Virus record (IMG/VR): IMGVR_UViG_3300031993_000049
DNA: 64,000 bases
Source of the DNA: a virus
Lineage: Duplodnaviria; Heunggongvirae; Uroviricota; Caudoviricetes
Direction: 5' to 3' (one strand)
Shown here: positions 1 to 64,000 of the stretch, one piece after another
How the letters are laid out: each line of letters starts with the position of its first letter
Numbering within the stretch: position 1 is the stretch's first letter
Made by a program: the position numbers and the translations under genes
Notes under the pieces: generated by a model
Told to the model about the DNA's origin: nothing
What the model saw: only the letters and a program-made list of their open reading frames with translations
Database searches by the model: none

Positions 1-230
1 GAAAATGAAAATTTTTATCTGAAAAAGAATAATAATATTTTTGATGGAGATGACAAGAATGTGACCAAGAAGGTTTTGGATTTTATTATGGCTAATGAGG
101 CATTGATTTTAGATTATTTTTCATTCAATGTTTTTTTGAAACCATTAATTAAAAAACTAGGAAAGAAGTTATTTAATTATGGCATGATAACTGCTGATGA
201 TTGCTTGTATTATATAAATATTAGTTTGAG

Positions 231-632
231 ATGACACAGGAAGAAAAAGATTTATTGTTAAAAGACCTTTGTGCAAGGTTGCCATATGGTGTAATATGTG
301 ATAGATTAGAAAAGCCAAAGAAACTATTAGGGGTTTATCCAACTAAAAAATTCCCATTGGAGTTTGATAATGGGGAATATATGCCAAGTGACTATGAGTT
401 AGAGGACATTAAGCCATATCTTCGTCCAATGTCAAGTATGACTGAGGAAGAGAAAGAAGAGTATATTCATATTAAACAAGGGGAATGCAATGGCTGTGTT
501 CTTACAGGAAAAGGTGACCCAAATACAGAATTTTTATTGGTAGATTTTTTCAATACACACCATATAGATTATCGTGGTTTGATACCTATGGGACTTGCTC
601 TTCCTGCACCAGAAGGAATGTATAAAAATTAA
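231..632 (+). CDS. Family-A paralog (conserved blocks MTQEEKDLLLKDLCARLPYGV / KPYLRPMSSMTEEE / HHIDYRGLI..GLALPAPEGMYK), function unknown
   Basis: ATG ORF. Shares three conserved anchor blocks with the tandem array at 53608-55887. Confidence 0.8.
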   Translation: MTQEEKDLLLKDLCARLPYGVICDRLEKPKKLLGVYPTKKFPLEFDNGEYMPSDYELEDIKPYLRPMSSMTEEEKEEYIHIKQGECNGCVLTGKGDPNTEFLLVDFFNTHHIDYRGLIPMGLALPAPEGMYKN

Positions 633-643
633 AAAATTGGATT

Positions 644-928
644 ATGAAAGTATTTGGTTGTAGAATGCATGGAGGCTACAGAGGAGGTGTAATTCTTGTT
701 GCGGCCAATGATGTAAAGGAAGCATATATTACAGCATCAAAGAATAAAAAAATTAAATGGATGTTTGACTGCTATTCTGAAGATGGCATTTGGATTGACC
801 AAGATACACATCCTGATGTAATTCCTATATGTTATTTCTATCCTTTTAAAGAATGGCATGAGTATGAACATTTATCCACAGACTTTACAACACCTCATGT
901 AATTTTAGAAGAGAGTTATGTTGAATAA
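644..928 (+). CDS. hypothetical protein
   Basis: Co-oriented tightly packed ORF. No recognisable domain. Confidence 0.7.
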   Translation: MKVFGCRMHGGYRGGVILVAANDVKEAYITASKNKKIKWMFDCYSEDGIWIDQDTHPDVIPICYFYPFKEWHEYEHLSTDFTTPHVILEESYVE

Positions 929-1138
929 TTTCATCCTCCGCAATAGAATAATAAATAAAAACAATAAGAGTTAAACATCACGAAAAAGAAATATAATTAT
1001 GACACAAGAAGAAATTATTAGAAAAGAAGTCACCGAAGAAATTTATGCGTGGCTTAAAGGTTATGCCTGGGTTGATAGTGAAAGAGTAAACTATTCAACA
1101 CTTATGCACGATTTTTTTAAAGATTTTCGTAAATATAT

Positions 1139-1405
1139 GTGATTATGATTAAGAAAAGAAAAATAGTAAAAAATTACCATAAAAACGGTAGTGTTTCGTA
1201 CACAATCAAATACAGAGTATGGCCCTTCTGGTTCACAGAAGAAGAAGATATGGGCTATTATACCGTGGTTTGTAAGGAAATTGGAAACCTTAGTGACGCA
1301 ATCGCGATAATGGAACGATTGAATAAAAAAGAGGCTGAGTACGAGGCACAAAAAATCGTTAAAAGAGAACGAGTAACCATTAAAAAAGAAGACGTAAAAG
1401 TATGA
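1139..1405 (+). CDS. hypothetical protein (Lys/Glu-rich)
   Basis: + strand ORF in the gene train. A longer antisense ORF at 1091-1420 is judged spurious. Confidence 0.5.
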   Translation: MIMIKKRKIVKNYHKNGSVSYTIKYRVWPFWFTEEEDMGYYTVVCKEIGNLSDAIAIMERLNKKEAEYEAQKIVKRERVTIKKEDVKV

Positions 1406-1656
1406 AAACAAAAGAACCAAAATATAAAGTAGGGGATGTCGTTAAATATCAACGTGCATATGACGATGGTAACTCTTTTGGTATATTCCGAATAGACCGT
1501 ATTGAGAAAGACCAATATGGTAGGTTCGTTTATTATAGAGATTATTCAGAATCCGTTCATTGTTTTATCTATGATGAATATATCATTGGTAAGATGGACA
1601 ATGAAGAGGAGTATGAATTATATTTGAAACTAAAAGAAAAATACGGAGACTTGTAA
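1402..1656 (+). CDS. hypothetical small protein with KYKVGDVV motif (SH3/KOW-like)
   Basis: 4-nt overlap with upstream stop. The KVGD motif recurs in 7035 and in the 737-aa protein. Confidence 0.65.
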   Translation: MKTKEPKYKVGDVVKYQRAYDDGNSFGIFRIDRIEKDQYGRFVYYRDYSESVHCFIYDEYIIGKMDNEEEYELYLKLKEKYGDL

Positions 1657-1665
1657 TTATTAAAG

Positions 1666-1833
1666 ATGATCCATATGAAAACAAAAAGTAAACTCGGTCT
1701 GATTAATAAAATAAAACTTAATTGGTTTGGCATTTGTCCAGAATGTGGTGCCAATGTTACATCATCCTGGTACTCATTCTTGGATATGAAAGATGTGTGC
1801 AAATGTGATAAGTGTGGTTCTATGTATAAGTAA
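1666..1833 (+). CDS. small zinc-ribbon protein (CPECG...CKCDKCG)
   Basis: 55-aa ATG ORF filling the gap. Two CxxC pairs. Confidence 0.45.
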   Translation: MIHMKTKSKLGLINKIKLNWFGICPECGANVTSSWYSFLDMKDVCKCDKCGSMYK

Positions 1834-1842
1834 TTAGAAAAG

Positions 1843-2145
1843 ATGACGGTAAAAGAGAAAATAATTAAACGTCTTAACAAAGGTTTTGGGTTTGATATAC
1901 CATTGGATGCAAATTGGAAAACCCACGATGCCAGGGGATATTATCGAAGTGCTGGTGCACATTCGTGGTATTTTGTTGATACGAGATTACCACTCAATCA
2001 GCATATTGGAAGTGCAGATGCAGCGACGGAATGTCTCAAATGGAAACGTTGGCTTATTGACACGTCAGAACGAGAAATTTTCCAATACGTAGAAGGGGTA
2101 ACAACGTACGATAAGGAAAAAGATTTACTTGAAGAAATAGATTAA
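1843..2145 (+). CDS. hypothetical protein
   Basis: Co-oriented ORF. Confidence 0.7.
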   Translation: MTVKEKIIKRLNKGFGFDIPLDANWKTHDARGYYRSAGAHSWYFVDTRLPLNQHIGSADAATECLKWKRWLIDTSEREIFQYVEGVTTYDKEKDLLEEID

Positions 2146-2158
2146 TTTTTATATAATT

Positions 2159-2338
2159 ATGAAGGGTAAAACTTTAATAATGAAAAACTGCGGAGAAAAC
2201 TCCGAAGAATGGGAATATTTTGTTAAATCAAGAAACGCCCGTGGTAAAAAGGATTCATGGTGTAAAGCAGAAGCCAAACGCGCTTCTAGAAATATCCGTA
2301 GAAACAACAAAGTTAATTTAAACGATTATGGTAACTGA
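2159..2338 (+). CDS. small basic hypothetical protein
   Basis: 59-aa ATG ORF in the gap. Overlaps next start by 11 nt. Confidence 0.35.
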   Translation: MKGKTLIMKNCGENSEEWEYFVKSRNARGKKDSWCKAEAKRASRNIRRNNKVNLNDYGN

Positions 2339-2684
2339 AGATTATGTTAGCCTTGAAACAGCAAAAGTGCTGAAAGAAAAAGGTTTTGATAATAATGATG
2401 CTCAAGCATGGTATAATCCAAATTCTGATGATCCAAATTATCCATCACCTGTTGGATTAAAAGGATGTTTATCGGCAATCACTCTTCAAATGGCTAGAAA
2501 GTGGTTAAAGAAAGAACATAATTTGTTCATTGCTCCCCAAATTAGTAAATATTGCCAATATTATTGTTCGGTATTTGATTTAGAAAACGATGATTGGTGT
2601 TCTTGGGGTCTTGATGCAAAACTTTATGATACTGAAGAAGAAGCCATTGAAGAAACAATAAAAATCGCTTTAAAAAAAATTTAA
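2328..2684 (+). CDS. Family-B paralog (N-terminal YVSLETAKVLKEKGFD, central TLQMARKWL), function unknown
   Basis: Shares N-terminal and central motifs with 41925 and 42350. Confidence 0.75.
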   Translation: MVTEDYVSLETAKVLKEKGFDNNDAQAWYNPNSDDPNYPSPVGLKGCLSAITLQMARKWLKKEHNLFIAPQISKYCQYYCSVFDLENDDWCSWGLDAKLYDTEEEAIEETIKIALKKI

Positions 2685-2686
2685 TT

Positions 2687-3070
2687 ATGGTGACGAGTAT
2701 TGAACAAAGTAAAAAATTGATCGAGTTAGGTGTAGACCGCAAAACTTCAGATATGTGTTATCCGAAAGATGCATTTTCACCGCATTATGAGGAACCAAGA
2801 TGTGTTCGTTCACTTGCTGGCTTAGCCCTTTCAGCCTGGTCCCTGGATGCACTATTGAAACTAATGCCTAAATCAATAGATGATGGCCAAGTATATACTT
2901 TTTCATTGTTACCAACTTGGGATAAAACTTGGTGTGCGGTATATGGAACGGATGATTACGATGTAGCACACAGTGTGGAAGAAAAGGAGCCGCTTAATGC
3001 GGTTTATAAAATGTTACTTTGGGTAATTAAAAATGGATATTTAAAAGAAGAAGAAAATGACAAGAACTGA
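2687..3070 (+). CDS. Family-B-prime paralog (N-terminal SIEQSKKLIELGVD), function unknown
   Basis: N-terminus similar to 52932 (TIEQSKALLDAGLD). Adjacent to a Family-B gene, as at 41925/42350. Confidence 0.7.
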   Translation: MVTSIEQSKKLIELGVDRKTSDMCYPKDAFSPHYEEPRCVRSLAGLALSAWSLDALLKLMPKSIDDGQVYTFSLLPTWDKTWCAVYGTDDYDVAHSVEEKEPLNAVYKMLLWVIKNGYLKEEENDKN

Positions 3071-3290
3071 ATATTGGACCGCTATTGCAGCCCTGGGTGT
3101 TAAACCAGTTTATCATTTGACTGCCGATGTTTGGGAGTTTAAATATATGGATATGAACGGTGTATTTGTTAGCGCATTTGGTTCAACCATTGATGTTGCT
3201 GCTGAAAATTTTGGCGCTGCACTTCAAAACAAAGTTGAAGTATTAAGAAATAAAATTACAAAAAATGGAAAGTTTGAAAAAACGAGTTGA
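3057..3290 (+). CDS. hypothetical protein
   Basis: Co-oriented ORF. Confidence 0.6.
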   Translation: MTRTEYWTAIAALGVKPVYHLTADVWEFKYMDMNGVFVSAFGSTIDVAAENFGAALQNKVEVLRNKITKNGKFEKTS

Positions 3291-3456
3291 CGAAGTTTAT
3301 AAAGAATGGCTAGACTATAAAGTAAGATCCAAACAACGTGATATTCTTTATAAAGACAGTCTTGTTAAAAAAGCGTATAATGATTTATACATCAATTGGA
3401 ATGAAAGACATGCCGATTTCTTTATTTATGCTGTTGAAAAATTTATAAAACAATAA
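3265..3456 (+). CDS. hypothetical protein
   Basis: Co-oriented ORF. Confidence 0.5.
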   Translation: MESLKKRVDEVYKEWLDYKVRSKQRDILYKDSLVKKAYNDLYINWNERHADFFIYAVEKFIKQ

Positions 3457-3459
3457 TTT

Positions 3460-4191
3460 ATGGGAAGAGAATTAAGACGAGTGCCAATGGATTTTGATTG
3501 GCCGCAAGGACACATTTGGAAGGGTTATATCAATCCTTATCACGGAGTAAAATGCCCGTATTGTGAGCACGATGGTTGCAGTAACGGTGAAACTGTAGAG
3601 GCCCGCAAGTACGTAGATACTTTCTATGGTTTTGCAATGGGATATCGATACATTCCACATCCTTACATTCCAGGGCGTGATTACTGTCCGTATGCTAAAC
3701 CGTATAAGTGGGACCGTTGGGAATATGATTTCATTGTATCTAACCCAGAATTGTCAAAAAGTTTATTTGGTGATCAAGAGGTACCAGCGTTTGAGGATTT
3801 GAGAGAGTATTTCTTGACCCATGAATACCCAGTTGGGGTACCTTGTGAGATTCAATGGGCACTTACAAAGGAATACTGCAGACGTAACGGTTATGATTAT
3901 CAATGTCCGCATTGTGATGATGGTGTCGTATACATCAACGACGAGATAAAGAAACTACACGATGAGTGGGAGCCAGTGGATCCACCTGCAGGTGACGGTT
4001 ATCAGTTGTGGGAAACCACATCTGAAGGTAGCCCTAAGAGTCCAGTATTTGCTACCCTGGATGAACTTTGTGAGTGGTGTGAAACAAACGCAACCACGTT
4101 TGCTCATTTCAGAGCAACAAAGGAACAGTGGAAGAAAATGCTCGAAGATGACTTTGTTTACCACGAAGAAGGTAACGCAATATTTATTTGA
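3460..4191 (+). CDS. Cys/His-rich hypothetical protein (CPYCEHDGC, CPHCDDG)
   Basis: 243-aa ORF with several CxxC pairs. Confidence 0.8.
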   Translation: MGRELRRVPMDFDWPQGHIWKGYINPYHGVKCPYCEHDGCSNGETVEARKYVDTFYGFAMGYRYIPHPYIPGRDYCPYAKPYKWDRWEYDFIVSNPELSKSLFGDQEVPAFEDLREYFLTHEYPVGVPCEIQWALTKEYCRRNGYDYQCPHCDDGVVYINDEIKKLHDEWEPVDPPAGDGYQLWETTSEGSPKSPVFATLDELCEWCETNATTFAHFRATKEQWKKMLEDDFVYHEEGNAIFI

Positions 4192-4376
4192 TCATTATGA
4201 AAAAAACAGAATGGATTGAAGAACATAATGAAGAAATGAGACAATACGATAAGTCAATGCTGTCACATGATGATGGCACTGACTTACTCGCGGACTATGA
4301 AAGTAATCAATTCAAACATTGGGTTGAAGATAATAACGAAGATTGGTATGAACCAATGGGACATTTTAAAGATTAA
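4188..4376 (+). CDS. hypothetical protein
   Basis: 4-nt overlap with upstream stop. Confidence 0.6.
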   Translation: MIIMKKTEWIEEHNEEMRQYDKSMLSHDDGTDLLADYESNQFKHWVEDNNEDWYEPMGHFKD

Positions 4377-4381
4377 GAAGT

Positions 4382-4765
4382 ATGAAAAAAATAATGAAAA
4401 AACCTAACGACTTGAGTCGTTTAACTGTTAGTTATTTTACTGGCCAAGATGTAAAAAACAAATTTTATAGTCGGCAAATCGGATATGGTTCTTTTACGGT
4501 AGATAATATTCCACGGGAACTCAAAGACAAGAAGTGGGTTCCTGAGGATAATAAAAAATATGAATGTCATTGGTATTATACTAATCCAGCAGACCCTGCA
4601 GACCCAGGGGAAGATGTTTTGATATACATCGAAGAAATAGAAGAAGACGTAGCCGATAAAATGCGAACTGACTATATATCGAAAATAGATAAAATAGTAA
4701 ACAAATTATCATTAGATGATTTAAACGACTTATTAAAAGTTTTAAAAAGAAGATATTATATATGA
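4382..4765 (+). CDS. hypothetical protein
   Basis: Co-oriented ORF. Confidence 0.7.
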   Translation: MKKIMKKPNDLSRLTVSYFTGQDVKNKFYSRQIGYGSFTVDNIPRELKDKKWVPEDNKKYECHWYYTNPADPADPGEDVLIYIEEIEEDVADKMRTDYISKIDKIVNKLSLDDLNDLLKVLKRRYYI

Positions 4766-5268
4766 GAATAGCATTAGTAGCACACGATAGTAGAAAAAAG
4801 GAACTCGTTGAATGGGTTACCTATAATATGGAAGAGTTGAAGAAACACGAACTCTTCGCAACAGGTACAACTGGTAGATTACTCAAAGAAATTGAAGGTA
4901 AAATTAGATGGGAACCAACAGGAGGAAATGGTGATGGTTCAATATGGAGTAGATATTGCGAATATCCACTAGAGGATAAAGTTACCTGTTTGAAATCTGG
5001 ACCGCTTGGTGGCGATCAGGAAATTGGTGCAATGATTGCAGAAGGAAAACTAGATGTACTTATTTTCTTCTGTGATAACCTTATTCAACAAGGGCACCAA
5101 AATGATGTATCTGCATTAACAAGACTTGCGTCGCTTTATAATATTGCATTTGCAACAAACAGAACCACTGCCGATATGATCCTTACTTCATCATTATTCA
5201 ACAATGAAAAATACAAGAAGGTTATGCCTAATTGTATCCAGGAATACATTTCACGAAGTGTTTTCTAA
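4762..5268 (+). CDS. mgsA: methylglyoxal synthase
   Basis: IALVAHDSRK, HELFATGTTG, SGPLGGDQEIGAMIAEGKLDVLIFFCD, ATNRTTAD: near-complete match to MgsA motifs including the catalytic HD and GGDQ. One ~25-aa insertion. Confidence 0.8.
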   Translation: MRIALVAHDSRKKELVEWVTYNMEELKKHELFATGTTGRLLKEIEGKIRWEPTGGNGDGSIWSRYCEYPLEDKVTCLKSGPLGGDQEIGAMIAEGKLDVLIFFCDNLIQQGHQNDVSALTRLASLYNIAFATNRTTADMILTSSLFNNEKYKKVMPNCIQEYISRSVF

Positions 5269-5450
5269 TTTTTTTTATATATTTGTAATATGAATAATTT
5301 TAGATATACAGTAAAACTATGTAGCACAACAAATAAACCCGATTCAAACGGTAGGGTTTATCCGAAATCGGTAATAGAAGAAGCGATCGAAAAATACAAC
5401 GAAGAATTAAAAAACAATAAAAAAGAAAAAATATACGGAATTTTTTAAGT

Positions 5451-5633
5451 ATGATAACGTGTCAATTTAAAAAGGATGCAACAATTGATGAAGCAGTCAA
5501 TTTCTTGCACGAGCAAGCGAAAATTCAAAACGACATTTGCCGTGGACTATACGGCAATGTAATGTTCTATTCTACCGACGATTTCACAACTGCATGTGAA
5601 AGATTTTACGGGCATTATGGTGTAAATCAATGA
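5451..5633 (+). CDS. hypothetical protein
   Basis: Co-oriented ORF. Confidence 0.5.
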   Translation: MITCQFKKDATIDEAVNFLHEQAKIQNDICRGLYGNVMFYSTDDFTTACERFYGHYGVNQ

Positions 5634-5783
5634 CAGGAAAGAAGTATGAGGTATATGATAAAAGCGGTGGGTTACTGGCTTATGGCTGGCACTATGCACC
5701 TATTTCGTACAAAGCCCTGGAGAAGGAACTCAAGAGTAAAAACCCAGAGTCGGGTAAAATAATAATTGCAAAAATTTAAAGTT

Positions 5784-6845
5784 ATGGCAGTAAAAAGCGA
5801 TATATTAACAAACGACAACAAACACCTTTCCATTATGGAAAATGGTGACGGTATTGAAGTCGATAAATCTCTGTTGAAATACTCATCGATCAAAAAAGAA
5901 ATTGATGAGTTTAGAAAAGAACATTCTGGTGGTAATGCGTCTGAGTTCACTATTAACAATTCATTCGTAACGCCAGACGGAGTTAGTGACGCTTTCAAGG
6001 AGAAAGAGGAAATTAAGAATCTGGCTAAGAACTATGAGATTATCAAAGACAGTGATGTACACGGTGTAAACCTGTTTGTTAGCAAACACATTGCTAATAA
6101 TTTATTCTCATCTTTCAATGAGTTTGTTGTAACTAACAACGTTACCTGGAACGGTATTGGTAACGTTAACAACGCTCGTAATGTTGCGGACCAGAATGAG
6201 AAACCTGGTTTCTTCAAACGCCTTGCTGACCTGTTTAACTTTAAGTCAAAGGAAGCCGAGGAAATTTATACCTTGGACGTACTTGATTTCTTCTCCAATG
6301 TAAAGGGTCTCACCAAGGAGAATAAGGACCTGTATGTTAACCGTCTTACTGGTTACATTGTTGCTCTGAAGAACTGTGACGTTTCTGGCCAGGTAGCATT
6401 GAAGGAGAAACTTCTTCGTGATATGGTTGTTAACAAGTACGAGTCAGTTCTTTATGCTAACGGTATTTATTATGTAGTTACAGAAGATCAAATTGTTAAC
6501 TTCGTAAAGAAAACCCAGAAAGGTGTTCGTCTTACTTATGTTAAGAATTATCTTCGTGTAATTCCGCCTGAGGTGGTAGAGAAGATGAACAAGGCTAACG
6601 AACTTGAAATCTTTGATAATTACGCAATTCTGCATTATGATCCAGAAGCAAAGAGTTACGCTGAGACTATCAAAGAAACACAAAAACGTAGGGATCCTAT
6701 TCTATTTGGCTTGATTCGTGGGTCAAATAAACTATATTATATTACAGACTGGATTGACGAATACTGCGACTTGACGTTGGATAAATTCGTTGAGACTCTG
6801 CAGATTGACAAAGAAAATTTGAAGATTGAAAACATTAAAATGTAA
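5784..6845 (+). CDS. hypothetical protein (353 aa)
   Basis: ORF-track start 5766 is TTG. First in-frame ATG (MAVKSD) used. GC higher than flanks. Confidence 0.75.
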   Translation: MAVKSDILTNDNKHLSIMENGDGIEVDKSLLKYSSIKKEIDEFRKEHSGGNASEFTINNSFVTPDGVSDAFKEKEEIKNLAKNYEIIKDSDVHGVNLFVSKHIANNLFSSFNEFVVTNNVTWNGIGNVNNARNVADQNEKPGFFKRLADLFNFKSKEAEEIYTLDVLDFFSNVKGLTKENKDLYVNRLTGYIVALKNCDVSGQVALKEKLLRDMVVNKYESVLYANGIYYVVTEDQIVNFVKKTQKGVRLTYVKNYLRVIPPEVVEKMNKANELEIFDNYAILHYDPEAKSYAETIKETQKRRDPILFGLIRGSNKLYYITDWIDEYCDLTLDKFVETLQIDKENLKIENIKM

Positions 6846-6850
6846 TTATT

Positions 6851-7033
6851 ATGGAAAAATTAGTGAATTTAATTCTTGCGATTGGCATCGCACTGTTCAT
6901 TTTCATTTTGATTGGTGTAGTAATAGCCATTTTCTACTTCAGTAGAACATCAACAATGCTTGCACTCGGTCTTATGGGCGTGCTATTGTTTTGTTTCGTG
7001 GTATATCTTATTTACCAATCGCTAAAACGTTAA
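6851..7033 (+). CDS. small membrane protein (2 TM)
   Basis: Hydrophobic 60-aa ORF. Confidence 0.6.
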   Translation: MEKLVNLILAIGIALFIFILIGVVIAIFYFSRTSTMLALGLMGVLLFCFVVYLIYQSLKR

Positions 7034-7034
7034 A

Positions 7035-7256
7035 ATGGGAAAGAAAGAAGATTTCAAAGTTGGCGATATTGTTTGTTGGCAAGAGACACCAACATATATG
7101 GGTATTGGTAGAATAGATGGTTTATGTAAAACACAAGCCAGGATTGTACCTAAGAATATATATTTATATGAACCAGGCCAAGTGGTAATTTGGCGATCAT
7201 ATAAGAAACTTAAAATAATGAATGAAAATGATGTAAAACGTGAAGAAAGAAGTTAG
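7035..7256 (+). CDS. hypothetical small protein with FKVGDIV motif
   Basis: Co-oriented ORF. Confidence 0.6.
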   Translation: MGKKEDFKVGDIVCWQETPTYMGIGRIDGLCKTQARIVPKNIYLYEPGQVVIWRSYKKLKIMNENDVKREERS

Positions 7257-7824
7257 AGACATAATTAAAAAGTTGTTGGCTGGTAAGCAGCATGTAAAAA
7301 TTAGTGACGTACAAATATTAATGAAATGCTTGCTTGGTAATACTGGCCAATACGGTATTGCTGCGTCTGATATCATCGAACGCGCATTCAATGACGGTAT
7401 TATAACCGAAGATGATGTAATTACTTTGATTGAGGAAATGATTGACGATAACAACAATGACAGGATTACTTTTCCAACAATTCCAGTGGATCCAATTCAA
7501 ACACCTGTGAATCCATGGCGTGATAATATCACTGTAATGTATGGTGTGTCAATAGAGCCTTATACTTATGATAATAACAGCGTAACTGGTGTTCTTAACA
7601 GTGAGGATTCCAGTGCAATAACTGAGGCATACAACCAAGCGGATGTACAGACAGCACAATCACTTAGTGGTGCCCTGGATGATGAAGCAAGGCGTAAGGT
7701 AAAGTATGGTATTCCAAATTTCAATAAACAAGATAAGGAATACACACCGTACACACCGTTTTATGGGGAGAAGCCTAAGAAAAATAAAGTGAAAAAACCA
7801 AAATTAGGAAAAGGCGATGTATGA
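7240..7824 (+). CDS. hypothetical protein
   Basis: Co-oriented ORF. Followed by a 308-bp intergenic region. Confidence 0.7.
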   Translation: MKKEVRDIIKKLLAGKQHVKISDVQILMKCLLGNTGQYGIAASDIIERAFNDGIITEDDVITLIEEMIDDNNNDRITFPTIPVDPIQTPVNPWRDNITVMYGVSIEPYTYDNNSVTGVLNSEDSSAITEAYNQADVQTAQSLSGALDDEARRKVKYGIPNFNKQDKEYTPYTPFYGEKPKKNKVKKPKLGKGDV

Positions 7825-8009
7825 TTTTAAATATCTTGGTATAATCGATGGGGTTCCTACTGTAAGTTGTATGTTTTTGAAGCCTATTGATGAGATTGTT
7901 ATATATATGACAATTACTTCCTCAACAAATGGATAAACCAAAGAGTGTAGAGGATTAAGATTGCAATAACGAAACGTACATCGTAATCGTCAGCGGTATT
8001 ATTTATTAC

Positions 8010-8030
8010 TTCTAGAAACATATTCTAGAA
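8010..8030. promoter_or_regulatory. duplicated palindromic octamer TTCTAGAA-N5-TTCTAGAA (operator-like)
   Basis: Two copies of a self-complementary 8-mer 13 bp apart, in the 308-bp intergenic region. Confidence 0.4.
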
Positions 8031-8045
8031 TAAATACTGTTTTAA

Positions 8046-8078
8046 AATGGAAAGTGAGAAAACACCTTCCATTTTTTG
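8046..8078 (+). terminator. intrinsic terminator-like hairpin (AATGGAAAGTG/CACCTTCCATT) plus T6
   Basis: 11-bp stem with 1 mismatch, followed by TTTTTT, then TTGTAT boxes. Confidence 0.5.
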
Positions 8079-8132
8079 TATTTATATATGAGATATTTTT
8101 TGTATCTTTATAATAATGAAAATAAAAACTAA

Positions 8133-8786
8133 TTGAATATGAAACAAATTATAGACAACTTTGACTTAGTTCTTGAGAAGTTCTTTGATGAACCTTTAAC
8201 AGAAGATGAATTTTATTTTATTGACATAATACAACGAATAAAAGACGGTAATTTCAAAGGTAAAAAAACATTACATAAACTTATTGCTTATTACCCAATT
8301 ACAAGTAAACAGCAATTTATTGATTTGAAAGACGAATTGATTAGATTGAGTAGAGAAAATAATGCACGAGTATATTTTGATGTAAATAAACGAAGTTTTG
8401 CGCAAGTAAATAATTTTGTAACTTATATTGAAAATAAACATAAAAATAACGGGCATGTTCACAAATCAGCAAAAACTTTCCATTTGAAATTATCAGAACA
8501 TGACGAATTATTTTATCATGCTTGTGATTTTTTTGTTCCAGATACAGCAACAAAGTATCTTTTAGATCTCGACAATATTAAAATTGGTGACGAAAAATAT
8601 AACGAAATACTTTCATTTATAGGTGAAGATAATGTATTTCTTGCACTTCCAAGTAAAACTGGAACACATCTTGTGACTAAAAATGTTATAGATGAACACG
8701 AATTCAGAGAAAGATTTAAATTTGACATTAGTAAAACATGGCCGATTACCCTTTATTTTGAATGGGATGACGGTTTAAACGAATAA
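8133..8786 (+). CDS. paralog C1 (DNFDLVLEKFFDEPLTEDEFYF ... NNARVYFD..KRSF), function unknown
   Basis: Clear sequence similarity to 8798-9442 along the whole length. Confidence 0.8.
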   Translation: MNMKQIIDNFDLVLEKFFDEPLTEDEFYFIDIIQRIKDGNFKGKKTLHKLIAYYPITSKQQFIDLKDELIRLSRENNARVYFDVNKRSFAQVNNFVTYIENKHKNNGHVHKSAKTFHLKLSEHDELFYHACDFFVPDTATKYLLDLDNIKIGDEKYNEILSFIGEDNVFLALPSKTGTHLVTKNVIDEHEFRERFKFDISKTWPITLYFEWDDGLNE

Positions 8787-8797
8787 TAATAAACAAA

Positions 8798-9442
8798 ATG
8801 AAAAAAGTAGTAGACAATTTTGATCTATTTGGTCAAAAACTTTTCGAGAAAGAATTGAATGAGGATGAATTTTACTTCCTCCAGGTCCTTGTGCGTGGTA
8901 AAGACGGTAACGCTGTAAGCGGTAATAACAAGAACCGCCTGGTACGTTACTATACCATTACTAACAAAGATCAATTTTTTAGAATTAAGGATGAGGTTTT
9001 GGCATTGTGCCGAGTAAATAACGCACGTGCTTACATTCACCCAACTAAGCGTAGTTTCCAGGAAGTAGCAAACATTGTTTTGCAACTCACTGCTAAGACC
9101 TTTGTATCAAAGCAATGGAAGGGTCTTAAAAGCACGTATTCTACCGCTTGTGGACAAAGTTATATCACTGGTGATAAGAAGTTCATTGTGGACCTGGATG
9201 ACATTACAGATAAGGATGAGAAATTCAAGGAGATTGAAGAGTTCATCTTCAAACTTCGTGGACACGGTGGTGAGAACAGTGACAAGGTATTTATGAAGGT
9301 TCCAACAAAGAGTGGTTGGCACCTTATCACTTATCCGTTTGATCTTGGTACGTTCAGTGCTAAGTATCCAGACATTGATGTTCATAAGAACAATCCAACA
9401 TTACTTTATTACGAATGGGAGGTAGCAGATGAAAGCATTTAA
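8798..9442 (+). CDS. paralog C2, function unknown
   Basis: Tandem duplicate of 8133-8786. Confidence 0.8.
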   Translation: MKKVVDNFDLFGQKLFEKELNEDEFYFLQVLVRGKDGNAVSGNNKNRLVRYYTITNKDQFFRIKDEVLALCRVNNARAYIHPTKRSFQEVANIVLQLTAKTFVSKQWKGLKSTYSTACGQSYITGDKKFIVDLDDITDKDEKFKEIEEFIFKLRGHGGENSDKVFMKVPTKSGWHLITYPFDLGTFSAKYPDIDVHKNNPTLLYYEWEVADESI

Positions 9443-9842
9443 GGATCTACAAAAGGGCGATAAGATATATACGTTTGACAAAGACGATATCGGTATCGAA
9501 ACAGTAGTTGAGGTTGGAAAAAAGGAAATGTACAACCTTGACAATTCTAAAAAGGGTACATTTTGTATCACCACGAACAAGACAACATATCCGTTATATT
9601 ACCACGAGGAAAATGGGAATATTTACGTTGCTTGTAATTTCAGTACCGAGTTTGGATTGTCTATTATGGCTACGTCCGTTGATACCATAAAGAATTATAT
9701 TCTAAAACGTAGACAAGAAGAAATTGATGGGAAGAAAAAAGCAATGGAAAATTTTGAAAGAGGTATTAAGTTGTTTGAAGAGTTTCTTGATAACTTCTAT
9801 ACCGCCAGAGATAAAAATAAAGCATTGAAAAAAGTAAAATAA
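9429..9842 (+). CDS. hypothetical protein
   Basis: Co-oriented ORF. Confidence 0.7.
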   Translation: MKAFKDLQKGDKIYTFDKDDIGIETVVEVGKKEMYNLDNSKKGTFCITTNKTTYPLYYHEENGNIYVACNFSTEFGLSIMATSVDTIKNYILKRRQEEIDGKKKAMENFERGIKLFEEFLDNFYTARDKNKALKKVK

Positions 9843-10024
9843 AATGTCAGATGAATATTCAAGCGAAGTAGATTTGTCACAAATTGATCATATTATTTAT
9901 GAGACAGTAGATAAAGTTTGTGACGAACTAAGTTATTCGAAAGATTTATACTGGGGTGCTGGTTTTAATTCTTTAATGAACAGAATAAATGAATTACATA
10001 AAATGAGTATTAAAGGAAATTAAT

Positions 10025-10927
10025 ATGAAGTGTGAAGGAAAAATATTGATCATATTACAAGGTCCTCCTTGTTCTGGAAAGTCCACATGGGCAAAGGAAT
10101 ATCAGGAAAAGTATCCTGATACATTGGTTGCCAATCGTGATACTATTCGTTATACGCTTGGCGAAGGTAAGTATACAATGGACAGAGAAGATGAGGTCAC
10201 TGAGATTGAAATGGCCCAGGTAAAGGGTGCAATGGGTGCTGGTAGAACTGTTGTTATTGACGACACTAACCTTAATCCTAAGTATCTTAAGCCTTGGTTA
10301 GACCTTGCTGAAGAAAAAGGCTATGAGGTAAGATATGAGAAATTGTACATACCTTATGGCGAGGCAATGGAACGTTCTAAGAAGCGTAAGGAAGAAGGTG
10401 GTCTTTACATATCAAAAGATGTAATGCAGCGTTTCTATAAGAAATACTTCAAGGAAGAATTCGAGAAGGAAATGACTGATTATCGTGTATTCAATATGAA
10501 TAAGTATGACGATAAATTACCTAATTGTGTTATATGCGATTTAGACGGTACTATTGCTATGCATACGGGCCGAACACCATTCGAGTGGGACAGATTATTC
10601 GAAGACCAAATTGATTGGCGTATGAAGGATATTTTGCGTGCCCTGGCTGCTACTGGTGCTGAGATTATATTCTTGACTGGTAGACAGGAATCTGTAAGAG
10701 AGAAGACAGAGGAATGGCTTACAGCCAATTTCGGTTGGAAACATCAGTTGATTATGCGTCCAGACAGAGAGTTTGGTAAGGGTAATGCTGTTAAGAAGGA
10801 ACTATACGAAAAGTACGTTAAGGGTAAGTATAATGTAATCTGTGTGTTTGATGACGCAAATTATTGCGTTGATATGTGGCGCAATGAGGGATTGTTAACA
10901 TTACAGGTTCAAGATTCAGATTATTAA
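10025..10927 (+). CDS. pnk: bifunctional polynucleotide 5'-kinase / 3'-phosphatase (T4 Pnk-like)
   Basis: N-terminal Walker A: ILQGPPCSGKSTWAKEY. C-terminal HAD motif I: VICDLDGTIAMHTG. Late VFDDANY acidic motif. Confidence 0.85.
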   Translation: MKCEGKILIILQGPPCSGKSTWAKEYQEKYPDTLVANRDTIRYTLGEGKYTMDREDEVTEIEMAQVKGAMGAGRTVVIDDTNLNPKYLKPWLDLAEEKGYEVRYEKLYIPYGEAMERSKKRKEEGGLYISKDVMQRFYKKYFKEEFEKEMTDYRVFNMNKYDDKLPNCVICDLDGTIAMHTGRTPFEWDRLFEDQIDWRMKDILRALAATGAEIIFLTGRQESVREKTEEWLTANFGWKHQLIMRPDREFGKGNAVKKELYEKYVKGKYNVICVFDDANYCVDMWRNEGLLTLQVQDSDY

Positions 10928-10929
10928 TT

Positions 10930-11118
10930 ATGGGTAAGATTATTACATTGTCATTGTTCATCATTGTAACGGTTATTTTTGTGGTTGATATTGCTTCAAT
11001 TGTTTATAATTTATATCTCTCCGCAAAATATAAACATAATTACGAAAAACAGTTGTGGCCAGAATTGATATTACTGATTTTCTGGTCCATATTATTATCA
11101 ATTTTAATTGTGTATTAA
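10930..11118 (+). CDS. small membrane protein
   Basis: Hydrophobic ORF. Confidence 0.5.
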   Translation: MGKIITLSLFIIVTVIFVVDIASIVYNLYLSAKYKHNYEKQLWPELILLIFWSILLSILIVY

Positions 11119-11586
11119 ATGGAAAAAGAAGAATTACTGAAAACAGTGAACGGCAAAAACGTCACGTGTGCCGTTGTTATGATTGATAAGGAAGGTTCAA
11201 TCCTGGGATGTCACCCGACCAGCAGATCTGAGGTCTATGACTTCCCTAAGGGTTGTGCTGGATTTGCTGAGAAGGATGAGGATGCCGCAGTACGGGAACT
11301 ACAGGAAGAAACCAGTATTCTATTAACGCCTAATGAGTTGGCTCGACTTGTTGATGGTGGTATACACCCACATACTAAAGAGAAACTTATTCACATTTTT
11401 ATATTGAGGGTGGATGAATTACCAGATCCAGAATCATTGGTGTGTGAGTCATTCTATGAATACAAAGGGAAGACATATCCTGAGGTAGATAGATATGCAA
11501 TTATTACTAGGGATAAGAGAAATCTGTTCTTTGGGTGCCTGCAGGACAAATTTGAAATAATTGACAGTATAGCAAGTCTGATGTAA
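11119..11586 (+). CDS. NUDIX hydrolase
   Basis: Nudix box GCAGFAEKDEDAAVRELQEETSI (Gx5Ex5-7REUxEExxU). Confidence 0.75.
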   Translation: MEKEELLKTVNGKNVTCAVVMIDKEGSILGCHPTSRSEVYDFPKGCAGFAEKDEDAAVRELQEETSILLTPNELARLVDGGIHPHTKEKLIHIFILRVDELPDPESLVCESFYEYKGKTYPEVDRYAIITRDKRNLFFGCLQDKFEIIDSIASLM

Positions 11587-11590
11587 TATT

Positions 11591-11818
11591 ATGAATAAGT
11601 ATTTATTGTGTTTCATTATAATATATGCAATAGGCTGGATTGCGTTTACGATTGGATTTCTAGTAATATGTAATGATGCTAGACCAAAAAATCGTACTTT
11701 ATGGAATTATGTACCACGTTCAATGTTGTTCTCGCTTATATGGCCATACATTCTTTATGAATATATTGCTCTTTGGGTAATACCTGAAATTAAAGAAAAA
11801 AGAAAGAAAAAAGTATGA
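11591..11818 (+). CDS. small membrane protein
   Basis: Hydrophobic ORF. Confidence 0.55.
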   Translation: MNKYLLCFIIIYAIGWIAFTIGFLVICNDARPKNRTLWNYVPRSMLFSLIWPYILYEYIALWVIPEIKEKRKKKV

Positions 11819-12021
11819 AAAATGATCCAAAATATAACAAATGGCCATTTTGGAGTTATTGTGAAGACTGTATATATTTAAGAGAAGATTCATTATCTTG
11901 TGAAGAATATGGTTATTATAATTCTTGTGGTAATAGTGAATCTGAAAATTATTATGGCAGAGAAGATGATTTAAGTATACTCTATCCAGGAGAAAAATGT
12001 CCAGATAAAGAAATTGAATAA
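11815..12021 (+). CDS. Cys-rich small protein
   Basis: Co-oriented ORF. Confidence 0.5.
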   Translation: MKNDPKYNKWPFWSYCEDCIYLREDSLSCEEYGYYNSCGNSESENYYGREDDLSILYPGEKCPDKEIE

Positions 12022-12024
12022 AGT

Positions 12025-12426
12025 ATGAGAAAGAAAAAAGAAGAAGTAACAGAAGAGTTGGTACAGGAAGTTAAGTATCCAACAGTAGAAGAATTGGTAA
12101 TTGAGTGTATTAAACACGACATACCAGTAAACGGTGTTGACTATAATGGTAGAAACCTGGAGTATGAGATTGGCGGTTTCTCAAAGAGTGGTACTGGAAA
12201 ACTTACCACTGATGAGGACGGTAATACAATCTTAGTTACCAGATATAATACAGTAAACGAAGTAAGATCCTTTGAGGATATTGCTGACGTTGCATATGAT
12301 TGGTATTATAACTACCGAGACAGAGAACCATTTACACAGCCAGATTATAACTGGGCACCAATATTTGTTGAAATGGGTCTAATTGAGGAACGAATTGTTA
12401 AGACCTACGTCCCTGTAGTTCAATGA
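12025..12426 (+). CDS. hypothetical protein
   Basis: Co-oriented ORF. Confidence 0.7.
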   Translation: MRKKKEEVTEELVQEVKYPTVEELVIECIKHDIPVNGVDYNGRNLEYEIGGFSKSGTGKLTTDEDGNTILVTRYNTVNEVRSFEDIADVAYDWYYNYRDREPFTQPDYNWAPIFVEMGLIEERIVKTYVPVVQ

Positions 12427-12480
12427 ATAGAACGTGGGTTTCCTAAACCTAAGATCTGCGTTTGATTCGCAGCAGGGGTA
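12409..12480 (+). tRNA. candidate degenerate tRNA-Arg(CCU)-like cloverleaf
   Basis: Hand-folded 72-nt cloverleaf. Acceptor GTCCCTG/CAGGGGT (two terminal G.U). D-arm GTTC-AATGAATA-GAAC. Anticodon arm TGGGT-TTCCTAA-ACCTA with U33 and CCT at 34-36. T-arm CTGCG-TTTGATT-CGCAG. Lacks G18G19 and C56. Overlaps the last 18 nt of the upstream CDS. Confidence 0.3.
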
Positions 12481-12487
12481 CTTAAAA

Positions 12488-12513
12488 AGAGAGGATTAAT
12501 TCCTCTTTTTTTT
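12488..12513 (+). terminator. intrinsic terminator (AGAGGA-TTAAT-TCCTCT plus T8)
   Basis: Perfect 6-8 bp stem followed by a T-run. Immediately followed by TGTATAATTAC. Confidence 0.65.
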
Positions 12514-12545
12514 GTATAATTACTACACTTTCTTTCTGTTCGGAT

Positions 12546-12566
12546 CAGTTTGGCACGGTATTTGTA
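12546..12566 (+). promoter_or_regulatory. conserved 21-mer CAGTTTGGCACGGTATTTGTA (sigma-54-like TGGCACG-N4-TTGTA)
   Basis: One of five intergenic copies. Spacing matches -24 GG / -12 (GC to GT). Confidence 0.45.
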
Positions 12567-12679
12567 AGATAAAAATTGAGGCGCATAGTGAACAACTCAC
12601 TCTCGCAGTTTTGAAATTAAAAAAAAATGTGTTACCTTTGCGGTACGAAATTGAAAAAACAGATTAAAATTTTAGTAAT

Positions 12680-12931
12680 ATGAAAAAAGTAAAAACAGAG
12701 TATGTTGCAATTGTTAATGGCGATAAATACGTTATTTTTTCGCCAGATATTTCTAGAATTAATCCACATACCGTTTTGGGTTGCGTATTGTATGAGGGTA
12801 GTGCTCATAGTTCTTTGTATTACAACGAGGGTAACTATTCAAAAGAAGAACTAGAAAGTGCTGGTTATGGTATTGTCGATGAAATAGTTAAAGTTGACAC
12901 ATATACAGAAGAAACAACAATTTATAAATAA
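12680..12931 (+). CDS. hypothetical protein
   Basis: First ORF downstream of the conserved leader. Confidence 0.65.
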   Translation: MKKVKTEYVAIVNGDKYVIFSPDISRINPHTVLGCVLYEGSAHSSLYYNEGNYSKEELESAGYGIVDEIVKVDTYTEETTIYK

Positions 12932-12959
12932 TCTTTAATATAGAATTAAATTTATTGTT

Positions 12960-13775
12960 ATGGAAGAGAAATTTTTAACTAGAGAAATTGTACAACAAAA
13001 CGGCTGGGACGAACTAGAGGTTATAACAGCCGACATGCTTGATGGGTATACGGAAATTGGATATGCTGCTTTCGGTAATTGTTACAATATTACTTCAATT
13101 ACTATTCCAAATAGCGTAACATATATTGGCAATTCGGCTTTCGCTGGTTGCGACAGTCTTACATCTGTTATTGTTCCAAACAGCGTCATAACCATTGGTG
13201 CGAGTGCTTTTAGGGGTTGTTCAAATCTTAAATCAATTAATATTCCAGATAGTACAAAAGAAATTGGAGAATATGCTTTCCATAGATGCAAAAGTCTTAC
13301 TTCAATTACCATTCCAGATAGTGTAACACGTATGGAAAGCGGCGCTTTCGATGGTTGCTCCAGCCTTACATCTGTCACTATTCCCAACAGTGTAACATAC
13401 ATGGGATATTGGGTTTTCAACCATTGTTCATTCAAAACCCCAAAAAGATATGATGAACAAGGTCGTTTAATTGCCTATAAGGGATTTAATGCCGACATGT
13501 CATGTCGTGGTTTTCAATATGAGGAGGGTGAAACTTATGAAATGGATGGTGAGATTAAATTATGCGAACGAGGCTTTCATGCGTGCACAAACCCACTAGA
13601 TTGTTTGAATTTCTATGGTGGTGAAATATGCAAAGACGTTGTATACCACGAGGTTTACCTTGAAGATGTATCTGATGAGAGTGGTGATGATTCAAAGGTA
13701 GTTGCAAGGAAAATCACCATTGGGCACGAAATAACGCTATCCGAAATGGCAGATATTGCAAGTGGTAAAAAATAA
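12960..13775 (+). CDS. BspA-type leucine-rich-repeat protein with C-terminal Cys-containing domain
   Basis: Five-plus tandem ~22-aa repeats: ITSITIPNSVTYIGNSAFAGCDSLTSV / IVPNSVITIGASAFRGCSNLKSI etc. Confidence 0.8.
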   Translation: MEEKFLTREIVQQNGWDELEVITADMLDGYTEIGYAAFGNCYNITSITIPNSVTYIGNSAFAGCDSLTSVIVPNSVITIGASAFRGCSNLKSINIPDSTKEIGEYAFHRCKSLTSITIPDSVTRMESGAFDGCSSLTSVTIPNSVTYMGYWVFNHCSFKTPKRYDEQGRLIAYKGFNADMSCRGFQYEEGETYEMDGEIKLCERGFHACTNPLDCLNFYGGEICKDVVYHEVYLEDVSDESGDDSKVVARKITIGHEITLSEMADIASGKK

Positions 13776-13802
13776 AATTGTGTAATTACGATGTGCCCTT
13801 AT

Positions 13803-13823
13803 CAGTTTGGCACGGTATTTGTA
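13803..13823 (+). promoter_or_regulatory. conserved 21-mer CAGTTTGGCACGGTATTTGTA (copy 2)
   Basis: Exact copy. Followed by GTAC-loop-GTAC hairpin. Confidence 0.45.
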
Positions 13824-13897
13824 CTGAAAAAAGTACGACCGTATTTATTAGGTCTGTAAAGTAAAAGTAGAATATTAACTAAAACAAATAAAATAAA

Positions 13898-14317
13898 ATG
13901 AAAAGAATTAAGTATTGGAAAGTCGTTAAAGACGGAGTTGACATTGAAACCGCTAACAATATGCTTAAAGCACAGGCGGTTGAAGGACATTTGTATGACA
14001 GATTGGCCGTGCGCCTGAAAGGTGATGGTAACATCTACGAATACGGTACTGACCTTATGAGTCGCAACTTTACCGCTAAGGTTGTACTTCACGGAACCTG
14101 GGAGATACTGATCCCTGATGACGGAGAAGAGGAACGTCTGGATAAACTGCGTAAGATTGTTAAGGATGAAAATTTCCTTACGGTAAATCACGAGGCTATT
14201 GACAATATGAATATCGATGCTATCTGGAAAAAGGTCGTCGATCGTATTGACAGTAATAAAGCCAAGTACGTGGTTATCAAGGCTATTGTCGAAAACAAAT
14301 TGTATAAAGACAAGTAA
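13898..14317 (+). CDS. hypothetical protein
   Basis: + strand ORF. The 200-aa antisense ORF 13802-14404 is rejected. Confidence 0.7.
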   Translation: MKRIKYWKVVKDGVDIETANNMLKAQAVEGHLYDRLAVRLKGDGNIYEYGTDLMSRNFTAKVVLHGTWEILIPDDGEEERLDKLRKIVKDENFLTVNHEAIDNMNIDAIWKKVVDRIDSNKAKYVVIKAIVENKLYKDK

Positions 14318-14318
14318 T

Positions 14319-14558
14319 ATGTGGTTAAAAATTGATGATAACAAATTGATCAATCTTGATTTAGTCAAAGCGATTGATAAGGGATTTAACGATATGATTA
14401 TCATTCGTTATGAATTAGATCAAGATGTTATTAATTTCAGAAACGAATGGACTAGAGACGCTGCTTTCGATGACATTCAGAAGTATATTAAAAGTGGTCC
14501 GTTGATGACGGACATTAAAACAGGTAATGATGAAAAAGAAGATTTATCTAGCATCTAG
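14319..14558 (+). CDS. hypothetical protein
   Basis: Track ORF 14217 trimmed to the in-frame ATG just after the upstream stop. Confidence 0.55.
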   Translation: MWLKIDDNKLINLDLVKAIDKGFNDMIIIRYELDQDVINFRNEWTRDAAFDDIQKYIKSGPLMTDIKTGNDEKEDLSSI

Positions 14559-14961
14559 TATGAACAGCGATCGTAGGGATGAATACTACTTCGCTAAAAA
14601 GGCTCTTGAAGCCGCTGGCTTTGAAGTTTACTATCCAGTGGAACATTGCATTGACCACGCCTGGGATTATCCCAATCAAGAGTGGGGTCTGATGGTGTTC
14701 CAAAACGATATGTCCGCAATACTTGCTTGTGACTATATGGTTCTTCTTTCTTATGGAAGAAACTCCACTGCGGGTGCCAATTGGGAGGCTGGTTATGCTT
14801 TCGGTATTGGTAAAAAAGTGATCGTTGTTGAAATGACCGATGAGGTTATGTCTCTTATGGTCGCTAACGGTAGATATGCTACAGTTAAGGGCTTGGAAGG
14901 TCTTAAAAAGTATGATTGGGAGAATATGCCCATGAGTAGAACAAATACAGAACAAAAGTAA
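14527..14961 (+). CDS. nucleoside 2-deoxyribosyltransferase-like protein
   Basis: KKIYLASSM ... TAGANWEAGYAFGIGKKVIVV: Rossmann-like NDT/Rcl family signature. Confidence 0.65.
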   Translation: MMKKKIYLASSMNSDRRDEYYFAKKALEAAGFEVYYPVEHCIDHAWDYPNQEWGLMVFQNDMSAILACDYMVLLSYGRNSTAGANWEAGYAFGIGKKVIVVEMTDEVMSLMVANGRYATVKGLEGLKKYDWENMPMSRTNTEQK

Positions 14962-14974
14962 AATTTATGGAATT

Positions 14975-15400
14975 ATGAAACTAGAAAAAGATTATTTAGA
15001 CTATCTCGTGATCGAACTGGAAGAAACGATTGGTACTAGTCCTCATAGTCGAGAGGCCATTAAGGATATCCTGCAGAAGGCTGCTGATTTTGGTAAAGAC
15101 AAAAAAGAGCCTGTAAACGAGGACTTGGAGAAAGAAGTGAAAGAATGTTGGGATTATGTTTTTGCTCTTGGTTGGGATGAGAACTCTTTAATGACAATGA
15201 ATCACAAAGAGTTTGTAGCGTTTGCTCGTCACTTTGCTGAGTGGCAAAAAGAACAGATGATGAAAAATAGTACAGATGCATATATTCACAGAAACAGGTA
15301 CACCAAGACAAATGTGCTGCACCTTGACGTGACTTGTGATGCTGTCCAAGTTTTCAAAGACAATGATAAACTGAAAGTTATTTTCGTTAAAGAAGATTAA
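14975..15400 (+). CDS. hypothetical protein
   Basis: Co-oriented ORF. Confidence 0.7.
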   Translation: MKLEKDYLDYLVIELEETIGTSPHSREAIKDILQKAADFGKDKKEPVNEDLEKEVKECWDYVFALGWDENSLMTMNHKEFVAFARHFAEWQKEQMMKNSTDAYIHRNRYTKTNVLHLDVTCDAVQVFKDNDKLKVIFVKED

Positions 15401-15507
15401 TTATGGATCCCGTAATTGAAGTATTATCTTGTATCGTTATCTCGTGCGTTATTGTACTGATAATGGTTATATGGGATTATTTTACTCACGATAAAAGACA
15501 AAGATAA

Positions 15508-15690
15508 ATGGAAAAATTAGCAACAATAAACGAGGCTCTTGCTTTTGGAAAAAAGGAAATGCTTGAAAAAGCAATTAAGTGGTTATCGGAAAACGCTGGT
15601 TATTATACCTGGTATAACGAATTTGAAGGTGAATCGGGTATGATGGAAGAGTTCATTCCTGAGTTCCGTAAAGCAATGGAGAAAGAATGA
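15508..15690 (+). CDS. hypothetical protein
   Basis: Co-oriented ORF. Confidence 0.55.
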   Translation: MEKLATINEALAFGKKEMLEKAIKWLSENAGYYTWYNEFEGESGMMEEFIPEFRKAMEKE

Positions 15691-16166
15691 TAGTAGAGTA
15701 CGGCACATATATGAGTGAGCGGGAGAAAAAGAAATATTTGAAAAGGATTAAACGTCCTGTTCATTTATATCATATTTCTCTTAAAAATCACGATGGTGAG
15801 GTTTTCAAACCACGAGTTCCTGAGGATTTCGGAAACAACGAAGACTATACCATACCGCGAGTGTGCTTTTCTTCCACGATTTCTGGCGCGTACAGGGCGA
15901 TCACATTCGAAGATATACATGGGGAAGATTGCTATGTTCACGTGCCTGAGAACGCCGTTTCTTTGTTTAAGAACGGCAATGTATATAAACCAGGCGAGGA
16001 ACTTGTATGGGATACTTATTTCACCGACGAATATTGGGTGAAAAGACCAGTCAAAATGAAATGCATTGGTAAGGCTAGGTTCTATTATAAAGAATCACTT
16101 GGTTTATTTTGTTCTGGACCCTGGAGACCACCAGTGAAATTCAAATGGTTAGAAAAATATAATTAA
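15687..16166 (+). CDS. hypothetical protein
   Basis: Co-oriented ORF. Confidence 0.7.
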   Translation: MIVEYGTYMSEREKKKYLKRIKRPVHLYHISLKNHDGEVFKPRVPEDFGNNEDYTIPRVCFSSTISGAYRAITFEDIHGEDCYVHVPENAVSLFKNGNVYKPGEELVWDTYFTDEYWVKRPVKMKCIGKARFYYKESLGLFCSGPWRPPVKFKWLEKYN

Positions 16167-16315
16167 ATGGAAAAGAAACACGAGAAATTAAAGAAAAGAT
16201 GTTTTAATTGCAAATTTAGTGAAATGGGCTGTGAGGATCGGTTCAGAGTTAGAAATACATTTGGCTACACTGTTTGCAGTAAATGGAGAAATAATCAAAG
16301 TTTAATTGAAAAGAA

Positions 16316-16816
16316 ATGAGCGCAACAAATTCATTACATTACAATTTATGTCTGGAAGGTGCCAAGTGGCTTAAGAGAAAAAATAACCATGAGTATTATG
16401 AAACACCGTGGAAGTATATCGCGGTGGAGATCGTCGTATATGGTTGTGAGAACCCAGACATATGGGCTTTCAACGGCTGGAGTACTATAGTTGTTGAGGT
16501 TAAGACTTCTCATGCTGACTTTCTAAATGACAAGAAGAAGTGGTTTAGACAAGTTGGTAATGAATGTGGAGATCCAGGTAACTATAGGTACTATTTAACA
16601 CCTAAGGGCCTGTTAAAGCCAGAGGAACTACCAGAAGGCTTTGGATTGCTTGAGTGGGACGGTAAGAATATTGAACGTGTCATAAAGGCAACCAAGCGAA
16701 CAGTTACCAATCACGCTGACGGTATTATTATGGCAAGCATACTTAGACGCGAGCATTTCCCAGAAAAAATATATAATTATCGTGGGGAACCAACAACTAT
16801 ACATCCCCAAGAGTAA
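16316..16816 (+). CDS. hypothetical protein, possible PD-(D/E)xK nuclease
   Basis: ENPDIWAF ... TIVVEVKTSHADF resembles a D...(D/E)xK core. Weak. Confidence 0.6.
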   Translation: MSATNSLHYNLCLEGAKWLKRKNNHEYYETPWKYIAVEIVVYGCENPDIWAFNGWSTIVVEVKTSHADFLNDKKKWFRQVGNECGDPGNYRYYLTPKGLLKPEELPEGFGLLEWDGKNIERVIKATKRTVTNHADGIIMASILRREHFPEKIYNYRGEPTTIHPQE

Positions 16817-16829
16817 ATTATTTTAGCGT

Positions 16830-17012
16830 ATGAGATATGTAGAATATGAGGAAATGGAAAAGTTTCTGTTAGAAAAAGTAGATGACATTGATAAAAGAAT
16901 GGAAGAATGTACAGAAGATGACCTAACTTACAGATCACATTTATATGGTGTGAAAATAGGTTATCTGAATGCACTTGGTTATTTAATTGCAAGACAAAAA
17001 ATAAGAATTTAA
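16830..17012 (+). CDS. hypothetical protein
   Basis: Co-oriented ORF. Confidence 0.55.
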   Translation: MRYVEYEEMEKFLLEKVDDIDKRMEECTEDDLTYRSHLYGVKIGYLNALGYLIARQKIRI

Positions 17013-17016
17013 AGTT

Positions 17017-17286
17017 ATGTTTGAAAGACTTGGTAAAAAGGTTGCGTACATCGTTGAGAACTATATGGAGTTCATCTTTGCCCTTGCTGCACTAGCAATA
17101 ATCTTTGCTGTGATTGGGCACTATGGTACGTGTGGTTTTAACTGGAAATGGTTCCTGTTCTTTGAACTTCCGTTGTATCTGTTCTTAGCCTGGGCTATAT
17201 ATGCTTCATGTCAGTTGTATGTAGAAGCCAAAAAGATACAGGAAGCAATGACAAAGAAAGAGAAAAAAGAGGAAGAAAATAAATAA
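17017..17286 (+). CDS. small membrane protein
   Basis: Two hydrophobic segments. Confidence 0.6.
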   Translation: MFERLGKKVAYIVENYMEFIFALAALAIIFAVIGHYGTCGFNWKWFLFFELPLYLFLAWAIYASCQLYVEAKKIQEAMTKKEKKEEENK

Positions 17287-17292
17287 AAAGAT

Positions 17293-17661
17293 ATGGAAAA
17301 AGAAATAATCAAAACGATCAAATTAAAACCAATTAAATGTATCCGTCAATCAAAAAACAATCCATATATGCGTGGATTGGTAATGAAAAGAGGATTAACA
17401 ACAAGGGAAGCCTGTCATATTTACAGAGAAATATTCTTGTTTAATCTTGATCTATCGCTAGATGATTTCGAAGATAGAGAAGAAAAGAACTATTTCTATA
17501 ATGATATTACTGAGAAGATGAATGATTATATCAAAGGAGACGTTGCATGGAATGATTTGTGTGACGCAACTTACTGTTATGATGAAGACGATGATAGCGG
17601 TCCTTCTATCGCTTCTCATTTAAAATTAGTAGAGTATCTACAAAAAAGAGAGGTTATTTAA
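17293..17661 (+). CDS. hypothetical protein
   Basis: Co-oriented ORF. Confidence 0.65.
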   Translation: MEKEIIKTIKLKPIKCIRQSKNNPYMRGLVMKRGLTTREACHIYREIFLFNLDLSLDDFEDREEKNYFYNDITEKMNDYIKGDVAWNDLCDATYCYDEDDDSGPSIASHLKLVEYLQKREVI

Positions 17662-17826
17662 GTATGATAATGTTTAAGGATTACCCGAAGGATTCGAGAT
17701 ATTCGAGTAGCAAGCGGTGGTTAAAAGTAAAAAAGAGAATTAAGAAAATTTTCCATACGAAATTACGTAGGGGAGAATGTGATAAACCATATTCACAAGG
17801 AGAAGTAATATTATAATTGATCAAAA

Positions 17827-18045
17827 ATGAGTAAGAAAAGATTAACGTACGAAGAAGCATCCCAAATTGAATGGGACAATGTTGAACCAATTCCGTGTGG
17901 TAATAGAGTAATCGTCGGTCAAAGTAAAGACGGTAAGTATTACTACGAGGATGACACCAGAACTGCTGATCATCGAATCCTGGACGCGGAGACAGGAGAG
18001 GAACTGTATAGTTATTATGAAGATTTTTATAACGGAAGAAGATGA
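17827..18045 (+). CDS. hypothetical protein
   Basis: Co-oriented ORF. Confidence 0.6.
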   Translation: MSKKRLTYEEASQIEWDNVEPIPCGNRVIVGQSKDGKYYYEDDTRTADHRILDAETGEELYSYYEDFYNGRR

Positions 18046-18278
18046 GTAGAAAAGACGAAATAATTGCTAAAGCGAAGGATAAACTTTCGTATTCTTCTAT
18101 CCAGCAGAGTGGTTTTATCCAAGGTGCTGAATGGGCTGATCAATCAATGCTTGAAAAAGTAATCAAGTGGGCCAAAAAGAATGCAAGAAAATATGCTTGG
18201 CACGATGATGCCAATGATACTTGCGGTTTTTCAGTTAACATATTTATTAAAGATTTAAAAAAAGCAATGGAGGAATAA
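18042..18278 (+). CDS. hypothetical protein
   Basis: 4-nt overlap. Confidence 0.6.
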   Translation: MSRKDEIIAKAKDKLSYSSIQQSGFIQGAEWADQSMLEKVIKWAKKNARKYAWHDDANDTCGFSVNIFIKDLKKAMEE

Positions 18279-18281
18279 ACT

Positions 18282-18467
18282 ATGGAAGAAATGACTCACG
18301 ATCTTAAAATGTTACTAACATTTTTGTTGGTTATGATTGCAACTAGTCTTATTGGACTTATTGGTGCAATGTCTGATAAAAAAATGGTATACGGTGGTGC
18401 TGGTATAGCATTATTCGTTGAAATGTTTATTCTTATCGGCTATCTAATTTATAGCCTTTGGACTTAG
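18282..18467 (+). CDS. small membrane protein
   Basis: Hydrophobic ORF. Confidence 0.6.
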   Translation: MEEMTHDLKMLLTFLLVMIATSLIGLIGAMSDKKMVYGGAGIALFVEMFILIGYLIYSLWT

Positions 18468-18471
18468 AATT

Positions 18472-18840
18472 ATGGAAACTAAAGAATTAAAAGAATATTT
18501 GGAGAAACGAATCCAAAAGTACGAAAAGAAAGCATTGCGTTATAAAGATATAGGTAGCGCAGGAATTGCTACAGAAGATAAAGCAATCCTTAGATATATC
18601 AAGTCTAAGGAAAAGAAAGGTGTTGATTACGAACTGTTAAAGAAACAACTTGACGAGGCCCTGGCTAAAGAAACCAAGGAGTCTTGGAATTCGTTTATAG
18701 ATGGCACTATCGATTGTAAAGTGTCATGGTATGATGGATTTATGCTGGATTATACCCAGGAACAATTGGACAATGCTTTGTTAAAGATTGGTGCCGAAGT
18801 TGGAGACAAAGTAAAAGTAATTGTTTTAAAAGATGATTAA
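18472..18840 (+). CDS. hypothetical protein
   Basis: Co-oriented ORF. Confidence 0.65.
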   Translation: METKELKEYLEKRIQKYEKKALRYKDIGSAGIATEDKAILRYIKSKEKKGVDYELLKKQLDEALAKETKESWNSFIDGTIDCKVSWYDGFMLDYTQEQLDNALLKIGAEVGDKVKVIVLKDD

Positions 18841-18855
18841 AAAGAAAATACAATT

Positions 18856-19059
18856 ATGAATACAAAAGAAAAGAAAGAAATAGAAAGTGTAATCAAGAAA
18901 TTTGAAAATTGGGAGACTGGTTGTATGACCCAAATGGCGTGGTGTCATGAACACAATTTCCTGTTGGAAAATATGGCTATGGATTACAAACGAAAAGCAT
19001 ACAGTGACTGTAGAATGGAATTAAGGTATGTGTTAAATCAACTTATTAAAAAAGATTAG
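18856..19059 (+). CDS. hypothetical protein
   Basis: Co-oriented ORF. Confidence 0.6.
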   Translation: MNTKEKKEIESVIKKFENWETGCMTQMAWCHEHNFLLENMAMDYKRKAYSDCRMELRYVLNQLIKKD

Positions 19060-19061
19060 TT

Positions 19062-19331
19062 ATGAGTAAAGGTAAATCAAGAACAGCAACATATAGGCGT
19101 GTTAATGATATGTTAGCCACTCGTGGTACGGAATGTGAATGGTGGGATGGAGGTTATCCAGAATGCATGTTACCTTGGGCTAAAAAAGGTCCAAAAGGAT
19201 GTAATGGGAATCCATTTGTTTGTAAAAAATTATATTTACACCACCTTGCAGCGGCAAAAAAAATCGATAAATACGCAAAATTAGATTTTGAAGAACGAGA
19301 AAAAAACACTTACAAGATAAAACCAATTTAA
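19062..19331 (+). CDS. hypothetical basic protein
   Basis: Co-oriented ORF. Confidence 0.6.
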   Translation: MSKGKSRTATYRRVNDMLATRGTECEWWDGGYPECMLPWAKKGPKGCNGNPFVCKKLYLHHLAAAKKIDKYAKLDFEEREKNTYKIKPI

Positions 19332-19341
19332 TTAAATAATT

Positions 19342-21555
19342 ATGGATTACGAGAAAGCATATAAAGAATTAGAAACAAAAGCGAAGTCATTTATTGCTAG
19401 ATGGGAAGGCATCGAAGCAATTAATTCTGAACTTGCATTGAAAGAACTAAAGGATATGTTCAATGAATTCACAGAGAGTGAGGATGAGAAAATAAGGAAA
19501 GAACTGATTTACTTTTTTCAAAATAGAAGAAAGCAACAAGAAGAAGATAAGTACTATCAAGGCGTAGAGATTCTTGACAGATGGATTTCTTGGCTTGAAA
19601 AGCAAGGTGAACAGAAACCTATCTCTAAATTTAAGGTCGGAGACCGCATATACGACAAAAGAGATAGTTACAACAGAAATGTTATTAGAGAGGTAGGTAA
19701 GGATTACTACATAAATGCTTTTGGCCAGAAGATGGATATGGCTTATACCAATGCCAACTTTGAATTTCTAGAGCATTTAGAGGACGACCATATCGATAGT
19801 AAGCCTGCCGAGTGGAGTAAAGAGGATGAAGAAATATGTCAAGGAATAATAAACACACTTGAAGGCTTGTACGAATCTGCATCAAGCGACACGGTTAAGG
19901 CTTTATATGCTGCGAAAGCAGATTGGCTCAAACACCTCAAACCGAAACCGAGACCAGAGTGGAGTGAAGAGGATGAAAGTGTAGATACTAGATTTGCGTT
20001 TTACACATACAAAGACGAACCTAATGTATTGTATTTGTCAAATGTTTTTGTTGAAGAATCTAGTCGAAACGAAGGTAAAGGTACCGAAATACTCAAAGTT
20101 GCCGAGCAAGTCGCTAAATCACTCAATAAGACTACAATTCGTCTGAAAGTTAAAAAGGAATCTGAAGCAAACGAGTGGTATTATAAGCATGGGTATTCAC
20201 TTATACAATGTGAAGATGAATATAATTGGCTTGAAAAGAAAATAGAGCAGAAGCCTATTATGATTCAATGGACTGGAGATAATCTCAAAGACGTAACTGA
20301 GTTTACTGGTTATTCTCCTAAATTCAGCGAGTGGTTTAAGAATTGGGAAGAATATGAAACTTATGTTCATTCTCACAACAATATCTTTAAGATGTTTAAT
20401 GAAGATGGTTCTCACTACGAAGTTCCTGTCGGTGCATGGATTGTAAAAACTCCAGACGGACATAATGTTGCTTCAAAAGCAACTTATATTCAGAAGCCTG
20501 CTTCCAAGGTTGAACCAATGTTTAAGGTTGGTGATTGGATTATATCTGACAAGGCACATGAGGATTATCGTATCTGTAAAATTATTGAGGTTGGTAACGG
20601 AAATTATAAAATAGAGTCGATACACGGATATTGTGGTTATAACGAATATAAGTATTTTGACAATATATATAGACTTTGGACCATTGAGGATGCAAAACCA
20701 GGTGATGTACTTGTAGATAATCATCCGTTTATTTTTGAAAAAGTTGATACTTCTGGCCACTGTTATGCTTATTGCGGTTTAAATCCGTTTGATGAGTTTA
20801 TGATAGAGTCTGAGGGAGAATCGGGAGAATGGACGTGGCATCCTAATGTACATCCTGCAACAAATGAACAGATTAACTTGTTATTTCAGAAAATGGAAGA
20901 AGCAGGTTATGAGTGGGATTCCGAAAAGTTAAAGTTGGTCAAAATTGATCAAGAAGAAGAGGACACCCCAAAGTTTAAGGTAAAAAAAGGTGAATGGTAC
21001 GTTTGTACTAATACTTTTGTATTAAAAGGTAAAATTATTGCAATTAAGGGACAAACATATCAATCAAAACAACAAGATAATACTATAACTTGTGAAGATA
21101 ATTGTCTTTTTATTGATAGACATGATGGTAAGGCATCAGACTATTTTCGTCTTTGGACTATCCAAGACGCAAAGCCTGGTGATATCCTTACTGACAAAGA
21201 TGGTTGTACCTTCATCTTTAGAGAATTAGACGCTGATTTTGACGAAACTATGGCTATGGCTTATTGCGGCATTAACAGTGATGGTTATTTTATTCTTTGC
21301 GAAAAAGGTAGAGTTTGGACAGATCCAGAAGAGGTATATCCAGCAGATTCAGACGATCGTAATCATTTGTTTGACAAAATGAGGGACGCTGGTTATGAAT
21401 GGGATTCCACAAAACTTGAGTTAAAAGTGGTCAAACAGGAACCACCAGTTGTAAAAAATGAAAATAAAGAACGTTTTGAACGTATTGTTGGATTTCTAAG
21501 ATATAAAGGGTTTGAAGATGATGCTGACTGGCTCGAATCATCGAAATTTCATTAA
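19342..21555 (+). CDS. large multidomain protein: central GNAT-like acetyltransferase segment plus internally duplicated ~95-aa C-terminal modules
   Basis: FAFYTYKDEPNVLYLSNVFVEESSRNEGKGTEILKV is GNAT-like. Repeats: YRLWTIEDAKPGDVLVD..YAYCGLN..LFQKMEEAGYEWDSEKLKLV versus FRLWTIQDAKPGDILTD..MAYCGIN..LFDKMRDAGYEWDSTKLELK. Three KFKVGD motifs. Confidence 0.8.
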   Translation: MDYEKAYKELETKAKSFIARWEGIEAINSELALKELKDMFNEFTESEDEKIRKELIYFFQNRRKQQEEDKYYQGVEILDRWISWLEKQGEQKPISKFKVGDRIYDKRDSYNRNVIREVGKDYYINAFGQKMDMAYTNANFEFLEHLEDDHIDSKPAEWSKEDEEICQGIINTLEGLYESASSDTVKALYAAKADWLKHLKPKPRPEWSEEDESVDTRFAFYTYKDEPNVLYLSNVFVEESSRNEGKGTEILKVAEQVAKSLNKTTIRLKVKKESEANEWYYKHGYSLIQCEDEYNWLEKKIEQKPIMIQWTGDNLKDVTEFTGYSPKFSEWFKNWEEYETYVHSHNNIFKMFNEDGSHYEVPVGAWIVKTPDGHNVASKATYIQKPASKVEPMFKVGDWIISDKAHEDYRICKIIEVGNGNYKIESIHGYCGYNEYKYFDNIYRLWTIEDAKPGDVLVDNHPFIFEKVDTSGHCYAYCGLNPFDEFMIESEGESGEWTWHPNVHPATNEQINLLFQKMEEAGYEWDSEKLKLVKIDQEEEDTPKFKVKKGEWYVCTNTFVLKGKIIAIKGQTYQSKQQDNTITCEDNCLFIDRHDGKASDYFRLWTIQDAKPGDILTDKDGCTFIFRELDADFDETMAMAYCGINSDGYFILCEKGRVWTDPEEVYPADSDDRNHLFDKMRDAGYEWDSTKLELKVVKQEPPVVKNENKERFERIVGFLRYKGFEDDADWLESSKFH

Positions 21556-21571
21556 AAAAATTTTTAAGCAA

Positions 21572-21814
21572 ATGAAAGTAGGACGAGATTATTCTTGGTG
21601 GGTTCAATACTCCTGGAAGTATAAATGGTATGACAAAGATGAAGAAGTTTGGGAAATCGACGACTTCGGCTCTGGAAGATTTACGTGTACCAAAAAGGAA
21701 ATAAAAAAGGCTGTTACCGAACATATTGAAAAATATGAACTAGCGGATACACAATATTGTGATTTGGAAGTTAGTATTGATGACGCTTATATGACAACTA
21801 CGGAAGAAGTATGA
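21572..21814 (+). CDS. hypothetical protein
   Basis: Track ORF starts at TTG inside upstream gene. Moved to ATG after upstream stop. Confidence 0.55.
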   Translation: MKVGRDYSWWVQYSWKYKWYDKDEEVWEIDDFGSGRFTCTKKEIKKAVTEHIEKYELADTQYCDLEVSIDDAYMTTTEEV

Positions 21815-21919
21815 CCACAGAAGAAGAATTATTGGAATGGACCTTGGATGAATTAAAACAACATCCAAGGCACTACAATTCAGCGATTGATTTTGTAAAT
21901 GAGTTAAAAGATTTAATGT

Positions 21920-22159
21920 ATGGACCAGGATGTAATTATAAACCCAAGAGAAGGGCTAGAAAGAGTAAAAAGCGGTAGTTCGTTAGATACCGAAACTAAA
22001 CTACGCTTGGCTGAAGAAATGATTCAACAGGCAAAGAAACTACTTTGGGATGAATGGAACGACTATGCCGATGTCCAAATGTGGATGCACGACATGGAAA
22101 TGGCAAGAATGAAAACCTCAATCTTGTTGAGTAGTTATCTACACGGACAATGGAAATAA
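21920..22159 (+). CDS. hypothetical protein
   Basis: ORF. An alternative 56-aa ORF at 21811-21978 in another frame is also possible. Confidence 0.5.
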   Translation: MDQDVIINPREGLERVKSGSSLDTETKLRLAEEMIQQAKKLLWDEWNDYADVQMWMHDMEMARMKTSILLSSYLHGQWK

Positions 22160-22173
22160 TTGATCAATAAACA

Positions 22174-22431
22174 ATGAATGATATGAAAACAAAAAAAATT
22201 TGGATTACCAGAGACAAGGAAGGTGATTTATTTGTGTTCGATGCCAAACCCATTCGAAACAAGGAATACGGTATATTCGTATGTGATAAACATGAAGATA
22301 ATTGCCGTGAAATAGAAGAAGAACCATCAGAACGTTTTGACCCCTTCTATGGATTATTCCCAGATTTAACCTGGGAGAATAGCCCAATTGAATTTGTATT
22401 AAAAGAAAACGAAGATGAAGGAGTTTTATAA
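22174..22431 (+). CDS. hypothetical protein
   Basis: Co-oriented ORF. Confidence 0.6.
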   Translation: MNDMKTKKIWITRDKEGDLFVFDAKPIRNKEYGIFVCDKHEDNCREIEEEPSERFDPFYGLFPDLTWENSPIEFVLKENEDEGVL

Positions 22432-22708
22432 AGCACTACTTTCCGTCGCCAATAAAACGGAAGACGGTATGTTCCACGTCAATCTGGATGATGTCACACA
22501 GAAGTTTAAAGAGGCTGGATGGCACATTTATGATTTTGGTGGTGAACAGATATGGTCTAAGAGAGAACTCACACCAGAAGAATATGCTGCATATAAACAA
22601 AAATATGACGATGGAATTAATGCAATGGTTGAGGGTCTAACCAAAGACATTGACAAGAAAATACTCGAAAAAATATTAAAAGAACATAAGTATGATACTG
22701 TTAAGTAA
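22415..22708 (+). CDS. hypothetical protein
   Basis: Co-oriented ORF. Confidence 0.6.
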   Translation: MKEFYKALLSVANKTEDGMFHVNLDDVTQKFKEAGWHIYDFGGEQIWSKRELTPEEYAAYKQKYDDGINAMVEGLTKDIDKKILEKILKEHKYDTVK

Positions 22709-22961
22709 AAAAGACATTCAAGCAAGGGCGGATAAATTATATCCAATTGTGCCTCTTAAAACCAGGACAGACGAGGATCCGAGTGTAGTTGTTAATGACA
22801 GCGAGTTACTTGAGAATTTCCGTCTCACTATTCAATCGACCTGTTCCAATATGGCGTATGTACGTGGTTATAACGACGCTGCTAATGATTGGTTCACTAC
22901 AGTTATTTCTGTTTTAATCGGTTTACTTATTGGCTTTTTCGCGTGTGTAATATTTTTTTAA
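22692..22961 (+). CDS. hypothetical protein with C-terminal TM helix
   Basis: Co-oriented ORF. Confidence 0.6.
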   Translation: MILLSKKDIQARADKLYPIVPLKTRTDEDPSVVVNDSELLENFRLTIQSTCSNMAYVRGYNDAANDWFTTVISVLIGLLIGFFACVIFF

Positions 22962-22973
22962 TATATTTGTAAT

Positions 22974-23441
22974 ATGTTAATAACTGAATTAAACATAGGA
23001 GATTACGTATATTCCAAAAAGAATATAACAAACGAACCATATATTGTCGATGGGATACTTAAACATTCAATCATAACAACAGAAGGCAAATCAATTGAAG
23101 TTGACGATCTTGAACCAGTTAAAATGAATCAAAGTGTATTATTATCTAACGGTTTTACACAAGATGGTACATTAAAAAACTGGTATTCAAGGATGTACGG
23201 CAAAAAACATGTAACTGTTTGTCTGCACGTTGTGGAAGATAATGTTTACGGTTACGACTTTTGGATTAATCAACCTTGGGGTGTTTCTATCCAAACTAAG
23301 ATATCTAATGTTTGGAATAAAATGGACGGATTTACATATAAACTTGGCGCTCGTCCAACTTGTGCTGATGCAATTGGCGTTCACATACTTCAGCACGCAT
23401 ATACATTCGCTGAAATTGAAGAAAAATTAATAATTAAATAA
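22974..23441 (+). CDS. hypothetical protein
   Basis: Preceded by TATATTTG box. Confidence 0.7.
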   Translation: MLITELNIGDYVYSKKNITNEPYIVDGILKHSIITTEGKSIEVDDLEPVKMNQSVLLSNGFTQDGTLKNWYSRMYGKKHVTVCLHVVEDNVYGYDFWINQPWGVSIQTKISNVWNKMDGFTYKLGARPTCADAIGVHILQHAYTFAEIEEKLIIK

Positions 23442-23442
23442 T

Positions 23443-23688
23443 ATGGATACAACAGGAATTATAGTATTAATAGTTTATGTTATCGGGTATTTTCTTAGTT
23501 TCTTTCTGACAATCAAATACTGCAGAAATAATAAGGAGTATCTGACACTCTCAGAATTTGCTTGGATGTCGTTTATGTCACTTGCGTCATGGATTAGTGC
23601 AATTACACTTTATATCTTTACGCACGAGGACAAACCCGTGATGAGATTCAAGGATAAATCAATCTTTACTGAGAAAGACGATTTTTAA
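23443..23688 (+). CDS. 2-TM membrane protein, paralog D1
   Basis: Similar to 47942-48163 (ITLSEFAWMSFMSLASWI versus ITLSELVWMSFLSLFSWI). Confidence 0.7.
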   Translation: MDTTGIIVLIVYVIGYFLSFFLTIKYCRNNKEYLTLSEFAWMSFMSLASWISAITLYIFTHEDKPVMRFKDKSIFTEKDDF

Positions 23689-23788
23689 TTATGGAAAATA
23701 AAAATATATTAGATGGAGTAACCTGGAAATACGAAACTGGAGAGTTGGCGTTTTACAGTTGGTTACACAGTTATGACGACGATTAATT

Positions 23789-24628
23789 ATGATACATTTT
23801 AGACTTAGATGTAAACATTGTCAAAAGGAATATACGTATTGTACCTACGGTAACGGTCAAGAATATGGTACCGAAGAAGGGTGCAGTATGGAGTATTGTG
23901 CCGAATGTCAAAAAGCAATCGACAAGGCCCTGGGTAAAATACCAGTAAAGTTTGAGTCAAGACAAATGGAGATAAAAGAAGATAGATTATTTCCATTGTT
24001 TGAAAAGATCAAAACTGAGGTAGAAGAAGAACGAAAGAAATCTATTTACTTCAATGCTTGTATATGTGTTGGTCATCCAGAAGCATCTAATTACGACATT
24101 ATAGAGGAATATCACCACGATGGTATTCATTACTTTGTGAAATGGTTAGATGAAAGTCCAGAGGATAAACATATCTTTGTTGATATGGAATATGATATCA
24201 AGAAGAAGAAATTCACTGGACAACCTTGGAAATACGATGATAAGGGTAAAGATTATTATTCTTCACATCGGAATATGGCAAAGGATTTCGTAAAACGAAT
24301 GCAGGCACTAGATGTTGTGGATCCAATGCCAATGCCAATGTCTGAACCACAAGGATTATTGTTTTATTCAGAACCAGTAATCGATTGGGAACTTACTGGT
24401 CCAAAGACGCAACCACGTCAGAGATCACATGAACTAAGACAATTTGATCTTCCTTATACTGGAGGACAGATTCCGTCTGTAATAGAACACGGTTGGTATC
24501 AGACCACAGTAAAGGTTGCTCAAGGTGTAGATGTAGAGCATTTGATCAATTTCTTAAATTATAATTGTATATTTGTTCAGTACGACGACGAAGACGTTGC
24601 TACATTGATCAAAATAGAATGTGTTTAA
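23789..24628 (+). CDS. hypothetical protein with N-terminal zinc-finger-like Cys cluster
   Basis: CKHCQKEY..C..CSMEYCAECQKAI. Confidence 0.7.
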   Translation: MIHFRLRCKHCQKEYTYCTYGNGQEYGTEEGCSMEYCAECQKAIDKALGKIPVKFESRQMEIKEDRLFPLFEKIKTEVEEERKKSIYFNACICVGHPEASNYDIIEEYHHDGIHYFVKWLDESPEDKHIFVDMEYDIKKKKFTGQPWKYDDKGKDYYSSHRNMAKDFVKRMQALDVVDPMPMPMSEPQGLLFYSEPVIDWELTGPKTQPRQRSHELRQFDLPYTGGQIPSVIEHGWYQTTVKVAQGVDVEHLINFLNYNCIFVQYDDEDVATLIKIECV

Positions 24629-24646
24629 TTTAAAGATTTAATCATT

Positions 24647-24907
24647 ATGGAAGGTGATATGAAACTTTTAAAATTTTTGTGTATATTTAACACTGTCGCA
24701 ACTGTACTGCTTTGGGTTTTCGTCTTGGTGACCAGCGACCTTAAAGGTATCGCTATGGATAGAACCGAGGAACTTGCAAGAAAACAGAAACAACTTGAAG
24801 AAAAGGTTGAATTTATCCAGGAATCCGCCAAAGTAGATACTCTTGTAGTTAGAATGACTATTGATGAAATTAAACAAGTAAAAAACAATATTAAAAAAAC
24901 AAAGTAA
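24647..24907 (+). CDS. hypothetical protein (N-terminal TM, coiled coil)
   Basis: Co-oriented ORF. Confidence 0.55.
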   Translation: MEGDMKLLKFLCIFNTVATVLLWVFVLVTSDLKGIAMDRTEELARKQKQLEEKVEFIQESAKVDTLVVRMTIDEIKQVKNNIKKTK

Positions 24908-25123
24908 GAAATTATGAGATTCTTTTTATTGATTCTTTTTGCAGTACTGTTCCTGGTACTGTTGTATTATGTAACGGTGATTATCCACCTGTTTACTGGG
25001 ATGTTCGGTAAAGACATCAAATTTAGCAGAACCCTTATTCCGTTCTACGGATGGACGAAATGGTTCCAAGATCTAGACTAATCAAAAAAAATGTTAAACA
25101 ATATTAATTAAAAAAAGTACAAA

Positions 25124-26287
25124 ATGGAAAGTAAAAAAATTGTTATTACCAGCGTCATCGCTGTGTTTGTAATCATTGTTCTCTGCTGCATTGGCAGTCT
25201 TGTTGAGGACGTAAAGAATGAAACTATCGTCGTTAACCAGGTACCTATTACAGGTACGATGGAAGTATGGAGCCAGCCTGGTATGTATGTCCAGAAGTTC
25301 GGCCACACCACGACCTATCACAAGACCGAGCAACTTTGGTTCGGTGCCCAGGAAAATGGTGAACCTATCAAGGTAATTTTTAACGACGCTTCTAATGGTT
25401 TGATTTATGGCTCACTTCGAGTAAAGTTGCCGACAGACCGAGAGCATATGCTTCGTATTCAAACCGATTACAACGGTACGGACCGACTTATGAATGACCT
25501 TATCCGTCCTACTGTTACCAAGGTTGTATACGCTTCAGGCCCGCTTATGAGTGCATTCGAATCTTATGCAGAGAAGAAAAACAACTTGATCGAATACATT
25601 ACGGACCAGTTGAACAACGGTGTTTACACTACCACAGTTCGCACAGTTGATGTTGTTGACCCGATTACAGGCGAGACCAAGACACAGAAAGTAGCCGCAC
25701 TTATCCCCGACAGTTTGTCAGCAGGTGGATTCCGCCGTTCCGAGAGTTCTCCGTTTGAGTTCTACGGAATTGAGATTGGCCAGGTATCCGTTTCTGAGAT
25801 TGACTATGAGGACAAAGTTAAACAGCAAATCGCACAGCAACAGGAGGCAAACATGTTGATCCAGACCTCTAAGTCCAAGGCTGCTGCAGCACAACAGGAA
25901 GCCATTCGTGCAGAGCAAGAAGGTAAGGCATCTGCAGCAAAGGCTAAGTGGGAGCAGGAGAAGATTAAGGCTATCGAGGTTACAAAGGCTGAGCAGGAGC
26001 GTGAGGTTTCTCGACTTGCAGCAGAAAAGGCTGAGTTCGATAAGAAACGTATCATTGCCGAAGGTGAGGCAGAGGCTGCTGCTAACCGTGCAAAGGTTGC
26101 CGCAGGTTTGACCCCGCAGGAACGTGCCGAATGGGATTACAAGACCAGAGTTGGTGTTGCAGAGGCCGTTGCTAAGGTTACACTTCCGAAGGTTGTTATG
26201 GGCGGAAATGGACAGGGTGGAAACGCAACTATGGACATCATGAGTCTCAAGTTTGCTACCGACCTTGTTGAGAAACTTAGCAAGTAA
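25124..26287 (+). CDS. SPFH/band-7 (prohibitin/flotillin-like) membrane protein
   Basis: N-terminal TM helix, then an SPFH-like core and a long Ala/Glu/Lys coiled coil. GC clearly higher than surroundings. Confidence 0.7.
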   Translation: MESKKIVITSVIAVFVIIVLCCIGSLVEDVKNETIVVNQVPITGTMEVWSQPGMYVQKFGHTTTYHKTEQLWFGAQENGEPIKVIFNDASNGLIYGSLRVKLPTDREHMLRIQTDYNGTDRLMNDLIRPTVTKVVYASGPLMSAFESYAEKKNNLIEYITDQLNNGVYTTTVRTVDVVDPITGETKTQKVAALIPDSLSAGGFRRSESSPFEFYGIEIGQVSVSEIDYEDKVKQQIAQQQEANMLIQTSKSKAAAAQQEAIRAEQEGKASAAKAKWEQEKIKAIEVTKAEQEREVSRLAAEKAEFDKKRIIAEGEAEAAANRAKVAAGLTPQERAEWDYKTRVGVAEAVAKVTLPKVVMGGNGQGGNATMDIMSLKFATDLVEKLSK

Positions 26288-26308
26288 ATAACAATGAAAC
26301 AACAAAAA

Positions 26309-26340
26309 TGCGTGCTAAGGGCCACTTTGGCACGCTTTTT
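26309..26340 (+). terminator. possible terminator hairpin (GCGTGC...GCACGC) plus T5. Loop contains TTTGGCACG.
   Basis: 6-bp GC stem followed by T-run. Weaker than the others. Confidence 0.35.
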
Positions 26341-26371
26341 GTTTGACTTTTAATAAAAAATTTGTATAATT

Positions 26372-26821
26372 ATGATACATGAAAAAATCAATGGGCTGAT
26401 CATGGAATCAATGAAAGCCCGCAACGATATACGTACGGAATCACTCCGTGCAATCAAGACCGCTTTCCTTAACTGGAAAACGGAAAAAGAAAACGTTGGC
26501 AAGGAACCTGACGAGGCTTCAGAGTTGCAGATGCTTAGGAAACTCGTTAAACAGCGCCAGGAGTCAATTGAAATGTACAATGCTGCTGGCAGAACCGATT
26601 TGGCTGAAGCAGAGGCCGCACAGATTAACGTTATCAAAGAATTTCTTCCTGCTGAAGCAACAGAGGAAGACGTTCTTAAGGCTTTCAACGAGGTTCTTAC
26701 TGATCTGGACATTGAGCCAGTAAAGAAGAATATGGGTGCCTTTGTAAAGAACATCAAGACTATCTTGCCTAACGCAGACGGTAAGTTGGTAGCAAGTGTT
26801 GTACAAAAACAATTGCATTAA
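26372..26821 (+). CDS. YqeY / GatB C-terminal-domain-like protein
   Basis: Length and motifs (RTESLRAIKTAF, LVKQRQESIEMYNAAGRTDLAEAEAAQINVIKEFLP, KNMGAFVK) match the YqeY family end to end. Confidence 0.85.
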   Translation: MIHEKINGLIMESMKARNDIRTESLRAIKTAFLNWKTEKENVGKEPDEASELQMLRKLVKQRQESIEMYNAAGRTDLAEAEAAQINVIKEFLPAEATEEDVLKAFNEVLTDLDIEPVKKNMGAFVKNIKTILPNADGKLVASVVQKQLH

Positions 26822-27063
26822 TGGATATAATAGAACGCGGAATACGATCTCACTTGACAATGGACGGTAGGCCGAAGAAGGGTTTATCCGAAAACGATGC
26901 AGTGAAACTGTGTTATCGGTTAAACTGTAACCCTTTTTCCATTCATCAAGTAGTGGCATACAAATGTGTGTCCTGTGGTAAATTCCATATCGGCCACACC
27001 CGCGTTGTATTAACCGACGAAAAAAAGGAAACTTATAAGAAAAAATTACTTAAATTGGAATAA
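26821..27063 (+). CDS. hypothetical protein
   Basis: Co-oriented ORF. Confidence 0.6.
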   Translation: MDIIERGIRSHLTMDGRPKKGLSENDAVKLCYRLNCNPFSIHQVVAYKCVSCGKFHIGHTRVVLTDEKKETYKKKLLKLE

Positions 27064-27064
27064 A

Positions 27065-27406
27065 ATGTCAAACATATTTTTTAGTACTGATAAAAAAATA
27101 TCAGATTATCTACATGGAAAATTCTTCAGATGTGTTGGCCGATTTCTTCCCTGGTTGAAAATAGGTGAAACATACTGGTTTGAATATCATGGAAATGGAG
27201 AATATGAGGTAAGAAGTGATAATAATCTTGGTAAAAGATTTAATATGAGTCAATTACAACTTATCACTAAATTTGTTCCAACAGAAGTTGAAGATGATAT
27301 ATCATTTGCTTTAACATATGGATTTTGGTTGTCAGACAGAGGAGTTCATCACACAAATCTTGACAATATGATAAATTATTATCACAACAAAAAAGAGAAA
27401 TTATAG
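27065..27406 (+). CDS. hypothetical protein
   Basis: Co-oriented ORF. Confidence 0.65.
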   Translation: MSNIFFSTDKKISDYLHGKFFRCVGRFLPWLKIGETYWFEYHGNGEYEVRSDNNLGKRFNMSQLQLITKFVPTEVEDDISFALTYGFWLSDRGVHHTNLDNMINYYHNKKEKL

Positions 27407-27423
27407 GAAAAAATTACTTAAAT

Positions 27424-27981
27424 ATGGATAAATTACGTTGGAATAGATTTAAATGGAAAATGCGTGAACTACGAGACAAAGTGGTTTACTATGTTACTAT
27501 GCCGTATGTCAGACTACGTAATTATGTGCTTGTCAAGAAATTTCCTTTTTTGAAACCACAGTGTGGATGGGGTGTTGATATGGAATACCATAAACCAGGG
27601 TATAAATACCGTTATGAGGAAACCTGGCTTGACGGAATGCCTAAAGCCTGGAGACGCAGTTTTGGTATTCAGTTATGTATAAACCTGAAACATATCATTG
27701 AACGCGATGGTTTAACTGATTACAAAGTACGTCAGGTAAAAGAGAAATTTGGCGGTTTACGTTGGTATGACGAAGGTGGTAACAAATACACCGCTATGCT
27801 AATTGAGAGTTACGAACATCTTAGTATGACAATGTGCTTTTACTGTGGTAGAAAAGCAGAATATGTTGGTACCGAATGGATTGTTTTCTATTGTCCGAAA
27901 TGTGCAAAAAAAGCGATGAAACGCGGAAGACAATGTGTGCCACTTAAAAATGGAATTGGAGTAATAAGAACAGAATTATGA
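27424..27981 (+). CDS. hypothetical protein with C-terminal zinc ribbon (CFYCG...CPKC)
   Basis: Co-oriented ORF. Confidence 0.7.
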   Translation: MDKLRWNRFKWKMRELRDKVVYYVTMPYVRLRNYVLVKKFPFLKPQCGWGVDMEYHKPGYKYRYEETWLDGMPKAWRRSFGIQLCINLKHIIERDGLTDYKVRQVKEKFGGLRWYDEGGNKYTAMLIESYEHLSMTMCFYCGRKAEYVGTEWIVFYCPKCAKKAMKRGRQCVPLKNGIGVIRTEL

Positions 27982-28238
27982 AAATATTTGGAATATTAAT
28001 ACTTGTGGTATTGTACCTGCTTATGGGTGTTTTGATTTTGAGCATGTATTCACTGGTTAAAGATTACGACATACCATTTAGTAAAGATAACGATGATGAA
28101 ACAAGTGCAAAACAAATGTTAGTTTGGTCATTCTGGCCATTTTACCTTTTGTATTTGATCATTTACTGTATTGCATGGTATATCAATAAAATGTGTTTTT
28201 CTATAAAATACATATTAAACAAATTCAAAAATAGTTAA
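27978..28238 (+). CDS. small membrane protein
   Basis: Two hydrophobic segments. Confidence 0.6.
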   Translation: MKIFGILILVVLYLLMGVLILSMYSLVKDYDIPFSKDNDDETSAKQMLVWSFWPFYLLYLIIYCIAWYINKMCFSIKYILNKFKNS

Positions 28239-28241
28239 GAT

Positions 28242-28658
28242 ATGGAAGAAAAAGAATTTATTGTAAATGAAAAAAGAATCCCTATGATTCTAAAGGACAT
28301 TAAATATGTTCTGCAAGAGGTTTATGATAATTTTAGGGCTGTTGGAGATACAAATGAATACTTGGAAAAAGAAAATAAGAGATTGAAATCTGAGCAATAC
28401 AAAGACGAGGAACTTTCAAGACTGAAAGAAGAAAACGAAAGGCTCAAAGCAGATTATTACAGAGGATTTCCAATTTCTGAAGAAGAGAAAAAGAAAATTG
28501 ACGAGTGGAAAGATTCACTACCAGAAGTTCCTATTTCAAAATTGGGATCAATTGGTGGAAGGTATACTTACGAATTTACCCCAACATCAATTGGTATTTC
28601 TGGAACAATTCGTGACTCAATATCTGGTAGAAGTTTTGAATTTCAAGAACTTAGTTAA
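28242..28658 (+). CDS. hypothetical coiled-coil protein
   Basis: Co-oriented ORF. Confidence 0.65.
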   Translation: MEEKEFIVNEKRIPMILKDIKYVLQEVYDNFRAVGDTNEYLEKENKRLKSEQYKDEELSRLKEENERLKADYYRGFPISEEEKKKIDEWKDSLPEVPISKLGSIGGRYTYEFTPTSIGISGTIRDSISGRSFEFQELS

Positions 28659-28659
28659 T

Positions 28660-28854
28660 ATGGAAAAGAAACCGTTGAAAGAATTAACAGATGAAGAATT
28701 GGATGTTAGAATCATCTATTCTGGCCTGGATGATATTGTTGAAAACTTGGAACGTATGACAAGTGGAAACTTTATGCATAACAAGATGAACTGTATCTAT
28801 ATGGCAAAACAAGTTAGACAAGCAGTTGAACGTTTAGGAATTAAAGAAGTATGA
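28660..28854 (+). CDS. hypothetical protein
   Basis: Track ORF 28498 trimmed to the ATG 2 nt after upstream stop. Confidence 0.55.
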   Translation: MEKKPLKELTDEELDVRIIYSGLDDIVENLERMTSGNFMHNKMNCIYMAKQVRQAVERLGIKEV

Positions 28855-29255
28855 CGGATTATATGCACCTGTCAATCGAAGAGATTGATAAAAAAATAGC
28901 AGAAAACGACAAAGTTCTCAAGAAGTACTGGGAAATGGAGACTGGTTCATGGGAAGAGTATCGTGAATTGTGTCAACCTTATTGGGATGATAACAGCGAT
29001 TTGGAGGCAGCAAAGACATTGAAGACACCCCGCGAAGAAATCGAACTAAGGCCATTTTCAGAACTTGATAAAGAATGTCTAATGGACATTAAGGACTTTA
29101 CCGAATGCTGCAAAGAAGGATTTTTAACGTCCTGGGATGGCGTTGGTTATTATGCAACAGAGGATTCAGTTTCTTGGCTTATTGCTAGTACGTACGCATT
29201 CAAGCACGGTATGATCCGTCCAGACTTTGATTATGTTTGTTGGTACAATAAATGA
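28851..29255 (+). CDS. hypothetical protein
   Basis: 4-nt overlap. Confidence 0.65.
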   Translation: MTDYMHLSIEEIDKKIAENDKVLKKYWEMETGSWEEYRELCQPYWDDNSDLEAAKTLKTPREEIELRPFSELDKECLMDIKDFTECCKEGFLTSWDGVGYYATEDSVSWLIASTYAFKHGMIRPDFDYVCWYNK

Positions 29256-29355
29256 ATACAGAAAAAGTAATTGAGATTATATACGTATTACTGGTGGCAG
29301 GTGGATTATTCTATCTTCTAAAAGATGCGTATGACACTTTATTCAAAAAATAATT

Positions 29356-29922
29356 ATGACAGTAATATACGGAAATCGTGGAGATATGGACACCCTTATG
29401 CTACCTAGCATATGGGAGAGATTAGACAATGTAAATGTTGTTGAAATCGGTCTTAGAACGTTTCACTTCGAAGATAGAGTAGCAGAGGCAATAGCCAATG
29501 AGGATGATACTCTTATTCTTTGCGGCCACGGAACGTCCTGGGGCCTTCTACACCCCAATTTCCATACTGGACAGTATATTATTCACGAGAACAATTATCG
29601 TGACATACACGCAAGAAATTTGATATGTGTATGGTGCCATGCTGCTGACTTTGCTGAGAGATATCACGTAAACGGTTTTTTTAGTTCAATGTTCATATCG
29701 AACGTTAATGAAGCACAAGAGCACCTTGGTAATGGTACAGACCTTACACAAGATCAGATTGGAGACTCGGAATTGATATTCTGCAGAAGACTTAATGCAC
29801 TTCTTAGGGATGGTACACCACTTAACGAGTGGGTGCCTACTTTGAAGAGTTTAATGAATGAAAATAATATGGTGGAGAGATATAATTATAATGGTTTAAA
29901 ATTTTTTGAGAATTATGAATGA
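29356..29922 (+). CDS. hypothetical protein
   Basis: Co-oriented ORF. Confidence 0.7.
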   Translation: MTVIYGNRGDMDTLMLPSIWERLDNVNVVEIGLRTFHFEDRVAEAIANEDDTLILCGHGTSWGLLHPNFHTGQYIIHENNYRDIHARNLICVWCHAADFAERYHVNGFFSSMFISNVNEAQEHLGNGTDLTQDQIGDSELIFCRRLNALLRDGTPLNEWVPTLKSLMNENNMVERYNYNGLKFFENYE

Positions 29923-31384
29923 GATTTTTACACAAAGTGAAAACATCAAGCACGAGTACTGTTGTACTATCGTGCGCATCGGCGAGATCAAGCCAATCGA
30001 GGGCAGGGATCGAATTGTACAGACACTGGTAAACGGTTTGTCTATGGTAATTCGTAAGGACCAGGTAAAAGAGGGTGACCTTATGATTTACGCGATGAAC
30101 GAAACACAGTTGTCCGAGAAGTTCCTTGCTGCTAATAACCTGTATGCTATCGACTGTTACGAAAAGAACAGTAATGCCCCAGAGGTGGGTCAATTACTAT
30201 TCGACGGTAAGAACGATGAGGCAAAGGAACACGTTGGTTTCTTCAATAAGTATGGCCGAGTGAAATTGATTAGACTTGGTGGTGTACCTTCATTCGGATA
30301 CCTCTTCACTGTTAACGAACTTGCAAAGGTATATCCTGAGGTTCTTAATGTTAACCTTGAGGAACTGGTAGACACCGACTTCGATACCGTATGCGGTGAG
30401 GAATTTGTAAAGGTATATATGCCACCTGTAAAGGAAGCAACACCTCGTGGTTCAAAGGAAGCAAAAATGCAGCGTAAACTCGCTAAGTTTGATCGTATGC
30501 TTCCAGGCCAGTTTGCTTTCCACTATGAGACAAAGCAACTCGCAAGGTACATTTCTTACATCAAGCCTACCGACGTGGTAACCATTTCTGTTAAGATGGA
30601 CGGTACTTCATTTATTGTTGGTAATATCCTTGTTAAGTTCCCTAAGTGGGATGGTTTCTACAAGAAGATATTCCCATATCTTCCTAAGTTCCTACAATTC
30701 ACTCGCGAGGATTATGATATTGTTTATTCTTCACGTAAGGTGATTATCAATAAGGATATTAATCCTAACAAGGGTGAAGGATGGGATGGTGGTTCTGTAC
30801 AGAAGGCCATTACTGTAGTTGCCGATCTTATCAGGGACTATGTTCCTAAGGATATGACTATCTACGGTGAGATTGTTGGTTATTACAATCAGACTAACAA
30901 GGCTATCCAAACTCGTGGTGGTAAGGATTATGACTATGGTTGCCCAGTGGGTACCAACAGGTTTATGCCTTATCGAATTGTTACAAAGAACGAGGATGGT
31001 ACAAATCACGAATGGAACGTTTGTGAGGTTTACGATTGGACTATCAATTTCATGAAGGAACATGAGGACCTTGCTAAGTACGTACAACCAATCGTTATCG
31101 TTTACCACGGTACGCTTGCTGACCTTTATCCACAACTTGACGTTGAGAATCATTGGCACGAGAATGTTCTTGAGGCTATGAAGAACGACAAGAAGACACT
31201 TGGTCTTGAGGTATATGAGCCAATGTGTAAGGATAAGGTATGGCGTGAAGGTGTAGTACTCCGTGTTGACGACGATATGGTTAACGAAGCCTTCAAGTTG
31301 AAGAGTGTTAAATACTCTGAGAAGGAACGTGAGGATTACGACAAGGGTGTCATTGACCAGGAAGCAATGGAAGGATACCTTTAA
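29915..31384 (+). CDS. ATP-dependent RNA ligase-like nucleotidyltransferase with N-terminal OB-fold (tRNA-binding-domain-like) extension
   Basis: Motif I VKMDGTS (KxDG), motif III IYGEIVGYY, motif IV REGVVLRV, motif V FKLKSVKY. N-terminal EYCCTIVRIGEIKPIEGRDRIVQTLVNG resembles an OB domain. Track start 29906 is TTG; ATG used. Confidence 0.75.
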   Translation: MNEIFTQSENIKHEYCCTIVRIGEIKPIEGRDRIVQTLVNGLSMVIRKDQVKEGDLMIYAMNETQLSEKFLAANNLYAIDCYEKNSNAPEVGQLLFDGKNDEAKEHVGFFNKYGRVKLIRLGGVPSFGYLFTVNELAKVYPEVLNVNLEELVDTDFDTVCGEEFVKVYMPPVKEATPRGSKEAKMQRKLAKFDRMLPGQFAFHYETKQLARYISYIKPTDVVTISVKMDGTSFIVGNILVKFPKWDGFYKKIFPYLPKFLQFTREDYDIVYSSRKVIINKDINPNKGEGWDGGSVQKAITVVADLIRDYVPKDMTIYGEIVGYYNQTNKAIQTRGGKDYDYGCPVGTNRFMPYRIVTKNEDGTNHEWNVCEVYDWTINFMKEHEDLAKYVQPIVIVYHGTLADLYPQLDVENHWHENVLEAMKNDKKTLGLEVYEPMCKDKVWREGVVLRVDDDMVNEAFKLKSVKYSEKEREDYDKGVIDQEAMEGYL

Positions 31385-31391
31385 CATTCGA

Positions 31392-31428
31392 AAGGCAGGC
31401 TGAAAGGCTTGCCTTTTTAATTTTTTTT
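31392..31428 (+). terminator. intrinsic terminator (AAGGCAGGC-TGAAAG-GCTTGCCTT plus T-run)
   Basis: 9-bp stem with one G.U. Followed by TTTTTAATTTTTTTT, then GTATATTTAAAC. Confidence 0.65.
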
Positions 31429-31458
31429 GTATATTTAAACAATAAAAGATAATTAACT

Positions 31459-31986
31459 ATGGGATACGAAATTTCATTTAAACCTACAGAAGAGGCGATG
31501 GCTAAATTAAAGCCCTGGGGTGATTCATACCAATCATCAACCAAGAAACAACGAATTGAGTTGATTGCATATTGTATGAGAAAGTCGGATGAACCGACAA
31601 TAAAAATATATGATAACATTAATTTCTATCTTAGATTTTTGAAAGAAAGTGTTAGAACCGACGAACGCGCATTTGCTTATAAAAGATGGAAAGAAAACGA
31701 AGAAAAAGAAATATGGTATTGCGGTTGGGAATTTTCCCGTCCTTCCAGTGTCGACATTGATGAGGTTATTGAATTTACAACACAGGAATTAACAATTTTA
31801 ACCGCTGTGGTTGAAACACCAGACTATTTTGAAAATAACGATAAATTCTACGAAAAGTATCGTGAAGTGATAAAAAGAATTGACGATTTCATTGACACAA
31901 TGGAAGAAGTTACTATACATGAAATAATTGAAGAACTTGACGAATTTAAAGAGAAATACGAAGAAGAAAATGATCAAGAAGTATAG
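31459..31986 (+). CDS. hypothetical acidic protein
   Basis: Co-oriented ORF. Confidence 0.65.
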   Translation: MGYEISFKPTEEAMAKLKPWGDSYQSSTKKQRIELIAYCMRKSDEPTIKIYDNINFYLRFLKESVRTDERAFAYKRWKENEEKEIWYCGWEFSRPSSVDIDEVIEFTTQELTILTAVVETPDYFENNDKFYEKYREVIKRIDDFIDTMEEVTIHEIIEELDEFKEKYEEENDQEV

Positions 31987-32884
31987 AATAATAGGGGATA
32001 TTCATGGTAGAACTAATTGGCATAAGTTAGTAGAACCATTTGACGAAGAAACAATGTACATCTTCGTCGGGGATTATGTGGACCCATACTATCATCTGGA
32101 AGATGTTACATTTGATCAAATGTTTTCTGAAATGGAATCTATCTTCAAAATGAAACAGGAACATCCTGATAATGTAATTATTCTGCTTGGTAACCACGAT
32201 CTTCAATATATTATAAAATATGGAGAAACAAGTCGTTATGAAATAAGCATCAGTAAAAGGAACAAATTGTTCAACTTTTTTGACGAGAATTTGAAATATA
32301 CAGATGGTGTTGCGTATCAAATTAACAACAAATATCTTATCACGCACGCTGGTGTTACTAAAGAGTGGTATGAAACATACTTTGGCGAATTTAAAAAAGA
32401 CACAACGCTTGAAGAAATAGTTAAAAACATAAATGAACTGTGGGAAAACAACAAGTCTGCATTTTATTTTTGTGGTAAATTCTCAGATTCTTACGGTGTA
32501 TCGGAATCTCAAGGACCATTATGGATACGACCTGAAACATTATGGTATGCAAATTTATTTGGCTTTGACAGTGGTATAATTCAAATTGTTGGACATACAC
32601 CATATGAATCAGATTTCCCTGGTTTGGCACCTAATGATGATAATCGTATAGCAACAATTGGCACCGTAAAAATACCAGCAGACAAAGAAGAAATCGAAAA
32701 TGATTTATATTTTAATGACGGTACAAATATTTGTCAACGAATTGATAATAAACCATTACATGTAGATATTATACTCGTTGATTGTTTACGTCGGGAAACC
32801 GCTTGTCTCGACATTGGTGCTGAAACTAACGGTTGGAAACAAGTATATTTTGGTGATGTTGAAAATAAAAAAATTAAATGGTAA
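31970..32884 (+). CDS. calcineurin-like metallophosphoesterase 1
   Basis: IIGDIHGR, VGDYVD, GNHD, HAGV motifs. Track start 31928 is TTG; ATG at 31970 used. Confidence 0.8.
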   Translation: MIKKYRIIGDIHGRTNWHKLVEPFDEETMYIFVGDYVDPYYHLEDVTFDQMFSEMESIFKMKQEHPDNVIILLGNHDLQYIIKYGETSRYEISISKRNKLFNFFDENLKYTDGVAYQINNKYLITHAGVTKEWYETYFGEFKKDTTLEEIVKNINELWENNKSAFYFCGKFSDSYGVSESQGPLWIRPETLWYANLFGFDSGIIQIVGHTPYESDFPGLAPNDDNRIATIGTVKIPADKEEIENDLYFNDGTNICQRIDNKPLHVDIILVDCLRRETACLDIGAETNGWKQVYFGDVENKKIKW

Positions 32885-33498
32885 ATATGGAATATAATTA
32901 TAAATTTACAAGTGGTAAGAATATTTGGTTTACATCTGATATTCATTTTAATCATAAAAACATAATTAAGTACTGCCAACGTCCCTGGGAAACAGTAGAC
33001 GAAATGAATGAGGCGTTAATTGCCAACTGGAATTCGGTTGTTAAAAAAGACGACACGGTATTTATACTCGGAGACATTGGATTTGGAAGTGTTACTAAGA
33101 CAGTAGAATTGGTGTCACGATTAAACGGGCATAAAATTCTATTACCTGGTAATCATGATAGGGAATTCATTCATAAAGAAGAGGTTAGAGCGTTATTTGA
33201 CGACATCCTACCATTGGCATATATTAAAATTGAAGAATTTCATATATATTTATGTCACTTCCCATTCTTATGTTTCGACGGTGCATACAGTGGTGAAAAA
33301 GCAACTTGGCAATTGTTTGGCCACTGCCACTCAAAGAAAGGTTCATTTGGATTGGATTCACAAAGATTGATTCATTGTTATCCTACACAATATGATGTAG
33401 GTGTTGACAATAACAATTATTTTCCAATCTCATTTGAAACGGTTAAGGAAAAAATTTATGATCAGCAACAAAGTTTAAATTTGATTAGAGAATGTTAA
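32878..33498 (+). CDS. calcineurin-like metallophosphoesterase 2
   Basis: FTSDIHFNH, LGDIGFG, GNHD, GHCH motifs. Confidence 0.8.
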   Translation: MVNMEYNYKFTSGKNIWFTSDIHFNHKNIIKYCQRPWETVDEMNEALIANWNSVVKKDDTVFILGDIGFGSVTKTVELVSRLNGHKILLPGNHDREFIHKEEVRALFDDILPLAYIKIEEFHIYLCHFPFLCFDGAYSGEKATWQLFGHCHSKKGSFGLDSQRLIHCYPTQYDVGVDNNNYFPISFETVKEKIYDQQQSLNLIREC

Positions 33499-33734
33499 TA
33501 GAATTTAAGAAAGAGGTAAACTTCTGCAGTTTATGTCCTCATGGATTTACAGATGGCCCGTACTGGAACCCTGATTTTGAAGAGGAAGATTATAAGGTTT
33601 ATTGCATGATATTGGACAAAGTAGTTCACGAAGATTTACATTGGACTGAATGCGCAGCCAAGACTTCAAAAAGAACTGGGCTTGATGTACCTGGAGATTT
33701 TTGCCCGTTTAGTGAAAATAACAAACAACAATAA
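33492..33734 (+). CDS. hypothetical Cys-containing protein
   Basis: Co-oriented ORF. Confidence 0.55.
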   Translation: MLIEFKKEVNFCSLCPHGFTDGPYWNPDFEEEDYKVYCMILDKVVHEDLHWTECAAKTSKRTGLDVPGDFCPFSENNKQQ

Positions 33735-33753
33735 TAATTAAAAATTAAAAAGT

Positions 33754-34629
33754 ATGAAGAAATTATTTTATTTATTTGCATTAGTTGGTTCGCTAATGCT
33801 TGCAAGTTGCAATCCAGAACCAAAGCCAGCAGAGGTAACATTTGCAATTGGTGTTAGTGACATTACTGCTACTAGCGCACTTGTTACAGTTACTCCTTCT
33901 GACACAAACGCACTTTATTACTTCGACCTTTTCTCACAGGAAGTATATGATGAGTTCGAGACACCTACACAGGCTGCTGAGGACCTTCTACAATACATTC
34001 TTGATGGTGTTGAGGAATATCAAGAGTATGGTTATGACGTAGAACTTGTAGACTGGTTGTCTCAAGGCCAAGATCACTATGAATTCAGTACCCTAAGTCC
34101 TGAGACTTCATATGTAGTTGTTGCATTTAGAGTTGACACAGCAACAAGTGCAGTTGTAGGTACTGTTTATCACGAGGCTTTCACAACACATCCAGTTGAA
34201 CAGGTCGATCTTACATTTAATACCGAAGTAACTGATACAGCAATTTGGTTTGTACCAAATCTTGATGAGGTTGAATATTTCGCCACATTTATTGATGCAG
34301 ATACACTACAGGCATATGGTGTTACCGCTACTGAATATTTTGAGTATTTGGTAACTTACTACGGCGAATACATTGAATACTTCACAATGCACGGACCTAT
34401 CTATGTGGAACTTAGTGAGTTGAATCCTGGCTCTGATTACGTTTTCTTAGCACAGGCATACACAGGTGGTGTATGGAACTCAGATTTGTTCGCTGGATAT
34501 TTTAGCGCACCTACTGATGAACCAGCAGAAATTGCTCCTTCACGTCAGAAGATGTCATTCAATCACAAGGTCTATAAGAAGATGGCCAAGAGATTGACTA
34601 TTGAAAATAACAAAATTCAAAAACTCTAA
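33754..34629 (+). CDS. putative lipoprotein
   Basis: Signal peptide MKKLFYLFALVGSLMLASC with lipobox. Confidence 0.75.
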   Translation: MKKLFYLFALVGSLMLASCNPEPKPAEVTFAIGVSDITATSALVTVTPSDTNALYYFDLFSQEVYDEFETPTQAAEDLLQYILDGVEEYQEYGYDVELVDWLSQGQDHYEFSTLSPETSYVVVAFRVDTATSAVVGTVYHEAFTTHPVEQVDLTFNTEVTDTAIWFVPNLDEVEYFATFIDADTLQAYGVTATEYFEYLVTYYGEYIEYFTMHGPIYVELSELNPGSDYVFLAQAYTGGVWNSDLFAGYFSAPTDEPAEIAPSRQKMSFNHKVYKKMAKRLTIENNKIQKL

Positions 34630-34635
34630 TTAATT

Positions 34636-34854
34636 ATGAAGAATTGGACATGGCAACAGTGGACTGCACTTGGTATCATCGCTGCAGTCATTATCGCAGC
34701 AGTTGTACTTCACTTGGTACAACCTGAGGTATCATTTGCCTTCTTCGAGATTGGTGCCCTTGTAATGTTCGCCGTAGGCGTTGTTGCAGGATATCTTTTG
34801 AAGAAGAAGAACATTGTTAACGAAGAACCCGCAAAGCAACTTCTAAAAGACTAA
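34636..34854 (+). CDS. small membrane protein
   Basis: Hydrophobic ORF. Confidence 0.6.
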   Translation: MKNWTWQQWTALGIIAAVIIAAVVLHLVQPEVSFAFFEIGALVMFAVGVVAGYLLKKKNIVNEEPAKQLLKD

Positions 34855-34858
34855 AAGT

Positions 34859-35599
34859 ATGAAGATTTGCGCTATATCTGATTTACACGGAACGCTCCCC
34901 AGTATTGGGGAGTGCGACGTGGTTTTCATTTGCGGTGATATCTTTCCGACCAGGATTGATACGATGACAAAAGAATGCCACGAGTGGTTCAACGGTCCAT
35001 TTGCCGATTGGATCAATGAGTTACCTTGCAAACAAGTTTTTCTTATTGCTGGTAATCACGATTTTTATTTGGAAAGCGAATTGTCATACTTCGGTGAAAA
35101 TGAACAACACTATACTGAATTAAGCCGAATTAAAAGAATTATTCGTGAAAACGAGAAAATGAAGGATAAACTTGTGTACCTTCAAGATGAAAGTTATACA
35201 CTTGAAAACGGTATGAAAGTTTATGGTACACCTTGGTGTATTAGTCCTAAAGGATTTGCTTTCATTGATAGTTCAGGAAAACCATATGAAGAAATTCCAA
35301 TGGATTGTGACATCTTGTTAGTACATCAGCCACCAAGGGTAGGTAAATTAGGGTGTTCAAATCCTAATACACAATATGAAGTTAACTATGCAAGTAAATC
35401 ACTTGCAAATGCAATTGCTGACAGACATATCAAGTATGTGTTCTGTGGGCATATTCATAGTGGAATTCACGGTGGTATATACGTAGATGATACAAAAGAA
35501 ACATTATATCCGTTCTACAAGGATACTTTGTATTATAACGTATCAATTAAAGATGAAGAATATAAGGTTCGTTATGAACCAACTTTTGTAATGATATAA
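34859..35599 (+). CDS. calcineurin-like metallophosphoesterase 3
   Basis: ISDLHG, CGDIF, AGNHDF, GHIH motifs. Confidence 0.8.
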   Translation: MKICAISDLHGTLPSIGECDVVFICGDIFPTRIDTMTKECHEWFNGPFADWINELPCKQVFLIAGNHDFYLESELSYFGENEQHYTELSRIKRIIRENEKMKDKLVYLQDESYTLENGMKVYGTPWCISPKGFAFIDSSGKPYEEIPMDCDILLVHQPPRVGKLGCSNPNTQYEVNYASKSLANAIADRHIKYVFCGHIHSGIHGGIYVDDTKETLYPFYKDTLYYNVSIKDEEYKVRYEPTFVMI

Positions 35600-36109
35600 A
35601 TGGAAACACTTAAATTTAAAAAAGTAGATGAACGTGCGGTAATACCGTTCTATGCACATCCAGGGGATATCGGGATGGATGTTGTAGGTATTGACCTCAC
35701 TTATGATTTGGAACACGATATGTATATTTATCGCACTGGACTTGCGTGTGAAATGGCACCTGGCTTTGCTATGTTCTGCCTCCCACAGAGTCGTAACACC
35801 AAGACTGAGGGTTATATTCCTAACTCACCTGGTCTTGTGGATCCAGCAACCTATCGTGGAGAGATACAATTCCGATATAAAAACCGTGATAAACTCAACG
35901 TTTGTTGGTTAACCAAAAAGTTGTATGATAAGTTTGACTTTATAAAGGCCAGAATTGACCGTTACGCGCTTTCTAAGGCACCTTATGCCGTCGGTGAACG
36001 AATTGGTCAATTCGTAATAGTTAAGGTCCCAGAAGTCGAAATTATTGAGACTAATGAATTATCCGAAACAAGTCGTGGTACTGGCGGATTTGGTAGCACA
36101 GGTAAATAA
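35600..36109 (+). CDS. dut: dUTP diphosphatase
   Basis: dUTPase motifs: PGDIGMDV, VDPATYRGEIQF, RGTGGFGSTGK. Confidence 0.9.
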   Translation: METLKFKKVDERAVIPFYAHPGDIGMDVVGIDLTYDLEHDMYIYRTGLACEMAPGFAMFCLPQSRNTKTEGYIPNSPGLVDPATYRGEIQFRYKNRDKLNVCWLTKKLYDKFDFIKARIDRYALSKAPYAVGERIGQFVIVKVPEVEIIETNELSETSRGTGGFGSTGK

Positions 36110-36110
36110 T

Positions 36111-36467
36111 ATGAAAATCGCAATTGTAGGTAGCAGGATATTTAACGATTATGACAAGTTGGAATCGTTCATAACGAACACTTGTCAGGACAACGACTAC
36201 GAAGTTACCGAAGTTATATCTGGTGGTGCCAGGGGTGCTGATTCACTTGGAGAATTGTACGCAAAAAAATACGGACTGAAAACTACGATCTTCAAACCTG
36301 ATTGGGAAAAATACGGTAAGAGTGCTGGATTTAGAAGAAACGTAGATATTATCAAAGCCTGTGACATTTGCTTTGCATTCTGGGATGGTGAATCTCACGG
36401 CACCAAACACGACATTGAGTTGTGTAAACAATACGATAAACCTTGTTATATTTGTTATTTTAAATAA
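36111..36467 (+). CDS. SLOG-family (DUF2493/YspA-like) Rossmann protein
   Basis: MKIAIVGSR ... ISGGARGADSLGELYAKKYG ... GFRRN. Track start 36045 is TTG inside dut. Confidence 0.8.
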   Translation: MKIAIVGSRIFNDYDKLESFITNTCQDNDYEVTEVISGGARGADSLGELYAKKYGLKTTIFKPDWEKYGKSAGFRRNVDIIKACDICFAFWDGESHGTKHDIELCKQYDKPCYICYFK

Positions 36468-36469
36468 TT

Positions 36470-36880
36470 ATGAGAATAATTGATTCATTTAGAGAGTTTC
36501 ATAAAATCGTACGTAAGTACTTTAAGAGACATTGTGTGAAACGTGTTGATTATTTCAGCACTGGAAGATGTGTTTCTTATTGGGAGAAGGAAGATTGGAT
36601 TGGCATTGCAATCACGAAACCAGAACAATTGGAAGATATTGGCATTGTCAGGTCCGTTGAATTAATGGTTGATCCAATGGTACGTGCTGAATTTATTCAC
36701 GATTTTAGAAAATATCTCAAGGAACCTCATCAGTTATTTGATGAAGGTGGTATTGTTTACAACCTACTTGGTTTGATGTTAACAAATCGAGACGTATATT
36801 ACCTGGTAGAAAAAGACGGACAACAATACTTGCGTCCTATTTACGATTATAAAGAAAAACATTTAATTCAAAAAGTATGA
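36470..36880 (+). CDS. hypothetical protein
   Basis: Co-oriented ORF. Confidence 0.65.
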   Translation: MRIIDSFREFHKIVRKYFKRHCVKRVDYFSTGRCVSYWEKEDWIGIAITKPEQLEDIGIVRSVELMVDPMVRAEFIHDFRKYLKEPHQLFDEGGIVYNLLGLMLTNRDVYYLVEKDGQQYLRPIYDYKEKHLIQKV

Positions 36881-37302
36881 GTGAACCAAAAGAAATAAAA
36901 ATGGGTGTTATTGCTGACTTATGGCGTGATATCTGTAATGACTATTTGTACTTTTTTTGTGAAAAGCATAAATTCAGATATGACGATACAATGTGGGTTG
37001 CAGACAACCCAGGTACAGTTGTTATGGTTGCTGACATGTACATTGATATGGAAGATATTCGTTACGACATCGATAACAAAGTGAGAGAAGATAAGTTCGA
37101 AAAGTGGTACTGGAAAAATCTAGAACTCCACGAACTTGGTGTAAAACACTGGATGAATTATTCCAGTTATTGTAAAGGTGCTCCAGACGAATGGACCGAG
37201 GAACGTATGAACAAGGCACGTGAAATGCGTAAAGGCATTCATGAACTTGAGGAAAATTTAAGAGAACTAATTGAAGAAACAGGACATGAACCAGAATTTT
37301 AA
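36877..37302 (+). CDS. hypothetical protein
   Basis: 4-nt overlap. Confidence 0.65.
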   Translation: MSEPKEIKMGVIADLWRDICNDYLYFFCEKHKFRYDDTMWVADNPGTVVMVADMYIDMEDIRYDIDNKVREDKFEKWYWKNLELHELGVKHWMNYSSYCKGAPDEWTEERMNKAREMRKGIHELEENLRELIEETGHEPEF

Positions 37303-37304
37303 TT

Positions 37305-38033
37305 ATGGAAAAAGATGTTAAGATAGTAAAGGAATACGATGTTCCACGCAGTAAACAAATAGATGTATTGTGTGGAATGGCAGACGAAAAGGATAGTTTC
37401 GGTATCTGGTTTGCTGCTCATATTAAAACACCAATCCTGGTATGGTGGAATGATCTAATCAATTGTATTAAAAACCATATTCTTTTCCACCAGGAATTGA
37501 AGAAATGGAGAAGTTGGGATTACCATTATCAAGTGGAAATGTTTTCCTTCTGTTTAAGACAGATGTCTGATTATCTTTTTAATAATGGTCACGAGATTTA
37601 TGATACCAGAATTAAAAAAATTAAGGCGATCAATGAACTTGCCAAAGAAATTGAGCGTGACTATGAGGCTGATGTACGTGAACAATTACGTAAGGAAACA
37701 AAGGACCTTGAAGAAAAGGCTACAACTCATGTAACAGAATACGAAGATGGTAGTATTGGTTTCGAAGAAGTTGAAAACGAATACAGTAAAGCAATCCGTG
37801 AGCGGTATAAGAGATACTTTGACGAAATTAAAGAGGCGCGTGAAAAACACTATGATAAGATATTCAAACTTATCAAGGGGCAGGATAAAGATGAAATAAA
37901 TCAACGTATTGAGAATTTCGTTGAACATACCGTTTTTCCAGAAAAAGCAGATAAATGGTCTGTTGAAAAATATCGGCAAGAATTATACAACAGGCTATAC
38001 GACGGTAGTGGTATAGAAAATTGGTGGGATTAA
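37305..38033 (+). CDS. hypothetical protein
   Basis: Followed by terminator. Confidence 0.7.
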   Translation: MEKDVKIVKEYDVPRSKQIDVLCGMADEKDSFGIWFAAHIKTPILVWWNDLINCIKNHILFHQELKKWRSWDYHYQVEMFSFCLRQMSDYLFNNGHEIYDTRIKKIKAINELAKEIERDYEADVREQLRKETKDLEEKATTHVTEYEDGSIGFEEVENEYSKAIRERYKRYFDEIKEAREKHYDKIFKLIKGQDKDEINQRIENFVEHTVFPEKADKWSVEKYRQELYNRLYDGSGIENWWD

Positions 38034-38037
38034 AATT

Positions 38038-38070
38038 ATTGGTTCTCGTTTGGGAACCAATTTTTTTTTT
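38038..38070 (+). terminator. intrinsic terminator (TTGGTTC-loop-GAACCAA plus T10)
   Basis: 7-bp stem, 10 T. Followed by GTATAATTAC. Confidence 0.7.
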
Positions 38071-38096
38071 GTATAATTACTAAAAATATTGATAAT

Positions 38097-38324
38097 ATGA
38101 CAAAAGATGAGTTAATAGAAAAACTAACGTATAGTGCCAACACGTATACATATGGTAAACTGTACAAGAAAACTATCTTCGGTGTTAAAGAAATTGTTGA
38201 TGCTTATTGGAAAGGTATTGACGATACATTGTTAGCGCTTGGTTTAATTGATAAGCCAGGCGGTGAATACGTGGAAGGTAAGAAAATAATTGAATTTGTA
38301 AACGAAGAACAAAATGGAAATTGA
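38097..38324 (+). CDS. hypothetical protein
   Basis: Co-oriented ORF. Confidence 0.6.
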   Translation: MTKDELIEKLTYSANTYTYGKLYKKTIFGVKEIVDAYWKGIDDTLLALGLIDKPGGEYVEGKKIIEFVNEEQNGN

Positions 38325-38739
38325 TCAAAAAGAATGGTTCAATTTAACAGAGGAGGAAAAAAGAAGAATAATTGACGATGCGCGTTGGATAATTGAAACC
38401 AATGAAAGACTTTCAACCGAAATACTTGAATCTGACGTAGAAAACAATCGAATCATTATTCATCTTCCAAAAGAAGTTGCTGCATTTATCGAAATGGAAG
38501 AGGGTCGTAGAAAAGCAGTCGAAGAAATGCGTAAGAAAAAAGAGGGGCTTGAAAGATTTCCAGAAGGTTCTGTTGCTGTATTGAATTTACAAAAGTTTTT
38601 CGACGACATATCAGATGTTGAAAAAATGTATTTATTCGAACAATATAGTTCAATAACATTCCAAATGGTTGAAAACACATTGAAAATGATTTTTGAACGT
38701 TTACAATATAGACACCCAGATTACATAAAATACATTTAA
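38314..38739 (+). CDS. hypothetical protein
   Basis: Co-oriented ORF. Confidence 0.65.
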   Translation: MEIDQKEWFNLTEEEKRRIIDDARWIIETNERLSTEILESDVENNRIIIHLPKEVAAFIEMEEGRRKAVEEMRKKKEGLERFPEGSVAVLNLQKFFDDISDVEKMYLFEQYSSITFQMVENTLKMIFERLQYRHPDYIKYI

Positions 38740-38871
38740 TATGGAACAAAATAAATTAATGGAAGAAACACCACAGTATAAAGCCTGGGTGGAATGGTGG
38801 ACAGAAATGAATAAAAAACTAATTCAAGAAATAAACAAAAATAATTCATTTGATAATAATAAACCAATAAG

Positions 38872-39420
38872 ATGTTAAAGATTAACGAAGAAAACAAAAA
38901 ATTCTGGGACGATACATTTGCTCAAGTCCCACCTACTCGCGACGAAGATTGTTGCTGTGAATGTTCAGGTAAAGACGATAGTGACGACGAAGTAGAATGT
39001 TGCTGTGGATGCTGCTGCGAAGACGAAGACGGTAATTGGAAGCCTGCAGTACCACTTGGCTACGATGACGACATGAAAGAATATAGTGCCGTTAAGGACC
39101 TTACAGAAGACGCAATTAAAAACAGGACTTACAGGTGCTGGAAAGTTGGTAGTTATCTTGTAGAATCATACTGTGAAAATCCTGAGGAACTACGTCTGTA
39201 CGACGTATTGTTCTTATTTACCGAAAGTTGGGAAGAACCACTGTTTACGGTATTACTCACTGGCATTGATGAAGAAAACCACAAACTTAAAGTGATGTAT
39301 ATTGATAACAATAAAGACAAAGTTATCAAGGCTGATGCTAAATACACACCTCCAGTAAATCTTACTTTCAATGATAAAAGAACTCTTCCAAAGGAAAATA
39401 ATTTAGATCCAAGAGGATAA
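38872..39420 (+). CDS. hypothetical protein with N-terminal poly-cysteine cluster
   Basis: DEDCCCECSGKDDSDDEVECCCGCCCEDEDGNW: 12 Cys in 30 aa flanked by acidic residues. Confidence 0.7.
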   Translation: MLKINEENKKFWDDTFAQVPPTRDEDCCCECSGKDDSDDEVECCCGCCCEDEDGNWKPAVPLGYDDDMKEYSAVKDLTEDAIKNRTYRCWKVGSYLVESYCENPEELRLYDVLFLFTESWEEPLFTVLLTGIDEENHKLKVMYIDNNKDKVIKADAKYTPPVNLTFNDKRTLPKENNLDPRG

Positions 39421-39425
39421 TAATT

Positions 39426-39788
39426 ATGGTAATAGCATTAGAATATAAAGGATACGCATTATTCGATATTGAATGGTGGGTCCACAAGGAAGATTCGTGC
39501 AAGACTGAATATTGCTGGTATTCAAAGATTAAATCTCTTCCTTGTGTAGAAGGTATTACACGTTTCCTTCAGGATAAATTGAAAGACGATAATTTCAACG
39601 TAGAAGAGTTTATTACACTTTCTGAAGGAATTAGTGAACTCGCTGGTTGGTTATGGGAACTTCACAAGAATCACCCTGTGGATTTAAAACACGCTGAACA
39701 ACGTCATTATCATGAGTTTGAACCAGAACTAATGAAAATAATTAATCAGTACTGTGACAAGTACGGATTGGAAAAACACGTAGATTAA
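39426..39788 (+). CDS. hypothetical protein
   Basis: Co-oriented ORF. Confidence 0.65.
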   Translation: MVIALEYKGYALFDIEWWVHKEDSCKTEYCWYSKIKSLPCVEGITRFLQDKLKDDNFNVEEFITLSEGISELAGWLWELHKNHPVDLKHAEQRHYHEFEPELMKIINQYCDKYGLEKHVD

Positions 39789-39790
39789 AT

Positions 39791-40348
39791 ATGAAAGTAT
39801 TTTTTGATACAGAATTTACTGGTTTACACAAAAATACAACGCTTATTAGCCTTGGTTGTGTAGACGAAGACGGTAGATCTTTTTATGCTGAGTTTGCCGA
39901 TTATGACAGGAACCAATGCGATGACTGGATTAAGAAACACGTATTGAAAAACCTCAAGTTTGACCGTGGTGATAGTATTGTAGGTCAACTTAATTCTGAT
40001 GAAGTAACTGAAATTTACGATGACAAGGAACACGTAAAAGAGGCCCTTGCAGAATGGTTGTCAGTATATGACGAAGTTCAATTAGTTTCTGACGTATGCC
40101 ATTACGATATGGTATTGTTAATTGACTTGTTTGGTAGTGCATTTGATTTACCAAAGAACGTTTGTCCGTCCTGTCACGATATTAACCAGGACATTGCTGA
40201 ACATTACGGTTGTTCTGAAAGAGAGGCGTTTGATAAGTCTCGTGAAGGTATCTTGGCTGATTATGAATTGGAAATTAGTGGGGACAAACATAATGCATTG
40301 TATGATGCGAAAGTAATTAAACGTTTGTACTTATACGTTTTAAAATAA
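39791..40348 (+). CDS. DEDDh 3'-5' exonuclease (DnaQ/oligoribonuclease-like)
   Basis: Exo I FFDTEFTG. Exo III HNALYDA near C-terminus. Confidence 0.8.
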   Translation: MKVFFDTEFTGLHKNTTLISLGCVDEDGRSFYAEFADYDRNQCDDWIKKHVLKNLKFDRGDSIVGQLNSDEVTEIYDDKEHVKEALAEWLSVYDEVQLVSDVCHYDMVLLIDLFGSAFDLPKNVCPSCHDINQDIAEHYGCSEREAFDKSREGILADYELEISGDKHNALYDAKVIKRLYLYVLK

Positions 40349-40368
40349 TTAATATAAAAAAGTAAGAA

Positions 40369-40866
40369 ATGCAAGTAAATGTTAGTATTGACATCGATGA
40401 GGCTTACGACAACCTACTCGGTGAACAAAAAAGAAATTTCCTAAGAAGTCATATTGTTGAATTAGGCTTTGAAGAACTAATGGAAGCAGCACAAGACGCA
40501 GACAGACTTCCAGATGTTAAAGTTATAATTAAAAGTGATCATAACAGAACACTCAAGAATGGCCCTGTATATGTTGCTGATAGTGAAAATAAAAAAGAAG
40601 CCGATCAAGGTGTTGAAGGTGAGGGTGAATACGCACCTGGAAAAGTAACAGAGCGTAATTTCACTCGTCCATACAAGAAGATGGGTACCGTTGAACCACG
40701 CTATACTGATAAATATAACATCGTAGGAGGTGAAATCAAAGACACAGCACTTGGTTTCATTTATGGTGCCATTAAGAAATATGGCGGTGATCTTCAATAT
40801 GTTGATGATCTTAAGATTTATATTAAGATGATGGCCGATAGAATCGGTGACGAAACAATTAATTAA
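40369..40866 (+). CDS. hypothetical protein
   Basis: Co-oriented ORF. Confidence 0.65.
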   Translation: MQVNVSIDIDEAYDNLLGEQKRNFLRSHIVELGFEELMEAAQDADRLPDVKVIIKSDHNRTLKNGPVYVADSENKKEADQGVEGEGEYAPGKVTERNFTRPYKKMGTVEPRYTDKYNIVGGEIKDTALGFIYGAIKKYGGDLQYVDDLKIYIKMMADRIGDETIN

Positions 40867-40867
40867 T

Positions 40868-41077
40868 ATGGAACTATTAGAAAATAACTATGGTAAGGTA
40901 CGGTGTCGCACATGTGACTCCGTACTAAAACCTGGTAAAGAGGATATACACTCAAACTATGATAATGAATATTATGTAATTTGTCCAGTTTGTGGTCAAG
41001 ATATTTGGTTTGATGGAAAGCCAAGTACTAATCCAGTTCTTAAACATATAATTCATGGTGGATTACCACATAGATAA
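40868..41077 (+). CDS. small zinc-ribbon protein (CRTCD...CPVCG)
   Basis: Trimmed to ATG after upstream stop. Confidence 0.55.
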   Translation: MELLENNYGKVRCRTCDSVLKPGKEDIHSNYDNEYYVICPVCGQDIWFDGKPSTNPVLKHIIHGGLPHR

Positions 41078-41096
41078 GTTTGGCACAGTTTTTGTA
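41078..41096 (+). promoter_or_regulatory. variant of the conserved element: GTTTGGCACAGTTTTTGTA (TGGCAC-N5-TTGTA)
   Basis: Keeps TGGCAC and TTGTA with the same spacing. Followed by TATATTTG box. Confidence 0.35.
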
Positions 41097-41128
41097 TATT
41101 TGTTGTAGTAACTTAAAAATTTAAAATA

Positions 41129-41353
41129 ATGAAACATTTGACAGAAAAAGAACTTTTTCCAGGTAAAGCGGTTAGATACTATCCTTTCATTGATGGCGAC
41201 GGTAATCCAGATAGCGAACCTAAACTTGGTATTGTAGCCAGTGGTCCTTACTATATATGTGGTAGTGTATGCTACAAACTCGCTGAGGTAAGTGCTGTAG
41301 TAGACATTGAAAATCTATTTGATGTATGGGACGAAGACAAAGTTAGTGAATAA
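41129..41353 (+). CDS. hypothetical protein
   Basis: Co-oriented ORF. Confidence 0.6.
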   Translation: MKHLTEKELFPGKAVRYYPFIDGDGNPDSEPKLGIVASGPYYICGSVCYKLAEVSAVVDIENLFDVWDEDKVSE

Positions 41354-41354
41354 T

Positions 41355-41561
41355 ATGAAACAAATTAAAGTAACAACAACCGCATCTGCAGTAGTAACCT
41401 TAGATGGTTTGGATATTGACGATGTAATTCAGCAAGCAGCAGACCTGGCACACGAGGTCCTGGAGGAACTGTCAATCTATAGACAGGAACACGATTTGGA
41501 TCCACTTACATTCAGTTGTGAGGGAAGTTGCTGTGCATTTTTGGACTTAATAGATGATTAA
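41355..41561 (+). CDS. hypothetical acidic protein
   Basis: Trimmed to ATG after upstream stop. Confidence 0.5.
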   Translation: MKQIKVTTTASAVVTLDGLDIDDVIQQAADLAHEVLEELSIYRQEHDLDPLTFSCEGSCCAFLDLIDD

Positions 41562-41563
41562 TT

Positions 41564-41935
41564 ATGACAAAGACAGCAGTAATGCAATCGGATTTTAACA
41601 TCACTGGAGAAATAGGTGGTGTTAAATATAAATATATAAAGATTCCATGGGTTGAACATCTAGAGATATATAAGTATTATCATGATAGTCAATCTGCGGA
41701 AAGAATTAATGAACGTGGTGGTTTTGGTGTAAGAGAAGCCGCTTATATGGGTTATAATCCTCTAGTTATTTGGGTAATTTATGATTACAGCGAAAAAGAT
41801 AGTGATTGGACAAAAGTAGCACTCCTTTTTGATAAAGACTCTGATTTTAGATCATACCGTTACAGGGTTTTAACTGAAGAAGAATACAAAAGTCTTGATA
41901 TATTTGAAAAAATTAAAGATACGTATGATAATTGA
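41564..41935 (+). CDS. hypothetical protein
   Basis: Co-oriented ORF. Confidence 0.65.
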   Translation: MTKTAVMQSDFNITGEIGGVKYKYIKIPWVEHLEIYKYYHDSQSAERINERGGFGVREAAYMGYNPLVIWVIYDYSEKDSDWTKVALLFDKDSDFRSYRYRVLTEEEYKSLDIFEKIKDTYDN

Positions 41936-42353
41936 AAATGAAAATTATGTTAGTTTTGAAACAGCAAAACTATTGAAAGATAATGGATTTGATTGGTCTT
42001 GCCGAGCAAGATACGGAAGTGCTGGTTCTTTCTGTTATGAAAAATATCCGATTGAAGCAAGTGGATGTGAAATGCACAATTGTATACTTTGTCCAACTCT
42101 TCAAATGGCTAAGAAATGGTTAGAAGAAGTTCACAATCTTTTCATTACTATTGAAATAAAAGGTGATCCACGAAAAGAGGATTTCATTTATTATAAATGG
42201 TCTGTTGCAAAATTTTGTTGTGTTAAAATTGAAAGAATTGATAACGGTTTAAACACACCAGAAGATTATTGGCTTGCACCTGAGGAAGAGGATGAAAAAC
42301 CTGAATATGCGTGTGAAGCAGCAATTAAATATTGTCTTGAAAATTTGATTTGA
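41925..42353 (+). CDS. Family-B paralog (YVSFETAKLLKDNGFD ... PTLQMAKKWL ... ACEAAIKYCLENLI)
   Basis: Shares N-terminus with 2328. Identical C-terminal 14 aa with 42350. Confidence 0.7.
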   Translation: MIIENENYVSFETAKLLKDNGFDWSCRARYGSAGSFCYEKYPIEASGCEMHNCILCPTLQMAKKWLEEVHNLFITIEIKGDPRKEDFIYYKWSVAKFCCVKIERIDNGLNTPEDYWLAPEEEDEKPEYACEAAIKYCLENLI

Positions 42354-42775
42354 TTATGATAGAAGAAGCATACGTTAGTTTTGAAGTGGCAAAACTTCTG
42401 AAAGAGAAGGGTTTTGATGTTGATACTCCAACAAGATATGCTATTGAAAAGGTAACAGAATCTTGGTATGATGATTATCGGGAAAGAGTTGTTAAATTCG
42501 ATTGGGATAGCGGTTATTTTTTAGGCATAAATGATATAAAACACGATATTAGTGGAGATACTATATCTGCTCCTACCCAACAGATGGCAATGCAATGGTT
42601 GAGAAAAATGGGTTGGTTTATTCATATTGATGTCATTCGAGAGGTGTCCTGCTGGACAGCAGATATTCAAGATATAAAGAATGATGTTGCCATTTATGCG
42701 GTTGAAAAAGAATTTCCCAACTATGAACAAGCATGTGAAGCAGCAATTAAATATTGCCTTGAAAATTTGATCTAA
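42350..42775 (+). CDS. Family-B paralog (YVSFEVAKLLKEKGFD ... ACEAAIKYCLENLI)
   Basis: Tandem with 41925. Confidence 0.7.
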   Translation: MIMIEEAYVSFEVAKLLKEKGFDVDTPTRYAIEKVTESWYDDYRERVVKFDWDSGYFLGINDIKHDISGDTISAPTQQMAMQWLRKMGWFIHIDVIREVSCWTADIQDIKNDVAIYAVEKEFPNYEQACEAAIKYCLENLI

Positions 42776-42777
42776 TT

Positions 42778-42975
42778 ATGACTAAGGAAGATAGAGTAGA
42801 ATTACAAAAGGCTGTATCTAATTTTCTTTACTCGTTTTCGAGCGAGGAAACACGAATGTATGCGCCGTGGGCATTTGATTCAACTGGTTTTCAAAAGCCA
42901 CTTTCAATTGCTGAATTTGCGGCTACATGGATGGAAAGACGTTTGTTAAACAAAATTAAAAATAAAATAAAATGA
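42778..42975 (+). CDS. hypothetical protein
   Basis: Co-oriented ORF. Confidence 0.55.
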   Translation: MTKEDRVELQKAVSNFLYSFSSEETRMYAPWAFDSTGFQKPLSIAEFAATWMERRLLNKIKNKIK

Positions 42976-43796
42976 AATTTAAAAGTCTAGAAGAAAAGTG
43001 TTTGTATTACAGAGGTTTAACTGATTATAAACTTCTGCCTAACAGTAATATTCTTGTCATGCTTGACGGTAAAAACTTTAGTCGTCTCATCAAGAATAAC
43101 TTTAAGAAACCGTTTGATGATGATTTTATCAGAATGATGAACAACACGGCTAAGTTCCTGTGTGAAAACGTACAGGGATGTAAGTTTGCATATGTTCAGT
43201 CTGATGAGATCTCATTGCTCATTACCGATTATGACACACCAGAGACCGACTTGCTGTTTGGTGGTAGACTTTGCAAGATTGAATCTATTCTTGCTTCCCT
43301 GGCTACGTCAGAGTTCAATCGCCAATTCATTAAGTATCACTTGTTTGAGAAGAGAGAAAATTGGTCTGGTGTTGGTTTCGCAGGCCTTTCTGATCAACTT
43401 GATAAAATGAAGATGGCTCAGTTTGACTGCAAGGCTTGGACTGTACCTAATTTTAACGATGCATTTGCTTGGTTCCTATATCGTCAGATTGACTGTATCC
43501 GTAACTCAAAGCAGCAGACTGCTCAAACCTATGTTCCACACAAAGAACTGGTTAAAAAAGATACTGATCAACAAATTGCAATTTGTAGAGAAAAAACCGA
43601 TATTGATTGGAATGATTTTGCCAACCAATACAAATATGGTAGATTTGTTTACAAGGTAGAAAAGGAACTTACTACTACTCTTCCTGACGGTAAGGAAATC
43701 ACTTATTTCAGAAACAAATTCGAGGCTGTACCAGCGTTTGAATTGACGAAGGAAGGAAATAAAGACAAGTTTATCAATCTTATTTTCGAATCATGA
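42972..43796 (+). CDS. Thg1-like protein (tRNA-His guanylyltransferase family 3'-5' nucleotidyltransferase)
   Basis: ILVMLDGKNFSRL (RLDGRNF), FKKPFDDDFIRMMNNTAKFL, AYVQSDEISLLI (YGQSDEYSF), ILASLATSEF: matches the Thg1 core motifs. Confidence 0.85.
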   Translation: MKFKSLEEKCLYYRGLTDYKLLPNSNILVMLDGKNFSRLIKNNFKKPFDDDFIRMMNNTAKFLCENVQGCKFAYVQSDEISLLITDYDTPETDLLFGGRLCKIESILASLATSEFNRQFIKYHLFEKRENWSGVGFAGLSDQLDKMKMAQFDCKAWTVPNFNDAFAWFLYRQIDCIRNSKQQTAQTYVPHKELVKKDTDQQIAICREKTDIDWNDFANQYKYGRFVYKVEKELTTTLPDGKEITYFRNKFEAVPAFELTKEGNKDKFINLIFES

Positions 43797-44077
43797 ACAG
43801 TGAACAACCAACATATTATCAACCGCTGACGCTTGAAAAATTGAATCAAGCGGTTGCAGAACTCGCTAGGCACCAGGCTATTCAAGAAAGAAACTTTGAG
43901 GCCTGGTACCAAAAAGCGTGTCAGATGAACCCAGACTTAAGAAAACAAGTTGAGGCAGAAATTCGAAGAGAGGTTAGTAAGTGGCGTAATGATAACTGTG
44001 ATTTTGAAGTCACTGAAAATCAAATAAGATCTTATTTAAAAACTAAACTAAGAGAACTTAGTGTATTTACAAGTTAA
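43793..44077 (+). CDS. hypothetical protein
   Basis: 4-nt overlap. Confidence 0.6.
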   Translation: MNSEQPTYYQPLTLEKLNQAVAELARHQAIQERNFEAWYQKACQMNPDLRKQVEAEIRREVSKWRNDNCDFEVTENQIRSYLKTKLRELSVFTS

Positions 44078-44079
44078 TT

Positions 44080-44913
44080 ATGGAAAACGAACACGTTGAA
44101 TTTTTTAAGAAATTATCAGAATATAGGAAAGAATGTGATGAACATTCTCCTGATTCATTTAGTATAGTTGCTCAGGAACTATACGGTATGAGTGTAAAAG
44201 AAGCCCAAATGCTTTTTACGAAGTATAAGAGGATCCTTGCTGGTTGGTGGGATTGGGAAGAAAATGAAGATGAAGGTATTGAAGTTGCCACAAAGGGTAA
44301 AGCAGTACTTGAGCATTCATTTAAACTAACTCCTTCCAAAAAGTGGGATGGTATTAAATCATACCTTGATAGTGACGAATACGGATATAAAAACCACATT
44401 GCTGTATGGGTTAAATATACCGATAAAGAGCAGCCACAAATGCTTGAATTAAAGATTGATTCGGTAAAGAACCTTGCTATGATTCACGATTTAGCCGAAA
44501 GGGAAGACGTTGAGGTTTTATGTATTGTACCTAGTGTTGATAGTATTTCAAATTTACAAGATTGTGAAAATGACGTTGATACCAGGAATGGTAGAATGCG
44601 TGTATATGATGGAGACATTTTTGTTCTTTCCAATCATGGTGCTGATGACTATTGGAATAGACCGAAAGAGAACGGTGTATATGTATGTATGCACGGTGCA
44701 TATCGCAGATTGCTTTACACTATTGGTAGAGGTTATGTTAATACCAGTAAGCAGCCTAACATAGCAAATAATAGTAGTCGTGATGACGATTATGGTGAGG
44801 TATTCACATATCACGAGGGTAAATGGAACCAGCATTTGCTTACTATGGATCACAAATGGAAACGAATTGGTAATATCCACGCAGATATAAGCCTGTTAAT
44901 GGAAAAAAATTAG
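44080..44913 (+). CDS. hypothetical protein
   Basis: Co-oriented ORF. Confidence 0.7.
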   Translation: MENEHVEFFKKLSEYRKECDEHSPDSFSIVAQELYGMSVKEAQMLFTKYKRILAGWWDWEENEDEGIEVATKGKAVLEHSFKLTPSKKWDGIKSYLDSDEYGYKNHIAVWVKYTDKEQPQMLELKIDSVKNLAMIHDLAEREDVEVLCIVPSVDSISNLQDCENDVDTRNGRMRVYDGDIFVLSNHGADDYWNRPKENGVYVCMHGAYRRLLYTIGRGYVNTSKQPNIANNSSRDDDYGEVFTYHEGKWNQHLLTMDHKWKRIGNIHADISLLMEKN

Positions 44914-44920
44914 TATAATT

Positions 44921-45316
44921 ATGACAAGAGAAGAATTTAAAGAACTTGCCGAGAAGAAATATCCAGTACAGAATGTAACTGTCAAAAGTAATGTAGGTGA
45001 TTTTTATACAACGCATGATGTTAATGAATTACCTAGAAAGGCTTTTATGGAGGCTTACGAGATATTGTTACTGGAACATATGGCTGACATAGACAAGACC
45101 ATTGACGAGACCAAGAAGTATATGCTTGGTAAATTGCCAAAATGGCACAAGGCTGATAGAGATATTGACACTGACATATTGGAGTATGCAATATTATTTA
45201 GACAGGATGGCGGAGATTATCCTGATTATGACACTGTTGAAGTAACCAACAGGTTACACAAAGGTGAATGGTATTTTGAATTATCTGATTTACAGAAACT
45301 ATTAAAAGAAGAATAA
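44921..45316 (+). CDS. hypothetical protein
   Basis: Co-oriented ORF. Confidence 0.65.
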   Translation: MTREEFKELAEKKYPVQNVTVKSNVGDFYTTHDVNELPRKAFMEAYEILLLEHMADIDKTIDETKKYMLGKLPKWHKADRDIDTDILEYAILFRQDGGDYPDYDTVEVTNRLHKGEWYFELSDLQKLLKEE

Positions 45317-45320
45317 GAAT

Positions 45321-45506
45321 ATGGATGATATAGACTGGGGAAGAATAATTACCGCTTTAGTCCTTACAGTATTAATAATCGGTTTAATTTGTTTGCTATT
45401 ATGGTTAGCAAAATATCATCCAGTTATTTTAGGCTGGTTACTTGGAGCAGTTTTTGTATTTAGTTTATTTATAATAATTTACGAAGAACTTGACGATTTA
45501 TGGTAA
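45321..45506 (+). CDS. small membrane protein
   Basis: Hydrophobic ORF. Confidence 0.55.
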   Translation: MDDIDWGRIITALVLTVLIIGLICLLLWLAKYHPVILGWLLGAVFVFSLFIIIYEELDDLW

Positions 45507-45871
45507 GAGTATTTTGGTTTTGTGTAGATAGTAACGGTGATGAGAAAATAACATCAAACCGTGATGGTTGGCAAAGGTTTTCACCATCTTTGTATTATGG
45601 AATATACAATGGTACTGTTGCTGATTTAGAAGAATTCCATAGGAAACAGCGTGCTGAAAAGAAGAAAGTAATTTCTTGGTATGATACACGAATGAAATAT
45701 GACCATTGGGTCGAACTTCATGATGAAATTGATATTGAGGCACCACGTGAAGGTTATCATCCAGATTGGAACTATCTACCTAAGGGTAGTATTGAAAAAA
45801 TAACAGGAAAGAAAATAACATGGGCCGATGAGCCTATTAAAATAGAAGAAGAATATGATAGCGAGAATTAA
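45500..45871 (+). CDS. hypothetical protein
   Basis: ATG overlapping upstream stop. Confidence 0.6.
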   Translation: MVRVFWFCVDSNGDEKITSNRDGWQRFSPSLYYGIYNGTVADLEEFHRKQRAEKKKVISWYDTRMKYDHWVELHDEIDIEAPREGYHPDWNYLPKGSIEKITGKKITWADEPIKIEEEYDSEN

Positions 45872-46292
45872 AAAAGAATTATGTGACCCAGTAAATGGGG
45901 AAGTAGTAGGTCCTTACTATCACTTGTATAAAGTAAAGGACGATGGAACCGAAGAATTGATCGAATCATTCAATGGCGATATAAAAGCAGCAGCACGCAG
46001 AGCAGAACAAATTGTGGACCTTGAGGCCTTGGATATAGCATATGAACAAAATCCAAATTGCTTTAGTTCCGTTGCATTTCCTCCTAATTATTATAATGTT
46101 AGAAGTAATGCGCCTGGGGCATTTAAACCAATTGAAGTTGATTCATACGAAGGTAAAGTAACTCGTGTAAACGAGGATTTCGTAGCGGTCAATTACAAGG
46201 ATGAAACTGGTGAGAACCAGATATTCTATGCAAACCCAGGTAAATACAAAATGGGAGATAAAGTACAAATTTTAGTTTGGCCAACAGAATAA
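45855..46292 (+). CDS. hypothetical protein
   Basis: Co-oriented ORF. Confidence 0.65.
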   Translation: MIARIKKELCDPVNGEVVGPYYHLYKVKDDGTEELIESFNGDIKAAARRAEQIVDLEALDIAYEQNPNCFSSVAFPPNYYNVRSNAPGAFKPIEVDSYEGKVTRVNEDFVAVNYKDETGENQIFYANPGKYKMGDKVQILVWPTE

Positions 46293-46301
46293 TAAAAAGT
46301 T

Positions 46302-46583
46302 ATGAGAAAGTACACATTATTTGAAGGTGAACTGTTAGACGGTTCGATTAATGAAGTAATTCCAGGATTAATTCAAACAGCAAAGTTGAAAAACGAAGAC
46401 GTATTTCTTCGCTGGAATGGTGCAACTGTAAGAATTATGCCAGACTCTACCGCAGAATCTGTTCATCGTGATTATCAATACCTGTTACATGAACAAGATT
46501 TGTTTACTAAAGAACGAAATGGAGAACTTATTTCCGTTCAAGATTTAGCACAAAAAATAGCAAAAACATTAGTGAATTTATGA
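46302..46583 (+). CDS. hypothetical protein
   Basis: Co-oriented ORF. Confidence 0.6.
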   Translation: MRKYTLFEGELLDGSINEVIPGLIQTAKLKNEDVFLRWNGATVRIMPDSTAESVHRDYQYLLHEQDLFTKERNGELISVQDLAQKIAKTLVNL

Positions 46584-46792
46584 AAAAACGAAAACTTGAA
46601 TACGATATTTGGGATTTAAATGCCGCTAAGAGAAGGGCGGTTGAAGAAACCGAAGAACGTCTTGCGTTGGATTGGAAAGATATCGAATTGATCGATTGTA
46701 TTTTGAAAGAACTCAGGAAATATCACAAATATAAACACCCTTATTATGAGGATGTTTTAAGTGAATTTAATAGATACAGAAGAAAAAAATGA
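46580..46792 (+). CDS. hypothetical protein
   Basis: 4-nt overlap. Confidence 0.55.
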   Translation: MKKRKLEYDIWDLNAAKRRAVEETEERLALDWKDIELIDCILKELRKYHKYKHPYYEDVLSEFNRYRRKK

Positions 46793-46835
46793 TAGAAAAT
46801 TTTTATATTATGACAAAATATAAAATTATAGAGCA

Positions 46836-47324
46836 ATGAAGAAAGATGCATTGGAATATCTCGAAAGAGTTAAAGAGACAACACAGAAATCTCATTATGT
46901 ACCTCACGGTTGGGGTATTGATGATATGATGGTACGTGAAAGTTATGATGTTCAATCAGTGCCATATGATAAGGCTGTATATGCTGTAGAAATTGCTAAT
47001 AAAGGTATGACTGCACGACCAAAACCAGAATGGATTGACTACAAGAAGCAGAAACCTCCATATGGCGAAGAAGTATTAGCATATCATCACTTATGGGTCA
47101 GAGAAGATTCTACCCCTGATGGTATTCGTGTAGGATTTCGTTCAGAAGGAGTTGTTGATGATAATGATGATTTTATATCATCGTATTGGTGGAATTATCA
47201 AGAGTGTTATGTCACTATCAGTAGATTTGAAGTAAAAGACAATCTTTCATTCGACCAAAAACTTCTTGAATGTATAGAGCCAGAGTATTGGATGAAAAAA
47301 CCGAAATTCTCTAAGAGTAAATAA
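46836..47324 (+). CDS. hypothetical protein
   Basis: Co-oriented ORF. Confidence 0.7.
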   Translation: MKKDALEYLERVKETTQKSHYVPHGWGIDDMMVRESYDVQSVPYDKAVYAVEIANKGMTARPKPEWIDYKKQKPPYGEEVLAYHHLWVREDSTPDGIRVGFRSEGVVDDNDDFISSYWWNYQECYVTISRFEVKDNLSFDQKLLECIEPEYWMKKPKFSKSK

Positions 47325-47385
47325 TTACCTAAAATATAAGATAAACTAATTTAATTTGAGATTATACGGAAACAAAATATAGATT

Positions 47386-47517
47386 ATGAATTGTAAAATA
47401 TGCAATAAAACAGAATATTGTGAGTACAAAAAAAGCGGTACTTTATGTCCTTACATTGGATTAGGATTAGATGACGATTATATAAATAGTCTGAGTACTT
47501 CGTCAGGTGATTTATAA
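47386..47517 (+). CDS. possible 43-aa Cys-containing peptide (MNCKICNKTEYCEYKKSGTLCPY...)
   Basis: Short ATG ORF in the 357-bp gap. Ends 6 nt before the large inverted repeat. Confidence 0.3.
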   Translation: MNCKICNKTEYCEYKKSGTLCPYIGLGLDDDYINSLSTSSGDL

Positions 47518-47523
47518 TCGTAT

Positions 47524-47616
47524 AGTCAGTGGGAGAGCATACTCTAATATATTTTATCCAACTTAGCTTGGTGGAGTATGTGAATATTTTACCAAGCGAT
47601 GCTCTCGCCACTGACT
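47524..47616. repeat. large nested inverted repeat: outer 17-bp stem AGTCAGTGGGAGAGCAT / ATGCTCTCGCCACTGACT (one bulge), inner 7-bp stem GCTTGGT/ACCAAGC
   Basis: Read directly. Lies in a 357-bp gene-free gap. Confidence 0.7.
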
Positions 47617-47681
47617 TTCTAAAGATAACAATTAATTAAAGATATAGCCAACATGTATATCGTTACCAAAAATTTTATATT

Positions 47682-47945
47682 ATGACAAAAGATAAACTTG
47701 AAATACTAAATAGTTTAAAAAAACGTATTGAAGAATACGAACGTGCGCTTAAAAAACTCGCATTGAACGGTAGTAATCGTGAACATGGAATACATGATTA
47801 TCAATTTGGGTTGCTTTGGGAAAATCCAGTTTCATTTGATTATGAGCGTTCCATCGTATTTGTTGATGATAAATTAACAAAAGAATTCACTGTAATATTA
47901 GAAAAACGGCTTGAAGAATTGAAAAAACAATTTAATGAATTATGA
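47682..47945 (+). CDS. hypothetical protein
   Basis: Co-oriented ORF. Confidence 0.6.
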   Translation: MTKDKLEILNSLKKRIEEYERALKKLALNGSNREHGIHDYQFGLLWENPVSFDYERSIVFVDDKLTKEFTVILEKRLEELKKQFNEL

Positions 47946-48163
47946 GTATAACTGGAATAATTATTTTATTTGTATACCTTTTTGGGTTTGCAATTTCTTT
48001 TTGGATATTAGCAGCATATATAAGAAATAATGCTGATTACATAACCTTGTCAGAATTAGTGTGGATGTCGTTTTTGTCATTATTTTCTTGGATTGTTGCG
48101 TTTTCATTGTATATGGCTATATATAGTGACAAACCAATTATTAAATTTAAGAAAAAACATTAA
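47942..48163 (+). CDS. 2-TM membrane protein, paralog D2
   Basis: Similar to 23443-23688. Confidence 0.7.
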   Translation: MSITGIIILFVYLFGFAISFWILAAYIRNNADYITLSELVWMSFLSLFSWIVAFSLYMAIYSDKPIIKFKKKH

Positions 48164-48166
48164 AAT

Positions 48167-48934
48167 ATGGTAGAAAAATTACAACATATTACGTTTACTG
48201 GTGTCGACGGTAAAACCGACCTTGGTAGAATGTATGAAATTCAGGAAAAGTATCCACTTGTAGAGTGGGGCGTTCTCGTTGCCAAGAATTGGAGAGAGAA
48301 CGGTAATCGTTATTTCAATCCAAGTTATCTTAGTGCATTAGACGGCACTGGATTAAAACTATCTGCACATATGTGTGGTAGTATTGCCCGCGCTGCAGTA
48401 CAAGGTGATCTTAACCCATTCTTTGATTGGAGTAGAGGATATTGTCATATGTTTAATCGTTGTCAATTGAACATTTCAACTTCAAAAGAAAACCCTGCAA
48501 TTTTCAAGTATGAAGGTGATATATCAAATTATTTCAATGAAGTAATTCTTCAGCAAAAATCAGTACGTGACTGTGAATTATATGTTAAAAGTAAACTACA
48601 CAGAATCGACGAAGCAAGGAAAGATGGAATCACCTGTCTTATTGGTGCCGTAGCATTTGACAGGATTACTATGCTGCTTGATGCGTCTGGTGGTCTTGGT
48701 ATTGATACACCTGTTGAAGTATATCCTAATATAGATAAAGTTGGATATGCTGGCGGTATGAATGCATATAACGTTGCTGATAAGTTGGAATATCTTCTTA
48801 CCAATGACGACGTTCATGATTTCTGGATTGATATGGAATCTGGCGTACGTACAGATGATTGGTTCGATCTTGACAAGGTTGAAGAGGTCCTTGAAATATG
48901 CCAGGGTGTAATAAATAAACACAGTAATAAATAA
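48167..48934 (+). CDS. TIM-barrel protein with phosphoribosylanthranilate-isomerase-like (TrpF-fold) motifs
   Basis: N-terminal ITFTGVDGKTD. C-terminal MLLDASGGLGID..VGYAGGMNAYNV, resembling PRAI LLDSGGGTG / LAGGLNPENV. Weak call. Confidence 0.65.
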   Translation: MVEKLQHITFTGVDGKTDLGRMYEIQEKYPLVEWGVLVAKNWRENGNRYFNPSYLSALDGTGLKLSAHMCGSIARAAVQGDLNPFFDWSRGYCHMFNRCQLNISTSKENPAIFKYEGDISNYFNEVILQQKSVRDCELYVKSKLHRIDEARKDGITCLIGAVAFDRITMLLDASGGLGIDTPVEVYPNIDKVGYAGGMNAYNVADKLEYLLTNDDVHDFWIDMESGVRTDDWFDLDKVEEVLEICQGVINKHSNK

Positions 48935-48938
48935 AGAT

Positions 48939-49202
48939 ATGAACGAGAAACTGGATATTAAAAAGGCTCTTGAATTATCTTGTGAGATATTTTTAAATCT
49001 TGCCAGTCCTAAGATGTGGGGTTTAAAACCCGAAAAGGGTTGGTGTAGACCTTGTGTAATTGAACACGAGGGTGAATATTACTGTTTAAGAAACCCGAAC
49101 GAAGAGGTTTATTTCGAAGAGGCTTATTCTGATTTTACAGAAGATATAAAAAACGGAGTTTATGTTCCGACTGGAATAAAAGTAAATGAATCATATTTAT
49201 AA
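48939..49202 (+). CDS. hypothetical protein
   Basis: Co-oriented ORF. Confidence 0.6.
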   Translation: MNEKLDIKKALELSCEIFLNLASPKMWGLKPEKGWCRPCVIEHEGEYYCLRNPNEEVYFEEAYSDFTEDIKNGVYVPTGIKVNESYL

Positions 49203-49450
49203 TGGAAAAACCAATAGATAGACTATACAAATTTCTCCAAGATAACCACCCTGGTTATGACGAGTGTATGGTATGCAAATGTAAAGAAAAAGATTATGAA
49301 GGAAACGATAAAATTGAATACCTAATAATCGAAAAACATGAATGTGCTAGTGGAGATTTATTTCTCATTAACACACGTTTGTGGTATGATTACGATTTCA
49401 AGTGGAGAGACGGAGATCCTAATTGGGAAATAATTTTTAAAAGTAAATAA
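49202..49450 (+). CDS. hypothetical protein
   Basis: Co-oriented ORF. Confidence 0.6.
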   Translation: MEKPIDRLYKFLQDNHPGYDECMVCKCKEKDYEGNDKIEYLIIEKHECASGDLFLINTRLWYDYDFKWRDGDPNWEIIFKSK

Positions 49451-49451
49451 T

Positions 49452-49658
49452 ATGAAAGTAAGAGTAATTACAAGAGGTCCATTATTTTATTCTCAGTATT
49501 ACAATGAGGATAAATCAAAATGGTGTGAAACACATAGGCACGATGGTGCTTCTATTCAAAATCAGTTTAGTACGATACAGGAGGCTATTGAAGAATGCAA
49601 ATGGTTTGCAGAAAATAGTAACCAACCTAAAGTTGTTTGGGAAGGAGTAGTAGCATGA
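49452..49658 (+). CDS. hypothetical protein
   Basis: Co-oriented ORF. Confidence 0.55.
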   Translation: MKVRVITRGPLFYSQYYNEDKSKWCETHRHDGASIQNQFSTIQEAIEECKWFAENSNQPKVVWEGVVA

Positions 49659-49942
49659 AATATACAACATTTGAAATAAAAGAAGTGGAGATAGACGTTG
49701 ATTTTCAAAAGATATACGACTATATCTCCAGTGAAGATCACACAGATGATATTAATATCATAGGCGAAGATTTCGGTGATAATTTCCAACACTATATGTG
49801 GCAAGCCCTTGGCATTGAAATGGATAATGGATTCCTTGGTAGAGTACCGTCTGAATTTGATGGTCGTTATCTTGAACTCAATGATTTGGAAGATAAAATC
49901 TGTGACGATTTCTACGAGTGGTTAAAAGAAAACAAGAAGTAA
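49637..49942 (+). CDS. hypothetical acidic protein
   Basis: Co-oriented ORF. Confidence 0.6.
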   Translation: MGRSSSMKYTTFEIKEVEIDVDFQKIYDYISSEDHTDDINIIGEDFGDNFQHYMWQALGIEMDNGFLGRVPSEFDGRYLELNDLEDKICDDFYEWLKENKK

Positions 49943-49943
49943 T

Positions 49944-50294
49944 ATGGAACGAGTAATAGCAGCAGCATATAAGGTAAAACCTGAATTTGTATGCCATAAA
50001 AAACATGGCATAGCCAAGGTTGGTACTAATAGAACTGAGGTGGATGATATCTATCAGTGCAGAATTGGTCGGCACCACGCAGAGATACTTCATATATTTG
50101 GTAAAGAAGTTGATCATCATACAGATGGATTCTATACTTCTTATGGTAGATATGTAGACAGAGAAGAAGCGGCAAAGATTGCTATTGCTGCAGGACAAAT
50201 AAAAGAATGTCACTATTGGGGTCATAACAAACTTGATTCCAGTGACCTTTTTGATTTAGATTACGATGGTTATCCAATAGAATTTGATGAATAA
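49944..50294 (+). CDS. hypothetical protein
   Basis: Co-oriented ORF. Confidence 0.65.
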   Translation: MERVIAAAYKVKPEFVCHKKHGIAKVGTNRTEVDDIYQCRIGRHHAEILHIFGKEVDHHTDGFYTSYGRYVDREEAAKIAIAAGQIKECHYWGHNKLDSSDLFDLDYDGYPIEFDE

Positions 50295-50301
50295 ATGAAT
50301 T

Positions 50302-50736
50302 ATGAAAACAAGTGAACTTCAAAACGAAACCAGTTCTTTGATAAAAGAACATAGCAAATTGTATAAATTAATTGACGAAAAAGAAGAAGCCATTACAGTT
50401 AAAGCAAGGGAATTACTAAATGAATTGCGTAAACTGGATAATTGGGAGGTAATGATTGACGAGTGTAAAGACCACTATGAACGATTTCCTGACGAATTCT
50501 TTGATTGGTGTCATGTAGAATTTGAAAAAAATAAGGTTTATTTTGTGAAGAATTATAGTGATGACGATGACGATTATTATGTTCTTACTATTGATTTGTC
50601 TAAGCCTTTAGAAGATCAAATAAAGGAAAAACAAGAAAAGATAAAAAAAGACGAGGAAAAAGAAAAAGAAAAAATTAAGGCAAAAGAACTTGCCGAATTA
50701 AACCGTTTAAAAGAAAAATATGAAACATTACGATAG
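50302..50736 (+). CDS. hypothetical coiled-coil protein
   Basis: Co-oriented ORF. Confidence 0.6.
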   Translation: MKTSELQNETSSLIKEHSKLYKLIDEKEEAITVKARELLNELRKLDNWEVMIDECKDHYERFPDEFFDWCHVEFEKNKVYFVKNYSDDDDDYYVLTIDLSKPLEDQIKEKQEKIKKDEEKEKEKIKAKELAELNRLKEKYETLR

Positions 50737-51397
50737 TATACCGAGAATACAAGATGATGGCACTTTGAAAGGTGAAATGGTTGTAGGTTATAACAAACTG
50801 GATGGCCAAAACTTTTGTGTAGCATATAATTGTAGAAAGAAAACCTGGGGTCCTTACGGTTCCAGGACAGTGACTGTAGATGAAAACTCTGAACAGTTTG
50901 GAGAAACTGTAAAGTTCTTTAACAACTCTGATTACAAGGAGATTCTGGAAAGAATTGTGAAGGAGTTTTCTGGAAAGGGTGACGTGTTTAACGGTGTTGA
51001 TGAAATCACATTCATATTTGAATGGTATGGATGGAATTCATTTGCTGGGAAGCATAAAGAAGGTGATACGATGAACCTGGCTCTTATTGATGTATTCCTC
51101 AAAAAGAGAGGTTATATTGAACCAAAGAATTATGAAATGTGTTTCAGATATTGTGGTATTGAACTTCCCGATCTAATTTATTCAGGGCCGCTAAATAGCG
51201 AAATTATTGAAAAAGTTCAGAACAACGACTGGACACAACCTGATTGTTGGAATCCACACGTTCACGAAGGTGTTGTATTTAAAAGAACAACATTGCTTAA
51301 GGGTCAGCGTAGACCGTCTGTAAAGGTAAAAACAAAGTGGTGGATAGATAAACTTCATTCAATGTATAGTGAAGAGGAATGTAAAAAACTTGAGTAA
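50720..51397 (+). CDS. minimal Rnl2-like nucleotidyltransferase (second KxDG ligase)
   Basis: Motif I VGYNKLDGQNF (K ~ residue 26), motif IV HEGVVFK, motif V VKVKTKWW. No C-terminal domain. Confidence 0.65.
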   Translation: MKHYDSIPRIQDDGTLKGEMVVGYNKLDGQNFCVAYNCRKKTWGPYGSRTVTVDENSEQFGETVKFFNNSDYKEILERIVKEFSGKGDVFNGVDEITFIFEWYGWNSFAGKHKEGDTMNLALIDVFLKKRGYIEPKNYEMCFRYCGIELPDLIYSGPLNSEIIEKVQNNDWTQPDCWNPHVHEGVVFKRTTLLKGQRRPSVKVKTKWWIDKLHSMYSEEECKKLE

Positions 51398-51398
51398 T

Positions 51399-51791
51399 AT
51401 GACACCTGAAGAATTTAATACTAAAGTAGACTCTTTGAAAAAAGAATTTGACGATGTGGTTTATGAATATATAGATTCCAATAAAAAATATAGTATTGGT
51501 GATATTTTGAGGATATCATTCACTAAACGTGAAAAGAAATATTCATACAATTGTAAGATTGTAAACGTATATCTTAAACCAAATATGGTCGCATTATCAT
51601 TAACACAATGGCCAACATCAACCATACACTATTTTGCAAGATATTGTTGGAAAGATAAAGAATCTGGAGATATTGTAATTGGTGACCATTGTCCGATTGG
51701 TTATCTTGAAGGTGGGCATATTATTTGTGGCCATTTAGGAATAGATATGGATACATTAAAAATAGAAGTTATTGGAGTAAAAGATTTGTAA
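51399..51791 (+). CDS. hypothetical protein
   Basis: Trimmed to ATG after upstream stop. Confidence 0.6.
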   Translation: MTPEEFNTKVDSLKKEFDDVVYEYIDSNKKYSIGDILRISFTKREKKYSYNCKIVNVYLKPNMVALSLTQWPTSTIHYFARYCWKDKESGDIVIGDHCPIGYLEGGHIICGHLGIDMDTLKIEVIGVKDL

Positions 51792-51792
51792 T

Positions 51793-52080
51793 ATGGAAAC
51801 ACAAACTAGAACAAAGACTGTAGATTATACAGTGTACGTCGCAGAAGACGGTAAAGAATTTGATAAGAAGTCAGATTGCGAACTCCACGAGAAGTTCCTA
51901 CATGGAGACGCAAAAGAATGCCCTGAATGTCACGGAAAGGGTGAATTATGGGAAGAGTATGAAGATACCAATTACCACACAGGAGCACCTGAGACATATA
52001 CACGTTTTTATAAATGTCCTAAGTGCCAGGGTAAAGGTTATTTAATTAAGAAAGTTAAAACACAAACTTTTTGGGTATAA
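51793..52080 (+). CDS. zinc-ribbon protein (CPECHGKG ... CPKCQGKG)
   Basis: Two CxxCxGKG motifs. Confidence 0.6.
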   Translation: METQTRTKTVDYTVYVAEDGKEFDKKSDCELHEKFLHGDAKECPECHGKGELWEEYEDTNYHTGAPETYTRFYKCPKCQGKGYLIKKVKTQTFWV

Positions 52081-52081
52081 T

Positions 52082-52738
52082 ATGGATAAAGATTTTGAAC
52101 AATACAAACAAGAGGCAAAGGACCGACTATTGAAAGCAATAGAGGAACAGGACAAACTTATCAAAGCAAAGGAAGAACTTATTAAGGAACTTCAGACTGA
52201 CTTTGATAGGATTGCTCGTTTTCAGCCTGGTAGTTTTATTGTTAATGAATATGGGCGTGGTTTAGAACCAACTTATTTTCTAATTGTTGGTATGCCGATA
52301 ATTGAGGCGGGTAAGATAAAAATACCAATTAGACACCATATTTATCCAATCTTTCATGGGACATCCATTTCTCTGAATATGTCTGGTGTTATTGATATGG
52401 TAGTGGCACCACTGGATAAGATGGATAAAATTAAAATTATCACCGCCCAAGAGTATTTTGAATTACAGAAGTCTAAATTAAAAGATGATTTCGAAAAAAG
52501 TATTCCTGCCTATGAAAAACGTATTGAAAACTGCAGAGAAGAAATCAACGAAATTAAGAAAGATATAAAACACTATCAAGATATAATTAAGGAATATAAA
52601 TCGATTGATTTTGACACGGTGTATTCCGAATATATTGATAAATATTTGAAAACTGATAGATACAATGATGCGGTGTTCAAAACTAAAAAATCAAACTATT
52701 GTGATTCATATAGATATAATATAGATTTAAATGTATAA
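52082..52738 (+). CDS. hypothetical coiled-coil protein
   Basis: Co-oriented ORF. Confidence 0.65.
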   Translation: MDKDFEQYKQEAKDRLLKAIEEQDKLIKAKEELIKELQTDFDRIARFQPGSFIVNEYGRGLEPTYFLIVGMPIIEAGKIKIPIRHHIYPIFHGTSISLNMSGVIDMVVAPLDKMDKIKIITAQEYFELQKSKLKDDFEKSIPAYEKRIENCREEINEIKKDIKHYQDIIKEYKSIDFDTVYSEYIDKYLKTDRYNDAVFKTKKSNYCDSYRYNIDLNV

Positions 52739-52740
52739 CT

Positions 52741-52929
52741 ATGATAATCGTTAAAGATTTAAGAGTACACAACAAGTACAGATTCACACATTTGGGCTGT
52801 TGTGAGTTCATTGCAGAAGGTAATGAATTTAAATGGACAACTGTAGGATATAATGAAACAGTTGCCGATGTTATTTGTCCACAGTGTGGTAAACAATTTT
52901 ATGATAGTCCAACAGTAATACCAGAATAA
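52741..52929 (+). CDS. small zinc-ribbon-like protein
   Basis: Co-oriented ORF. Confidence 0.55.
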   Translation: MIIVKDLRVHNKYRFTHLGCCEFIAEGNEFKWTTVGYNETVADVICPQCGKQFYDSPTVIPE

Positions 52930-52931
52930 TT

Positions 52932-53324
52932 ATGGAACAGTTTGTTTGTACAACAATAGAACAGAGTAAGGCATTGCTTGACGCAGGCCTGGACATTGAA
53001 TCTGCAGATATGTATTATCGTTACGATTATAACGAACATACCTGTGAAAACAGTGTACCAAAAATACTTGAAGTATCAGTATGGGATGATCCTAATTGTA
53101 AAGATATACCAGCCTGGAGTGTTGGTAAATTGATCAATCTTATGCCTGATACAATGTATGGGCCATATCCGCCCGATCATTCAACGGACCTTATGATAAA
53201 TAATAAGGTAGTTAATTACTTTGACTGGACTGGAATGCAACATGGTCCCGATTTTACTGGCGGCAGTTTACGAGATAACTGTGTAGAAACAATAAAATGG
53301 CTATTAAAAAACGAAATCATATGA
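52932..53324 (+). CDS. Family-B-prime paralog (TIEQSKALLDAGLD)
   Basis: N-terminus similar to 2687. Confidence 0.65.
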   Translation: MEQFVCTTIEQSKALLDAGLDIESADMYYRYDYNEHTCENSVPKILEVSVWDDPNCKDIPAWSVGKLINLMPDTMYGPYPPDHSTDLMINNKVVNYFDWTGMQHGPDFTGGSLRDNCVETIKWLLKNEII

Positions 53325-53611
53325 CAAAGACATTTAGACAATTAGAACGAGGTGATAAGATTTTAGTTAAAAACATAACAAAACATGTACCTTGCAATGT
53401 TACAATAGACGACCATCATTACATAACGGAAGTTGTTAGTGAAGATAAAACAATGACTATTGACACATTCTCTCATTATGATAATGGTCTTGGAGGTAAG
53501 TTGGTAGAGTTTTATGCATATCCTTATTTAGGTGTAACTCTCAGATTTGAAATGGCTGTAGACGACTTAGATAAAACAGAAACAGAAAAATATAAAATAT
53601 TAGACATATGA
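53297..53611 (+). CDS. hypothetical protein
   Basis: Co-oriented ORF. True start may be the internal ATG at 53321. Confidence 0.5.
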   Translation: MAIKKRNHMTKTFRQLERGDKILVKNITKHVPCNVTIDDHHYITEVVSEDKTMTIDTFSHYDNGLGGKLVEFYAYPYLGVTLRFEMAVDDLDKTETEKYKILDI

Positions 53612-54006
53612 CAAATCAAGATAAAGAACTATTATTGAAAGACCTTTGTGGAAGGTTGTATTATGGCGTTAAATTTCACTATTTCTCAGAATTTGCTGAT
53701 GGTGAAGACCCAGAATTTGATAATACTATCGTAATGATAGATATGGCTGATGAGCAAATCCTTGACGAAGACCATGAAGATTATATTCCAATCAGACAGA
53801 TAGTGCCGTATCTCCGTCCATTATCTAGTATGACTGATGAAGAAGATAAAGAATTTGCTCTTCTTCAAACTGACTTTTATGTTGATGGGTTTCTTTATCC
53901 AATTGCAGCAGTAAATATGATTAATTGGCTTAATAAACATCATTTTGACTACAATGGATTAATTGAAAAAGGCTTAGCATTGGAGGCACCTAAAGATATG
54001 TATTAA
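53608..54006 (+). CDS. Family-A paralog 1 of tandem array
   Basis: MTNQDKELLLKDLCGRLYYGV ... VPYLRPLSSMTDEE ... HHFDYNGLIEKGLALEAPKDMY. Confidence 0.8.
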   Translation: MTNQDKELLLKDLCGRLYYGVKFHYFSEFADGEDPEFDNTIVMIDMADEQILDEDHEDYIPIRQIVPYLRPLSSMTDEEDKEFALLQTDFYVDGFLYPIAAVNMINWLNKHHFDYNGLIEKGLALEAPKDMY

Positions 54007-54008
54007 TT

Positions 54009-54413
54009 ATGGAAAAAGAAAAACAATATTTTAAGACTCAGATTACACGCAATGGATTAGATCTTATCGTTAAAGATATGTCTGCTCGTATAGCATACGG
54101 AGTAATGGTTTCCGATGTACATATGGATGGAGATGTATTAACCTCGCCATATAAATTGTGGGATATTATTATTGATGACTGGTACGATGAAAATTTTGAT
54201 AATTACCAAATGTGCTATCTTCGTCCCATGTCAAGTATGACAAAAAAAGAAAAAGAAGAGTTTGAAAAAACTTGTTTCTTTTCCAATGAGATTGGTACTA
54301 TTCAAACTATAGAAAGTGCTGATTGGTTAAATGCACATCACTTTGATTACCGTGGTTTAATTGAATTAGGTTTAGCATTTAAGGCCCCTAAAGATATGTA
54401 TAAATTCGAATAA
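54009..54413 (+). CDS. Family-A paralog 2 (divergent N-terminus)
   Basis: CYLRPMSSMTKKEKEE ... HHFDYRGLIELGLAFKAPKDMYKFE. Confidence 0.8.
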   Translation: MEKEKQYFKTQITRNGLDLIVKDMSARIAYGVMVSDVHMDGDVLTSPYKLWDIIIDDWYDENFDNYQMCYLRPMSSMTKKEKEEFEKTCFFSNEIGTIQTIESADWLNAHHFDYRGLIELGLAFKAPKDMYKFE

Positions 54414-54415
54414 TT

Positions 54416-54850
54416 ATGACACAAGAAGAAAAAGAATTATTAGCAAAAGATATTTTTAGTCGTGCAATGTGTGGATTAAAGGTACAATATCATGGAGAAA
54501 TATATACTTTGGGATATAACCTTTATCTGGAAGAAAGTTCAACAGCGTTTGAAAGTTATCCAATGAAATGTTTTCTAAGTAAGATTGAGGAAATTAAACC
54601 CTATCTTCGCCCAATGTCAAGTATGACTGAGGAAGAACGTAATGATTTTGAAGATGAATCTCATGGCTGGTTTTATGTTAATGATGATGGTGAAATATAT
54701 CCTATTGGTCAATTTACTGATAGTGGTGAATTTGAAGATGGAATATTAGGTGGTATAGAATATTTAAATAAAAACCATTTTGATTACCGTGGTTTAATTC
54801 ATAGAGAACTTGCTCTTGAAGCACCTGAAGATATGTATAAAACAAAATAA
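54416..54850 (+). CDS. Family-A paralog 3
   Basis: MTQEEKELLAKDIFSR ... KPYLRPMSSMTEEE ... NHFDYRGLIHRELALEAPEDMYK. Confidence 0.8.
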   Translation: MTQEEKELLAKDIFSRAMCGLKVQYHGEIYTLGYNLYLEESSTAFESYPMKCFLSKIEEIKPYLRPMSSMTEEERNDFEDESHGWFYVNDDGEIYPIGQFTDSGEFEDGILGGIEYLNKNHFDYRGLIHRELALEAPEDMYKTK

Positions 54851-54852
54851 CT

Positions 54853-55302
54853 ATGACACAAGAAGATAAAGAACTATTATTGACAGACATTTGTGCAAGA
54901 CTACCTTATGGTGTTAAAGTAGAAAATACAAGTTTTTCAGAATCACAAATACATACACTGTTCGGTAGAGTTTCTGATGATGAATTTCTGATGTTAGAAA
55001 CATATAAAAGTGTTGGTGGTGAAGATTATAGAAGAGTTACCGATGATATACATTATACAGGTTATTTAGAAAACATTAAACCTTATCTCCGTCCTATGTC
55101 AAGTATGACTGAAAAGGAATGTTATGAATTGCATTTCATTAGAAGCAATTTTACGGATAATTGGAAGTACATCAAGACTCCGATTCCGTTGAGTATCGCT
55201 AACTATAATCAAGTCGATTGGCTCAACAGTCATCACTTTGATTATCGAGGTTTAATTGAAAAAGGGCTTGCACTTGAAGCACCTGCAGATATGTATAAAT
55301 AA
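54853..55302 (+). CDS. Family-A paralog 4
   Basis: MTQEDKELLLTDICARLPYGV ... KPYLRPMSSMTEKE ... HHFDYRGLIEKGLALEAPADMYK. Confidence 0.8.
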   Translation: MTQEDKELLLTDICARLPYGVKVENTSFSESQIHTLFGRVSDDEFLMLETYKSVGGEDYRRVTDDIHYTGYLENIKPYLRPMSSMTEKECYELHFIRSNFTDNWKYIKTPIPLSIANYNQVDWLNSHHFDYRGLIEKGLALEAPADMYK

Positions 55303-55313
55303 CTTTTATTGAT

Positions 55314-55514
55314 ATGATAAAGACATGTTACTATGCTATTATAGATAAATGGTATGATACGTATATTGGCAATGACAACAAGAAACACCGTAAATACTAT
55401 ACTAATATAATACATTATATGGAAGGTGGATATCCAATGAAATACATAGAAAATATTAATAAACTACCTAGACATCAATATAGTTATATTTGGAGTTTTT
55501 GTCCAATTAAGTAA
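55314..55514 (+). CDS. hypothetical protein interrupting the array
   Basis: Co-oriented ORF. Confidence 0.5.
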   Translation: MIKTCYYAIIDKWYDTYIGNDNKKHRKYYTNIIHYMEGGYPMKYIENINKLPRHQYSYIWSFCPIK

Positions 55515-55527
55515 ATAATAGATAGAT

Positions 55528-55887
55528 ATGACACAGGAAGATAAAGAATTATTATTGAAAGATCTTTGTGCAAGGTTACCTTATGGCGTAATGTTATATG
55601 TTGAAGGTATAAAGAAAAATATTAAGTTATTTGCAGTTGAAGATACTGGAATAAACGGTTTTCAATTTCAGTTTGTTAAACCATATCTCCGTTCAATGTC
55701 TTCGATGACAGAAGATGAAATAGAAGAATATAATAATATAACTCTTATTCATACTCCTTGGGGCATTATGACAGACAGAATAATCGAATTAATCAATTTT
55801 CTCAACTCTCGCCACTTTGACTACAGAGGACTCATAGATAAAGGTATTGCACTTGAAGCACCTAAAGATATGTATAAATTTGATTAA
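55528..55887 (+). CDS. Family-A paralog 5
   Basis: MTQEDKELLLKDLCARLPYGV ... KPYLRSMSSMTEDE ... RHFDYRGLIDKGIALEAPKDMYKFD. Confidence 0.8.
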   Translation: MTQEDKELLLKDLCARLPYGVMLYVEGIKKNIKLFAVEDTGINGFQFQFVKPYLRSMSSMTEDEIEEYNNITLIHTPWGIMTDRIIELINFLNSRHFDYRGLIDKGIALEAPKDMYKFD

Positions 55888-55889
55888 TT

Positions 55890-56051
55890 ATGAAAAAATA
55901 TCACTCAAAAGGTACATGTTCTCAATGTCTTTTTGGTCCATATTATAAAAATGGTAAGAATTGGTGTACTGAGCATAATAGAGAAATTAAAAATCCAAAT
56001 ATAGAACATTGTAATCAATTTTGGAGAGGTGATTTTGCAAAAAGAAAATAA
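55890..56051 (+). CDS. small Cys-containing protein
   Basis: 53-aa ATG ORF (CSQC...CTEH...HC). Confidence 0.4.
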   Translation: MKKYHSKGTCSQCLFGPYYKNGKNWCTEHNREIKNPNIEHCNQFWRGDFAKRK

Positions 56052-56061
56052 TTTAAAAATT

Positions 56062-56217
56062 ATGACACAAGAAGAAATTAAACAATATCTTAAAGACAAT
56101 TTGAAATTGGGATATTTTAAATATAGATCGTGCGGTCAAAATTACATAGGTTTTAAACTTACGTTAGGCGAAGAAATAATCAGTGAAATTAGACCAAGTA
56201 TAAAATCCTTTTTTTAA
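56062..56217 (+). CDS. short ORF with the Family-A MTQEE N-terminal start (possible truncated family member)
   Basis: MTQEEIKQYLKDNLKLGYFKY. Same atgacacaagaagaa start sequence as the array genes. Confidence 0.4.
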   Translation: MTQEEIKQYLKDNLKLGYFKYRSCGQNYIGFKLTLGEEIISEIRPSIKSFF

Positions 56218-56401
56218 TTATGATCACAGTAATAAATAATTACATACAGTGTGACGAATGTGGTAGGGATTTGGCATATGACAATAGTGATACCTATGAA
56301 TCCTGGAACTGGAACCATAGATATAGAGTAATATATTTGGATTGCCCTAAATGTGGTAATTCTATTGCAATAAGACGATTAGAAGAAAAAAATGTATAAT
56401 T

Positions 56402-56728
56402 ATGTACAGAAAGTATGGAATAGCAATTTTACCTTGGAGAGGGGACCCAAAAACATTAATCGAATGGAGAAGTGAAGATGATGCATTCGTTAATGTAAGT
56501 GATGAACATTTTGGAGGTATACCAGAAGACAAGGTTGATTTTGATATTGATCACGTCGTAGATTTTCTATTAGGTGAAGGAAGATACCAAATGGGATTAT
56601 ACTTACCTGATGAAATATTAAAATTAATGAAACAAAGATGCCCAGAATCGGAAACTTGGTTGATGGGACAAATTGATTATATGATTAGGCAAAACAGAAG
56701 ATATTATGACACAAGAAGAATTATTTGA
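56402..56728 (+). CDS. hypothetical protein
   Basis: Co-oriented ORF. Confidence 0.6.
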   Translation: MYRKYGIAILPWRGDPKTLIEWRSEDDAFVNVSDEHFGGIPEDKVDFDIDHVVDFLLGEGRYQMGLYLPDEILKLMKQRCPESETWLMGQIDYMIRQNRRYYDTRRII

Positions 56729-56912
56729 AATAGTAGCAAAAGGATATGAAGCAGCATTAAGTTCATGTTTTGACGGTGGAGCATTATATGCAAGAGGATT
56801 TGTCGACGGAATGGCATTTCAAAAAGATGGAACCATTCCAATGAGCAAACTAGATAGAATACTTAAAGAAATAGAAGATAAAAAGAAAAATGAAAAGACC
56901 GAAGAAAATTGA
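56706..56912 (+). CDS. hypothetical protein (MTQEE start)
   Basis: Co-oriented ORF. Confidence 0.55.
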   Translation: MTQEELFEIVAKGYEAALSSCFDGGALYARGFVDGMAFQKDGTIPMSKLDRILKEIEDKKKNEKTEEN

Positions 56913-57144
56913 AATTGGAGACACTGTTACGTGGATTAAAGAAAAAAGACACGTTGTATCATTCCTGGAAGATAATAAAGAGCCATTAGTTGTTTTTAAA
57001 ATTTGGTACCCGTCTAGAGGGTGGAAATATTATTGTGAATATCTTAAGTTGTTCCTTTATAATATTTGCCTGCAGGAAGAATACACTAAAGCAAAAAGAA
57101 ATAAACTTTACAAATTAAATGGATTAGTATATGGAGAATGGTAA
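56890..57144 (+). CDS. hypothetical protein
   Basis: Co-oriented ORF. Confidence 0.55.
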   Translation: MKRPKKIEIGDTVTWIKEKRHVVSFLEDNKEPLVVFKIWYPSRGWKYYCEYLKLFLYNICLQEEYTKAKRNKLYKLNGLVYGEW

Positions 57145-57463
57145 TGTAAACATAATGATCCCAGTACCAACAAAAGAATTTACTGAGGAATTGAAAGAAA
57201 AAAAAGGCGTTGATATTAATGACGTATTAGCCAGACTTGTGTATGACTTTCTGGATAACGTTAAAAAAGACAACCCAACTGAAATAATACAAATTAGTGT
57301 TACTGTAAAACAACTTGCCGAACTGGACGTTTATAATATAAATGCTCCAGCAATGATAACATCCGCATTTAAAAAAGAATTAGAGGCTTTATTAGATAGT
57401 TGTGAAAAAACTGATAAAAATATACATCAACCAAACGGTCAAGTAAGGTTTGACAAATTATAA
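57131..57463 (+). CDS. hypothetical protein
   Basis: Co-oriented ORF. Confidence 0.6.
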   Translation: MENGNVNIMIPVPTKEFTEELKEKKGVDINDVLARLVYDFLDNVKKDNPTEIIQISVTVKQLAELDVYNINAPAMITSAFKKELEALLDSCEKTDKNIHQPNGQVRFDKL

Positions 57464-57505
57464 AATGATCAAAATTTTTATAAATCATTTAAAACATTAT
57501 AATAT

Positions 57506-57796
57506 ATGAATACATTTGAATTAATTATTATTACATTAGCACTTGTTTATGTTGTTTCTTCACTGTATTTTGCCATATCTGGTAGAGTACTTGCAAGAAA
57601 AAAAGAAAAGAAAGATGACGAAAGGTATGAAAATCAACATAACATTGAAGACCAAATTACTGTCCTTACTCAAAGACTGGGTGCAGTCCTAGCAGAGAAT
57701 GAAAGACTAAATGGTGTAGTAAGAAGTTGGATGGCACAGGCAAATGATTACAAAATTAGACTTGATGCTGCATTAAAAGAAAAAGAAGGTAATTAA
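57506..57796 (+). CDS. hypothetical protein with N-terminal TM helix
   Basis: Co-oriented ORF. Confidence 0.6.
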   Translation: MNTFELIIITLALVYVVSSLYFAISGRVLARKKEKKDDERYENQHNIEDQITVLTQRLGAVLAENERLNGVVRSWMAQANDYKIRLDAALKEKEGN

Positions 57797-57799
57797 ACA

Positions 57800-58096
57800 A
57801 TGATCAAAGAAAGTGACTTCATAATTGAAGAATTAAAAAAGTGGGATAAGAAATTTGATGGCATTCATATTCGTTATGGATATGATAAACCTTCAGCGTA
57901 TCACGTTATAGAAATATCACCCGAATCAATAAGACGTGGTGATATTGACTATATGAATACTGAATATAAGTTCTGGGAGAGGTTTTCTAAAATCTATCCT
58001 AAATCAGACTTGTTAATATCTAACCCTAATTATAATACGGAATGTATTAGTGAAAATTTATTATACGATAATTATTATGGTAGAGTTTACAATTAA
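57800..58096 (+). CDS. hypothetical protein
   Basis: Co-oriented ORF. Confidence 0.6.
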   Translation: MIKESDFIIEELKKWDKKFDGIHIRYGYDKPSAYHVIEISPESIRRGDIDYMNTEYKFWERFSKIYPKSDLLISNPNYNTECISENLLYDNYYGRVYN

Positions 58097-58238
58097 ATAC
58101 GGGGAACAATGCCCGAACATTAAAGAAGTGAAAGTTACTTCAAGAGAAATATGCAATAAATGTAAACACAAAAAATATTCAACCAAATGTTTTGTTGTGT
58201 GTAATGAAGACAAGGATAGTAAATTTTTTTATTTATAA
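58077..58238 (+). CDS. small Cys-rich protein
   Basis: Trimmed to internal ATG. Confidence 0.45.
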   Translation: MVEFTIKYGEQCPNIKEVKVTSREICNKCKHKKYSTKCFVVCNEDKDSKFFYL

Positions 58239-58374
58239 TTATGATAGGTGTTTTATTTAAAGGTAATTGGCATCAGGGTTTCAATTCATTAATCGAGGCT
58301 GAAAAATATGTCCATGATAAGATTGAAAATCAAGGATATAAAGAAGAAGATTGGAGTTATATGTTTTATTAATT

Positions 58375-58617
58375 ATGGGAAAAGCAACAAATCAAGAAGA
58401 TTATATCAAGGGATATAAAAAAGGTGTAGAGGATGGTAAAAAAGACGCAATGATCAAATTGCAGGAAATGAATTTCAACGAAGGATTGCCTTCTAATGAG
58501 ACTCTGTATAAGATATTCGAACTATTGGAAAAAGTAAAGAAACAGGATGCTGATTCTCATAGTTTGTATATGAACGCGTGGGAACATTATGCCAATTATA
58601 TTACACAAAATTGGTAA
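58375..58617 (+). CDS. hypothetical protein
   Basis: Trimmed to ATG. Confidence 0.55.
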   Translation: MGKATNQEDYIKGYKKGVEDGKKDAMIKLQEMNFNEGLPSNETLYKIFELLEKVKKQDADSHSLYMNAWEHYANYITQNW

Positions 58618-58645
58618 AAAATACTAGTAAAATGAATACTTGGAT

Positions 58646-58666
58646 CAGTTTGGCACGGTATTTGTA
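58646..58666 (+). promoter_or_regulatory. conserved 21-mer CAGTTTGGCACGGTATTTGTA (copy 4) heading a ~120-bp leader paralogous to 12546-12679
   Basis: Exact 21-mer. Downstream leader shares CACTCTCGCA, CTTTGC, AAATTGAAAAA and AAAATT blocks with the 12.5-kb copy. Confidence 0.45.
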
Positions 58667-58768
58667 GGATAAAAGATGTGGGGTTGAATATACATTTCAC
58701 TCTCGCATCTTTTGATTTAAAAAATATGTATTATCTTTGCAACAGAAAATTGAAAAAGGAATAAAATT

Positions 58769-59605
58769 ATGAAATTTGGAAATGTAGTATTGTACAGTAA
58801 AGGTTGGTATCAACGTCGTGGTGATTCTGATAAGATATGGATGGATCTCATCCATTGTATCTCTGCAGACGGTTGGACATTGTTTAGTAAAAAGGATGTT
58901 GTTGCCTGGTGTCTCCATCGTCTAGACGAAATGAAAGAAGATGAGTTGCTTCGTAATAACAAGAATATGCTAAGTCTTTCACGTTTGTACGAGGAAGTAA
59001 ACCGTTGTAAGAGTTTCTGGAACTACTGGCACCACGACGAGGAACTTTCTACTGATGATGCAATTATCGCTGTATTCCTTAGTACTGTTTCTTGCCTTGA
59101 GAAAACCTGTTTCAGTGAAGGTGTTCGTCCTAGCGAACTGGTTCTTCCTTTGACATACCAAGATGCGTATTACGACGATGGAAGATATAACACGGATCAT
59201 AAACCGTCATTTAAGTTTGCACAAATGCATTGTGACGTTATGAAACGCATTGAAGAGTTTTTCCCTGACTTCAAAGAACAGGACCCGAAGAGTATCTATC
59301 TTATTGAAGATTTCGAGACTGTTGAGGGTAATATTCGCGGTAAAAAAATTGAGGACGTACTTGTTCTCAACGGTAGCGACAATCTTAACGATTGCATCGA
59401 GGTAACAGTCGGCGGTGATGATATCATACACAACAGTTTTGTTTTCATCAATAGAAAAAAGGCATATCTTGACAAAGGTATCTACGACCACTGTATTGAT
59501 ATTGATAACAATACTCAATATACTGTTAGAATACAGAAAAAAGAATCCATATGGGAGGATGATGAACCAGAATATATCATTCGTTCAATTAAAAAAGTAA
59601 AATAA
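58769..59605 (+). CDS. hypothetical protein (278 aa)
   Basis: First ORF after the conserved leader. Confidence 0.75.
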   Translation: MKFGNVVLYSKGWYQRRGDSDKIWMDLIHCISADGWTLFSKKDVVAWCLHRLDEMKEDELLRNNKNMLSLSRLYEEVNRCKSFWNYWHHDEELSTDDAIIAVFLSTVSCLEKTCFSEGVRPSELVLPLTYQDAYYDDGRYNTDHKPSFKFAQMHCDVMKRIEEFFPDFKEQDPKSIYLIEDFETVEGNIRGKKIEDVLVLNGSDNLNDCIEVTVGGDDIIHNSFVFINRKKAYLDKGIYDHCIDIDNNTQYTVRIQKKESIWEDDEPEYIIRSIKKVK

Positions 59606-59607
59606 TT

Positions 59608-59913
59608 ATGGCAAAGAAAAGAAAAAATAATTTAAACGAAGAGGTAGAAGAATATCTCAAGAAACATTGGACCAGAGTTCCTGACGAGCATTTGGTAGAC
59701 GAACCTGTATATTTCGTCCTGGAAGACGATCTTAAGGCACTTGCAAAACACTTTGCTAACTGGGGTCGTAAACATGTCGAAATGGAAGGTGAGATTCTGG
59801 AAAACTTTGATGGCCCTGTTCTCGATTTCGATGAAAACGAAATGGCAGAGAAACTTGAAGTCTGCGGGTTTAAAACGTTTGATAAAGTAAAAATCACAAT
59901 CGATAAGATATGA
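59608..59913 (+). CDS. hypothetical protein
   Basis: Co-oriented ORF. Confidence 0.65.
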   Translation: MAKKRKNNLNEEVEEYLKKHWTRVPDEHLVDEPVYFVLEDDLKALAKHFANWGRKHVEMEGEILENFDGPVLDFDENEMAEKLEVCGFKTFDKVKITIDKI

Positions 59914-60260
59914 TGGTAGACGAAGAAAGGCAAGAAATTGTAAATAAAAAAGCCGAAGAGGAAAACAACTTTTTTCTTCGTGCAGCCGCTGGATTAATTC
60001 CACAAGAGGAACACTTCAAGGAAGGTTTCATAAAGGGCGTAGAATGGCAAAAAAACGGCATTTGGAGGAAATGTGCCAAAGAGGTACCCACGCATATGGG
60101 CGAAGAAATAATCGTTCTGTGCCGAAACAAGAATAAACCCGATGGTATTTGGCTTTCTGACCTTATCCAATGTTGGGAAGGAAAGTGGGAACCGCGAGTT
60201 AACTATGAGACTCCAGTTTACTGGACATATGTTAACGACATACTCCCCGATGTTGATTAA
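59910..60260 (+). CDS. hypothetical protein
   Basis: 4-nt overlap. Confidence 0.65.
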   Translation: MMVDEERQEIVNKKAEEENNFFLRAAAGLIPQEEHFKEGFIKGVEWQKNGIWRKCAKEVPTHMGEEIIVLCRNKNKPDGIWLSDLIQCWEGKWEPRVNYETPVYWTYVNDILPDVD

Positions 60261-60286
60261 TTTTTGTATATTTAGATTGTCAAGAT

Positions 60287-60307
60287 CAGTTTGGCACGGT
60301 ATTTGTA
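60287..60307 (+). promoter_or_regulatory. conserved 21-mer CAGTTTGGCACGGTATTTGTA (copy 5)
   Basis: Exact copy, 14 nt upstream of the ATG of 60321. Confidence 0.45.
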
Positions 60308-60320
60308 GAATAAAAATAGT

Positions 60321-60542
60321 ATGACATACGAAGAATACATATCATTTATTTGGGAATGTGTTGCACAATGTCCTAAGTACTGGCGGAAAGGTCAGTCAGT
60401 GTTCAATATAATTGACAAAAAGTTTGGTGATGTTGCCAGGAATGTTCAATACATTGACGGTATTGACTGCTTCCACCAAGACGAAATGATTGAACCATTT
60501 ATTGCTAAATGTTGGGAACGAATAAATAAAAAACAATTATGA
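60321..60542 (+). CDS. hypothetical protein
   Basis: Co-oriented ORF. Confidence 0.6.
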   Translation: MTYEEYISFIWECVAQCPKYWRKGQSVFNIIDKKFGDVARNVQYIDGIDCFHQDEMIEPFIAKCWERINKKQL

Positions 60543-60748
60543 AACACGTTTATGTTGTTGTAAATAAAAGTATGATGATGCTTGGTGTCTTTACTACTTG
60601 GAAAAATCTACAGATGGCAATGGCCGCTCTTAAGGAAAGTGGAGAATCTAAAGCATACTATGCCAAAGTTGAAGTTGATACTTTCGATAAGTTGCTTCCT
60701 AACTTCTGGACAATGCACTATGAGAAATTAGAAGAGGTTGTATTTTAA
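60539..60748 (+). CDS. hypothetical protein
   Basis: 4-nt overlap. Confidence 0.6.
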   Translation: MKHVYVVVNKSMMMLGVFTTWKNLQMAMAALKESGESKAYYAKVEVDTFDKLLPNFWTMHYEKLEEVVF

Positions 60749-60763
60749 ATAAAGAATAAAACA

Positions 60764-61384
60764 ATGATAACATTAGAAGAAATAAAGAAACTTAACGGTT
60801 TGTATAGCCTGCCGAAGTATATCCACGTTAACAAACATATACTTCTGGACTACCGACTGTTCTATGCACTTGCAGAACCCGATCCTGAAAGGGACTTCGT
60901 GTACGACTGTGATGTGTACCTCAATAAGTATGGTATCAATCTTCAGAGACCGTACGTATGGGAGCATTATCAGCAGAAGGAGTTCATTATGGCTATCCTT
61001 ACCGAAAAGGAACTGGACCCTTTGATAATAATTACACACTATAAGGGTCCTATTGAAAGAGACCACTGCATCAATTACGTTATTGACGGCAAACAAAGAT
61101 TAACAACGATCAAAAAATTTGCTCATAACGAATTTCCAATTCAAGTAGATGGTAAAGATTACTATTTCAAAGATTTTGATGCGGAATTGAGGAAGTTTTT
61201 TATCTCACGTGTAAACTATATGGTTGCCACCGTGTATTATTCTTATGATGATATGCCAATTACCGACGATATGAAGATTACTCTCTTCAATTTCTACAAT
61301 TTCTCTGGCACACCACAGACGGAGGAACATAAAAATAAGTTAATCAAATTAATGAAAAAAGAAGATGAACCAGGATGTAATTAA
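60764..61384 (+). CDS. DUF262 / ParB-like nuclease-domain protein
   Basis: VIDGKQRLTTIKKF matches the DGQQR motif of the DUF262 (GmrSD N-terminal) family. Confidence 0.65.
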   Translation: MITLEEIKKLNGLYSLPKYIHVNKHILLDYRLFYALAEPDPERDFVYDCDVYLNKYGINLQRPYVWEHYQQKEFIMAILTEKELDPLIIITHYKGPIERDHCINYVIDGKQRLTTIKKFAHNEFPIQVDGKDYYFKDFDAELRKFFISRVNYMVATVYYSYDDMPITDDMKITLFNFYNFSGTPQTEEHKNKLIKLMKKEDEPGCN

Positions 61385-61673
61385 AGTTACAGATAATCTG
61401 TATTTTGACAGTTCTTTCGTTGCCAGGAAAGTGGTCCTGGACTTACTAGAACGTCTCACGGCACATAATCAAGTTCGATTGAATGATCTCAACGGAAACG
61501 CTTCTTGTACGTCCGTTAGCGTAACTGACGAAGGTGTAATGAGAAATACTTGGGAGGAAAGTTATCACAATGGTGACATTTGGGATTTCAAATCCACCCT
61601 TATTACAAATGATGAAAACGATGTAAAAATCGTTCAAACAGCAATTAACTTAATTAAAATATATAAACTGTAA
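61365..61673 (+). CDS. hypothetical protein
   Basis: Co-oriented ORF. Confidence 0.6.
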   Translation: MNQDVIKVTDNLYFDSSFVARKVVLDLLERLTAHNQVRLNDLNGNASCTSVSVTDEGVMRNTWEESYHNGDIWDFKSTLITNDENDVKIVQTAINLIKIYKL

Positions 61674-61687
61674 AATATAAATTTATT

Positions 61688-61939
61688 ATGATTTATCTTA
61701 TATTATATTTAGTTGGAAGTTTAGTTTCACTAATATGGATGTTAAAAATCACCAAAGAAGTTGAGGATGTTTTAACAATTAAAGACTTATTAGGCTTAAT
61801 TTTAATATCTATTGCTTCGTGGCTGTCTGTTTTTATCATTATCAGGGAAGAATTAATAAGTAGAGGTGTTATTGATAAAATGCTTGAAAAATTAGACAAC
61901 TGGTTAAATAAAGAAATTTATGAGTTCGATAAAAAATGA
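61688..61939 (+). CDS. small membrane protein
   Basis: Hydrophobic ORF. Confidence 0.55.
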   Translation: MIYLILYLVGSLVSLIWMLKITKEVEDVLTIKDLLGLILISIASWLSVFIIIREELISRGVIDKMLEKLDNWLNKEIYEFDKK

Positions 61940-61950
61940 AAATGTAGCAT

Positions 61951-62271
61951 ATGACATTGAATGAATTACCAAAAGAAATAGTTATTGACGGAATTACGTA
62001 CACGTTAAAAGGTGAAATTAATAATGATGCACAACTGGGTAAATTGTATTTTGTAGGGTATTATCCTCCAGAAGAAAATGGAGTACCCCCATTTGTTAAA
62101 TCTGACAAAGCAAAACTCTATTTGATTTCTGTGGGTGGTTTTCGCGGTACTTTTAACACACCAGAAGAAACACTGGTTGATGAAGCGTGTAACGATATGT
62201 TAGAAAGGTTGCAAGGTGCCAGAATACATTATCCGTCGATAGACGAAGCATTAAAAGAAAAATTATTATAA
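61951..62271 (+). CDS. hypothetical protein
   Basis: Co-oriented ORF. Confidence 0.6.
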   Translation: MTLNELPKEIVIDGITYTLKGEINNDAQLGKLYFVGYYPPEENGVPPFVKSDKAKLYLISVGGFRGTFNTPEETLVDEACNDMLERLQGARIHYPSIDEALKEKLL

Positions 62272-62295
62272 AACAATTTAAAACTTATACAAATT

Positions 62296-62571
62296 ATGAT
62301 TTTTTGGGAATATTTTTTAGCCATGTTCTATGCAGCATGGGCTGGCGTTTGCATTCACTGGGCAATTGAAATGTTTGATAGTGAATCCTACGGATTTGGG
62401 GTATTAATGATTCTGTTAGCCTCTTTAACTCTTGCGTTATCTACAAACACACTGAATAGTGCTGTTAATCGAGCAATCGTTGAAAGTGTAGAAAACACAC
62501 CTGTTGAACTCACGGATCCAGTACAGGTTACTGACACAGTTTATGACTCAACAAATGATTTTAAATTATGA
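62296..62571 (+). CDS. small membrane protein
   Basis: Hydrophobic ORF. Confidence 0.55.
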   Translation: MIFWEYFLAMFYAAWAGVCIHWAIEMFDSESYGFGVLMILLASLTLALSTNTLNSAVNRAIVESVENTPVELTDPVQVTDTVYDSTNDFKL

Positions 62572-63179
62572 AAACATTAATAATCGTTGATTTTCAATAT
62601 GATTTCTGCAATCCCAATGGTACACTGTATGTACCTGGTGCAGAAGAAGCAGAGGAAGCAATTGTAAAACACATCAATTCTGATGAAGAAATCGGTGAGG
62701 TTGTGTTTACTCTTGACTGGCACCCAATCAATCACTGTTCGTTTAAAATAAACGGTGGTGAATGGCCTACTCACTGTCTCCAGTATTCTCAAGGTGCTGG
62801 TATATCTCAGAAAATTATGAATGCCTGTCTCGATCAAGGAATACCTGTTAAGTTTTTCTTGAAAGGTGATTTGTATAACGTTGAAGAATACGCCGCTTTT
62901 ATTCATTCAACTCATTACCCATTTTCTTATCTACTTCAGGGAGTTAAGCAAACAGCATTTGTAAATCAAAGTGGAAGTTCTTACATCCGTTTTGAAAATA
63001 AAGAAATTGAAGTCTGTGGCCTTGCTGGAGACTATTGTGTGCGTGAAACTATCGACGCAATCAATGGCAAAAAACCAATAGAAAAACTGTCGGTTTTTAT
63101 GGACGGTATCAAATCCATTGACGGTGGTAAAACATTTAATGAATTTTTGAACGAACATCCAGAAATTAAAAAAGTATAA
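62568..63179 (+). CDS. pncA: nicotinamidase (isochorismatase-fold PncA)
   Basis: LIIVDFQYDFCNPNGTLYVPGA, LDWHPINHCSF, WPTHCLQYSQGAGI, GLAGDYCVRETI: matches the PncA catalytic D/K/C triad context. Confidence 0.8.
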   Translation: MKTLIIVDFQYDFCNPNGTLYVPGAEEAEEAIVKHINSDEEIGEVVFTLDWHPINHCSFKINGGEWPTHCLQYSQGAGISQKIMNACLDQGIPVKFFLKGDLYNVEEYAAFIHSTHYPFSYLLQGVKQTAFVNQSGSSYIRFENKEIEVCGLAGDYCVRETIDAINGKKPIEKLSVFMDGIKSIDGGKTFNEFLNEHPEIKKV

Positions 63180-63181
63180 TT

Positions 63182-64000
63182 ATGTTGACAAGAAACATTT
63201 ATAATTACGAAACAGTCTTCAATGTAATGGTTGAAGAGACAGCCAAATATCTCAAAAAGAATGGCTTAAAAACTATGGTCCTTGGTATATCTGGTGGACT
63301 TGATTCTACTGTATGTGCGGCAATCTGTCACGAGGTAACTAAACGCTATCCTGAATTCCGTTTCATTGGTGTTAGTCTGCCTTGCACCAGTAATACCGAA
63401 CGCGAAAATGACAGCGCAGAAATGGCAATGAAAGCGTTTTGCAATGAACGTCACACTGCTAATCTGCAGGGTCAGTACGAATCAATGAAATCTCTTTGTG
63501 AGACTTACTTCCAGTCCACCAATATTTCCCAGGGTAATATCAAGGCACGCCTTCGTATGATTTACCTGTACAACATCGCTTCTGTAACAAGAGGCCTTGT
63601 AATTGATACAGATAATCTTACCGAACACTATCTTGGGTTCTTCACGTTGCATGGAGACCAGGGAGACTTCAATCCGATTGGTGGACTTTGGAAACACGAA
63701 GTATATGCGTTGTGCCATTACTTGTTTACTGCTTATTATAAATCAGCAAGTTCACAGTACTATGCACTGAAAGCGGCATACGACATCACACCTACTGACG
63801 GTAATGGTGTTGCTGATGGTGGTGATATGGCACAGATTGCTCCAGGACATACCTACTTTGACGTAGATGATATTCTCGATACTTATCTTGAATATCGTGG
63901 GCACCACCCAGAGGAATACAATATTGCAATGGAAGAACTGAATAAAAAATACGGTGCAGATACCGTTGATAAGGTTCTTCGCAGATGCGATAATTCTGAA
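63182..64000 (+). CDS. nadE: NH3-dependent NAD+ synthetase, 3' end outside window
   Basis: PP-loop LGISGGLDSTV. NIKARLRMIYLYNIA, VIDTDNLTEHYLGFFTLHGDQGDFNPI match NadE. No stop before window end. Confidence 0.85.
   Translation, partial: MLTRNIYNYETVFNVMVEETAKYLKKNGLKTMVLGISGGLDSTVCAAICHEVTKRYPEFRFIGVSLPCTSNTERENDSAEMAMKAFCNERHTANLQGQYESMKSLCETYFQSTNISQGNIKARLRMIYLYNIASVTRGLVIDTDNLTEHYLGFFTLHGDQGDFNPIGGLWKHEVYALCHYLFTAYYKSASSQYYALKAAYDITPTDGNGVADGGDMAQIAPGHTYFDVDDILDTYLEYRGHHPEEYNIAMEELNKKYGADTVDKVLRRCDNSE

Follow-up and report, generated by a model that had tools for sequence, protein, structure and literature searches.

Methylglyoxal synthase (MGS) is an odd enzyme, as it spends a glycolytic intermediate on a poison, and the reason for its retention in bacteria, phosphate recycling or relief of metabolic overflow, is still debated. 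A candidate gene for such an enzyme is present in a virus of the class Caudoviricetes (IMG/VR record IMGVR_UViG_3300031993_000049), of which a stretch of 64,000 nucleotides, hereafter the window, was analyzed. The locus raises the question of whether the ORF is a genuine MGS, from where the gene was derived and what a phage would gain by carrying it.

Identification of the ORF as a methylglyoxal synthase

The initial annotation had aligned the ORF to MgsA over its full length, including the HD dyad and the GGDQ motif, and this alignment was borne out by family models, solved structures and fold prediction. The NCBIfam methylglyoxal synthase equivalog NF003559 matched residues 1–158 with 171.9 bits (cutoff 84; E 6.3e-51), and Pfam PF02142 was matched at 5.5e-12. 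The older model TIGR00160 scored 138.2 bits, just under its cutoff of 146.9, because an insertion divides the match into two stretches; the HMMER matches of the ORF were found at query residues 2–45 and 73–159, with ∼27 residues unaligned between them. Sequence matches in the PDB included the MGS of Thermotoga maritima (1VMD, 4.2e-41) and of Escherichia coli (1B93, 6.5e-30). The AF2 model of the 168-aa protein had a pLDDT of 83.9 and a pTM of 0.76, and ranks 1–26 of the Foldseek search of the PDB with this model were all MGS (E 2.5e-12 to 2.4e-9, TM up to 0.87). The best solved-structure match was T. maritima TM1185, an enzyme from a cellular thermophile devoid of the hairpin described below, with 49% sequence identity, a fold E of 2.5e-12 and TM of 0.71/0.76.

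The MGS-like domains of CarB and PurH share the α/β domain of the PF02142 superfamily but sit inside large multidomain proteins, whereas the ORF encodes a stand-alone protein. The CarB domain appeared in the Foldseek PDB search at E 1.3e-4 with ∼18% identity, ∼10^8-fold worse than MgsA, and PurH at 0.07. As these fold matches are far weaker and the MgsA equivalog cutoff is passed, assignment to the CarB/PurH regulatory domains was ruled out, and the same search answers, in favor of MgsA, the condition of the initial annotation that a best structural match to CarB or PurH would refute it. It is highly probable that the ORF encodes an active enzyme and that the genome carrying it belongs to a phage. 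The features of the locus are listed in Table 1.

Table 1. Positions in the window of the MGS gene, its upstream neighbor and the conserved or inserted segments of the encoded protein.
Feature	Position	Strand	Basis
Upstream ORF, 127 aa, no assigned function; its stop TGA overlaps the MGS start ATG (ATGA)	4382..4765	+	ORF list
Complete MGS ORF, 168 aa plus stop (ATG...TAA)	4762..5268	+	Family model, PDB matches, AF2 fold
H8-D9-S-R-K12, equivalent to E. coli H19, D20, K23 (active-site His/Asp, phosphate-binding Lys)	4783..4797	+	Alignment
T34-G-T-T-G38, equivalent to the E. coli T45–G49 phosphate-binding loop	4861..4875	+	Alignment; residue roles from PMC7843640
24-aa insertion, residues 45–68, EGKIRWEPTGGNGDGSIWSRYCEY, predicted β-hairpin between helix 2 and strand 3	4894..4965	+	Multiple alignment, AF2
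S79-G-P-L-G-G-D85-Q86, equivalent to E. coli S65-G66-P67 and catalytic base D71	4996..5019	+	Alignment
D105-N-L-I-Q-Q-G-H112-Q-N-D115, equivalent to E. coli D91...H98...D101; bears the clade signature FFCDNL / GHQND	5074..5106	+	Alignment
R165, near-invariant C-terminal Arg, probably corresponding to E. coli R150 (salt bridge between subunits, cooperativity)	5254..5256	+	Putative equivalence; alignment offset by one residue

Conservation of catalytic and phosphate-binding residues

E. coli MgsA (1B93, 1EGH) has the same fold as the window MGS and ∼48% identity to it over aligned columns. All of the E. coli residues H19, D20, K23, T45, T47, T48, S65, G66, P67, D71, D91, H98, D101, and R107 were found to be conserved, the last as R121, and the GGDQ motif corresponds to G83-G84-D85-Q86, matching E. 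coli G69-G70-D71-Q72. The two enzymes differ in that E. coli MgsA is without the hairpin insertion and the window MGS is without the 11-residue N-terminal extension. In addition, the E. coli segment FFWDPLNAVPHDPD is replaced by FFCDNLIQQGHQND (P92N, D99Q, P100N), and the C-terminal tail differs; owing to these differences, the allosteric behavior of the E. coli enzyme may not transfer. Asn occupies the position of E. coli Pro92 throughout the viral and Bacteroidales clade. Since Pro92 of E. coli MgsA is implicated in allostery, MGS may be regulated in this clade otherwise than in E. coli. For the Arg150–Asp20 link of the MgsA homo-hexamer, the window MGS has D9 and, as a putative counterpart of Arg150, R165, the alignment at R150 being offset by one.

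The roles of Lys23, Thr45–Gly49, Ser65, and Gly66–Pro67 (E. coli numbering) in binding phosphate and DHAP have been described (PMC7843640). In the alignment of 69 viral and 80 cellular MGS copies, H8 and K12 were invariant, and D9 was present in 65/69 viral copies. Overall, the catalytic and phosphate-binding residues, all of which are present in the window copy, were kept in 65–69 of the 69 viral and 79–80 of the 80 cellular copies. In four related viral copies D9N and G80E occur together, and these copies may lack activity.

Hairpin insertion between helix 2 and strand 3

The initial annotation had also described a Gly-rich insertion of ∼25 aa. Its length was found to be 24 aa by multiple alignment and the term Gly-rich is fair for the window copy only (5/24 residues), but the insertion is peculiar neither to this ORF nor to phages. 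The two strands of the hairpin were placed by AF2 at residues 48–56 and 59–66. Chromosomal MGS of Bacteroidales (Segatella, Prevotella, and Paludibacteraceae) carry at the same site a short, acidic hairpin of 6–16 aa, usually 10 or 15, whereas the insertion spans 13–39 aa in all viral representatives bar one (7 aa), the median hairpin length being ∼20 aa in phage copies vs. ∼10 aa in cellular ones. By this comparison the insertion is an enlargement of a hairpin that the chromosomal enzymes already have, and thus no phage innovation in kind.

Among viral pairs, the dN/dS of the hairpin was mostly ∼0.4–1.8 (one close pair, 0.24) and that of the core was ∼0.1, with nonsynonymous evolution of the hairpin 10–30 times faster than that of the core. 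For example, the loci L033 and L042 differ by a dN of 1.05 and a dS of 0.64 in the hairpin, and by a dN of 0.035 and a dS of 0.31 in the core. A diversity-generating retroelement was considered as the source of this variability and rejected, as the copies vary in length (7–39 aa) and not merely at fixed positions.

The active site of MGS is formed by the C-terminal ends of strands 1–4. By topology, the hairpin is located in the crossover from helix 2 to strand 3 and would sit beside the N-terminus of strand 3, facing away from the active site; a change of chemistry is therefore unlikely. The hairpin may instead affect oligomerization or the binding of a partner, or its changes may be nearly neutral.

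Host-lineage origin and selection

Over residues 1–167, the window MGS is 59–67% identical to chromosomal enzymes of Segatella bryantii, Prevotella, and Paludibacteraceae. These enzymes (S. bryantii DSM 11371, L094, 10001–10474; Prevotella sp. P6B1; Xylanibacter ruminicola KHT3; Paludibacteraceae MAGs) share with it the motifs LIFFCDNL, GHQND, and LTRLASLYN, the catalytic residues and the site of insertion. Their genes are located among housekeeping genes at 41–57% GC, that of S. bryantii being placed between an ammonium transporter and FtsZ/GreA, whereas the neighbors of the phage gene are small phage ORFs, at 35% GC. Core identity was 71% among the viral copies, close to the 75% found among the cellular ones, and about 69–77% between viral and host MGS.

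Viral and Bacteroidales MGS were separated from other MGS in 85/100 NJ bootstraps. Monophyly of the viral copies was recovered in 0/100, which lends no support to one ancient acquisition, the alignment of ∼140 columns being too short to separate single from multiple transfers. The median dN/dS among viral pairs was 0.115, and the MGS core is under purifying selection on phage genomes. The GC content of MGS (36.9%) is close to that of the window (35.1%), and the gene has been ameliorated to each phage genome. These comparisons indicate that the gene is host-derived, from a Bacteroidales lineage, and selected on the phage; host homology and selection, by which an AMG is recognized, are both found.

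Proposed role of the phage enzyme in infection

Phage AMGs of central carbon and phosphate metabolism include cyanophage talC, cp12, zwf/gnd, pstS, and phoH. These are likewise host-derived metabolic enzymes carried by phages and presumably re-route host carbon and phosphate; unlike their products, the product of MGS is a toxic electrophile. Pi is a strong inhibitor of MGS and DHAP an activator, and the enzyme works at high sugar-phosphate and low Pi levels (PMC3412212). The release of Pi for GAPDH is one of the theories of MGS function that have been reviewed (PMC12291648). Accumulation of methylglyoxal is reported for Prevotella ruminicola (Russell 1993) and Bacteroides forsythus (Maiden 2004), both as cited in PMC3412212/PMC12291648. 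For the phage copy, the initial annotation had proposed a redirection of triose phosphate flux, relief of phosphate stress or deliberate damage to host macromolecules, all of which stand as hypotheses.

The reading preferred here, to which we assign a probability of roughly 0.45, is that a host-derived MGS is active in infected cells and taps a triose-phosphate “overflow valve” with release of Pi; activity in vivo, the timing of expression and the physiological purpose are what we infer. The phage is a large one of the gut or rumen, and an ancestor of it would have captured the gene from the Bacteroidales host lineage, the gene being retained since. Presumably expressed during infection, the phage enzyme would add capacity to the MGS bypass of the host. 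As host growth halts while sugar catabolism goes on and phage DNA synthesis takes up phosphate, triose phosphates would accumulate and free Pi would drop, and these are the conditions in which MGS would turn active. Conversion of DHAP to methylglyoxal and Pi could then sustain glycolysis at the GAPDH step as well as nucleotide synthesis, and the toxic methylglyoxal would be tolerated, or might even be of use, where the cell is bound to die anyway. Against this explanation, the host already has its own mgsA, the copies with D9N and G80E are possibly inactive, and no virion gene was seen in the ∼78 kb examined. No phosphate-related, glycolytic or methylglyoxal-detoxifying gene was a regular companion of MGS across the phage loci; the genomic context therefore favors no particular purpose.

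Methylglyoxal itself could be the aim, although we regard this as unlikely. The electrophile would shut down macromolecular synthesis or membrane function of the host, or poison co-infecting competitors, and the hairpin would escape a restraining host factor. At sub-millimolar to millimolar levels, methylglyoxal inhibits growth and kills (PMC3412212), and its accumulation in the Bacteroidales relatives named above would fit as well. The fast evolution of the hairpin and its greater length in phage copies than in cellular ones would also suit such a role, but a dN/dS near 1 over ∼21 codons fits a neutral loop equally. The phosphate-binding residues and the C-terminal Arg are kept, suggesting a regulated enzyme and not a constitutively toxic one; moreover, no inhibitor or partner of MGS is known in Bacteroidales, and the phage loci have no immunity or detoxification gene beside MGS. 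Somewhat less probable still is the form of this idea in which methylglyoxal is a phage effector and the hairpin an arms-race interface: the compound would arrest host functions, glycate or disable proteins of defense or translation, or exclude competing phages, and the hairpin would evade a putative host control of MGS. Bacteroidales are not known to have a glutathione-dependent glyoxalase system.

There is a slim chance that MGS is a nearly neutral passenger, perhaps acquired repeatedly from hosts, in a hyperplastic accessory region. The neighbors of MGS differ between divergent phage loci, mobile-element genes occur nearby in some of them (L002/L003, L005) and in the window, and the viral copies are not monophyletic, all of which a passenger would explain. 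The strong purifying selection, the amelioration of GC to each phage genome and a core as conserved as that of the cellular enzymes speak against it, as does the presence of the gene on contigs widely different in GC (25–41%) and size.

It is very improbable that the protein serves as a non-enzymatic decoy or poison subunit, co-assembling with the host MGS hexamer or titrating its regulator by means of the hairpin. Mixed oligomers would be allowed by the core identity to host MGS, the hairpin is unlike the host version, and a protein regulator of MGS has a precedent in Crh of Bacillus subtilis (PMC12291648). However, nearly all copies keep the catalytic residues, which are needless for a non-catalytic role, and when every core position of the alignment of 69 viral and 80 cellular copies was searched for a systematic viral-vs.-cellular difference, none was found.

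The presence of MGS on phage genomes bears on the debate over MGS in general. Many large contigs from phages of dominant gut and rumen bacteria keep MGS by purifying selection, and this constitutes a natural experiment: a virus gains nothing from the long-term health of the cell, and its benefit, whether Pi release, flux relief or toxicity, therefore isolates one of the functions proposed for MGS. With this gene, the Bacteroidales jumbo phages abundant in human and ruminant guts gain a metabolic lever that had gone unremarked; in these guts, the production of methylglyoxal has been tied to the viability of bacteria and possibly to the physiology of the host. The phage copies also provide a ready set of naturally varied hairpins on an enzyme scaffold that is constant otherwise.

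Distribution among viruses and representation in databases

MGS was detected on at least 68 IMG/VR contigs (10–412 kb; 25–41% GC) and on many metagenome contigs. The flanks of the IMG/VR loci encode ThyX, NAD-dependent ligase, primase, helicase, and anaerobic RNR, and the closest homologue of the window MGS (77% identity) is located on a contig of 362 kb that also encodes ThyX, Thg1, and NADAR. A conserved partner beside MGS, such as a glyoxalase, an aldo-keto reductase or phosphate genes, was sought in the phage loci and none was found. Recurrent neighbors (YqeY, ThyX, metallophosphoesterases, and small ORFs of no assigned function) were observed only within closely related phages, and the immediate neighbors are not conserved between divergent loci.

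In the initial annotation a phage copy of MGS was considered unusual. This holds for curated phage resources: PHROGs is without a family for the ORF, the fold search of BFVD with the MGS model returned nothing at E ≤ 1e-3, and a verified phage copy was not found in the GenBank phage collection. It does not hold in the sense of a one-off, as the gene is conserved across many large gut and rumen phage contigs. The 18 tblastn matches in the GenBank phage collection were rejected as known phage MGS, all being unannotated draft or unverified records, and the best of them, MT835965, is a bacterial fragment with DnaA, lipid A acyltransferase, RNR, and GH77. The wide spread of phage MGS, its absence from PHROGs, BFVD, and verified GenBank phages, and the cellular Bacteroidales counterpart of the hairpin are points that the present analysis adds. 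In the literature searched, mgsA as a viral AMG was found only in environmental virome studies, for example in passing for a scaffold of the Lake Baikal virome, on which an annotation pipeline had flagged it (PMC8066274); none of the literature found treats phage MGS functionally or comparatively, and the word “methylglyoxal” was absent from the searched main texts of gut jumbo-phage papers.

Phage contig and local gene setting

The gene is carried on contig k141_2048293 (ERZ27257203), which is 253,946 bp long. The ORFs are short (by median length) and 140 of 155 (90%) are co-directional, and 51 PHROG families were matched, among them PNKP, RNA ligase, RNase H, dUTPase, and Thg1. The contig has an RNA-repair toolkit, and its RNA ligase is nearest to that of Prevotella Lak megaphages. 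Just beyond the window are NAD synthase and NAPRTase, an NAD+ salvage module that is likewise present in NAD-jumbo phages of Bacteroidota (PMC11662467). The phage setting of the MGS gene is thus well supported, though capsid, portal, and terminase genes were not seen in the ∼78 kb of contig examined. That absence, and the fact that mislabeling occurs, as in the best GenBank match, would suit a bacterial, mis-assembled or other extrachromosomal contig, but this is the most improbable of the readings in view of a gene architecture and content typical of large phages, a GC of 35% vs. 41–57% in cellular loci with the homologue, 68 relatives classed as viral in IMG/VR, the closest homologue on its 362-kb contig and the occurrence of the identical MGS protein on two contigs.

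Megablast of window positions 1–25000 against GenBank phages gave no match; hence, the phage has no close cultured relative. MGS is embedded in a long co-directional array of small accessory genes, and a homologue of the upstream ORF adjoins MGS in one other locus (L007). No + strand terminator was predicted within ∼1.6 kb downstream of MGS, and a sigma-70 promoter scan, run without a Bacteroidota promoter model, returned 17 sites vs. 14.5 expected. A transposase-like ORF is located directly downstream of MGS in the window; elsewhere, a TnpB/OrfB gene lies 270 bp downstream of MGS in L002/L003, and a transposase is present in L005.

Identity and Predicted Fold of the Protein

A phage-borne methylglyoxal synthase (MGS) is a real and well-supported feature of this DNA. 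The start codon of its gene overlaps the stop codon of the upstream ORF (ATGA, 4762-4765), which embeds it in a co-directional gene array. The NCBIfam equivalog for methylglyoxal synthase, NF003559, matched residues 1-158 (E 6.3e-51, 171.9 bits, cutoff 84), Pfam PF02142 matched as well, and comparison with the sequences of solved MGS structures gave E values of 4.2e-41 for 1vmd and 6.5e-30 for the E. coli enzyme (1b93). The TIGR00160 score of 138.2 fell just under the cutoff of 146.9 because the insertion described below splits the match in two. The full-length MgsA ORF with an HD dyad and GGDQ proposed in the initial annotation was thus borne out, the motifs being located at H8-D9 and G83-Q86. 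In the alignment, K12, T34/T36/T37 and S79-G80-P81 corresponded to E. coli K23, T45/47/48 and S65-G66-P67, and D85, D105, H112, D115 and R121 to D71, D91, H98, D101 and R107; the roles of the catalytic and phosphate-binding residues of MGS have been summarised (PMC7843640).

The AlphaFold2 model (26 homologues) showed a mean pLDDT of 83.9 and a pTM of 0.76. Foldseek against the PDB returned MGS at ranks 1-26 (E 2.5e-12 to 2.4e-9), followed by the MGS-like domain of CarB (1.3e-4) and by PurH (0.07), so that the CarB/PurH fold raised initially as the alternative matched far more weakly than MgsA. The insertion of ~25 aa noted at the same time was also found: EGKIRWEPTGGNGDGSIWSRYCEY occupies residues 45-68 (24 aa) in the multiple alignment, and HMMER left about 27 aa unaligned at this site. 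It was predicted to form a β-hairpin with strands 48-56 and 59-66, which topology would place in the crossover from helix 2 to strand 3, where strand 3 has its N-terminal end. Strands 1-4 carry the active-site residues of MGS at their C-terminal ends, so the hairpin probably sits on the opposite face.

Relationship to Bacteroidales MGS

Phage MGS stems from the Bacteroidales host lineage. In 185,579 species genomes, a pattern scan identified chromosomal MGS in Bacteroidales with 59-67% identity over residues 1-167, in Segatella bryantii DSM 11371 (3.5-Mb sequence, the gene flanked by an ammonium transporter and FtsZ/GreA), Prevotella sp. P6B1, Xylanibacter ruminicola KHT3, Prevotella lacticifex and many MAGs of Prevotellaceae, Bacteroidaceae and Paludibacteraceae. 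The clade signatures FFCDNL, GHQND and LTRLASLYN are common to these proteins and the phage copies. The cellular proteins also carry an insertion at the same site, but a short, acidic one (6-16 aa, typically 10 or 15), compared with 13-39 aa (median about 20; 7 aa in one representative) in viruses. The insertion thus characterises the lineage and is not phage-specific; it is the Bacteroidales MGS hairpin, enlarged and highly variable in phages, with no novelty in kind.

In NJ analysis, viral and Bacteroidales MGS together split off from the remaining MGS in 85 of 100 bootstrap replicates; monophyly of the viral set, or of the cellular set, was recovered in none of the 100, and the trees do not fix the number of transfers. 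Identity outside the hairpin (core) was 71% among viral, 75% among cellular and 69% between viral and cellular copies, and no core column in the alignment of 69 viral and 80 cellular copies distinguished the two. Locus context divided them cleanly: viral loci showed a GC content of 25-41%, a median ORF of about 90-190 aa (305 aa in one) and a strand bias mostly of 0.75-0.95, whereas cellular loci showed 38-57% GC (mostly >41%), genes that were longer as a rule and, in most cases, spread over both strands. A few contigs assigned to MAGs, e.g., L111, look like mis-binned phage. The GC content of MGS follows each phage genome (here 36.9%, against 35.1% for the window).

A tight monophyletic viral subgroup (100/100 bootstraps; contigs of about 90-180 kb, about 30% GC) came mostly from one IMG/VR source, and its working label, "human-gut group," is not based on sample origin. 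In this group, dN/dS was mostly about 0.4-1.8 in the hairpin (0.24 in one close pair) and near 0.1 in the core; between loci L033 and L042, dN reached 1.05 in the hairpin and 0.035 in the core. The hairpin has thus evolved under selection that is either relaxed or diversifying, and with about 21 codons the two cannot be told apart.

Distribution Among Phages and Previous Records

Searching 5.8 billion proteins gave 7,101 matches at E ≤ 1e-10, the best 120 of which all shared 65-78% identity with the window protein and had lengths of 153-199 aa; many of these lie on contigs of 250-412 kb. The closest relative (77% identity) adjoins ThyX, Thg1, NADAR and DHH genes on a 362-kb contig, and another lies on a 398-kb scaffold. 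Conservation of MGS extends widely across large phage contigs from gut and rumen; the gene occurs in at least 68 IMG/VR loci (contigs of 10-412 kb), flanked by genes for thymidylate synthase, NAD-dependent ligase, NAD synthetase, primase, helicase, anaerobic RNR and tRNA nucleotidyltransferase; scattered accessory genes are common to these loci and the window. The contigs resemble Jug phages (360-402 kb, Bacteroides/Phocaeicola; PMC12880540) in size and in a Bacteroidales host, the latter inferred here from MGS phylogeny. No conserved neighbour pointing to one purpose was found among the phage loci compared, which the nearby mobile-element genes (see the table) may explain.

Phage MGS is essentially undescribed. 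PHROGs v4 contained no family for it, and BFVD gave no fold match at E ≤ 1e-3. In full-text searches, the only papers to list mgsA among viral AMGs were a few environmental virome studies, a Lake Baikal virome paper mentioning it in passing (PMC8066274), and the gut jumbo-phage papers searched do not contain "methylglyoxal" in their main texts. The 18 tblastn matches in the GenBank phage collection, none to Lak megaphages, were all to records that are unannotated, unverified or in draft form, and they were rejected as precedents. MT835965.1 (L153, "UNVERIFIED: Bacteriophage sp."), the best of them, is a bacterial chromosome fragment with DnaA, lipid A acyltransferase, class I RNR, GH77 and MGS; such mislabelled records can give false precedents for phage AMGs.

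Possible Role During Infection

Host-derived metabolic enzymes are a known kind of phage gene, and it is very probable that this one is an active MGS on a phage. From DHAP, MGS forms methylglyoxal and Pi; Pi inhibits it strongly, DHAP activates it cooperatively, and it works when sugar phosphates build up and Pi drops (PMC3412212). Its proposed roles are to relieve overflow and to recycle Pi for GAPDH (PMC12291648). An infected cell that no longer grows, still ferments sugar and makes many copies of a genome ≥250 kb long resembles this state. In the preferred reading, the phage enzyme would strengthen the valve, freeing Pi and keeping glycolysis and nucleotide synthesis running, with methylglyoxal toxicity either tolerated or an added benefit. 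We give this whole chain a tentative probability of roughly 0.45. Methylglyoxal is reported, as cited in later papers, to accumulate in Prevotella ruminicola and Bacteroides forsythus (Russell, 1993; Maiden, 2004; via PMC3412212, PMC12291648); its deliberate production by the phage as a toxin is rather unlikely. The median dN/dS among viral MGS pairs was 0.115, and a near-neutral passenger gene is improbable. Four of the 69 phage copies, e.g., L064 and L072, carry D9N (E. coli D20) and G80E (E. coli G66), changes in the active site and phosphate loop of otherwise conserved proteins; these copies may be inactivated or repurposed. A non-catalytic decoy is a very improbable reading of the window protein. 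Why a virus carries a toxin-producing bypass enzyme is now directly testable.

Genomic Setting

The window spans positions 59,394-123,393 of a 253,946-bp metagenomic contig. That this contig is not a phage is hardly credible: 140 of the 155 greedy ORFs, the majority short, lie on the + strand, and the 111 ORFs of ≥75 aa matched 51 PHROG (E ≤ 1e-5) and 34 Pfam (E ≤ 0.001) families with no cellular housekeeping gene among them, although no capsid, portal or terminase gene was found in the roughly 78 kb of contig examined. RNase H, dUTPase, nucleoside deoxyribosyltransferase, NUDIX and three metallophosphoesterases were also matched.

Features of the window and of compared loci
Feature	Location	Remarks
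MGS ORF	4762..5268 (+)	ATG to TAA, 168 aa
Transposase-like ORF (phrog_10081)	5766-6845	about 500 bp downstream of MGS
T4-type polynucleotide kinase/phosphatase	10025-10927	
tRNA-Arg(CCT)	12409-12481	only tRNA in window
YqeY	26372-26821	
RNA ligases (two)	29906-31384, 50720-51397	
Thg1-family tRNA-His guanylyltransferase	42972-43796	
BspA-type leucine-rich-repeat/DUF7666 protein	12960-13775	up to 55% identity to Paludibacteraceae MAG-locus sequences
737-aa protein	19342-21555	weak GNAT acetyltransferase stretch (residues about 219-295), rest without annotation
Five tandem paralogous ORFs	53608-55887	about 120-150 aa, 43-56% identical to ORF 231-632
Second small paralog family	2328-2684, 41895-42353, 42350-42775	
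GmrSD_N protein (modified-DNA restriction endonuclease N-terminal domain)	60764-61384	206 aa
NAD synthase, nicotinate phosphoribosyltransferase (NAPRTase), NUDIX hydrolase in a row	L155 (window contig past window end) 10615-14291	about 0-3.7 kb past position 64000
Tad2-like (anti-Thoeris) ORF	L001 791-1003	70 aa, weak Pfam match, about 4.4 kb upstream of position 1
IS605 OrfB/TnpB (Cas12f-like) gene	L002 10768-11937	270 bp downstream of MGS in L002/L003
Transposase	L005 20-1054	about 9 kb upstream of MGS

The extensive RNA/tRNA repair or maintenance toolkit suggests an answer to host anticodon nucleases; the nearest relatives of the large RNA ligase were Prevotella Lak megaphage ligases (30-34% identity). 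On sequence similarity, the BspA-type protein appears to be a second link to the host lineage besides MGS. The NAD+ synthesis genes just beyond the window end correspond in kind to those of gut "NAD-jumbo phages," most of which have been linked to Bacteroidota (PMC11662467); they are followed by a GH43 gene and an F420-ligase-like gene. Together with the Tad2-like ORF, the NAD+ synthesis genes hint that the phage counters host immunity based on NAD depletion. No family annotation was found for the larger paralog family, and its homologues are present in the related phage loci L018, L021 and L002.

Follow-up and report, generated by a model that had tools for sequence, protein, structure and literature searches.

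Do genes for RNA end-healing and sealing enzymes that lie scattered through a phage genome belong to one functional set? We addressed this question for a 64-kb window (the whole stretch of DNA analysed, 64,000 nucleotides) taken from a 254-kb jumbo-phage contig; the phage is remotely related to the Prevotella Lak megaphages. An earlier note had proposed that six ORFs in the window, encoding a T4-type polynucleotide kinase/phosphatase (Pnkp), two ligases, a Thg1-like enzyme, a DEDDh exonuclease, and a YqeY-like protein, make up a dispersed RNA repair toolkit. All six were recovered on the + strand with intact catalytic motifs, and searches against Pfam, PHROGs, and PDB bore out the proposed families. 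"Dispersed" was also an accurate description: the set spans 41 kb with ~90 other ORFs in between, each gene sitting inside a tightly packed co-directional array (gaps of -29 to +84 nt).

Ligase 1 (29915..31384, +) is a 489-aa ATP-dependent RNA ligase of the Rnl5 type, as judged from Pfam, PHROGs, a PDB profile search, AF2/Foldseek, and motifs. Its gene call begins at ATG 29915, in agreement with the earlier note, and the ORF reaches back to a TTG at 29906. An N-terminal OB module with an insert (PF21189, PHA02142 OB) is followed by a C-terminal nucleotidyltransferase domain (PF09414, RNA_ligase), each above its gathering score, and the protein matches phrog_968 (1.6e-38). Against PDB, the family profile retrieved only NgrRnl (5.8e-5, collinear). 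The AF2 model (pLDDT 89.3) agreed, with NgrRnl filling the best 13 Foldseek hits (~6e-15), ahead of REL1 (4e-8) and Rnl2 (1e-6). The translation contains the motifs KMDG, EGVVLR, and FKLK, and the mycobacteriophage Cjw1/Murica "RNA ligase" belongs to the same family. Ligase 2 (50720..51397, +) is a stand-alone nucleotidyltransferase-domain RNA ligase of 225 aa, Rnl2-like, with the motifs KLDG, EGVVFK, and VKVK; it matches PF09414 (5.4e-08, 33.6 bits versus a cut-off of 27) and phrog_548 (2.5e-14) and is 58-60% identical to its Lak homologue. T4 Rnl2 headed the Foldseek list for its AF2 model (pLDDT 86.9; 2HVR, 3e-7; 1S68), and DNA ligases scored no better than 1e-3. Unlike T4 Rnl2, ligase 2 has no C-terminal domain, which in the T4 enzyme is required for efficient sealing of non-adenylylated ends. 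A DNA-ligase or capping-enzyme identity was considered for both proteins and rejected on profile and fold, which place the two with ATP-dependent RNA ligases.

Pnkp (10025..10927, +) is a T4-type bifunctional polynucleotide 5'-kinase/3'-phosphatase with an N-terminal P-loop kinase (AAA_33, 2.7e-18) and a C-terminal HAD (DxDxT) phosphatase (PF25109 HAD_PNKP, 9.5e-38). Over its full length it matches phrog_505 (3.6e-78), Pnkp1 (4XRP, 4.8e-37), and T4 Pnk (1LTQ, 1.2e-31, residues 8-300), and it carries the motifs GPPCSGKST, NRDTIR, and DLDGT. The parallel drawn earlier with the T4 pair of Pnk and Rnl1 is loose: the ligases here are Rnl5-type and Rnl2-like, and the gene set contains no Rnl1-type (anticodon-loop-specialised) ligase. 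Their closest characterised structures, NgrRnl and T4 Rnl2, are called nick-sealing or nicked-duplex ligases in their PDB entries. Two genes 3' of Pnkp lies a NUDIX hydrolase gene (11119..11586, +; PF00293; phrog_1185, 2.4e-20). Its matches to the NCBIfam RNA pyrophosphohydrolase are weak and sub-threshold, and NUDIX genes occur near ligase 1 at only 3 of 56 loci; it is possibly an accessory RNA 5'-end or nucleotide pyrophosphohydrolase of uncertain membership in the set.

By sequence, the product at 42972..43796 (+) is a Thg1-family enzyme, a 3'-5' nucleotidyltransferase family, of the bacterial TLP type. It matches PF04446 (7.5e-28, 97.5 bits versus a cut-off of 29.2) and phrog_4717 (2.8e-53), is 52-54% identical to Lak megaphage homologues, and bears the motifs LDGKNF and SDE. 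In PDB it is nearest to Bacillus thuringiensis TLP (BtTLP; 4KGK, 1.7e-26), versus 1e-6 to 1e-8 for eukaryotic Thg1. The earlier note had named, as the outcome that would count against it, ligases among the DNA ligases or capping enzymes and a product at 42972 outside the Thg1 family; profiles, folds, and the BtTLP match point the other way, because neither ligase falls among those enzymes. The exonuclease (39791..40348, +; motifs DTE...H..D) is a DEDDh 3'-5' exonuclease resembling RNase AS (Rv2179c), with matches to PF16473 (Rv2179c-like, 2.1e-09, above cut-off), RNase_T, phrog_2259 (2.5e-47), and PDB entries 4OKE/6S0M (~1e-10); its NCBIfam RNase_AS score (2.1e-19) is nevertheless under the equivalog cut-off. 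YqeY (26372..26821, +; PF09424, 9e-28), a GatB/GatE C-terminal-tail-like domain protein, is encoded 3.1 kb 5' of ligase 1, and its family profile retrieves the YqeY structures 8XJG (2.3e-35) and 1NG6 and also the GatE C-terminus.

Just 3' of ligase 1 lie three metallophosphoesterase (MPE) genes that the earlier note did not mention. MPE304 (31970..32884, +; PF00149) is of the calcineurin/PPP type and matches the calcineurin and PP2A catalytic cores in PDB. Its PHROGs match is weak, to phrog_8238, a multidomain family labelled "RNA ligase" that the Pnkp kinase domain also matches. Lak-A1 has a homologue 1.9 kb from its ligase 1, and MPE304 is a candidate 2',3'-cyclic-phosphate/3'-phosphate end-healing enzyme. 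The small MPE206 (32878..33498, +; PF00149; phrog_547, 3.6e-54; PDB 1XM7 aq_1665, 3.6e-09) represents a second subfamily, the paralogue commonest within 3 kb of ligase-1 homologues (n=12 occurrences). The third subfamily, that of MPE246 (34859..35599, +; PF00149; phrog_1649, 3.4e-10), lies no more than 300 nt from ligase-1 homologues in three loci (L017, L047, and L086).

Consensus scans suggest that the six repair genes belong to different transcription units. A terminator-like hairpin (26310-26335, +; 11-pair stem with a T-run) and, directly 5' of YqeY, a sigma-70-like promoter match (26343-26370, +; TTGACT-16-TATAAT, 11/12 positions, the best such score in the region) were both identified by consensus match alone; together they mark 26310..26370 as a candidate start of a unit running from YqeY to ligase 1. 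A second terminator-like hairpin (31390..31417, +; 12-pair stem, then a T-run) begins 6 nt past the ligase-1 stop codon. The window also encodes a dUTPase, a nucleoside deoxyribosyltransferase, and a YAcAr domain protein, which with the NUDIX hydrolase are nucleotide-metabolism neighbours.

We then considered whether the same families keep company in other genomes, using a census dereplicated at 90% and a distance of 10 kb unless stated. The Pnk kinase lies near ligase 1 in 21 of 56 clusters (38%; 16 within 3 kb) and an MPE in 29 of 56 (52%; 20 within 3 kb), percentages that are neither independent events nor complete because the seeds came from this phage group, phmmer was run for a single round, and related phages of common ancestry are counted. 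A single-copy gene placed at random in a genome of 200-400 kb would be expected to fall within 10 kb in ~5-10% of cases and within 3 kb in 1.5-3%; the proximity of ligase 1, Pnk, and MPE is well above this. Compact same-strand clusters recur, among them Lig1, a 203-aa ORF, an HD/AAA_33 Pnk, an Rv2179c-like exonuclease, and an MPE (L013); Pnk-Exo-MPE-Lig2-Lig1 inside 8.5 kb (L020/L124); Thg1L-Lig1-Pnk-MPE with overlapping ORFs (L196); YqeY-Lig2-...-Thg1L-Lig1 (L157); and Lig1-YqeY-Pnk-Exo (L034). In further such clusters, a HAD_SAK_2 phosphatase gene comes next after ligase 1 and a PNK3P gene lies on the 5' side (L011), and a Bacteroidota MAG contig carries Pnk-Thg1L-MPE-Lig1 (L323). Lak-A1 has Thg1L, Lig1, and two MPE homologues on one strand within 18 kb, and in mycobacteriophage Murica, Pnk (gp91) and a ligase-1-family ligase (gp94) are two genes apart. 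Hence, the core forms a genuine functional group, and neighbourhoods in other phages give strong support to membership of ligase 1, Pnk kinase, and phosphoesterase.

For the remaining genes, the proposal of a single guild fared less evenly. Ligase 2 and the Thg1-like protein have moderate support: among 27 ligase-2 clusters, 7 have Lig1, 6 Thg1L, and 9 Pnk nearby, and of the 41 contigs with ligase 2, at least 20 recur on the ligase-1 list, but we looked for a conserved partner gene in ligase-2 neighbourhoods and found none. The exonuclease and YqeY, with their modest linkage, have weak to moderate support. Only 2 of 56 ligase-1 clusters and 3 of 57 Thg1L clusters have an exonuclease nearby; the window's own exonuclease, as query, found no match at ligase-1 loci and only opposite-strand matches near Thg1L, and those in L020/L124 and L034/L035 were found with the L013 seed only. 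YqeY is near ligase 1 at 8 of 56 loci and near Thg1L at 6 of 57, and a core repair gene is found within 10 kb at only 17 of 60 YqeY loci in phages. It directly adjoins Thg1L in several phage contigs; in cellular genomes no YqeY-TLP adjacency was seen, the one case among 80 being 8 kb apart.

With families and folds assigned, active sites intact, and clustering recurrent, we favour, at a probability of roughly 0.6, a scattered form of the guild for RNA repair, chiefly of tRNA, that large phages are known to carry. Host ribonucleases would cut tRNA or other structured RNA, leaving 2',3'-cyclic-phosphate or 3'-phosphate and 5'-OH ends. Pnkp would phosphorylate the 5'-OH and take off the 3'-phosphate, and the three MPEs would probably add cyclic-phosphodiesterase or phosphomonoesterase capacity. 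The two unrelated ligases would seal the healed 3'-OH/5'-PO4 breaks and, to judge from their structural relatives, would act on nicks in a duplex or stem context, versus the open anticodon loops of T4 Rnl1. The Thg1-like protein would take the 5'-phosphate made by Pnkp as its starting point and, by templated 3'-5' addition, restore 5' nucleotides lost from a tRNA acceptor stem. The least certain roles are those of the exonuclease, perhaps the trimming of 3' ends that are damaged or extended, and of YqeY, which may help as an RNA- or tRNA-binding protein. We infer the substrates, the sequence of steps, and a counter-defence role; that the targets include PrrC, VapC, colicins, PARIS, or retrons is speculation.

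These enzymes might instead mature phage-encoded tRNAs rather than repair damage: the TLP adding G-1 to a phage tRNA-His or editing imperfect 5' ends, Pnkp and the ligases joining the exon halves of phage tRNAs with introns, and the exonuclease trimming 3' trailers. The Lak megaphages, the closest known relatives, have 31-32 tRNAs, some reported with introns, and their authors list a G-1-adding enzyme among tRNA-modifying functions, with a CCA-adding enzyme and a peptidyl-tRNA hydrolase (10.1101/356790); the tRNA-His guanylyltransferase of phage CBB was assigned to phage tRNA maturation (PMC5259590). A tRNA-Arg gene (anticodon CCT; 12409..12481, +; ARAGORN; Rfam RF00005, 55.4 bits) does lie 1.5 kb from Pnkp, but it is the sole tRNA in the window, and its sequence and fold show an intact acceptor stem, no intron, and no encoded CCA. 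Moreover, introns in bacterial tRNAs generally splice themselves out without a ligase. Only 11 of 57 Thg1L clusters have tRNA genes within 10 kb, and only one cluster has tRNA-His; the protein is nearest BtTLP, not the G-1-adding eukaryotic Thg1; and the steady partners elsewhere are the end-healing enzymes Pnk, HAD, and MPE. We consider this explanation unlikely.

Somewhat more doubtful still is that the six genes are functionally unrelated, carried along in a very large genome and grouped only by the reader. Pnkp and the ligases would then process DNA or RNA-DNA hybrid ends in replication or repair (T4 Pnkp and Rnl2/Rnl5-type ligases accept DNA or hybrid substrates), the exonuclease would serve nucleotide or signal turnover, and YqeY would be translation-related. 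The 41-kb spread with many unrelated genes between, the nucleotide-metabolism neighbours, the modest linkage of exonuclease and YqeY, and the tie of bacterial YqeY to rpsU rather than to repair genes all fit. Chance assembly accounts poorly, however, for the tight clusters, with genes in one orientation and sometimes overlapping, that many divergent viral contigs contain, or for the core proximity above random placement, and both ligase folds are nearest RNA ligases, not DNA ligases.

Repair of broken RNA by a scattered guild remains our preferred reading; the earlier observation is confirmed as a whole and its interpretation partly supported. The suggestion that the combination is an undescribed phage module did not hold. 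Thg1-Pnk-RNA ligase neighbourhoods were described in 2010 (PMC2904730), and the RNA repair sets of jumbo phages, which combine several ligases with Pnk-HAD and, sporadically, Thg1, in 2021 (PMC7824862, section 3.4.9). The same repair logic is proposed in both and in 10.1101/356790, and the gene lists of the Lak phages (10.1101/356790) and phage CBB (PMC5259590) were already out. Only the recurrent Thg1L-YqeY adjacency in phages is possibly new. Since this kind of toolkit is already known in jumbo phages, the window represents no new kind of system; it is a well-supported further example of the jumbo-phage RNA-end mending set, scattered but genuine, in a gut-type phage with a very large genome.

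All six genes that the earlier note had grouped as an RNA end-healing and sealing toolkit are present as open reading frames on the + strand, and each product scores above its curated Pfam threshold, falls in the matching PHROG, and retains intact active-site motifs. The family assignments are HAD_PNKP plus AAA_33 for the polynucleotide kinase/phosphatase (Pnkp; 10025-10927), PHA02142-OB plus RNA_ligase for ligase 1 (29915-31384), RNA_ligase for ligase 2 (50720-51397), Thg1 for the Thg1-like protein (42972-43796), Rv2179c-like/RNase_T for the exonuclease (39791-40348), and YqeY for the YqeY protein (26372-26821). Neither profile nor fold searches placed the two ligases in the DNA-ligase or capping-enzyme families, nor the product of 42972-43796 outside the Thg1 family.

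Pnkp has its domains in the order kinase then phosphatase. The kinase domain (AAA_33, 2.7e-18) carries the motifs GPPCSGKST and NRDTIR, which align with the equivalent segments of Pnkp1 (4XRP), and the phosphatase domain, with the HAD nucleophile motif DLDGT at residues 172-176, covers profile positions 1-143 of 143 of PF25109 HAD_PNKP (9.5e-38). The protein is collinear with T4 Pnk (1LTQ) end to end (residues 8-300 versus 4-301, 1.2e-31) and scores slightly better against 4XRP (4.8e-37), which presumably comes from the bacterial Pnkp1-Rnl-Hen1 RNA repair complex. Two genes 3' of Pnkp is a NUDIX gene that the earlier note had overlooked. Just upstream of Pnkp is a tandem duplicate pair of no known function (8139-8786 and 8798-9442, 39% identical, phrog_14949), and between Pnkp and the YqeY-ligase locus lie genes for a leucine-rich-repeat protein (12960-13775, LRR_5 plus DUF7666) and a nucleoside 2-deoxyribosyltransferase-like protein (14530-14961).

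Ligase 1 exceeds the Pfam cut-offs for both PF21189 (PHA02142 OB) and PF09414 (RNA_ligase) and contains the motifs KMDG (K227), IYGEIVGY, EGVVLR, and FKLK. Its homologues are numerous in metagenomes; residues K227, G230, E319, E445, G446, K461, and K463 are invariant among 40 of them. Motif I reads KxHG in most homologues, as in T4 Rnl2, and KMDG in the window protein, with the lysine and the glycine invariant. A profile of the 40-sequence family matched a single protein in the PDB, NgrRnl of Naegleria gruberi (5.8e-5), and the match is collinear through the OB domain, motif I, and motifs IV/V. With the AlphaFold model (pLDDT 89.3), the top 13 Foldseek matches are all NgrRnl (~6e-15, ~465 columns), REL1 (4e-8) and T4 Rnl2 (1e-6) score lower, with DNA ligases and capping enzymes far behind. 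TM-scores are low owing to differing domain orientations, the N-terminal module has a large insert, and the curated equivalog model for DraRnl (TIGR02306) gave 16.2 bits against a cut-off of 151. From the profile and Foldseek matches to NgrRnl, we assign ligase 1 as a predicted Rnl5-type RNA ligase, built of an OB domain and a nucleotidyltransferase domain with an enlarged N-terminal module, and thus as an architectural relative of this class rather than an equivalog. It belongs to one family with the "RNA ligase" of mycobacteriophages Cjw1 and Murica.

Ligase 2 (PF09414, 33.6 bits versus a cut-off of 27) has KLDG, EGVVFK, and VKVK as motifs I, IV, and V and no BLASTP-detectable similarity to ligase 1. 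Searches of the PDB by single sequence or family profile returned no meaningful relative, so the classification rests on the predicted fold. The structures closest to the AF2 model (pLDDT 86.9) are T4 Rnl2 entries 2HVR, 2HVQ, and 1S68 (isolated nucleotidyltransferase domain), at 3e-7 to 1.5e-6, followed by Rnl1, REL1, and NgrRnl. DNA ligases (1e-3 or weaker) are at least three orders of magnitude behind T4 Rnl2, and only one to two E-value orders separate T4 Rnl2 from the Rnl1, REL1, and Rnl5 folds. The protein, at 225 aa, ends past motif V and lacks the C-terminal helical domain that is the signature of Rnl2. From the model, we class it as "Rnl2-like, nucleotidyltransferase only" and not as a member of Rnl2. 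The overlapping neighbours of ligase 2 (50302-50736 and 51399-51791) were considered as a C-terminal domain in trans and rejected, since neither is a conserved neighbour across the 41 ligase-2 loci.

The Thg1-like protein matches PF04446 with 97.5 bits (cut-off 29.2), and its LDGKNF and QSDEIS segments, which hold the metal-binding carboxylates, align with IDGAHF and QSDEIS of the Thg1-like protein (TLP) of Bacillus thuringiensis, BtTLP. BtTLP (4KGK) is also the best relative in the PDB (1.7e-26, residues 12-228), whereas eukaryotic Thg1 enzymes score 2e-8 (Candida) and 2e-6 (human), mostly over the N-terminal half only. Judged by these match scores, the protein is a predicted bacterial-type TLP that goes with the bacterial/archaeal branch and not with eukaryotic G-1-adding Thg1. 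Enzymes of the TLP type rebuild the 5' ends of truncated tRNA by templated 3'-5' addition of nucleotides (PMC4820378). Just upstream of the TLP gene is a second tandem duplicate pair of no known function (41925-42353 and 42356-42775, 34% identical, phrog_12005). A suspected paralogy of 44080-44913 and 48167-48934 found no support by BLASTP.

The exonuclease scores 37.8 bits against PF16473 (cut-off 27), has DEDDh motifs (DTE at residues 6-8 and H..D at 167-172), and has 4OKE and 6S0M as PDB relatives (~1e-10). The RNase AS equivalog model NF033638 gave 70.4 bits against a cut-off of 200. The protein is thus a predicted relative of RNase AS (Rv2179c) below the equivalog level, to which the poly(A) substrate specificity of RNase AS is not transferable. 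An adjacency of exonuclease and Thg1 in SPO1-like Bacillus phages, suspected from similar coordinates, was rejected, as no exonuclease is annotated near gp122 of BSP38. By its profile matches, the window YqeY is a typical full-length member of its family: it scores 97.6 bits against PF09424 (cut-off 27) over profile positions 2-143 of 143, and the family profile matches 8XJG (2.3e-35) and 1NG6 (1.6e-33). YqeY is, to our knowledge, a widespread conserved protein of unknown function.

The set is spread out in this genome. Relative to ligase 1, YqeY is 3.1 kb and Pnkp 19 kb upstream, and on the downstream side the exonuclease follows at 8 kb, the TLP at 12 kb, and ligase 2 at 19 kb. Likewise overlooked before were three genes for metallophosphoesterases (MPEs), each of a different subfamily, 0.6-3.5 kb 3' of ligase 1 on the + strand: MPE304 (31970-32884), MPE206 (32878-33498), and MPE246 (34859-35599). 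YqeY, ligase 1, and the three MPEs make up a core locus at ~26.3-35.6 kb. In phrog_8238, a multidomain family labelled "RNA ligase" in PHROGs, MPE304 weakly matches the phosphoesterase segment; the kinase domain of Pnkp matches this family as well. Terminator-like hairpins at 26310-26335, 31390-31417, and 38038-38061, all intergenic and on the + strand, are the strongest three between 25 and 44.5 kb. A promoter-like element at 26343-26370 (11/12 to the sigma-70 consensus, and a consensus match only) ends 2 nt 5' of the YqeY start, so that the mRNA would be leaderless or have a very short leader. Bracketed by these consensus matches, the segment from YqeY through ligase 1 is a candidate transcription unit. 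The MPEs are followed by a dUTPase (35600-36109) and a YAcAr/SLOG-domain protein (36054-36467), neither of which had been listed in the earlier note. PHROG and Pfam scans of ~50 other window ORFs found no RlaP, CCA-adding enzyme, PTH, RtcB, 2H, Macro, or KptA.

The window belongs to a 253,946-bp metagenomic contig (ENA ERZ27257203 k141_2048293), a length that identifies the source as a jumbo phage. It is coding almost wholly on the + strand, has a G+C content of ~35%, and contains one tRNA gene; a need for 5' editing of this tRNA was rejected, since its acceptor stem is intact save for G·U pairs. When 16 kb of the window were compared by megablast with 50,697 phage records, no DNA-level relative emerged, and the phage is therefore uncatalogued at the DNA level. 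Among its other genes are six paralogues of ~120-150 aa with no known function and 34-47% mutual identity, of which five form a tandem array (53608-55887) and one stands apart (231-632); homologues of this family also occur near ligase 1 in another contig (L011). A 353-aa protein matching phrog_10081, annotated as transposase (6e-20), is encoded at 5784-6845 within a phage early-type gene array. A 737-aa protein (19342-21555) has only a short central acetyltransferase-like segment; its homologues are found near ligase 1 in contigs L011 and L015, and it may be syntenic with the ligase-1 locus.

The closest catalogued homologues of the TLP (52-54% identity), ligase 2 (58-60%), ligase 1 (31-34%), and YqeY (31%) are in the Prevotella Lak megaphages. 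In Lak-A1, the TLP, ligase 1, and homologues of two MPEs are on one strand within 18 kb. Within the 81 kb of Lak-A1 compared (L009 and L010), however, only 5 of the 155 window proteins have a homologue, so kinship to Lak is distant and mosaic. Lak phages also recode TAG (10.1101/356790), whereas no TAG recoding is evident in the window: 94% of it is coding under the standard code, TAG closes only 9 of 155 ORFs, and recoding was rejected (stop codons are TAA 109, TGA 37, and TAG 9).

To determine whether other genomes keep these genes together, we took IMG/VR loci around ligase 1 (80), ligase 2 (41), YqeY (80), and the TLP (80 out of at least 551 viral matches), as well as 80 TLP loci of bacterial and archaeal genomes. 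Six-frame ORFs of these loci were searched in a single phmmer round with the window proteins and the ligase-1 neighbours in contigs L011 and L013 as seeds, and clusters were formed by 90% dereplication. The seeds were drawn from this phage group; as many of the contigs are related, the counts are not independent events. By our own estimate, a single-copy gene in a 200-400 kb genome would fall by chance within 10 kb in ~5-10% of cases and within 3 kb in ~2%.

Conserved linkage is strong for ligase 1, Pnk, and MPE, moderate for ligase 2 and the TLP, and weak or modest for the exonuclease and YqeY. Among 56 ligase-1 clusters, a Pnk kinase lies within 10 kb in 21 (within 3 kb in 16) and an MPE in 29 (within 3 kb in 20); YqeY (8), a ligase-2 homologue (7), the TLP (2), and an exonuclease (2) are less frequent within 10 kb. 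The 27 ligase-2 clusters have MPE in 10, Pnk in 9, ligase 1 in 7, and the TLP in 6, and at least 20 of the 41 ligase-2 contigs are also among the ligase-1 contigs. Around the TLP (57 clusters), a HAD phosphatase is found in 11, MPE in 9, Pnk in 7, and ligase 1 in 4, with ligase 1 always within 3 kb; YqeY is present in 6 (4 within 3 kb), ligase 2 in 3, and an exonuclease in 3. Only 17 of 60 YqeY clusters have a core repair gene within 10 kb. One 412-kb contig (IMGVR_UViG_3300028888_000043) is common to the ligase-1, ligase-2, TLP, and YqeY lists. The window's own exonuclease sequence had no match in ligase-1 loci and gave opposite-strand matches near the TLP only; the same-strand exonuclease matches in clusters are due to the seed from L013.

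Several loci, mainly on viral metagenomic contigs, are compact. Pnk, exonuclease, MPE, ligase 2, and ligase 1 follow one another within 8.5 kb in L020 and L124, and L196 has the TLP, ligase 1, Pnk, and MPE in overlapping ORFs. Other orders are YqeY-ligase 2-...-TLP-ligase 1 (L157), ligase 1-YqeY-Pnk-exonuclease (L034), and, on a Bacteroidota MAG contig (L323), Pnk-TLP-MPE-ligase 1. Ligase 1 in L013 neighbours a 203-aa ORF, an HD/AAA_33 polynucleotide kinase, an Rv2179c-like exonuclease, and an MPE; in L011, it has a "Swiss-army-knife" HAD phosphatase downstream and a PNK3P gene upstream. In mycobacteriophage Murica, Pnk and the ligase-1-family gene are two small genes apart. The TLP and YqeY are adjacent, partly with overlapping ORFs, in divergent viral contigs (L175, L212, L210, L165-168, L183, L189, and L207), and this linkage is essentially absent from cellular genomes (1 of 80 loci, 8 kb apart). 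Hence, the functional grouping proposed in the earlier note holds for a core of ligase 1, Pnk, and MPE, with only modest signals for the exonuclease and YqeY.

Two further sets of loci deserve description. The closest "bacterial genome" matches of the TLP (L297-L300, 47-65% identity) are on short MAG contigs of gut origin (goat, yak, and others), with bin assignments to Clostridia, Paludibacteraceae, Mycoplasmatota, and Bacteroidales; by their content of ligase 2, TLP, and Pnk, they look like phage DNA mis-binned into MAGs. In Xanthomonas phage XacN1 (L007, record 239851-242568), one same-strand block of 2.7 kb holds ORF354 (homologous to ligase 2), ORF356 (NAD+ synthetase), and ORF360 (YqeY, with the annotation "glutamyl-tRNA amidotransferase").

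We envisage that Pnkp would turn ends with 5'-OH and 3'-phosphate into ligatable ones with 5'-phosphate and 3'-OH, that the MPEs probably open or take off 2',3'-cyclic or 3'-phosphates, and that both ligases would seal the healed breaks. Since NgrRnl and T4 Rnl2, the characterised relatives by structure, seal nicks, stem breaks or templated nicks would be likelier substrates than the open anticodon loop of T4 Rnl1. The TLP would restore lost acceptor-stem 5' nucleotides from the 5'-phosphate, with the 3' strand as template. More speculatively, trimming of 3' ends may fall to the exonuclease, and YqeY may help by binding RNA. A counter-defence purpose of the set, as we infer it, follows published reasoning (PMC2904730, PMC7824862, 10.1101/356790).

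The same enzymes might instead mature tRNAs. The Lak authors reported intron-containing tRNAs (10.1101/356790), and the authors of the phage CBB study connect its Thg1 with a phage tRNA (PMC5259590). We consider maturation unlikely: tRNA genes are scarce near phage TLPs (11 of 57 clusters, with tRNA-His in 1 of 57), the window protein's affinity is with the TLP branch, and it is end-healing enzymes that are the consistent partners in other genomes. Less probable still is that the six genes are unrelated passengers or have DNA-directed roles. Their dispersal in this genome is in keeping with such a view; the compact clusters that recur in other contigs and the RNA-ligase folds of both ligases speak against it.

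Returning to repair, only the adjacency of the TLP and YqeY and the fact that ligase-Pnk clusters include an RNase AS-like exonuclease are possibly new; in the literature searched, Burroughs and Aravind 2016 excepted, we found no paper on YqeY and Thg1 together. We tentatively suggest, with a probability of roughly 0.3, that YqeY and the RNase AS-like exonuclease are accessory parts of a phage tRNA-end repair system around the TLP and the Rnl5-type ligase, with YqeY as the RNA/tRNA-binding partner of the TLP. This reading draws on the recurrent TLP-YqeY adjacency and on the clusters in which YqeY stands with ligase 2, the TLP, and ligase 1 or in which ligase 1, YqeY, Pnk, and an exonuclease are combined. 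If the repair reading is right, this phage lineage spends at least 10 genes on RNA end repair, which would point to host pressure, both strong and varied, on tRNA or other structured RNA in Bacteroidota-type hosts of the gut and rumen. In practice, the set is of modest but real value. The locus provides as candidate enzymes an Rnl5-type ligase whose OB module is enlarged, a minimal RNA ligase of 225 aa, and a phage TLP; the adjacency is a testable lead to YqeY function, and the compact natural operons in related contigs are clonable units for rescue tests against tRNA-cleaving defence.

At the level of single enzymes, the closest comparison for ligase 1 is with the Rnl5 ligases of Naegleria gruberi and Deinococcus radiodurans, which share an N-terminal OB domain and a C-terminal nucleotidyltransferase domain with nothing C-terminal of it, and which provide its best PDB relatives and a weak NCBIfam match (the DraRnl model). 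Ligase 1 differs in length (489 aa versus 340 aa), in an insert of ~100-150 aa in and after the OB module, and in a sequence identity of only ~17%. T4 Rnl2 offers the nearest fold to the nucleotidyltransferase domain of ligase 2, which has motifs I, IV, and V, but ligase 2 has 225 aa versus 334 aa, no C-terminal domain, and an identity of ~16-17%. The T4 Pnkp and Rnl1 system, which repairs the anticodon loop as PrrC counter-defence, has a kinase/HAD-phosphatase of the same architecture, an ATP-dependent RNA ligase, and the same heal-then-seal logic. Unlike T4, the window has no Rnl1-type ligase but an Rnl5-type and an Rnl2-like one; its Pnkp and ligase genes are non-adjacent; and the TLP, metallophosphoesterases, and exonuclease are extras.

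The earlier note had taken the combination to be undescribed in phages, and here the literature was ahead of it. Anantharaman, Iyer, and Aravind 2010 (PMC2904730) described conserved Thg1-PNK-RNA ligase neighbourhoods, including in large DNA viruses; the association of the TLP with polynucleotide kinase and RNA ligase, which the window shares, is the basis there for a predicted RNA (tRNA) repair role. The partners of the window TLP are 12-33 kb off and non-operonic, and the phage YqeY adjacency is absent from the associations quoted from that paper. Among the genes of Lak phages, Devoto et al. (10.1101/356790) named a G-1-adding enzyme and a repair ligase, and phage CBB (Rak2-like) has a tRNA-His guanylyltransferase and two RNA ligases, plus a peptidyl-tRNA hydrolase (PMC5259590). 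For jumbo phages, Iyer, Anantharaman, Krishnan, Burroughs, and Aravind 2021 (PMC7824862, section 3.4.9) reported RNA repair sets in which Pnk-HAD is joined by several non-redundant RNA ligases and calcineurin-like phosphatases, and sporadically by Thg1, and proposed that they counter host attack on tRNA. The text searched of that paper leaves YqeY unmentioned and has an exonuclease solely as DNA-polymerase proofreading, and scans of the 64-kb window recognised no RlaP, RtcB, CCA-adding enzyme, PTH, 2H, or Macro gene. The component list and proposed purpose otherwise agree, and the locus leaves the jumbo-phage picture from comparative genomics unchanged. It is an uncatalogued member of these repair sets, notable for its pairing of an Rnl5-type with a minimal Rnl2-like ligase and for its three MPE paralogues.

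Follow-up and report, generated by a model that had tools for sequence, protein, structure and literature searches.

Which transcription machinery reads a 21-nt sequence that recurs between the genes of this virus? In textbook accounts, phages are transcribed by way of host sigma-70, phage sigma factors or phage polymerases, while sigma-54 is the one bacterial sigma factor with obligatory ATP-dependent activation. The stretch of DNA analysed here (the window, 64,000 nt) is part of a 253,946-bp contig of a large uncultured (jumbo) phage (ENA ERZ27257203 k141_2048293), in which a first-pass annotation had reported five intergenic copies, 15-130 nt upstream of + strand genes and with the -24/-12 spacing of sigma-54 promoters.

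All five copies are present, but a sixth site, at 26326, had been overlooked. Specifically, the four exact 21-mers CAGTTTGGCACGGTATTTGTA (at 12546, 13803, 58646 and 60287) were re-found, all on the + strand; the variant AAGTTTGGCACAGTTTTTGTA was also confirmed, with three mismatches, but it occupies 41076-41096 (TGGCAC starts at 41081) and not the position 41078 given for it. The sixth site contains TTTGGCACGCTTTTTGT (26326-26342), a match to the core TTTGGCAC-N4-TTTGT, which has six exact matches on the + strand of the window (0.00 expected) and none on its - strand; for the exact 21-mer, shuffles likewise give an expectation of 0.00 copies against the four observed. All six sites lie between + strand ORFs, and the distance from motif end to next ATG (113, 74, 28, 32, 102 and 13 nt for sites 1-6) is approximately as annotated. 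The sites, together with the repeated cassettes that begin at sites 1 and 5, are as follows.

12546-12566, + strand: site 1, exact 21-mer (-24 TGGCAC 12551-12556; -12 TTGTA 12562-12566); predicted start 12577-12578; heads a promoter cassette 5′ of an 83-aa ORF (12680-12931), then the BspA LRR gene
12567-12679, + strand: remainder of cassette 1, in which CACTCTCGCA, a conserved box, lies at 12598-12607, followed by a promoter of the Bacteroidota primary-sigma type (TTTG 12610-12613, TACCTTTG 12633-12640) and an A-rich leader
13803-13823, + strand: site 2, exact 21-mer; predicted start 13834-13835; 139-aa ORF (13898-14317) after a 74-nt gap
26323-26343, + strand: site 3, CACTTTGGCACGCTTTTTGTT; predicted start 26354-26355; YqeY-like gene (26372-26821) downstream
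41076-41096, + strand: site 4, variant AAGTTTGGCACAGTTTTTGTA, overlapping ORF 40868-41077 at its stop codon; predicted start 41107-41108; then a 74-aa ORF (41129-41353)
58646-58666, + strand: site 5, exact 21-mer; predicted start 58677-58678; heads a promoter cassette 5′ of a 278-aa unknown gene (58769-59605)
58667-58768, + strand: remainder of cassette 2, with a hairpin that has the CACTCTCGCA box (58698-58707) as its 3′ arm, a primary-sigma-type promoter (TTTG 58711-58714, TATCTTTG 58732-58739) and an A-rich leader behind it
60287-60307, + strand: site 6, exact 21-mer; predicted start 60318-60319; 73-aa ORF (60321-60542) downstream

The two downstream genes singled out in the first-pass annotation are indeed present, the BspA LRR gene (12960-13775; Pfam LRR_5, 3.5e-43) as the second gene after site 1 and the 278-aa unknown behind site 5. 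The 139-aa ORF behind site 2 has no Pfam or PHROG match. At site 6 the mRNA would be nearly leaderless, since the predicted start lies 2-3 nt before the ATG at 60321.

The motif extends well beyond the window. Three more exact copies are found in the 10 kb upstream of it (L004:1653, 4054 and 6313), which brings the total to nine sites in the 79 kb inspected, and the exact 20-mer turns up, between flanks that are unrelated, in over 115 metagenome contigs. The density reaches 10 copies per 6.6 kb in other phage contigs, much higher than in bacterial contigs, and the copies are always co-oriented with the genes (10 of 10 in contigs L078 and L005, for example). In related phages the motif also heads tRNA arrays, the tRNA genes starting 16 nt past the motif end, and at related sites the distance from the -12 base to the ATG peaks at 33-38 nt, with a minor class at 13-18 nt.

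When compared with the sigma-54 consensus YTGGCACGR-N3-TTGCW, 13 of the 14 specified positions fit, the exception being C at -12. More specifically, the -24 element TTTGGCAC, with TGGCAC and the invariant GG, is found at all six window sites and the consensus G at -20 at five of them; the spacing is fixed (TGGCAC-N5-TTG in every copy, ten bases separating the GG from the G at -13, with no length variation); and the -12 element has TTG and the following A, with T as the -12 base at all six sites. In a profile of 116 independent, non-seed related sites, where conservation was judged at positions unconstrained by the search, the frequencies are 0.91 for T-28, 0.95 for T-27, 0.81 for C-21, 0.83 for G-20, 0.86 for T-18 and 0.74 for A-11, with 0.34 C and 0.66 T at -12. 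The GT at -12 that had been annotated as a departure from the consensus is real. It appears to be a normal variant for the lineage and not a defect, since related and orthologous sites alternate between TTGCA and TTGTA: orthologous phage genes have TTTGCA in L009 (at 881) and TTTGTA in L006, L008 and L031, and contigs such as L005, L068 and L101 have the canonical TTGCA form throughout.

Nor is the motif confined to phages. In a search space of 596 Gb, where approximately one match would be expected by chance, the genomes of 43 species contain the exact 20-mer, 38 of them Bacteroidota, 4 Planctomycetota and 1 unclassified. The host genes behind it encode HSP90/HtpG, Cpn10/GroES, MacB/FtsX permeases, an ABC ATPase and HlyD, and bacterial copies also precede sRNA-like loci. 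A published prediction (PMC12316311) has sigma-54 promoters enriched at genes for chaperones and proteases in Bacteroidota and Planctomycetota and, in Bacteroidia, at COG0577 permeases; HtpG, GroES, MacB/FtsX and HlyD fit it. Start sites are available from published dRNA-seq of uninfected B. thetaiotaomicron (supplementary file 3 of PMC7366714), where six of seven promoters of this type start 12-13 nt past the -12 base, namely those of BT_1000, BT_1111, BT_0565 (heat shock protein), BT_0779, BT_0837 (ATP-dependent protease) and BT_1530 (OprM); the exception is BT_2233, with a start just 7 nt past that base. Four of these six have A or T at -12, and the mapped promoters of this form carry C, T or A there. 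GT or GA at -12 appears to be common among functional Bacteroidota -24/-12 promoters, and predictors whose matrices were trained on Proteobacteria would find too few of them.

The in-silico comparisons above support the -24/-12 reading, and the sequence evidence suggests that the copies are probably promoters of the host sigma-54 holoenzyme, driving accessory or middle-type phage genes. Part of the phage's gene expression appears to be tied in this way to a host sigma factor, as in many rumen and gut relatives. On the phage, we infer sigma-54 dependence, timing and activator as follows. A Bacteroidota host's RNA polymerase holoenzyme with sigma-54 would bind TGGCAC (GG at -25/-24), contact TTGT (G at -13, T at -12) and start transcription 12-13 nt on (at approximately 12577, 13834, 26354, 41107, 58677 and 60318), and the + strand accessory genes behind each site would then be transcribed. 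Sigma-54 closed complexes do not open spontaneously and need an AAA+ enhancer-binding activator. Therefore, the phage sites should fire only when such an activator is active, a need that would make them conditional or delayed (middle-type) promoters, unlike the adjoining primary-sigma promoters (TTTG...TAnnTTTG). As the motif also stands before host genes for chaperones, proteases and efflux, it is most economical to suppose that the phage relies on a host stress regulon's activator or supplies one from the uninspected part of its genome.

The search for an enhancer-binding protein (bEBP) gene that the first-pass annotation had proposed detected no GAFTGA, Walker A or RpoN-box signature in the window, L001 and L004 (79 kb of the 253,946-bp contig). 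Among IMG/VR contigs, the 65 that encode a bEBP (exact peptides ELFGHEK or FREDLYY required) do not overlap with seven motif-bearing viral contigs. No conserved upstream activator site is evident, the flanks beyond approximately -32 being unrelated. In favour of the sigma-54 reading, a bEBP gene of NtrC type has its end shortly upstream of the motif in L123/L119, that of L123 being a host bEBP. A wider version of the proposal, which we regard as possible but doubtful, is that sigma-54 promoters form the main non-primary class of a whole clade of jumbo phages known only without culture, covering accessory genes and tRNA arrays in rumen and gut Bacteroidota phages, and are fired without a conventional DNA-bound activator. 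This could occur (i) through an unrecognised activator or bypass factor supplied by the phage or (ii) by tapping a host proteotoxic-stress activator, with infection stress as the timer. The T at -12 might belong to such a bypass; in E. coli work, T at this position loosens the lock on unactivated complexes.

It is unlikely, but conceivable, that another host factor reads the motif, such as an uncharacterised Bacteroidota alternative sigma factor or a stress-regulon regulator, and that the resemblance to sigma-54 promoters is coincidental. At -12, T or A is often found instead of C, chaperone genes are not classical sigma-54 targets, and bEBP genes are adjacent at only one or two of approximately 160 loci. 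In addition, a second intergenic motif, TTTTGTATWWTTA, has the same TTTGTAT half and resembles the -12 half of the repeat (TTTGTAtA), which another factor might therefore read. However, the coincidence would have to extend to 13 of 14 consensus positions at the exact -24/-12 spacing, to canonical TTGCA versions at orthologous sites and to starts at the sigma-54 distance. Identity across two phyla suits the highly conserved DNA-binding domain of RpoN, the two blocks are 11 bp apart as opposed to the 16-19 bp spacing of sigma-70-family promoters, and the non-palindromic sequence with its strict orientation speaks against an ordinary operator.

A site for a phage-encoded sigma factor, sigma-appropriation system or regulator, close to the alternative in the first-pass annotation (a phage sigma, anti-sigma or regulator site), is decidedly unlikely now that the same sequence is known from bacteria of two phyla. 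Promoter-specificity factors of their own are common in large phages, the inspected part of the genome leaves out 175 kb, and phage contigs have the motif at a far higher density than bacterial contigs do; but a purely phage-specific factor is unnecessary, since the identical 20-mer precedes housekeeping stress genes in the 43 bacterial species and such promoters have mapped starts in uninfected B. thetaiotaomicron.

The sites might also bind sigma-54 holoenzyme yet act mainly as sinks or roadblocks, titrating host sigma-54 polymerase or insulating transcription units instead of driving the genes behind them. Sigma-54 holoenzyme closed complexes are stable without an activator, and neither an activator nor an upstream activator site was found in the part inspected. 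In addition, two window copies have their predicted start inside a strong hairpin, on its 5′ arm, with a T-run behind it, so that transcripts from these copies could be terminated there, and a separate primary-sigma promoter precedes the gene. This explanation is nevertheless highly unlikely, given the tight spacing to start codons and tRNA 5′ ends at hundreds of sites, the strictly co-directional orientation and the four of six window sites at which no second promoter can be recognised ahead of the gene. That the copies have no function and are just what is conserved at the ends of an intergenic cassette that duplicates or recombines (compare the promoter-stem-loop cassettes of T4-type phages) is hardly tenable: a repeated cassette of approximately 125 nt does embed five of the nine copies on the contig, but comparison of flanks has largely refuted the idea, as the copies at 13803, 26326, 41076 and 60287 have the motif as their sole shared sequence, and the flanks are unrelated where it recurs, in over 150 contigs and genomes.

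As to the cassettes themselves, the 21-mer was also considered as a Bacteroidota primary-sigma promoter (-33 TTTG / -7 TAnnTTTG, with TTTG 19-21 nt upstream of TAnnTTTG) and rejected, its TTTG and TATTTG being only 6 nt apart; the sequences that do match are separate promoters, 45-70 nt downstream of sites 1 and 5. No consensus RNA structure was found across 12 cassettes, and neither motif nor cassette matched a known Rfam family at gathering score in the window, where the covariance-model search gave a single match, a tRNA-Arg at 12409-12480.

Canonical sigma-54 promoters (glnAp2, nifH, pspA) have the same TGGCACG block, spacing, TTG at -15 to -13 and A at -11, and are alike in start distance (12-13 nt, in the related host), locked orientation and position upstream of genes. 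They carry C at -12, whereas the window sites have T in all six cases, and they serve a cellular regulon, whereas the phage sites lie in a lytic-type phage genome in whose inspected 79 kb no enhancer-binding protein gene or upstream activator sequence was found. Cyanophage genomes carry host-type NtcA or PhoB boxes, which are likewise host regulatory sequences on lytic phages, with a programme that follows a host physiological signal; these boxes, however, are activator sites added to sigma-70 promoters, while here the whole promoter would be of another sigma class with an obligatory ATPase step. T4-type phages have repeated intergenic promoter cassettes, and in their middle promoters the MotA box replaces the -35 element. 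The phage cassette is similarly a repeated intergenic module of stem-loop and promoter between small accessory genes, and its CACTCTCGCA box lies at approximately -40 of a primary-sigma promoter, like the MotA box, but it has a sigma-54-type promoter in tandem. The regulon predicted in Bacteroidota and Planctomycetota (PMC12316311) is of the same sequence class; it is chromosomal and derived from position-specific matrices, whereas the phage sites precede small accessory genes and, in relatives, tRNA arrays.

While the promoter class is known, its massed use by lytic phages appears to be undescribed in the searchable literature, in which, limited as it is, no report of a lytic phage relying on sigma-54 was found. 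If the proposal is true, (i) TTTGGCAC-N4-TTTGYA would be a simple sequence handle by which transcription units could be mapped and the Bacteroidota hosts of uncultured phages predicted, (ii) a novel activator or bypass mechanism would be indicated and (iii) the timing of phage genes would be linked to a regulon that has been little studied, the sigma-54 stress regulon of Bacteroidota in gut and rumen.

The window is part of the metagenomic contig ENA ERZ27257203 k141_2048293 (253,946 bp), of which it covers record positions roughly 59,394-123,393. It contains four exact copies of the 21-mer CAGTTTGGCACGGTATTTGTA and a fifth with three mismatches, and dinucleotide shuffles of the window contain no copies. 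The core TTTGGCAC-N4-TTTGT gives six exact matches on the + strand and none on the - strand, with 0.00 expected. The repeated intergenic motif described in the first-pass annotation is thus real, and the four exact copies and one variant listed there are borne out, but five is not the total: the core pattern adds a sixth site, and three additional exact copies lie within 10 kb upstream of the window, giving nine in the 79 kb of the contig that were examined (record positions 49,624-128,998).

Copies of the motif (L-numbers, here and below, are fetched loci or contigs; L004 is a stretch of the same phage contig upstream of the window)
12546, + strand: exact 21-mer (site 1)
13803, + strand: exact 21-mer (site 2)
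26326 (26323-26343), + strand: exact core (site 3), absent from the first-pass list
41076, + strand: 21-mer with three mismatches (site 4)
58646, + strand: exact 21-mer (site 5)
60287, + strand: exact 21-mer (site 6)
L004:1653, 4054 and 6313: exact copies upstream of the window

The genes of the window are closely packed and nearly all on the + strand, and all six sites fall within the scarce intergenic gaps, with the next ATG 13-113 nt downstream. The motif agrees with YTGGCACGR-N3-TTGCW at all specified positions except the C at -12. Collecting the loose form TGGCA[CT]-N4-[TA]TTG[CT]N over every fetched locus gave 263 unique sites, or 116 after removal of those containing the seed, and in these 116 several positions that the pattern does not constrain are conserved (A-30 0.63, G-29 0.60, T-28 0.91, T-27 0.95, C-21 0.81, G-20 0.83, T-18 0.86 and A-11 0.74). 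The -12 base itself is C in 0.34 and T in 0.66 of them. The canonical TTGCA form dominates whole contigs, such as the phage-like L005 (nine TTTGC sites, one TTTGTA), other phage-like contigs have the TTGTA or TTGTG form, and at orthologous genes the upstream site reads TTTGTA in L006, L008 and L031 but TTTGCA in L009. Because C and T are mixed in the profile, among contigs and at orthologous sites, the GT at -12, which had been flagged as a departure from the consensus, appears to be an ordinary variant of the promoter class in this lineage. Judged by its sequence, the element is a further member of a known promoter class, the sigma-54 type.

A second intergenic motif, TTTTGTATWWTTA, has 11 matches in the window at up to one mismatch (3.6 expected), often immediately behind terminator hairpins; the sigma-54-type sites resemble it in their -12 half, and it might represent another promoter class.

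Matches of TTTTGTATWWTTA
8074, 8098, 12510, 26360, 31425, 38067, 41090 and 60262, + strand of the window

Mapped transcription starts are available for Bacteroides thetaiotaomicron, for which supplementary file 3 of PMC7366714 gives dRNA-seq starts, each with 50 nt of upstream sequence. Seven starts with an upstream TTGGCA(C/T)-N5-TTGN motif were taken from this table, and in six of them the start lies 12-13 nt past the -12 base.

Starts of B. thetaiotaomicron behind the motif
BT_1000: -12 base A, start 12 nt after
BT_0837 (ATP-dependent protease): -12 base T, start 12 nt after
BT_1111: -12 base T, start 13 nt after
BT_0565 (heat shock protein): -12 base C, start 13 nt after
BT_0779: -12 base C, start 13 nt after
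BT_1530 (OprM): -12 base A, start 13 nt after
BT_2233: -12 base T, start 7 nt after, the exception

Together with the consensus match and the conservation of the profile, this distance supports in silico the sigma-54 -24/-12 reading originally proposed. Identity with the B. thetaiotaomicron motif 'PM2' is disfavoured, since PM2 is frequent (found at up to 35% of antisense starts) and is described as a -10/-30 motif. Over all fetched loci, the distance from the -12 base to the first ATG has its main peak at 33-38 nt and a smaller class at 13-18 nt. Site 6 falls in the smaller class: its predicted start, 60318/9, precedes the ATG (60321) by 2-3 nt. For sites 1 to 5 the predicted starts are 12577/8, 13834/5, 26354/5, 41107/8 and 58677/8. 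The tRNA genes of related phage contigs start exactly 16 nt past the motif. Two of these contigs, L028 (IMG/VR 3300028591_000101, 154 kb) and L106, encode dozens of tRNA genes in arrays as well as a tmRNA, and sigma-54-type sites precede the first tRNA by 16 nt in several blocks. Motif and gene are co-oriented in 10 of 10 cases in each of the contigs L078 and L005 and in 10 of 11 in L019.

The motif is not confined to phages. When genomes, one per species (596 Gb), were scanned with the 20-mer AGTTTGGCACGGTATTTGTA, for which about one match is expected by chance, 43 had it: 38 Bacteroidota (including Paludibacteraceae, Prevotella, Bacteroides, Duncaniella, Taibaiella and Bergeyella), four Planctomycetota and one unclassified. 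JGI metagenomes of rumen, termite gut and other origin include more than 115 contigs that have it, and those listed mostly have one copy each, in unrelated flanks. HtpG is the next co-oriented gene in one metagenome contig and three Prevotella species; at other copies the gene encodes GroES, MacB/FtsX permeases, an ABC ATPase, an HlyD adaptor or an OmpR-type response regulator. This agrees with a matrix-based survey (PMC12316311), which predicts that sigma-54 promoters are enriched at chaperone/protease genes in Bacteroidota and Planctomycetota, and also at COG0577 permeases in Bacteroidia.

In the bacterial genomes, several conserved non-coding sequences with a terminator at the end also lie behind the motif. 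At least four families of such apparently non-coding sequences occur behind the motif in Bacteroidales (examples being ...ATAGAGATTGTTTGTTAT plus terminator, and GAACTCATAATTTTTGGAGG) and are candidates for sigma-54-dependent small RNAs; Rfam has no family at the motif or for the sRNA-like host sequences downstream of it. Prevotella htpG genes and two phage contigs have a TGACAAAATGAC(T/A) box 10-25 nt ahead of the -24 element. This box, which is not enriched in the window, is a candidate for an activator or operator site common to host and phage.

Loci with non-coding sequences behind the motif, and with the box
L131, L139, L143, L144, L155, L157, L159-L161: non-coding sequences
L130, L148, L150: non-coding sequences
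L124, L127, L129, L154, L158: non-coding sequences
L120, L136, L145: non-coding sequences
L133:2425, L134:6992, L135:2625, L032; phage contigs L019/L171, L013: TGACAAAATGAC(T/A) box

Among viruses, the 21-mer with its CAG prefix has no match in IMG/VR, and the 19-mer without the prefix matches seven viral contigs of 45-361 kb; the prefix is therefore too strict as a query. Many metagenome contigs have 0.4-3 sites per kb, upstream of small unannotated genes. Not every Prevotella phage has the motif: phage Lak-B8 has no site in the 41 kb around its RNA ligase homologue. The literature searched yielded nothing relevant on sigma-54 promoters of phages, and large-scale use of the motif by uncultured Bacteroidota jumbo phages appears to be undescribed in the accessible literature. 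The interest of these phages lies in their use of sigma-54-type promoters at scale with no visible activator.

At sites 2, 3, 4 and 6 the motif runs directly into the next gene. At sites 1 and 5, and at the three copies upstream of the window, it is the first element of a cassette of ~125 nt, in which it is followed by a purine-rich arm, a conserved CACTCTCGCA box, a primary-sigma promoter, an A-rich leader and the ATG, the Bacteroidota primary-sigma promoter (TTTG ... TTACCTTTG or TTATCTTTG) lying ~25 nt beyond the box. The genes behind these cassettes have two predicted promoters in tandem, one for each sigma class, an arrangement that points to two regimes of expression.

Elements of the cassette
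Window 12567-12615 and 58667-58717; L004 1675-1720, 4076-4120 and 6335-6380: hairpin region between the sigma-54-type site and the primary-sigma promoter
Window 12598-12640 and 58698-58739: (T)CACTCTCGCA box and primary-sigma -7 element
L004:1653-1780, 4054-4180 and 6313-6430; L019, L171, L072: (T)CACTCTCGCA box and primary-sigma -7 element

Arm and box pair into a strong predicted RNA hairpin, with a T-run behind it, in four of the five contig copies (-17 to -20 kcal/mol, z -4.8 to -6.7); folding is weak at the fifth, 12546 (z -1.1). These hairpins are terminator-like in having G-U pairs, an A-run on the 5' side and a T-run on the 3' side, and the predicted sigma-54 start lies within the 5' arm. 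RNAalifold found no common structure over 12 cassettes from three phages, and in other phages the 3' arm box is present without its partner arm. Because the pairing is not conserved and the box occurs without that arm, the box is read as promoter-associated and the hairpin as lineage-specific. In L019/L171 the box also stands alone behind separate terminators and, in the absence of the sigma-54-type motif, ahead of TTTTATTTGCATATAG. Like the MotA box of T4, it may be bound by an activator or sigma-appropriation factor.

In the favoured mechanism, host sigma-54 holoenzyme would bind the motif sites and, once activated, transcribe the downstream phage accessory genes. Sigma-54 requires an AAA+ enhancer-binding protein (bEBP). 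The first-pass annotation had suggested looking for one in the rest of the genome; this was done for 79 kb of the 253,946-bp contig, where no bEBP or RpoN signature was found. Nor was there a conserved upstream activator site in the flanks compared, and none of 65 bEBP-encoding IMG/VR contigs, as scanned by two exact heptapeptides, bears the motif. In one organism (L123/L119) the motif lies directly behind the end of a gene for an NtrC-type enhancer-binding protein. A host protein may be the activator, possibly that of the chaperone/protease regulon having the same motif, or the role may instead fall to an unrecognised phage factor; that the T at -12 helps towards activator independence is more speculative. 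About 20 viral contigs (L210-L233; e.g. IMG/VR 3300006738_000975 and 3300025131_000352) encode a short AAA+ protein resembling bEBPs (~41% identity with bEBP cores of Bacteroidales over residues 26-232), possibly a phage-encoded sigma-54 activator in unrelated, apparently marine viruses.

That no activator was found is also consistent with the sites being decoys or roadblocks, a reading at odds with their tight placement ahead of genes and tRNAs. The motif as target of a phage-specific sigma factor or regulator, the alternative originally offered, is disfavoured by its presence in bacterial chromosomes and by the starts mapped in uninfected cells. A host factor other than sigma-54 is less likely, fitting poorly with the full consensus match and exact spacing, the start-site distance and the conservation in two phyla. 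The unrelated flanks largely refute a functionless repeat: four of the copies have nothing in common beyond the motif.

The genes of the window (G+C ~35%) are phage accessory genes.

Genes of the accessory region
Polynucleotide kinase (PHROG, 3.6e-78)
Two RNA ligases
RNase H
Thg1
YqeY-like protein
BspA LRR protein
Phosphoesterases, with NAD-salvage genes just downstream
12409-12481: tRNA-Arg(CCT), the sole tRNA of the window

The best protein match of the RNA ligase is in Prevotella Lak megaphages (34% identity), and a megablast of 16 kb against 50,697 deposited phage records found no near-identical DNA or close relative. A clean terminator hairpin (GAGAGGATTAATTCCTC plus T8) follows the tRNA (12409-12514), ~30 nt upstream of site 1. 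A 353-aa protein (5784-6845) has no Pfam match; its PHROG match is phrog_10081 (6.1e-20), which carries a transposase annotation. Several families of small paralogous genes, with N-termini such as MTQE(E/D)KELLLKDLCARLPYGV and including a VSxETAKLLKEKGFD family, indicate extensive gene duplication, both tandem and dispersed, in the accessory region.

Paralogous small genes of the window
231-632, 53608-54006, 54416-54850, 54853-55302 and 55528-55887
8139-8786 with 8798-9442
2328-2684, 2687-3070, 41925-42353, 42356-42775 and 52932-53324
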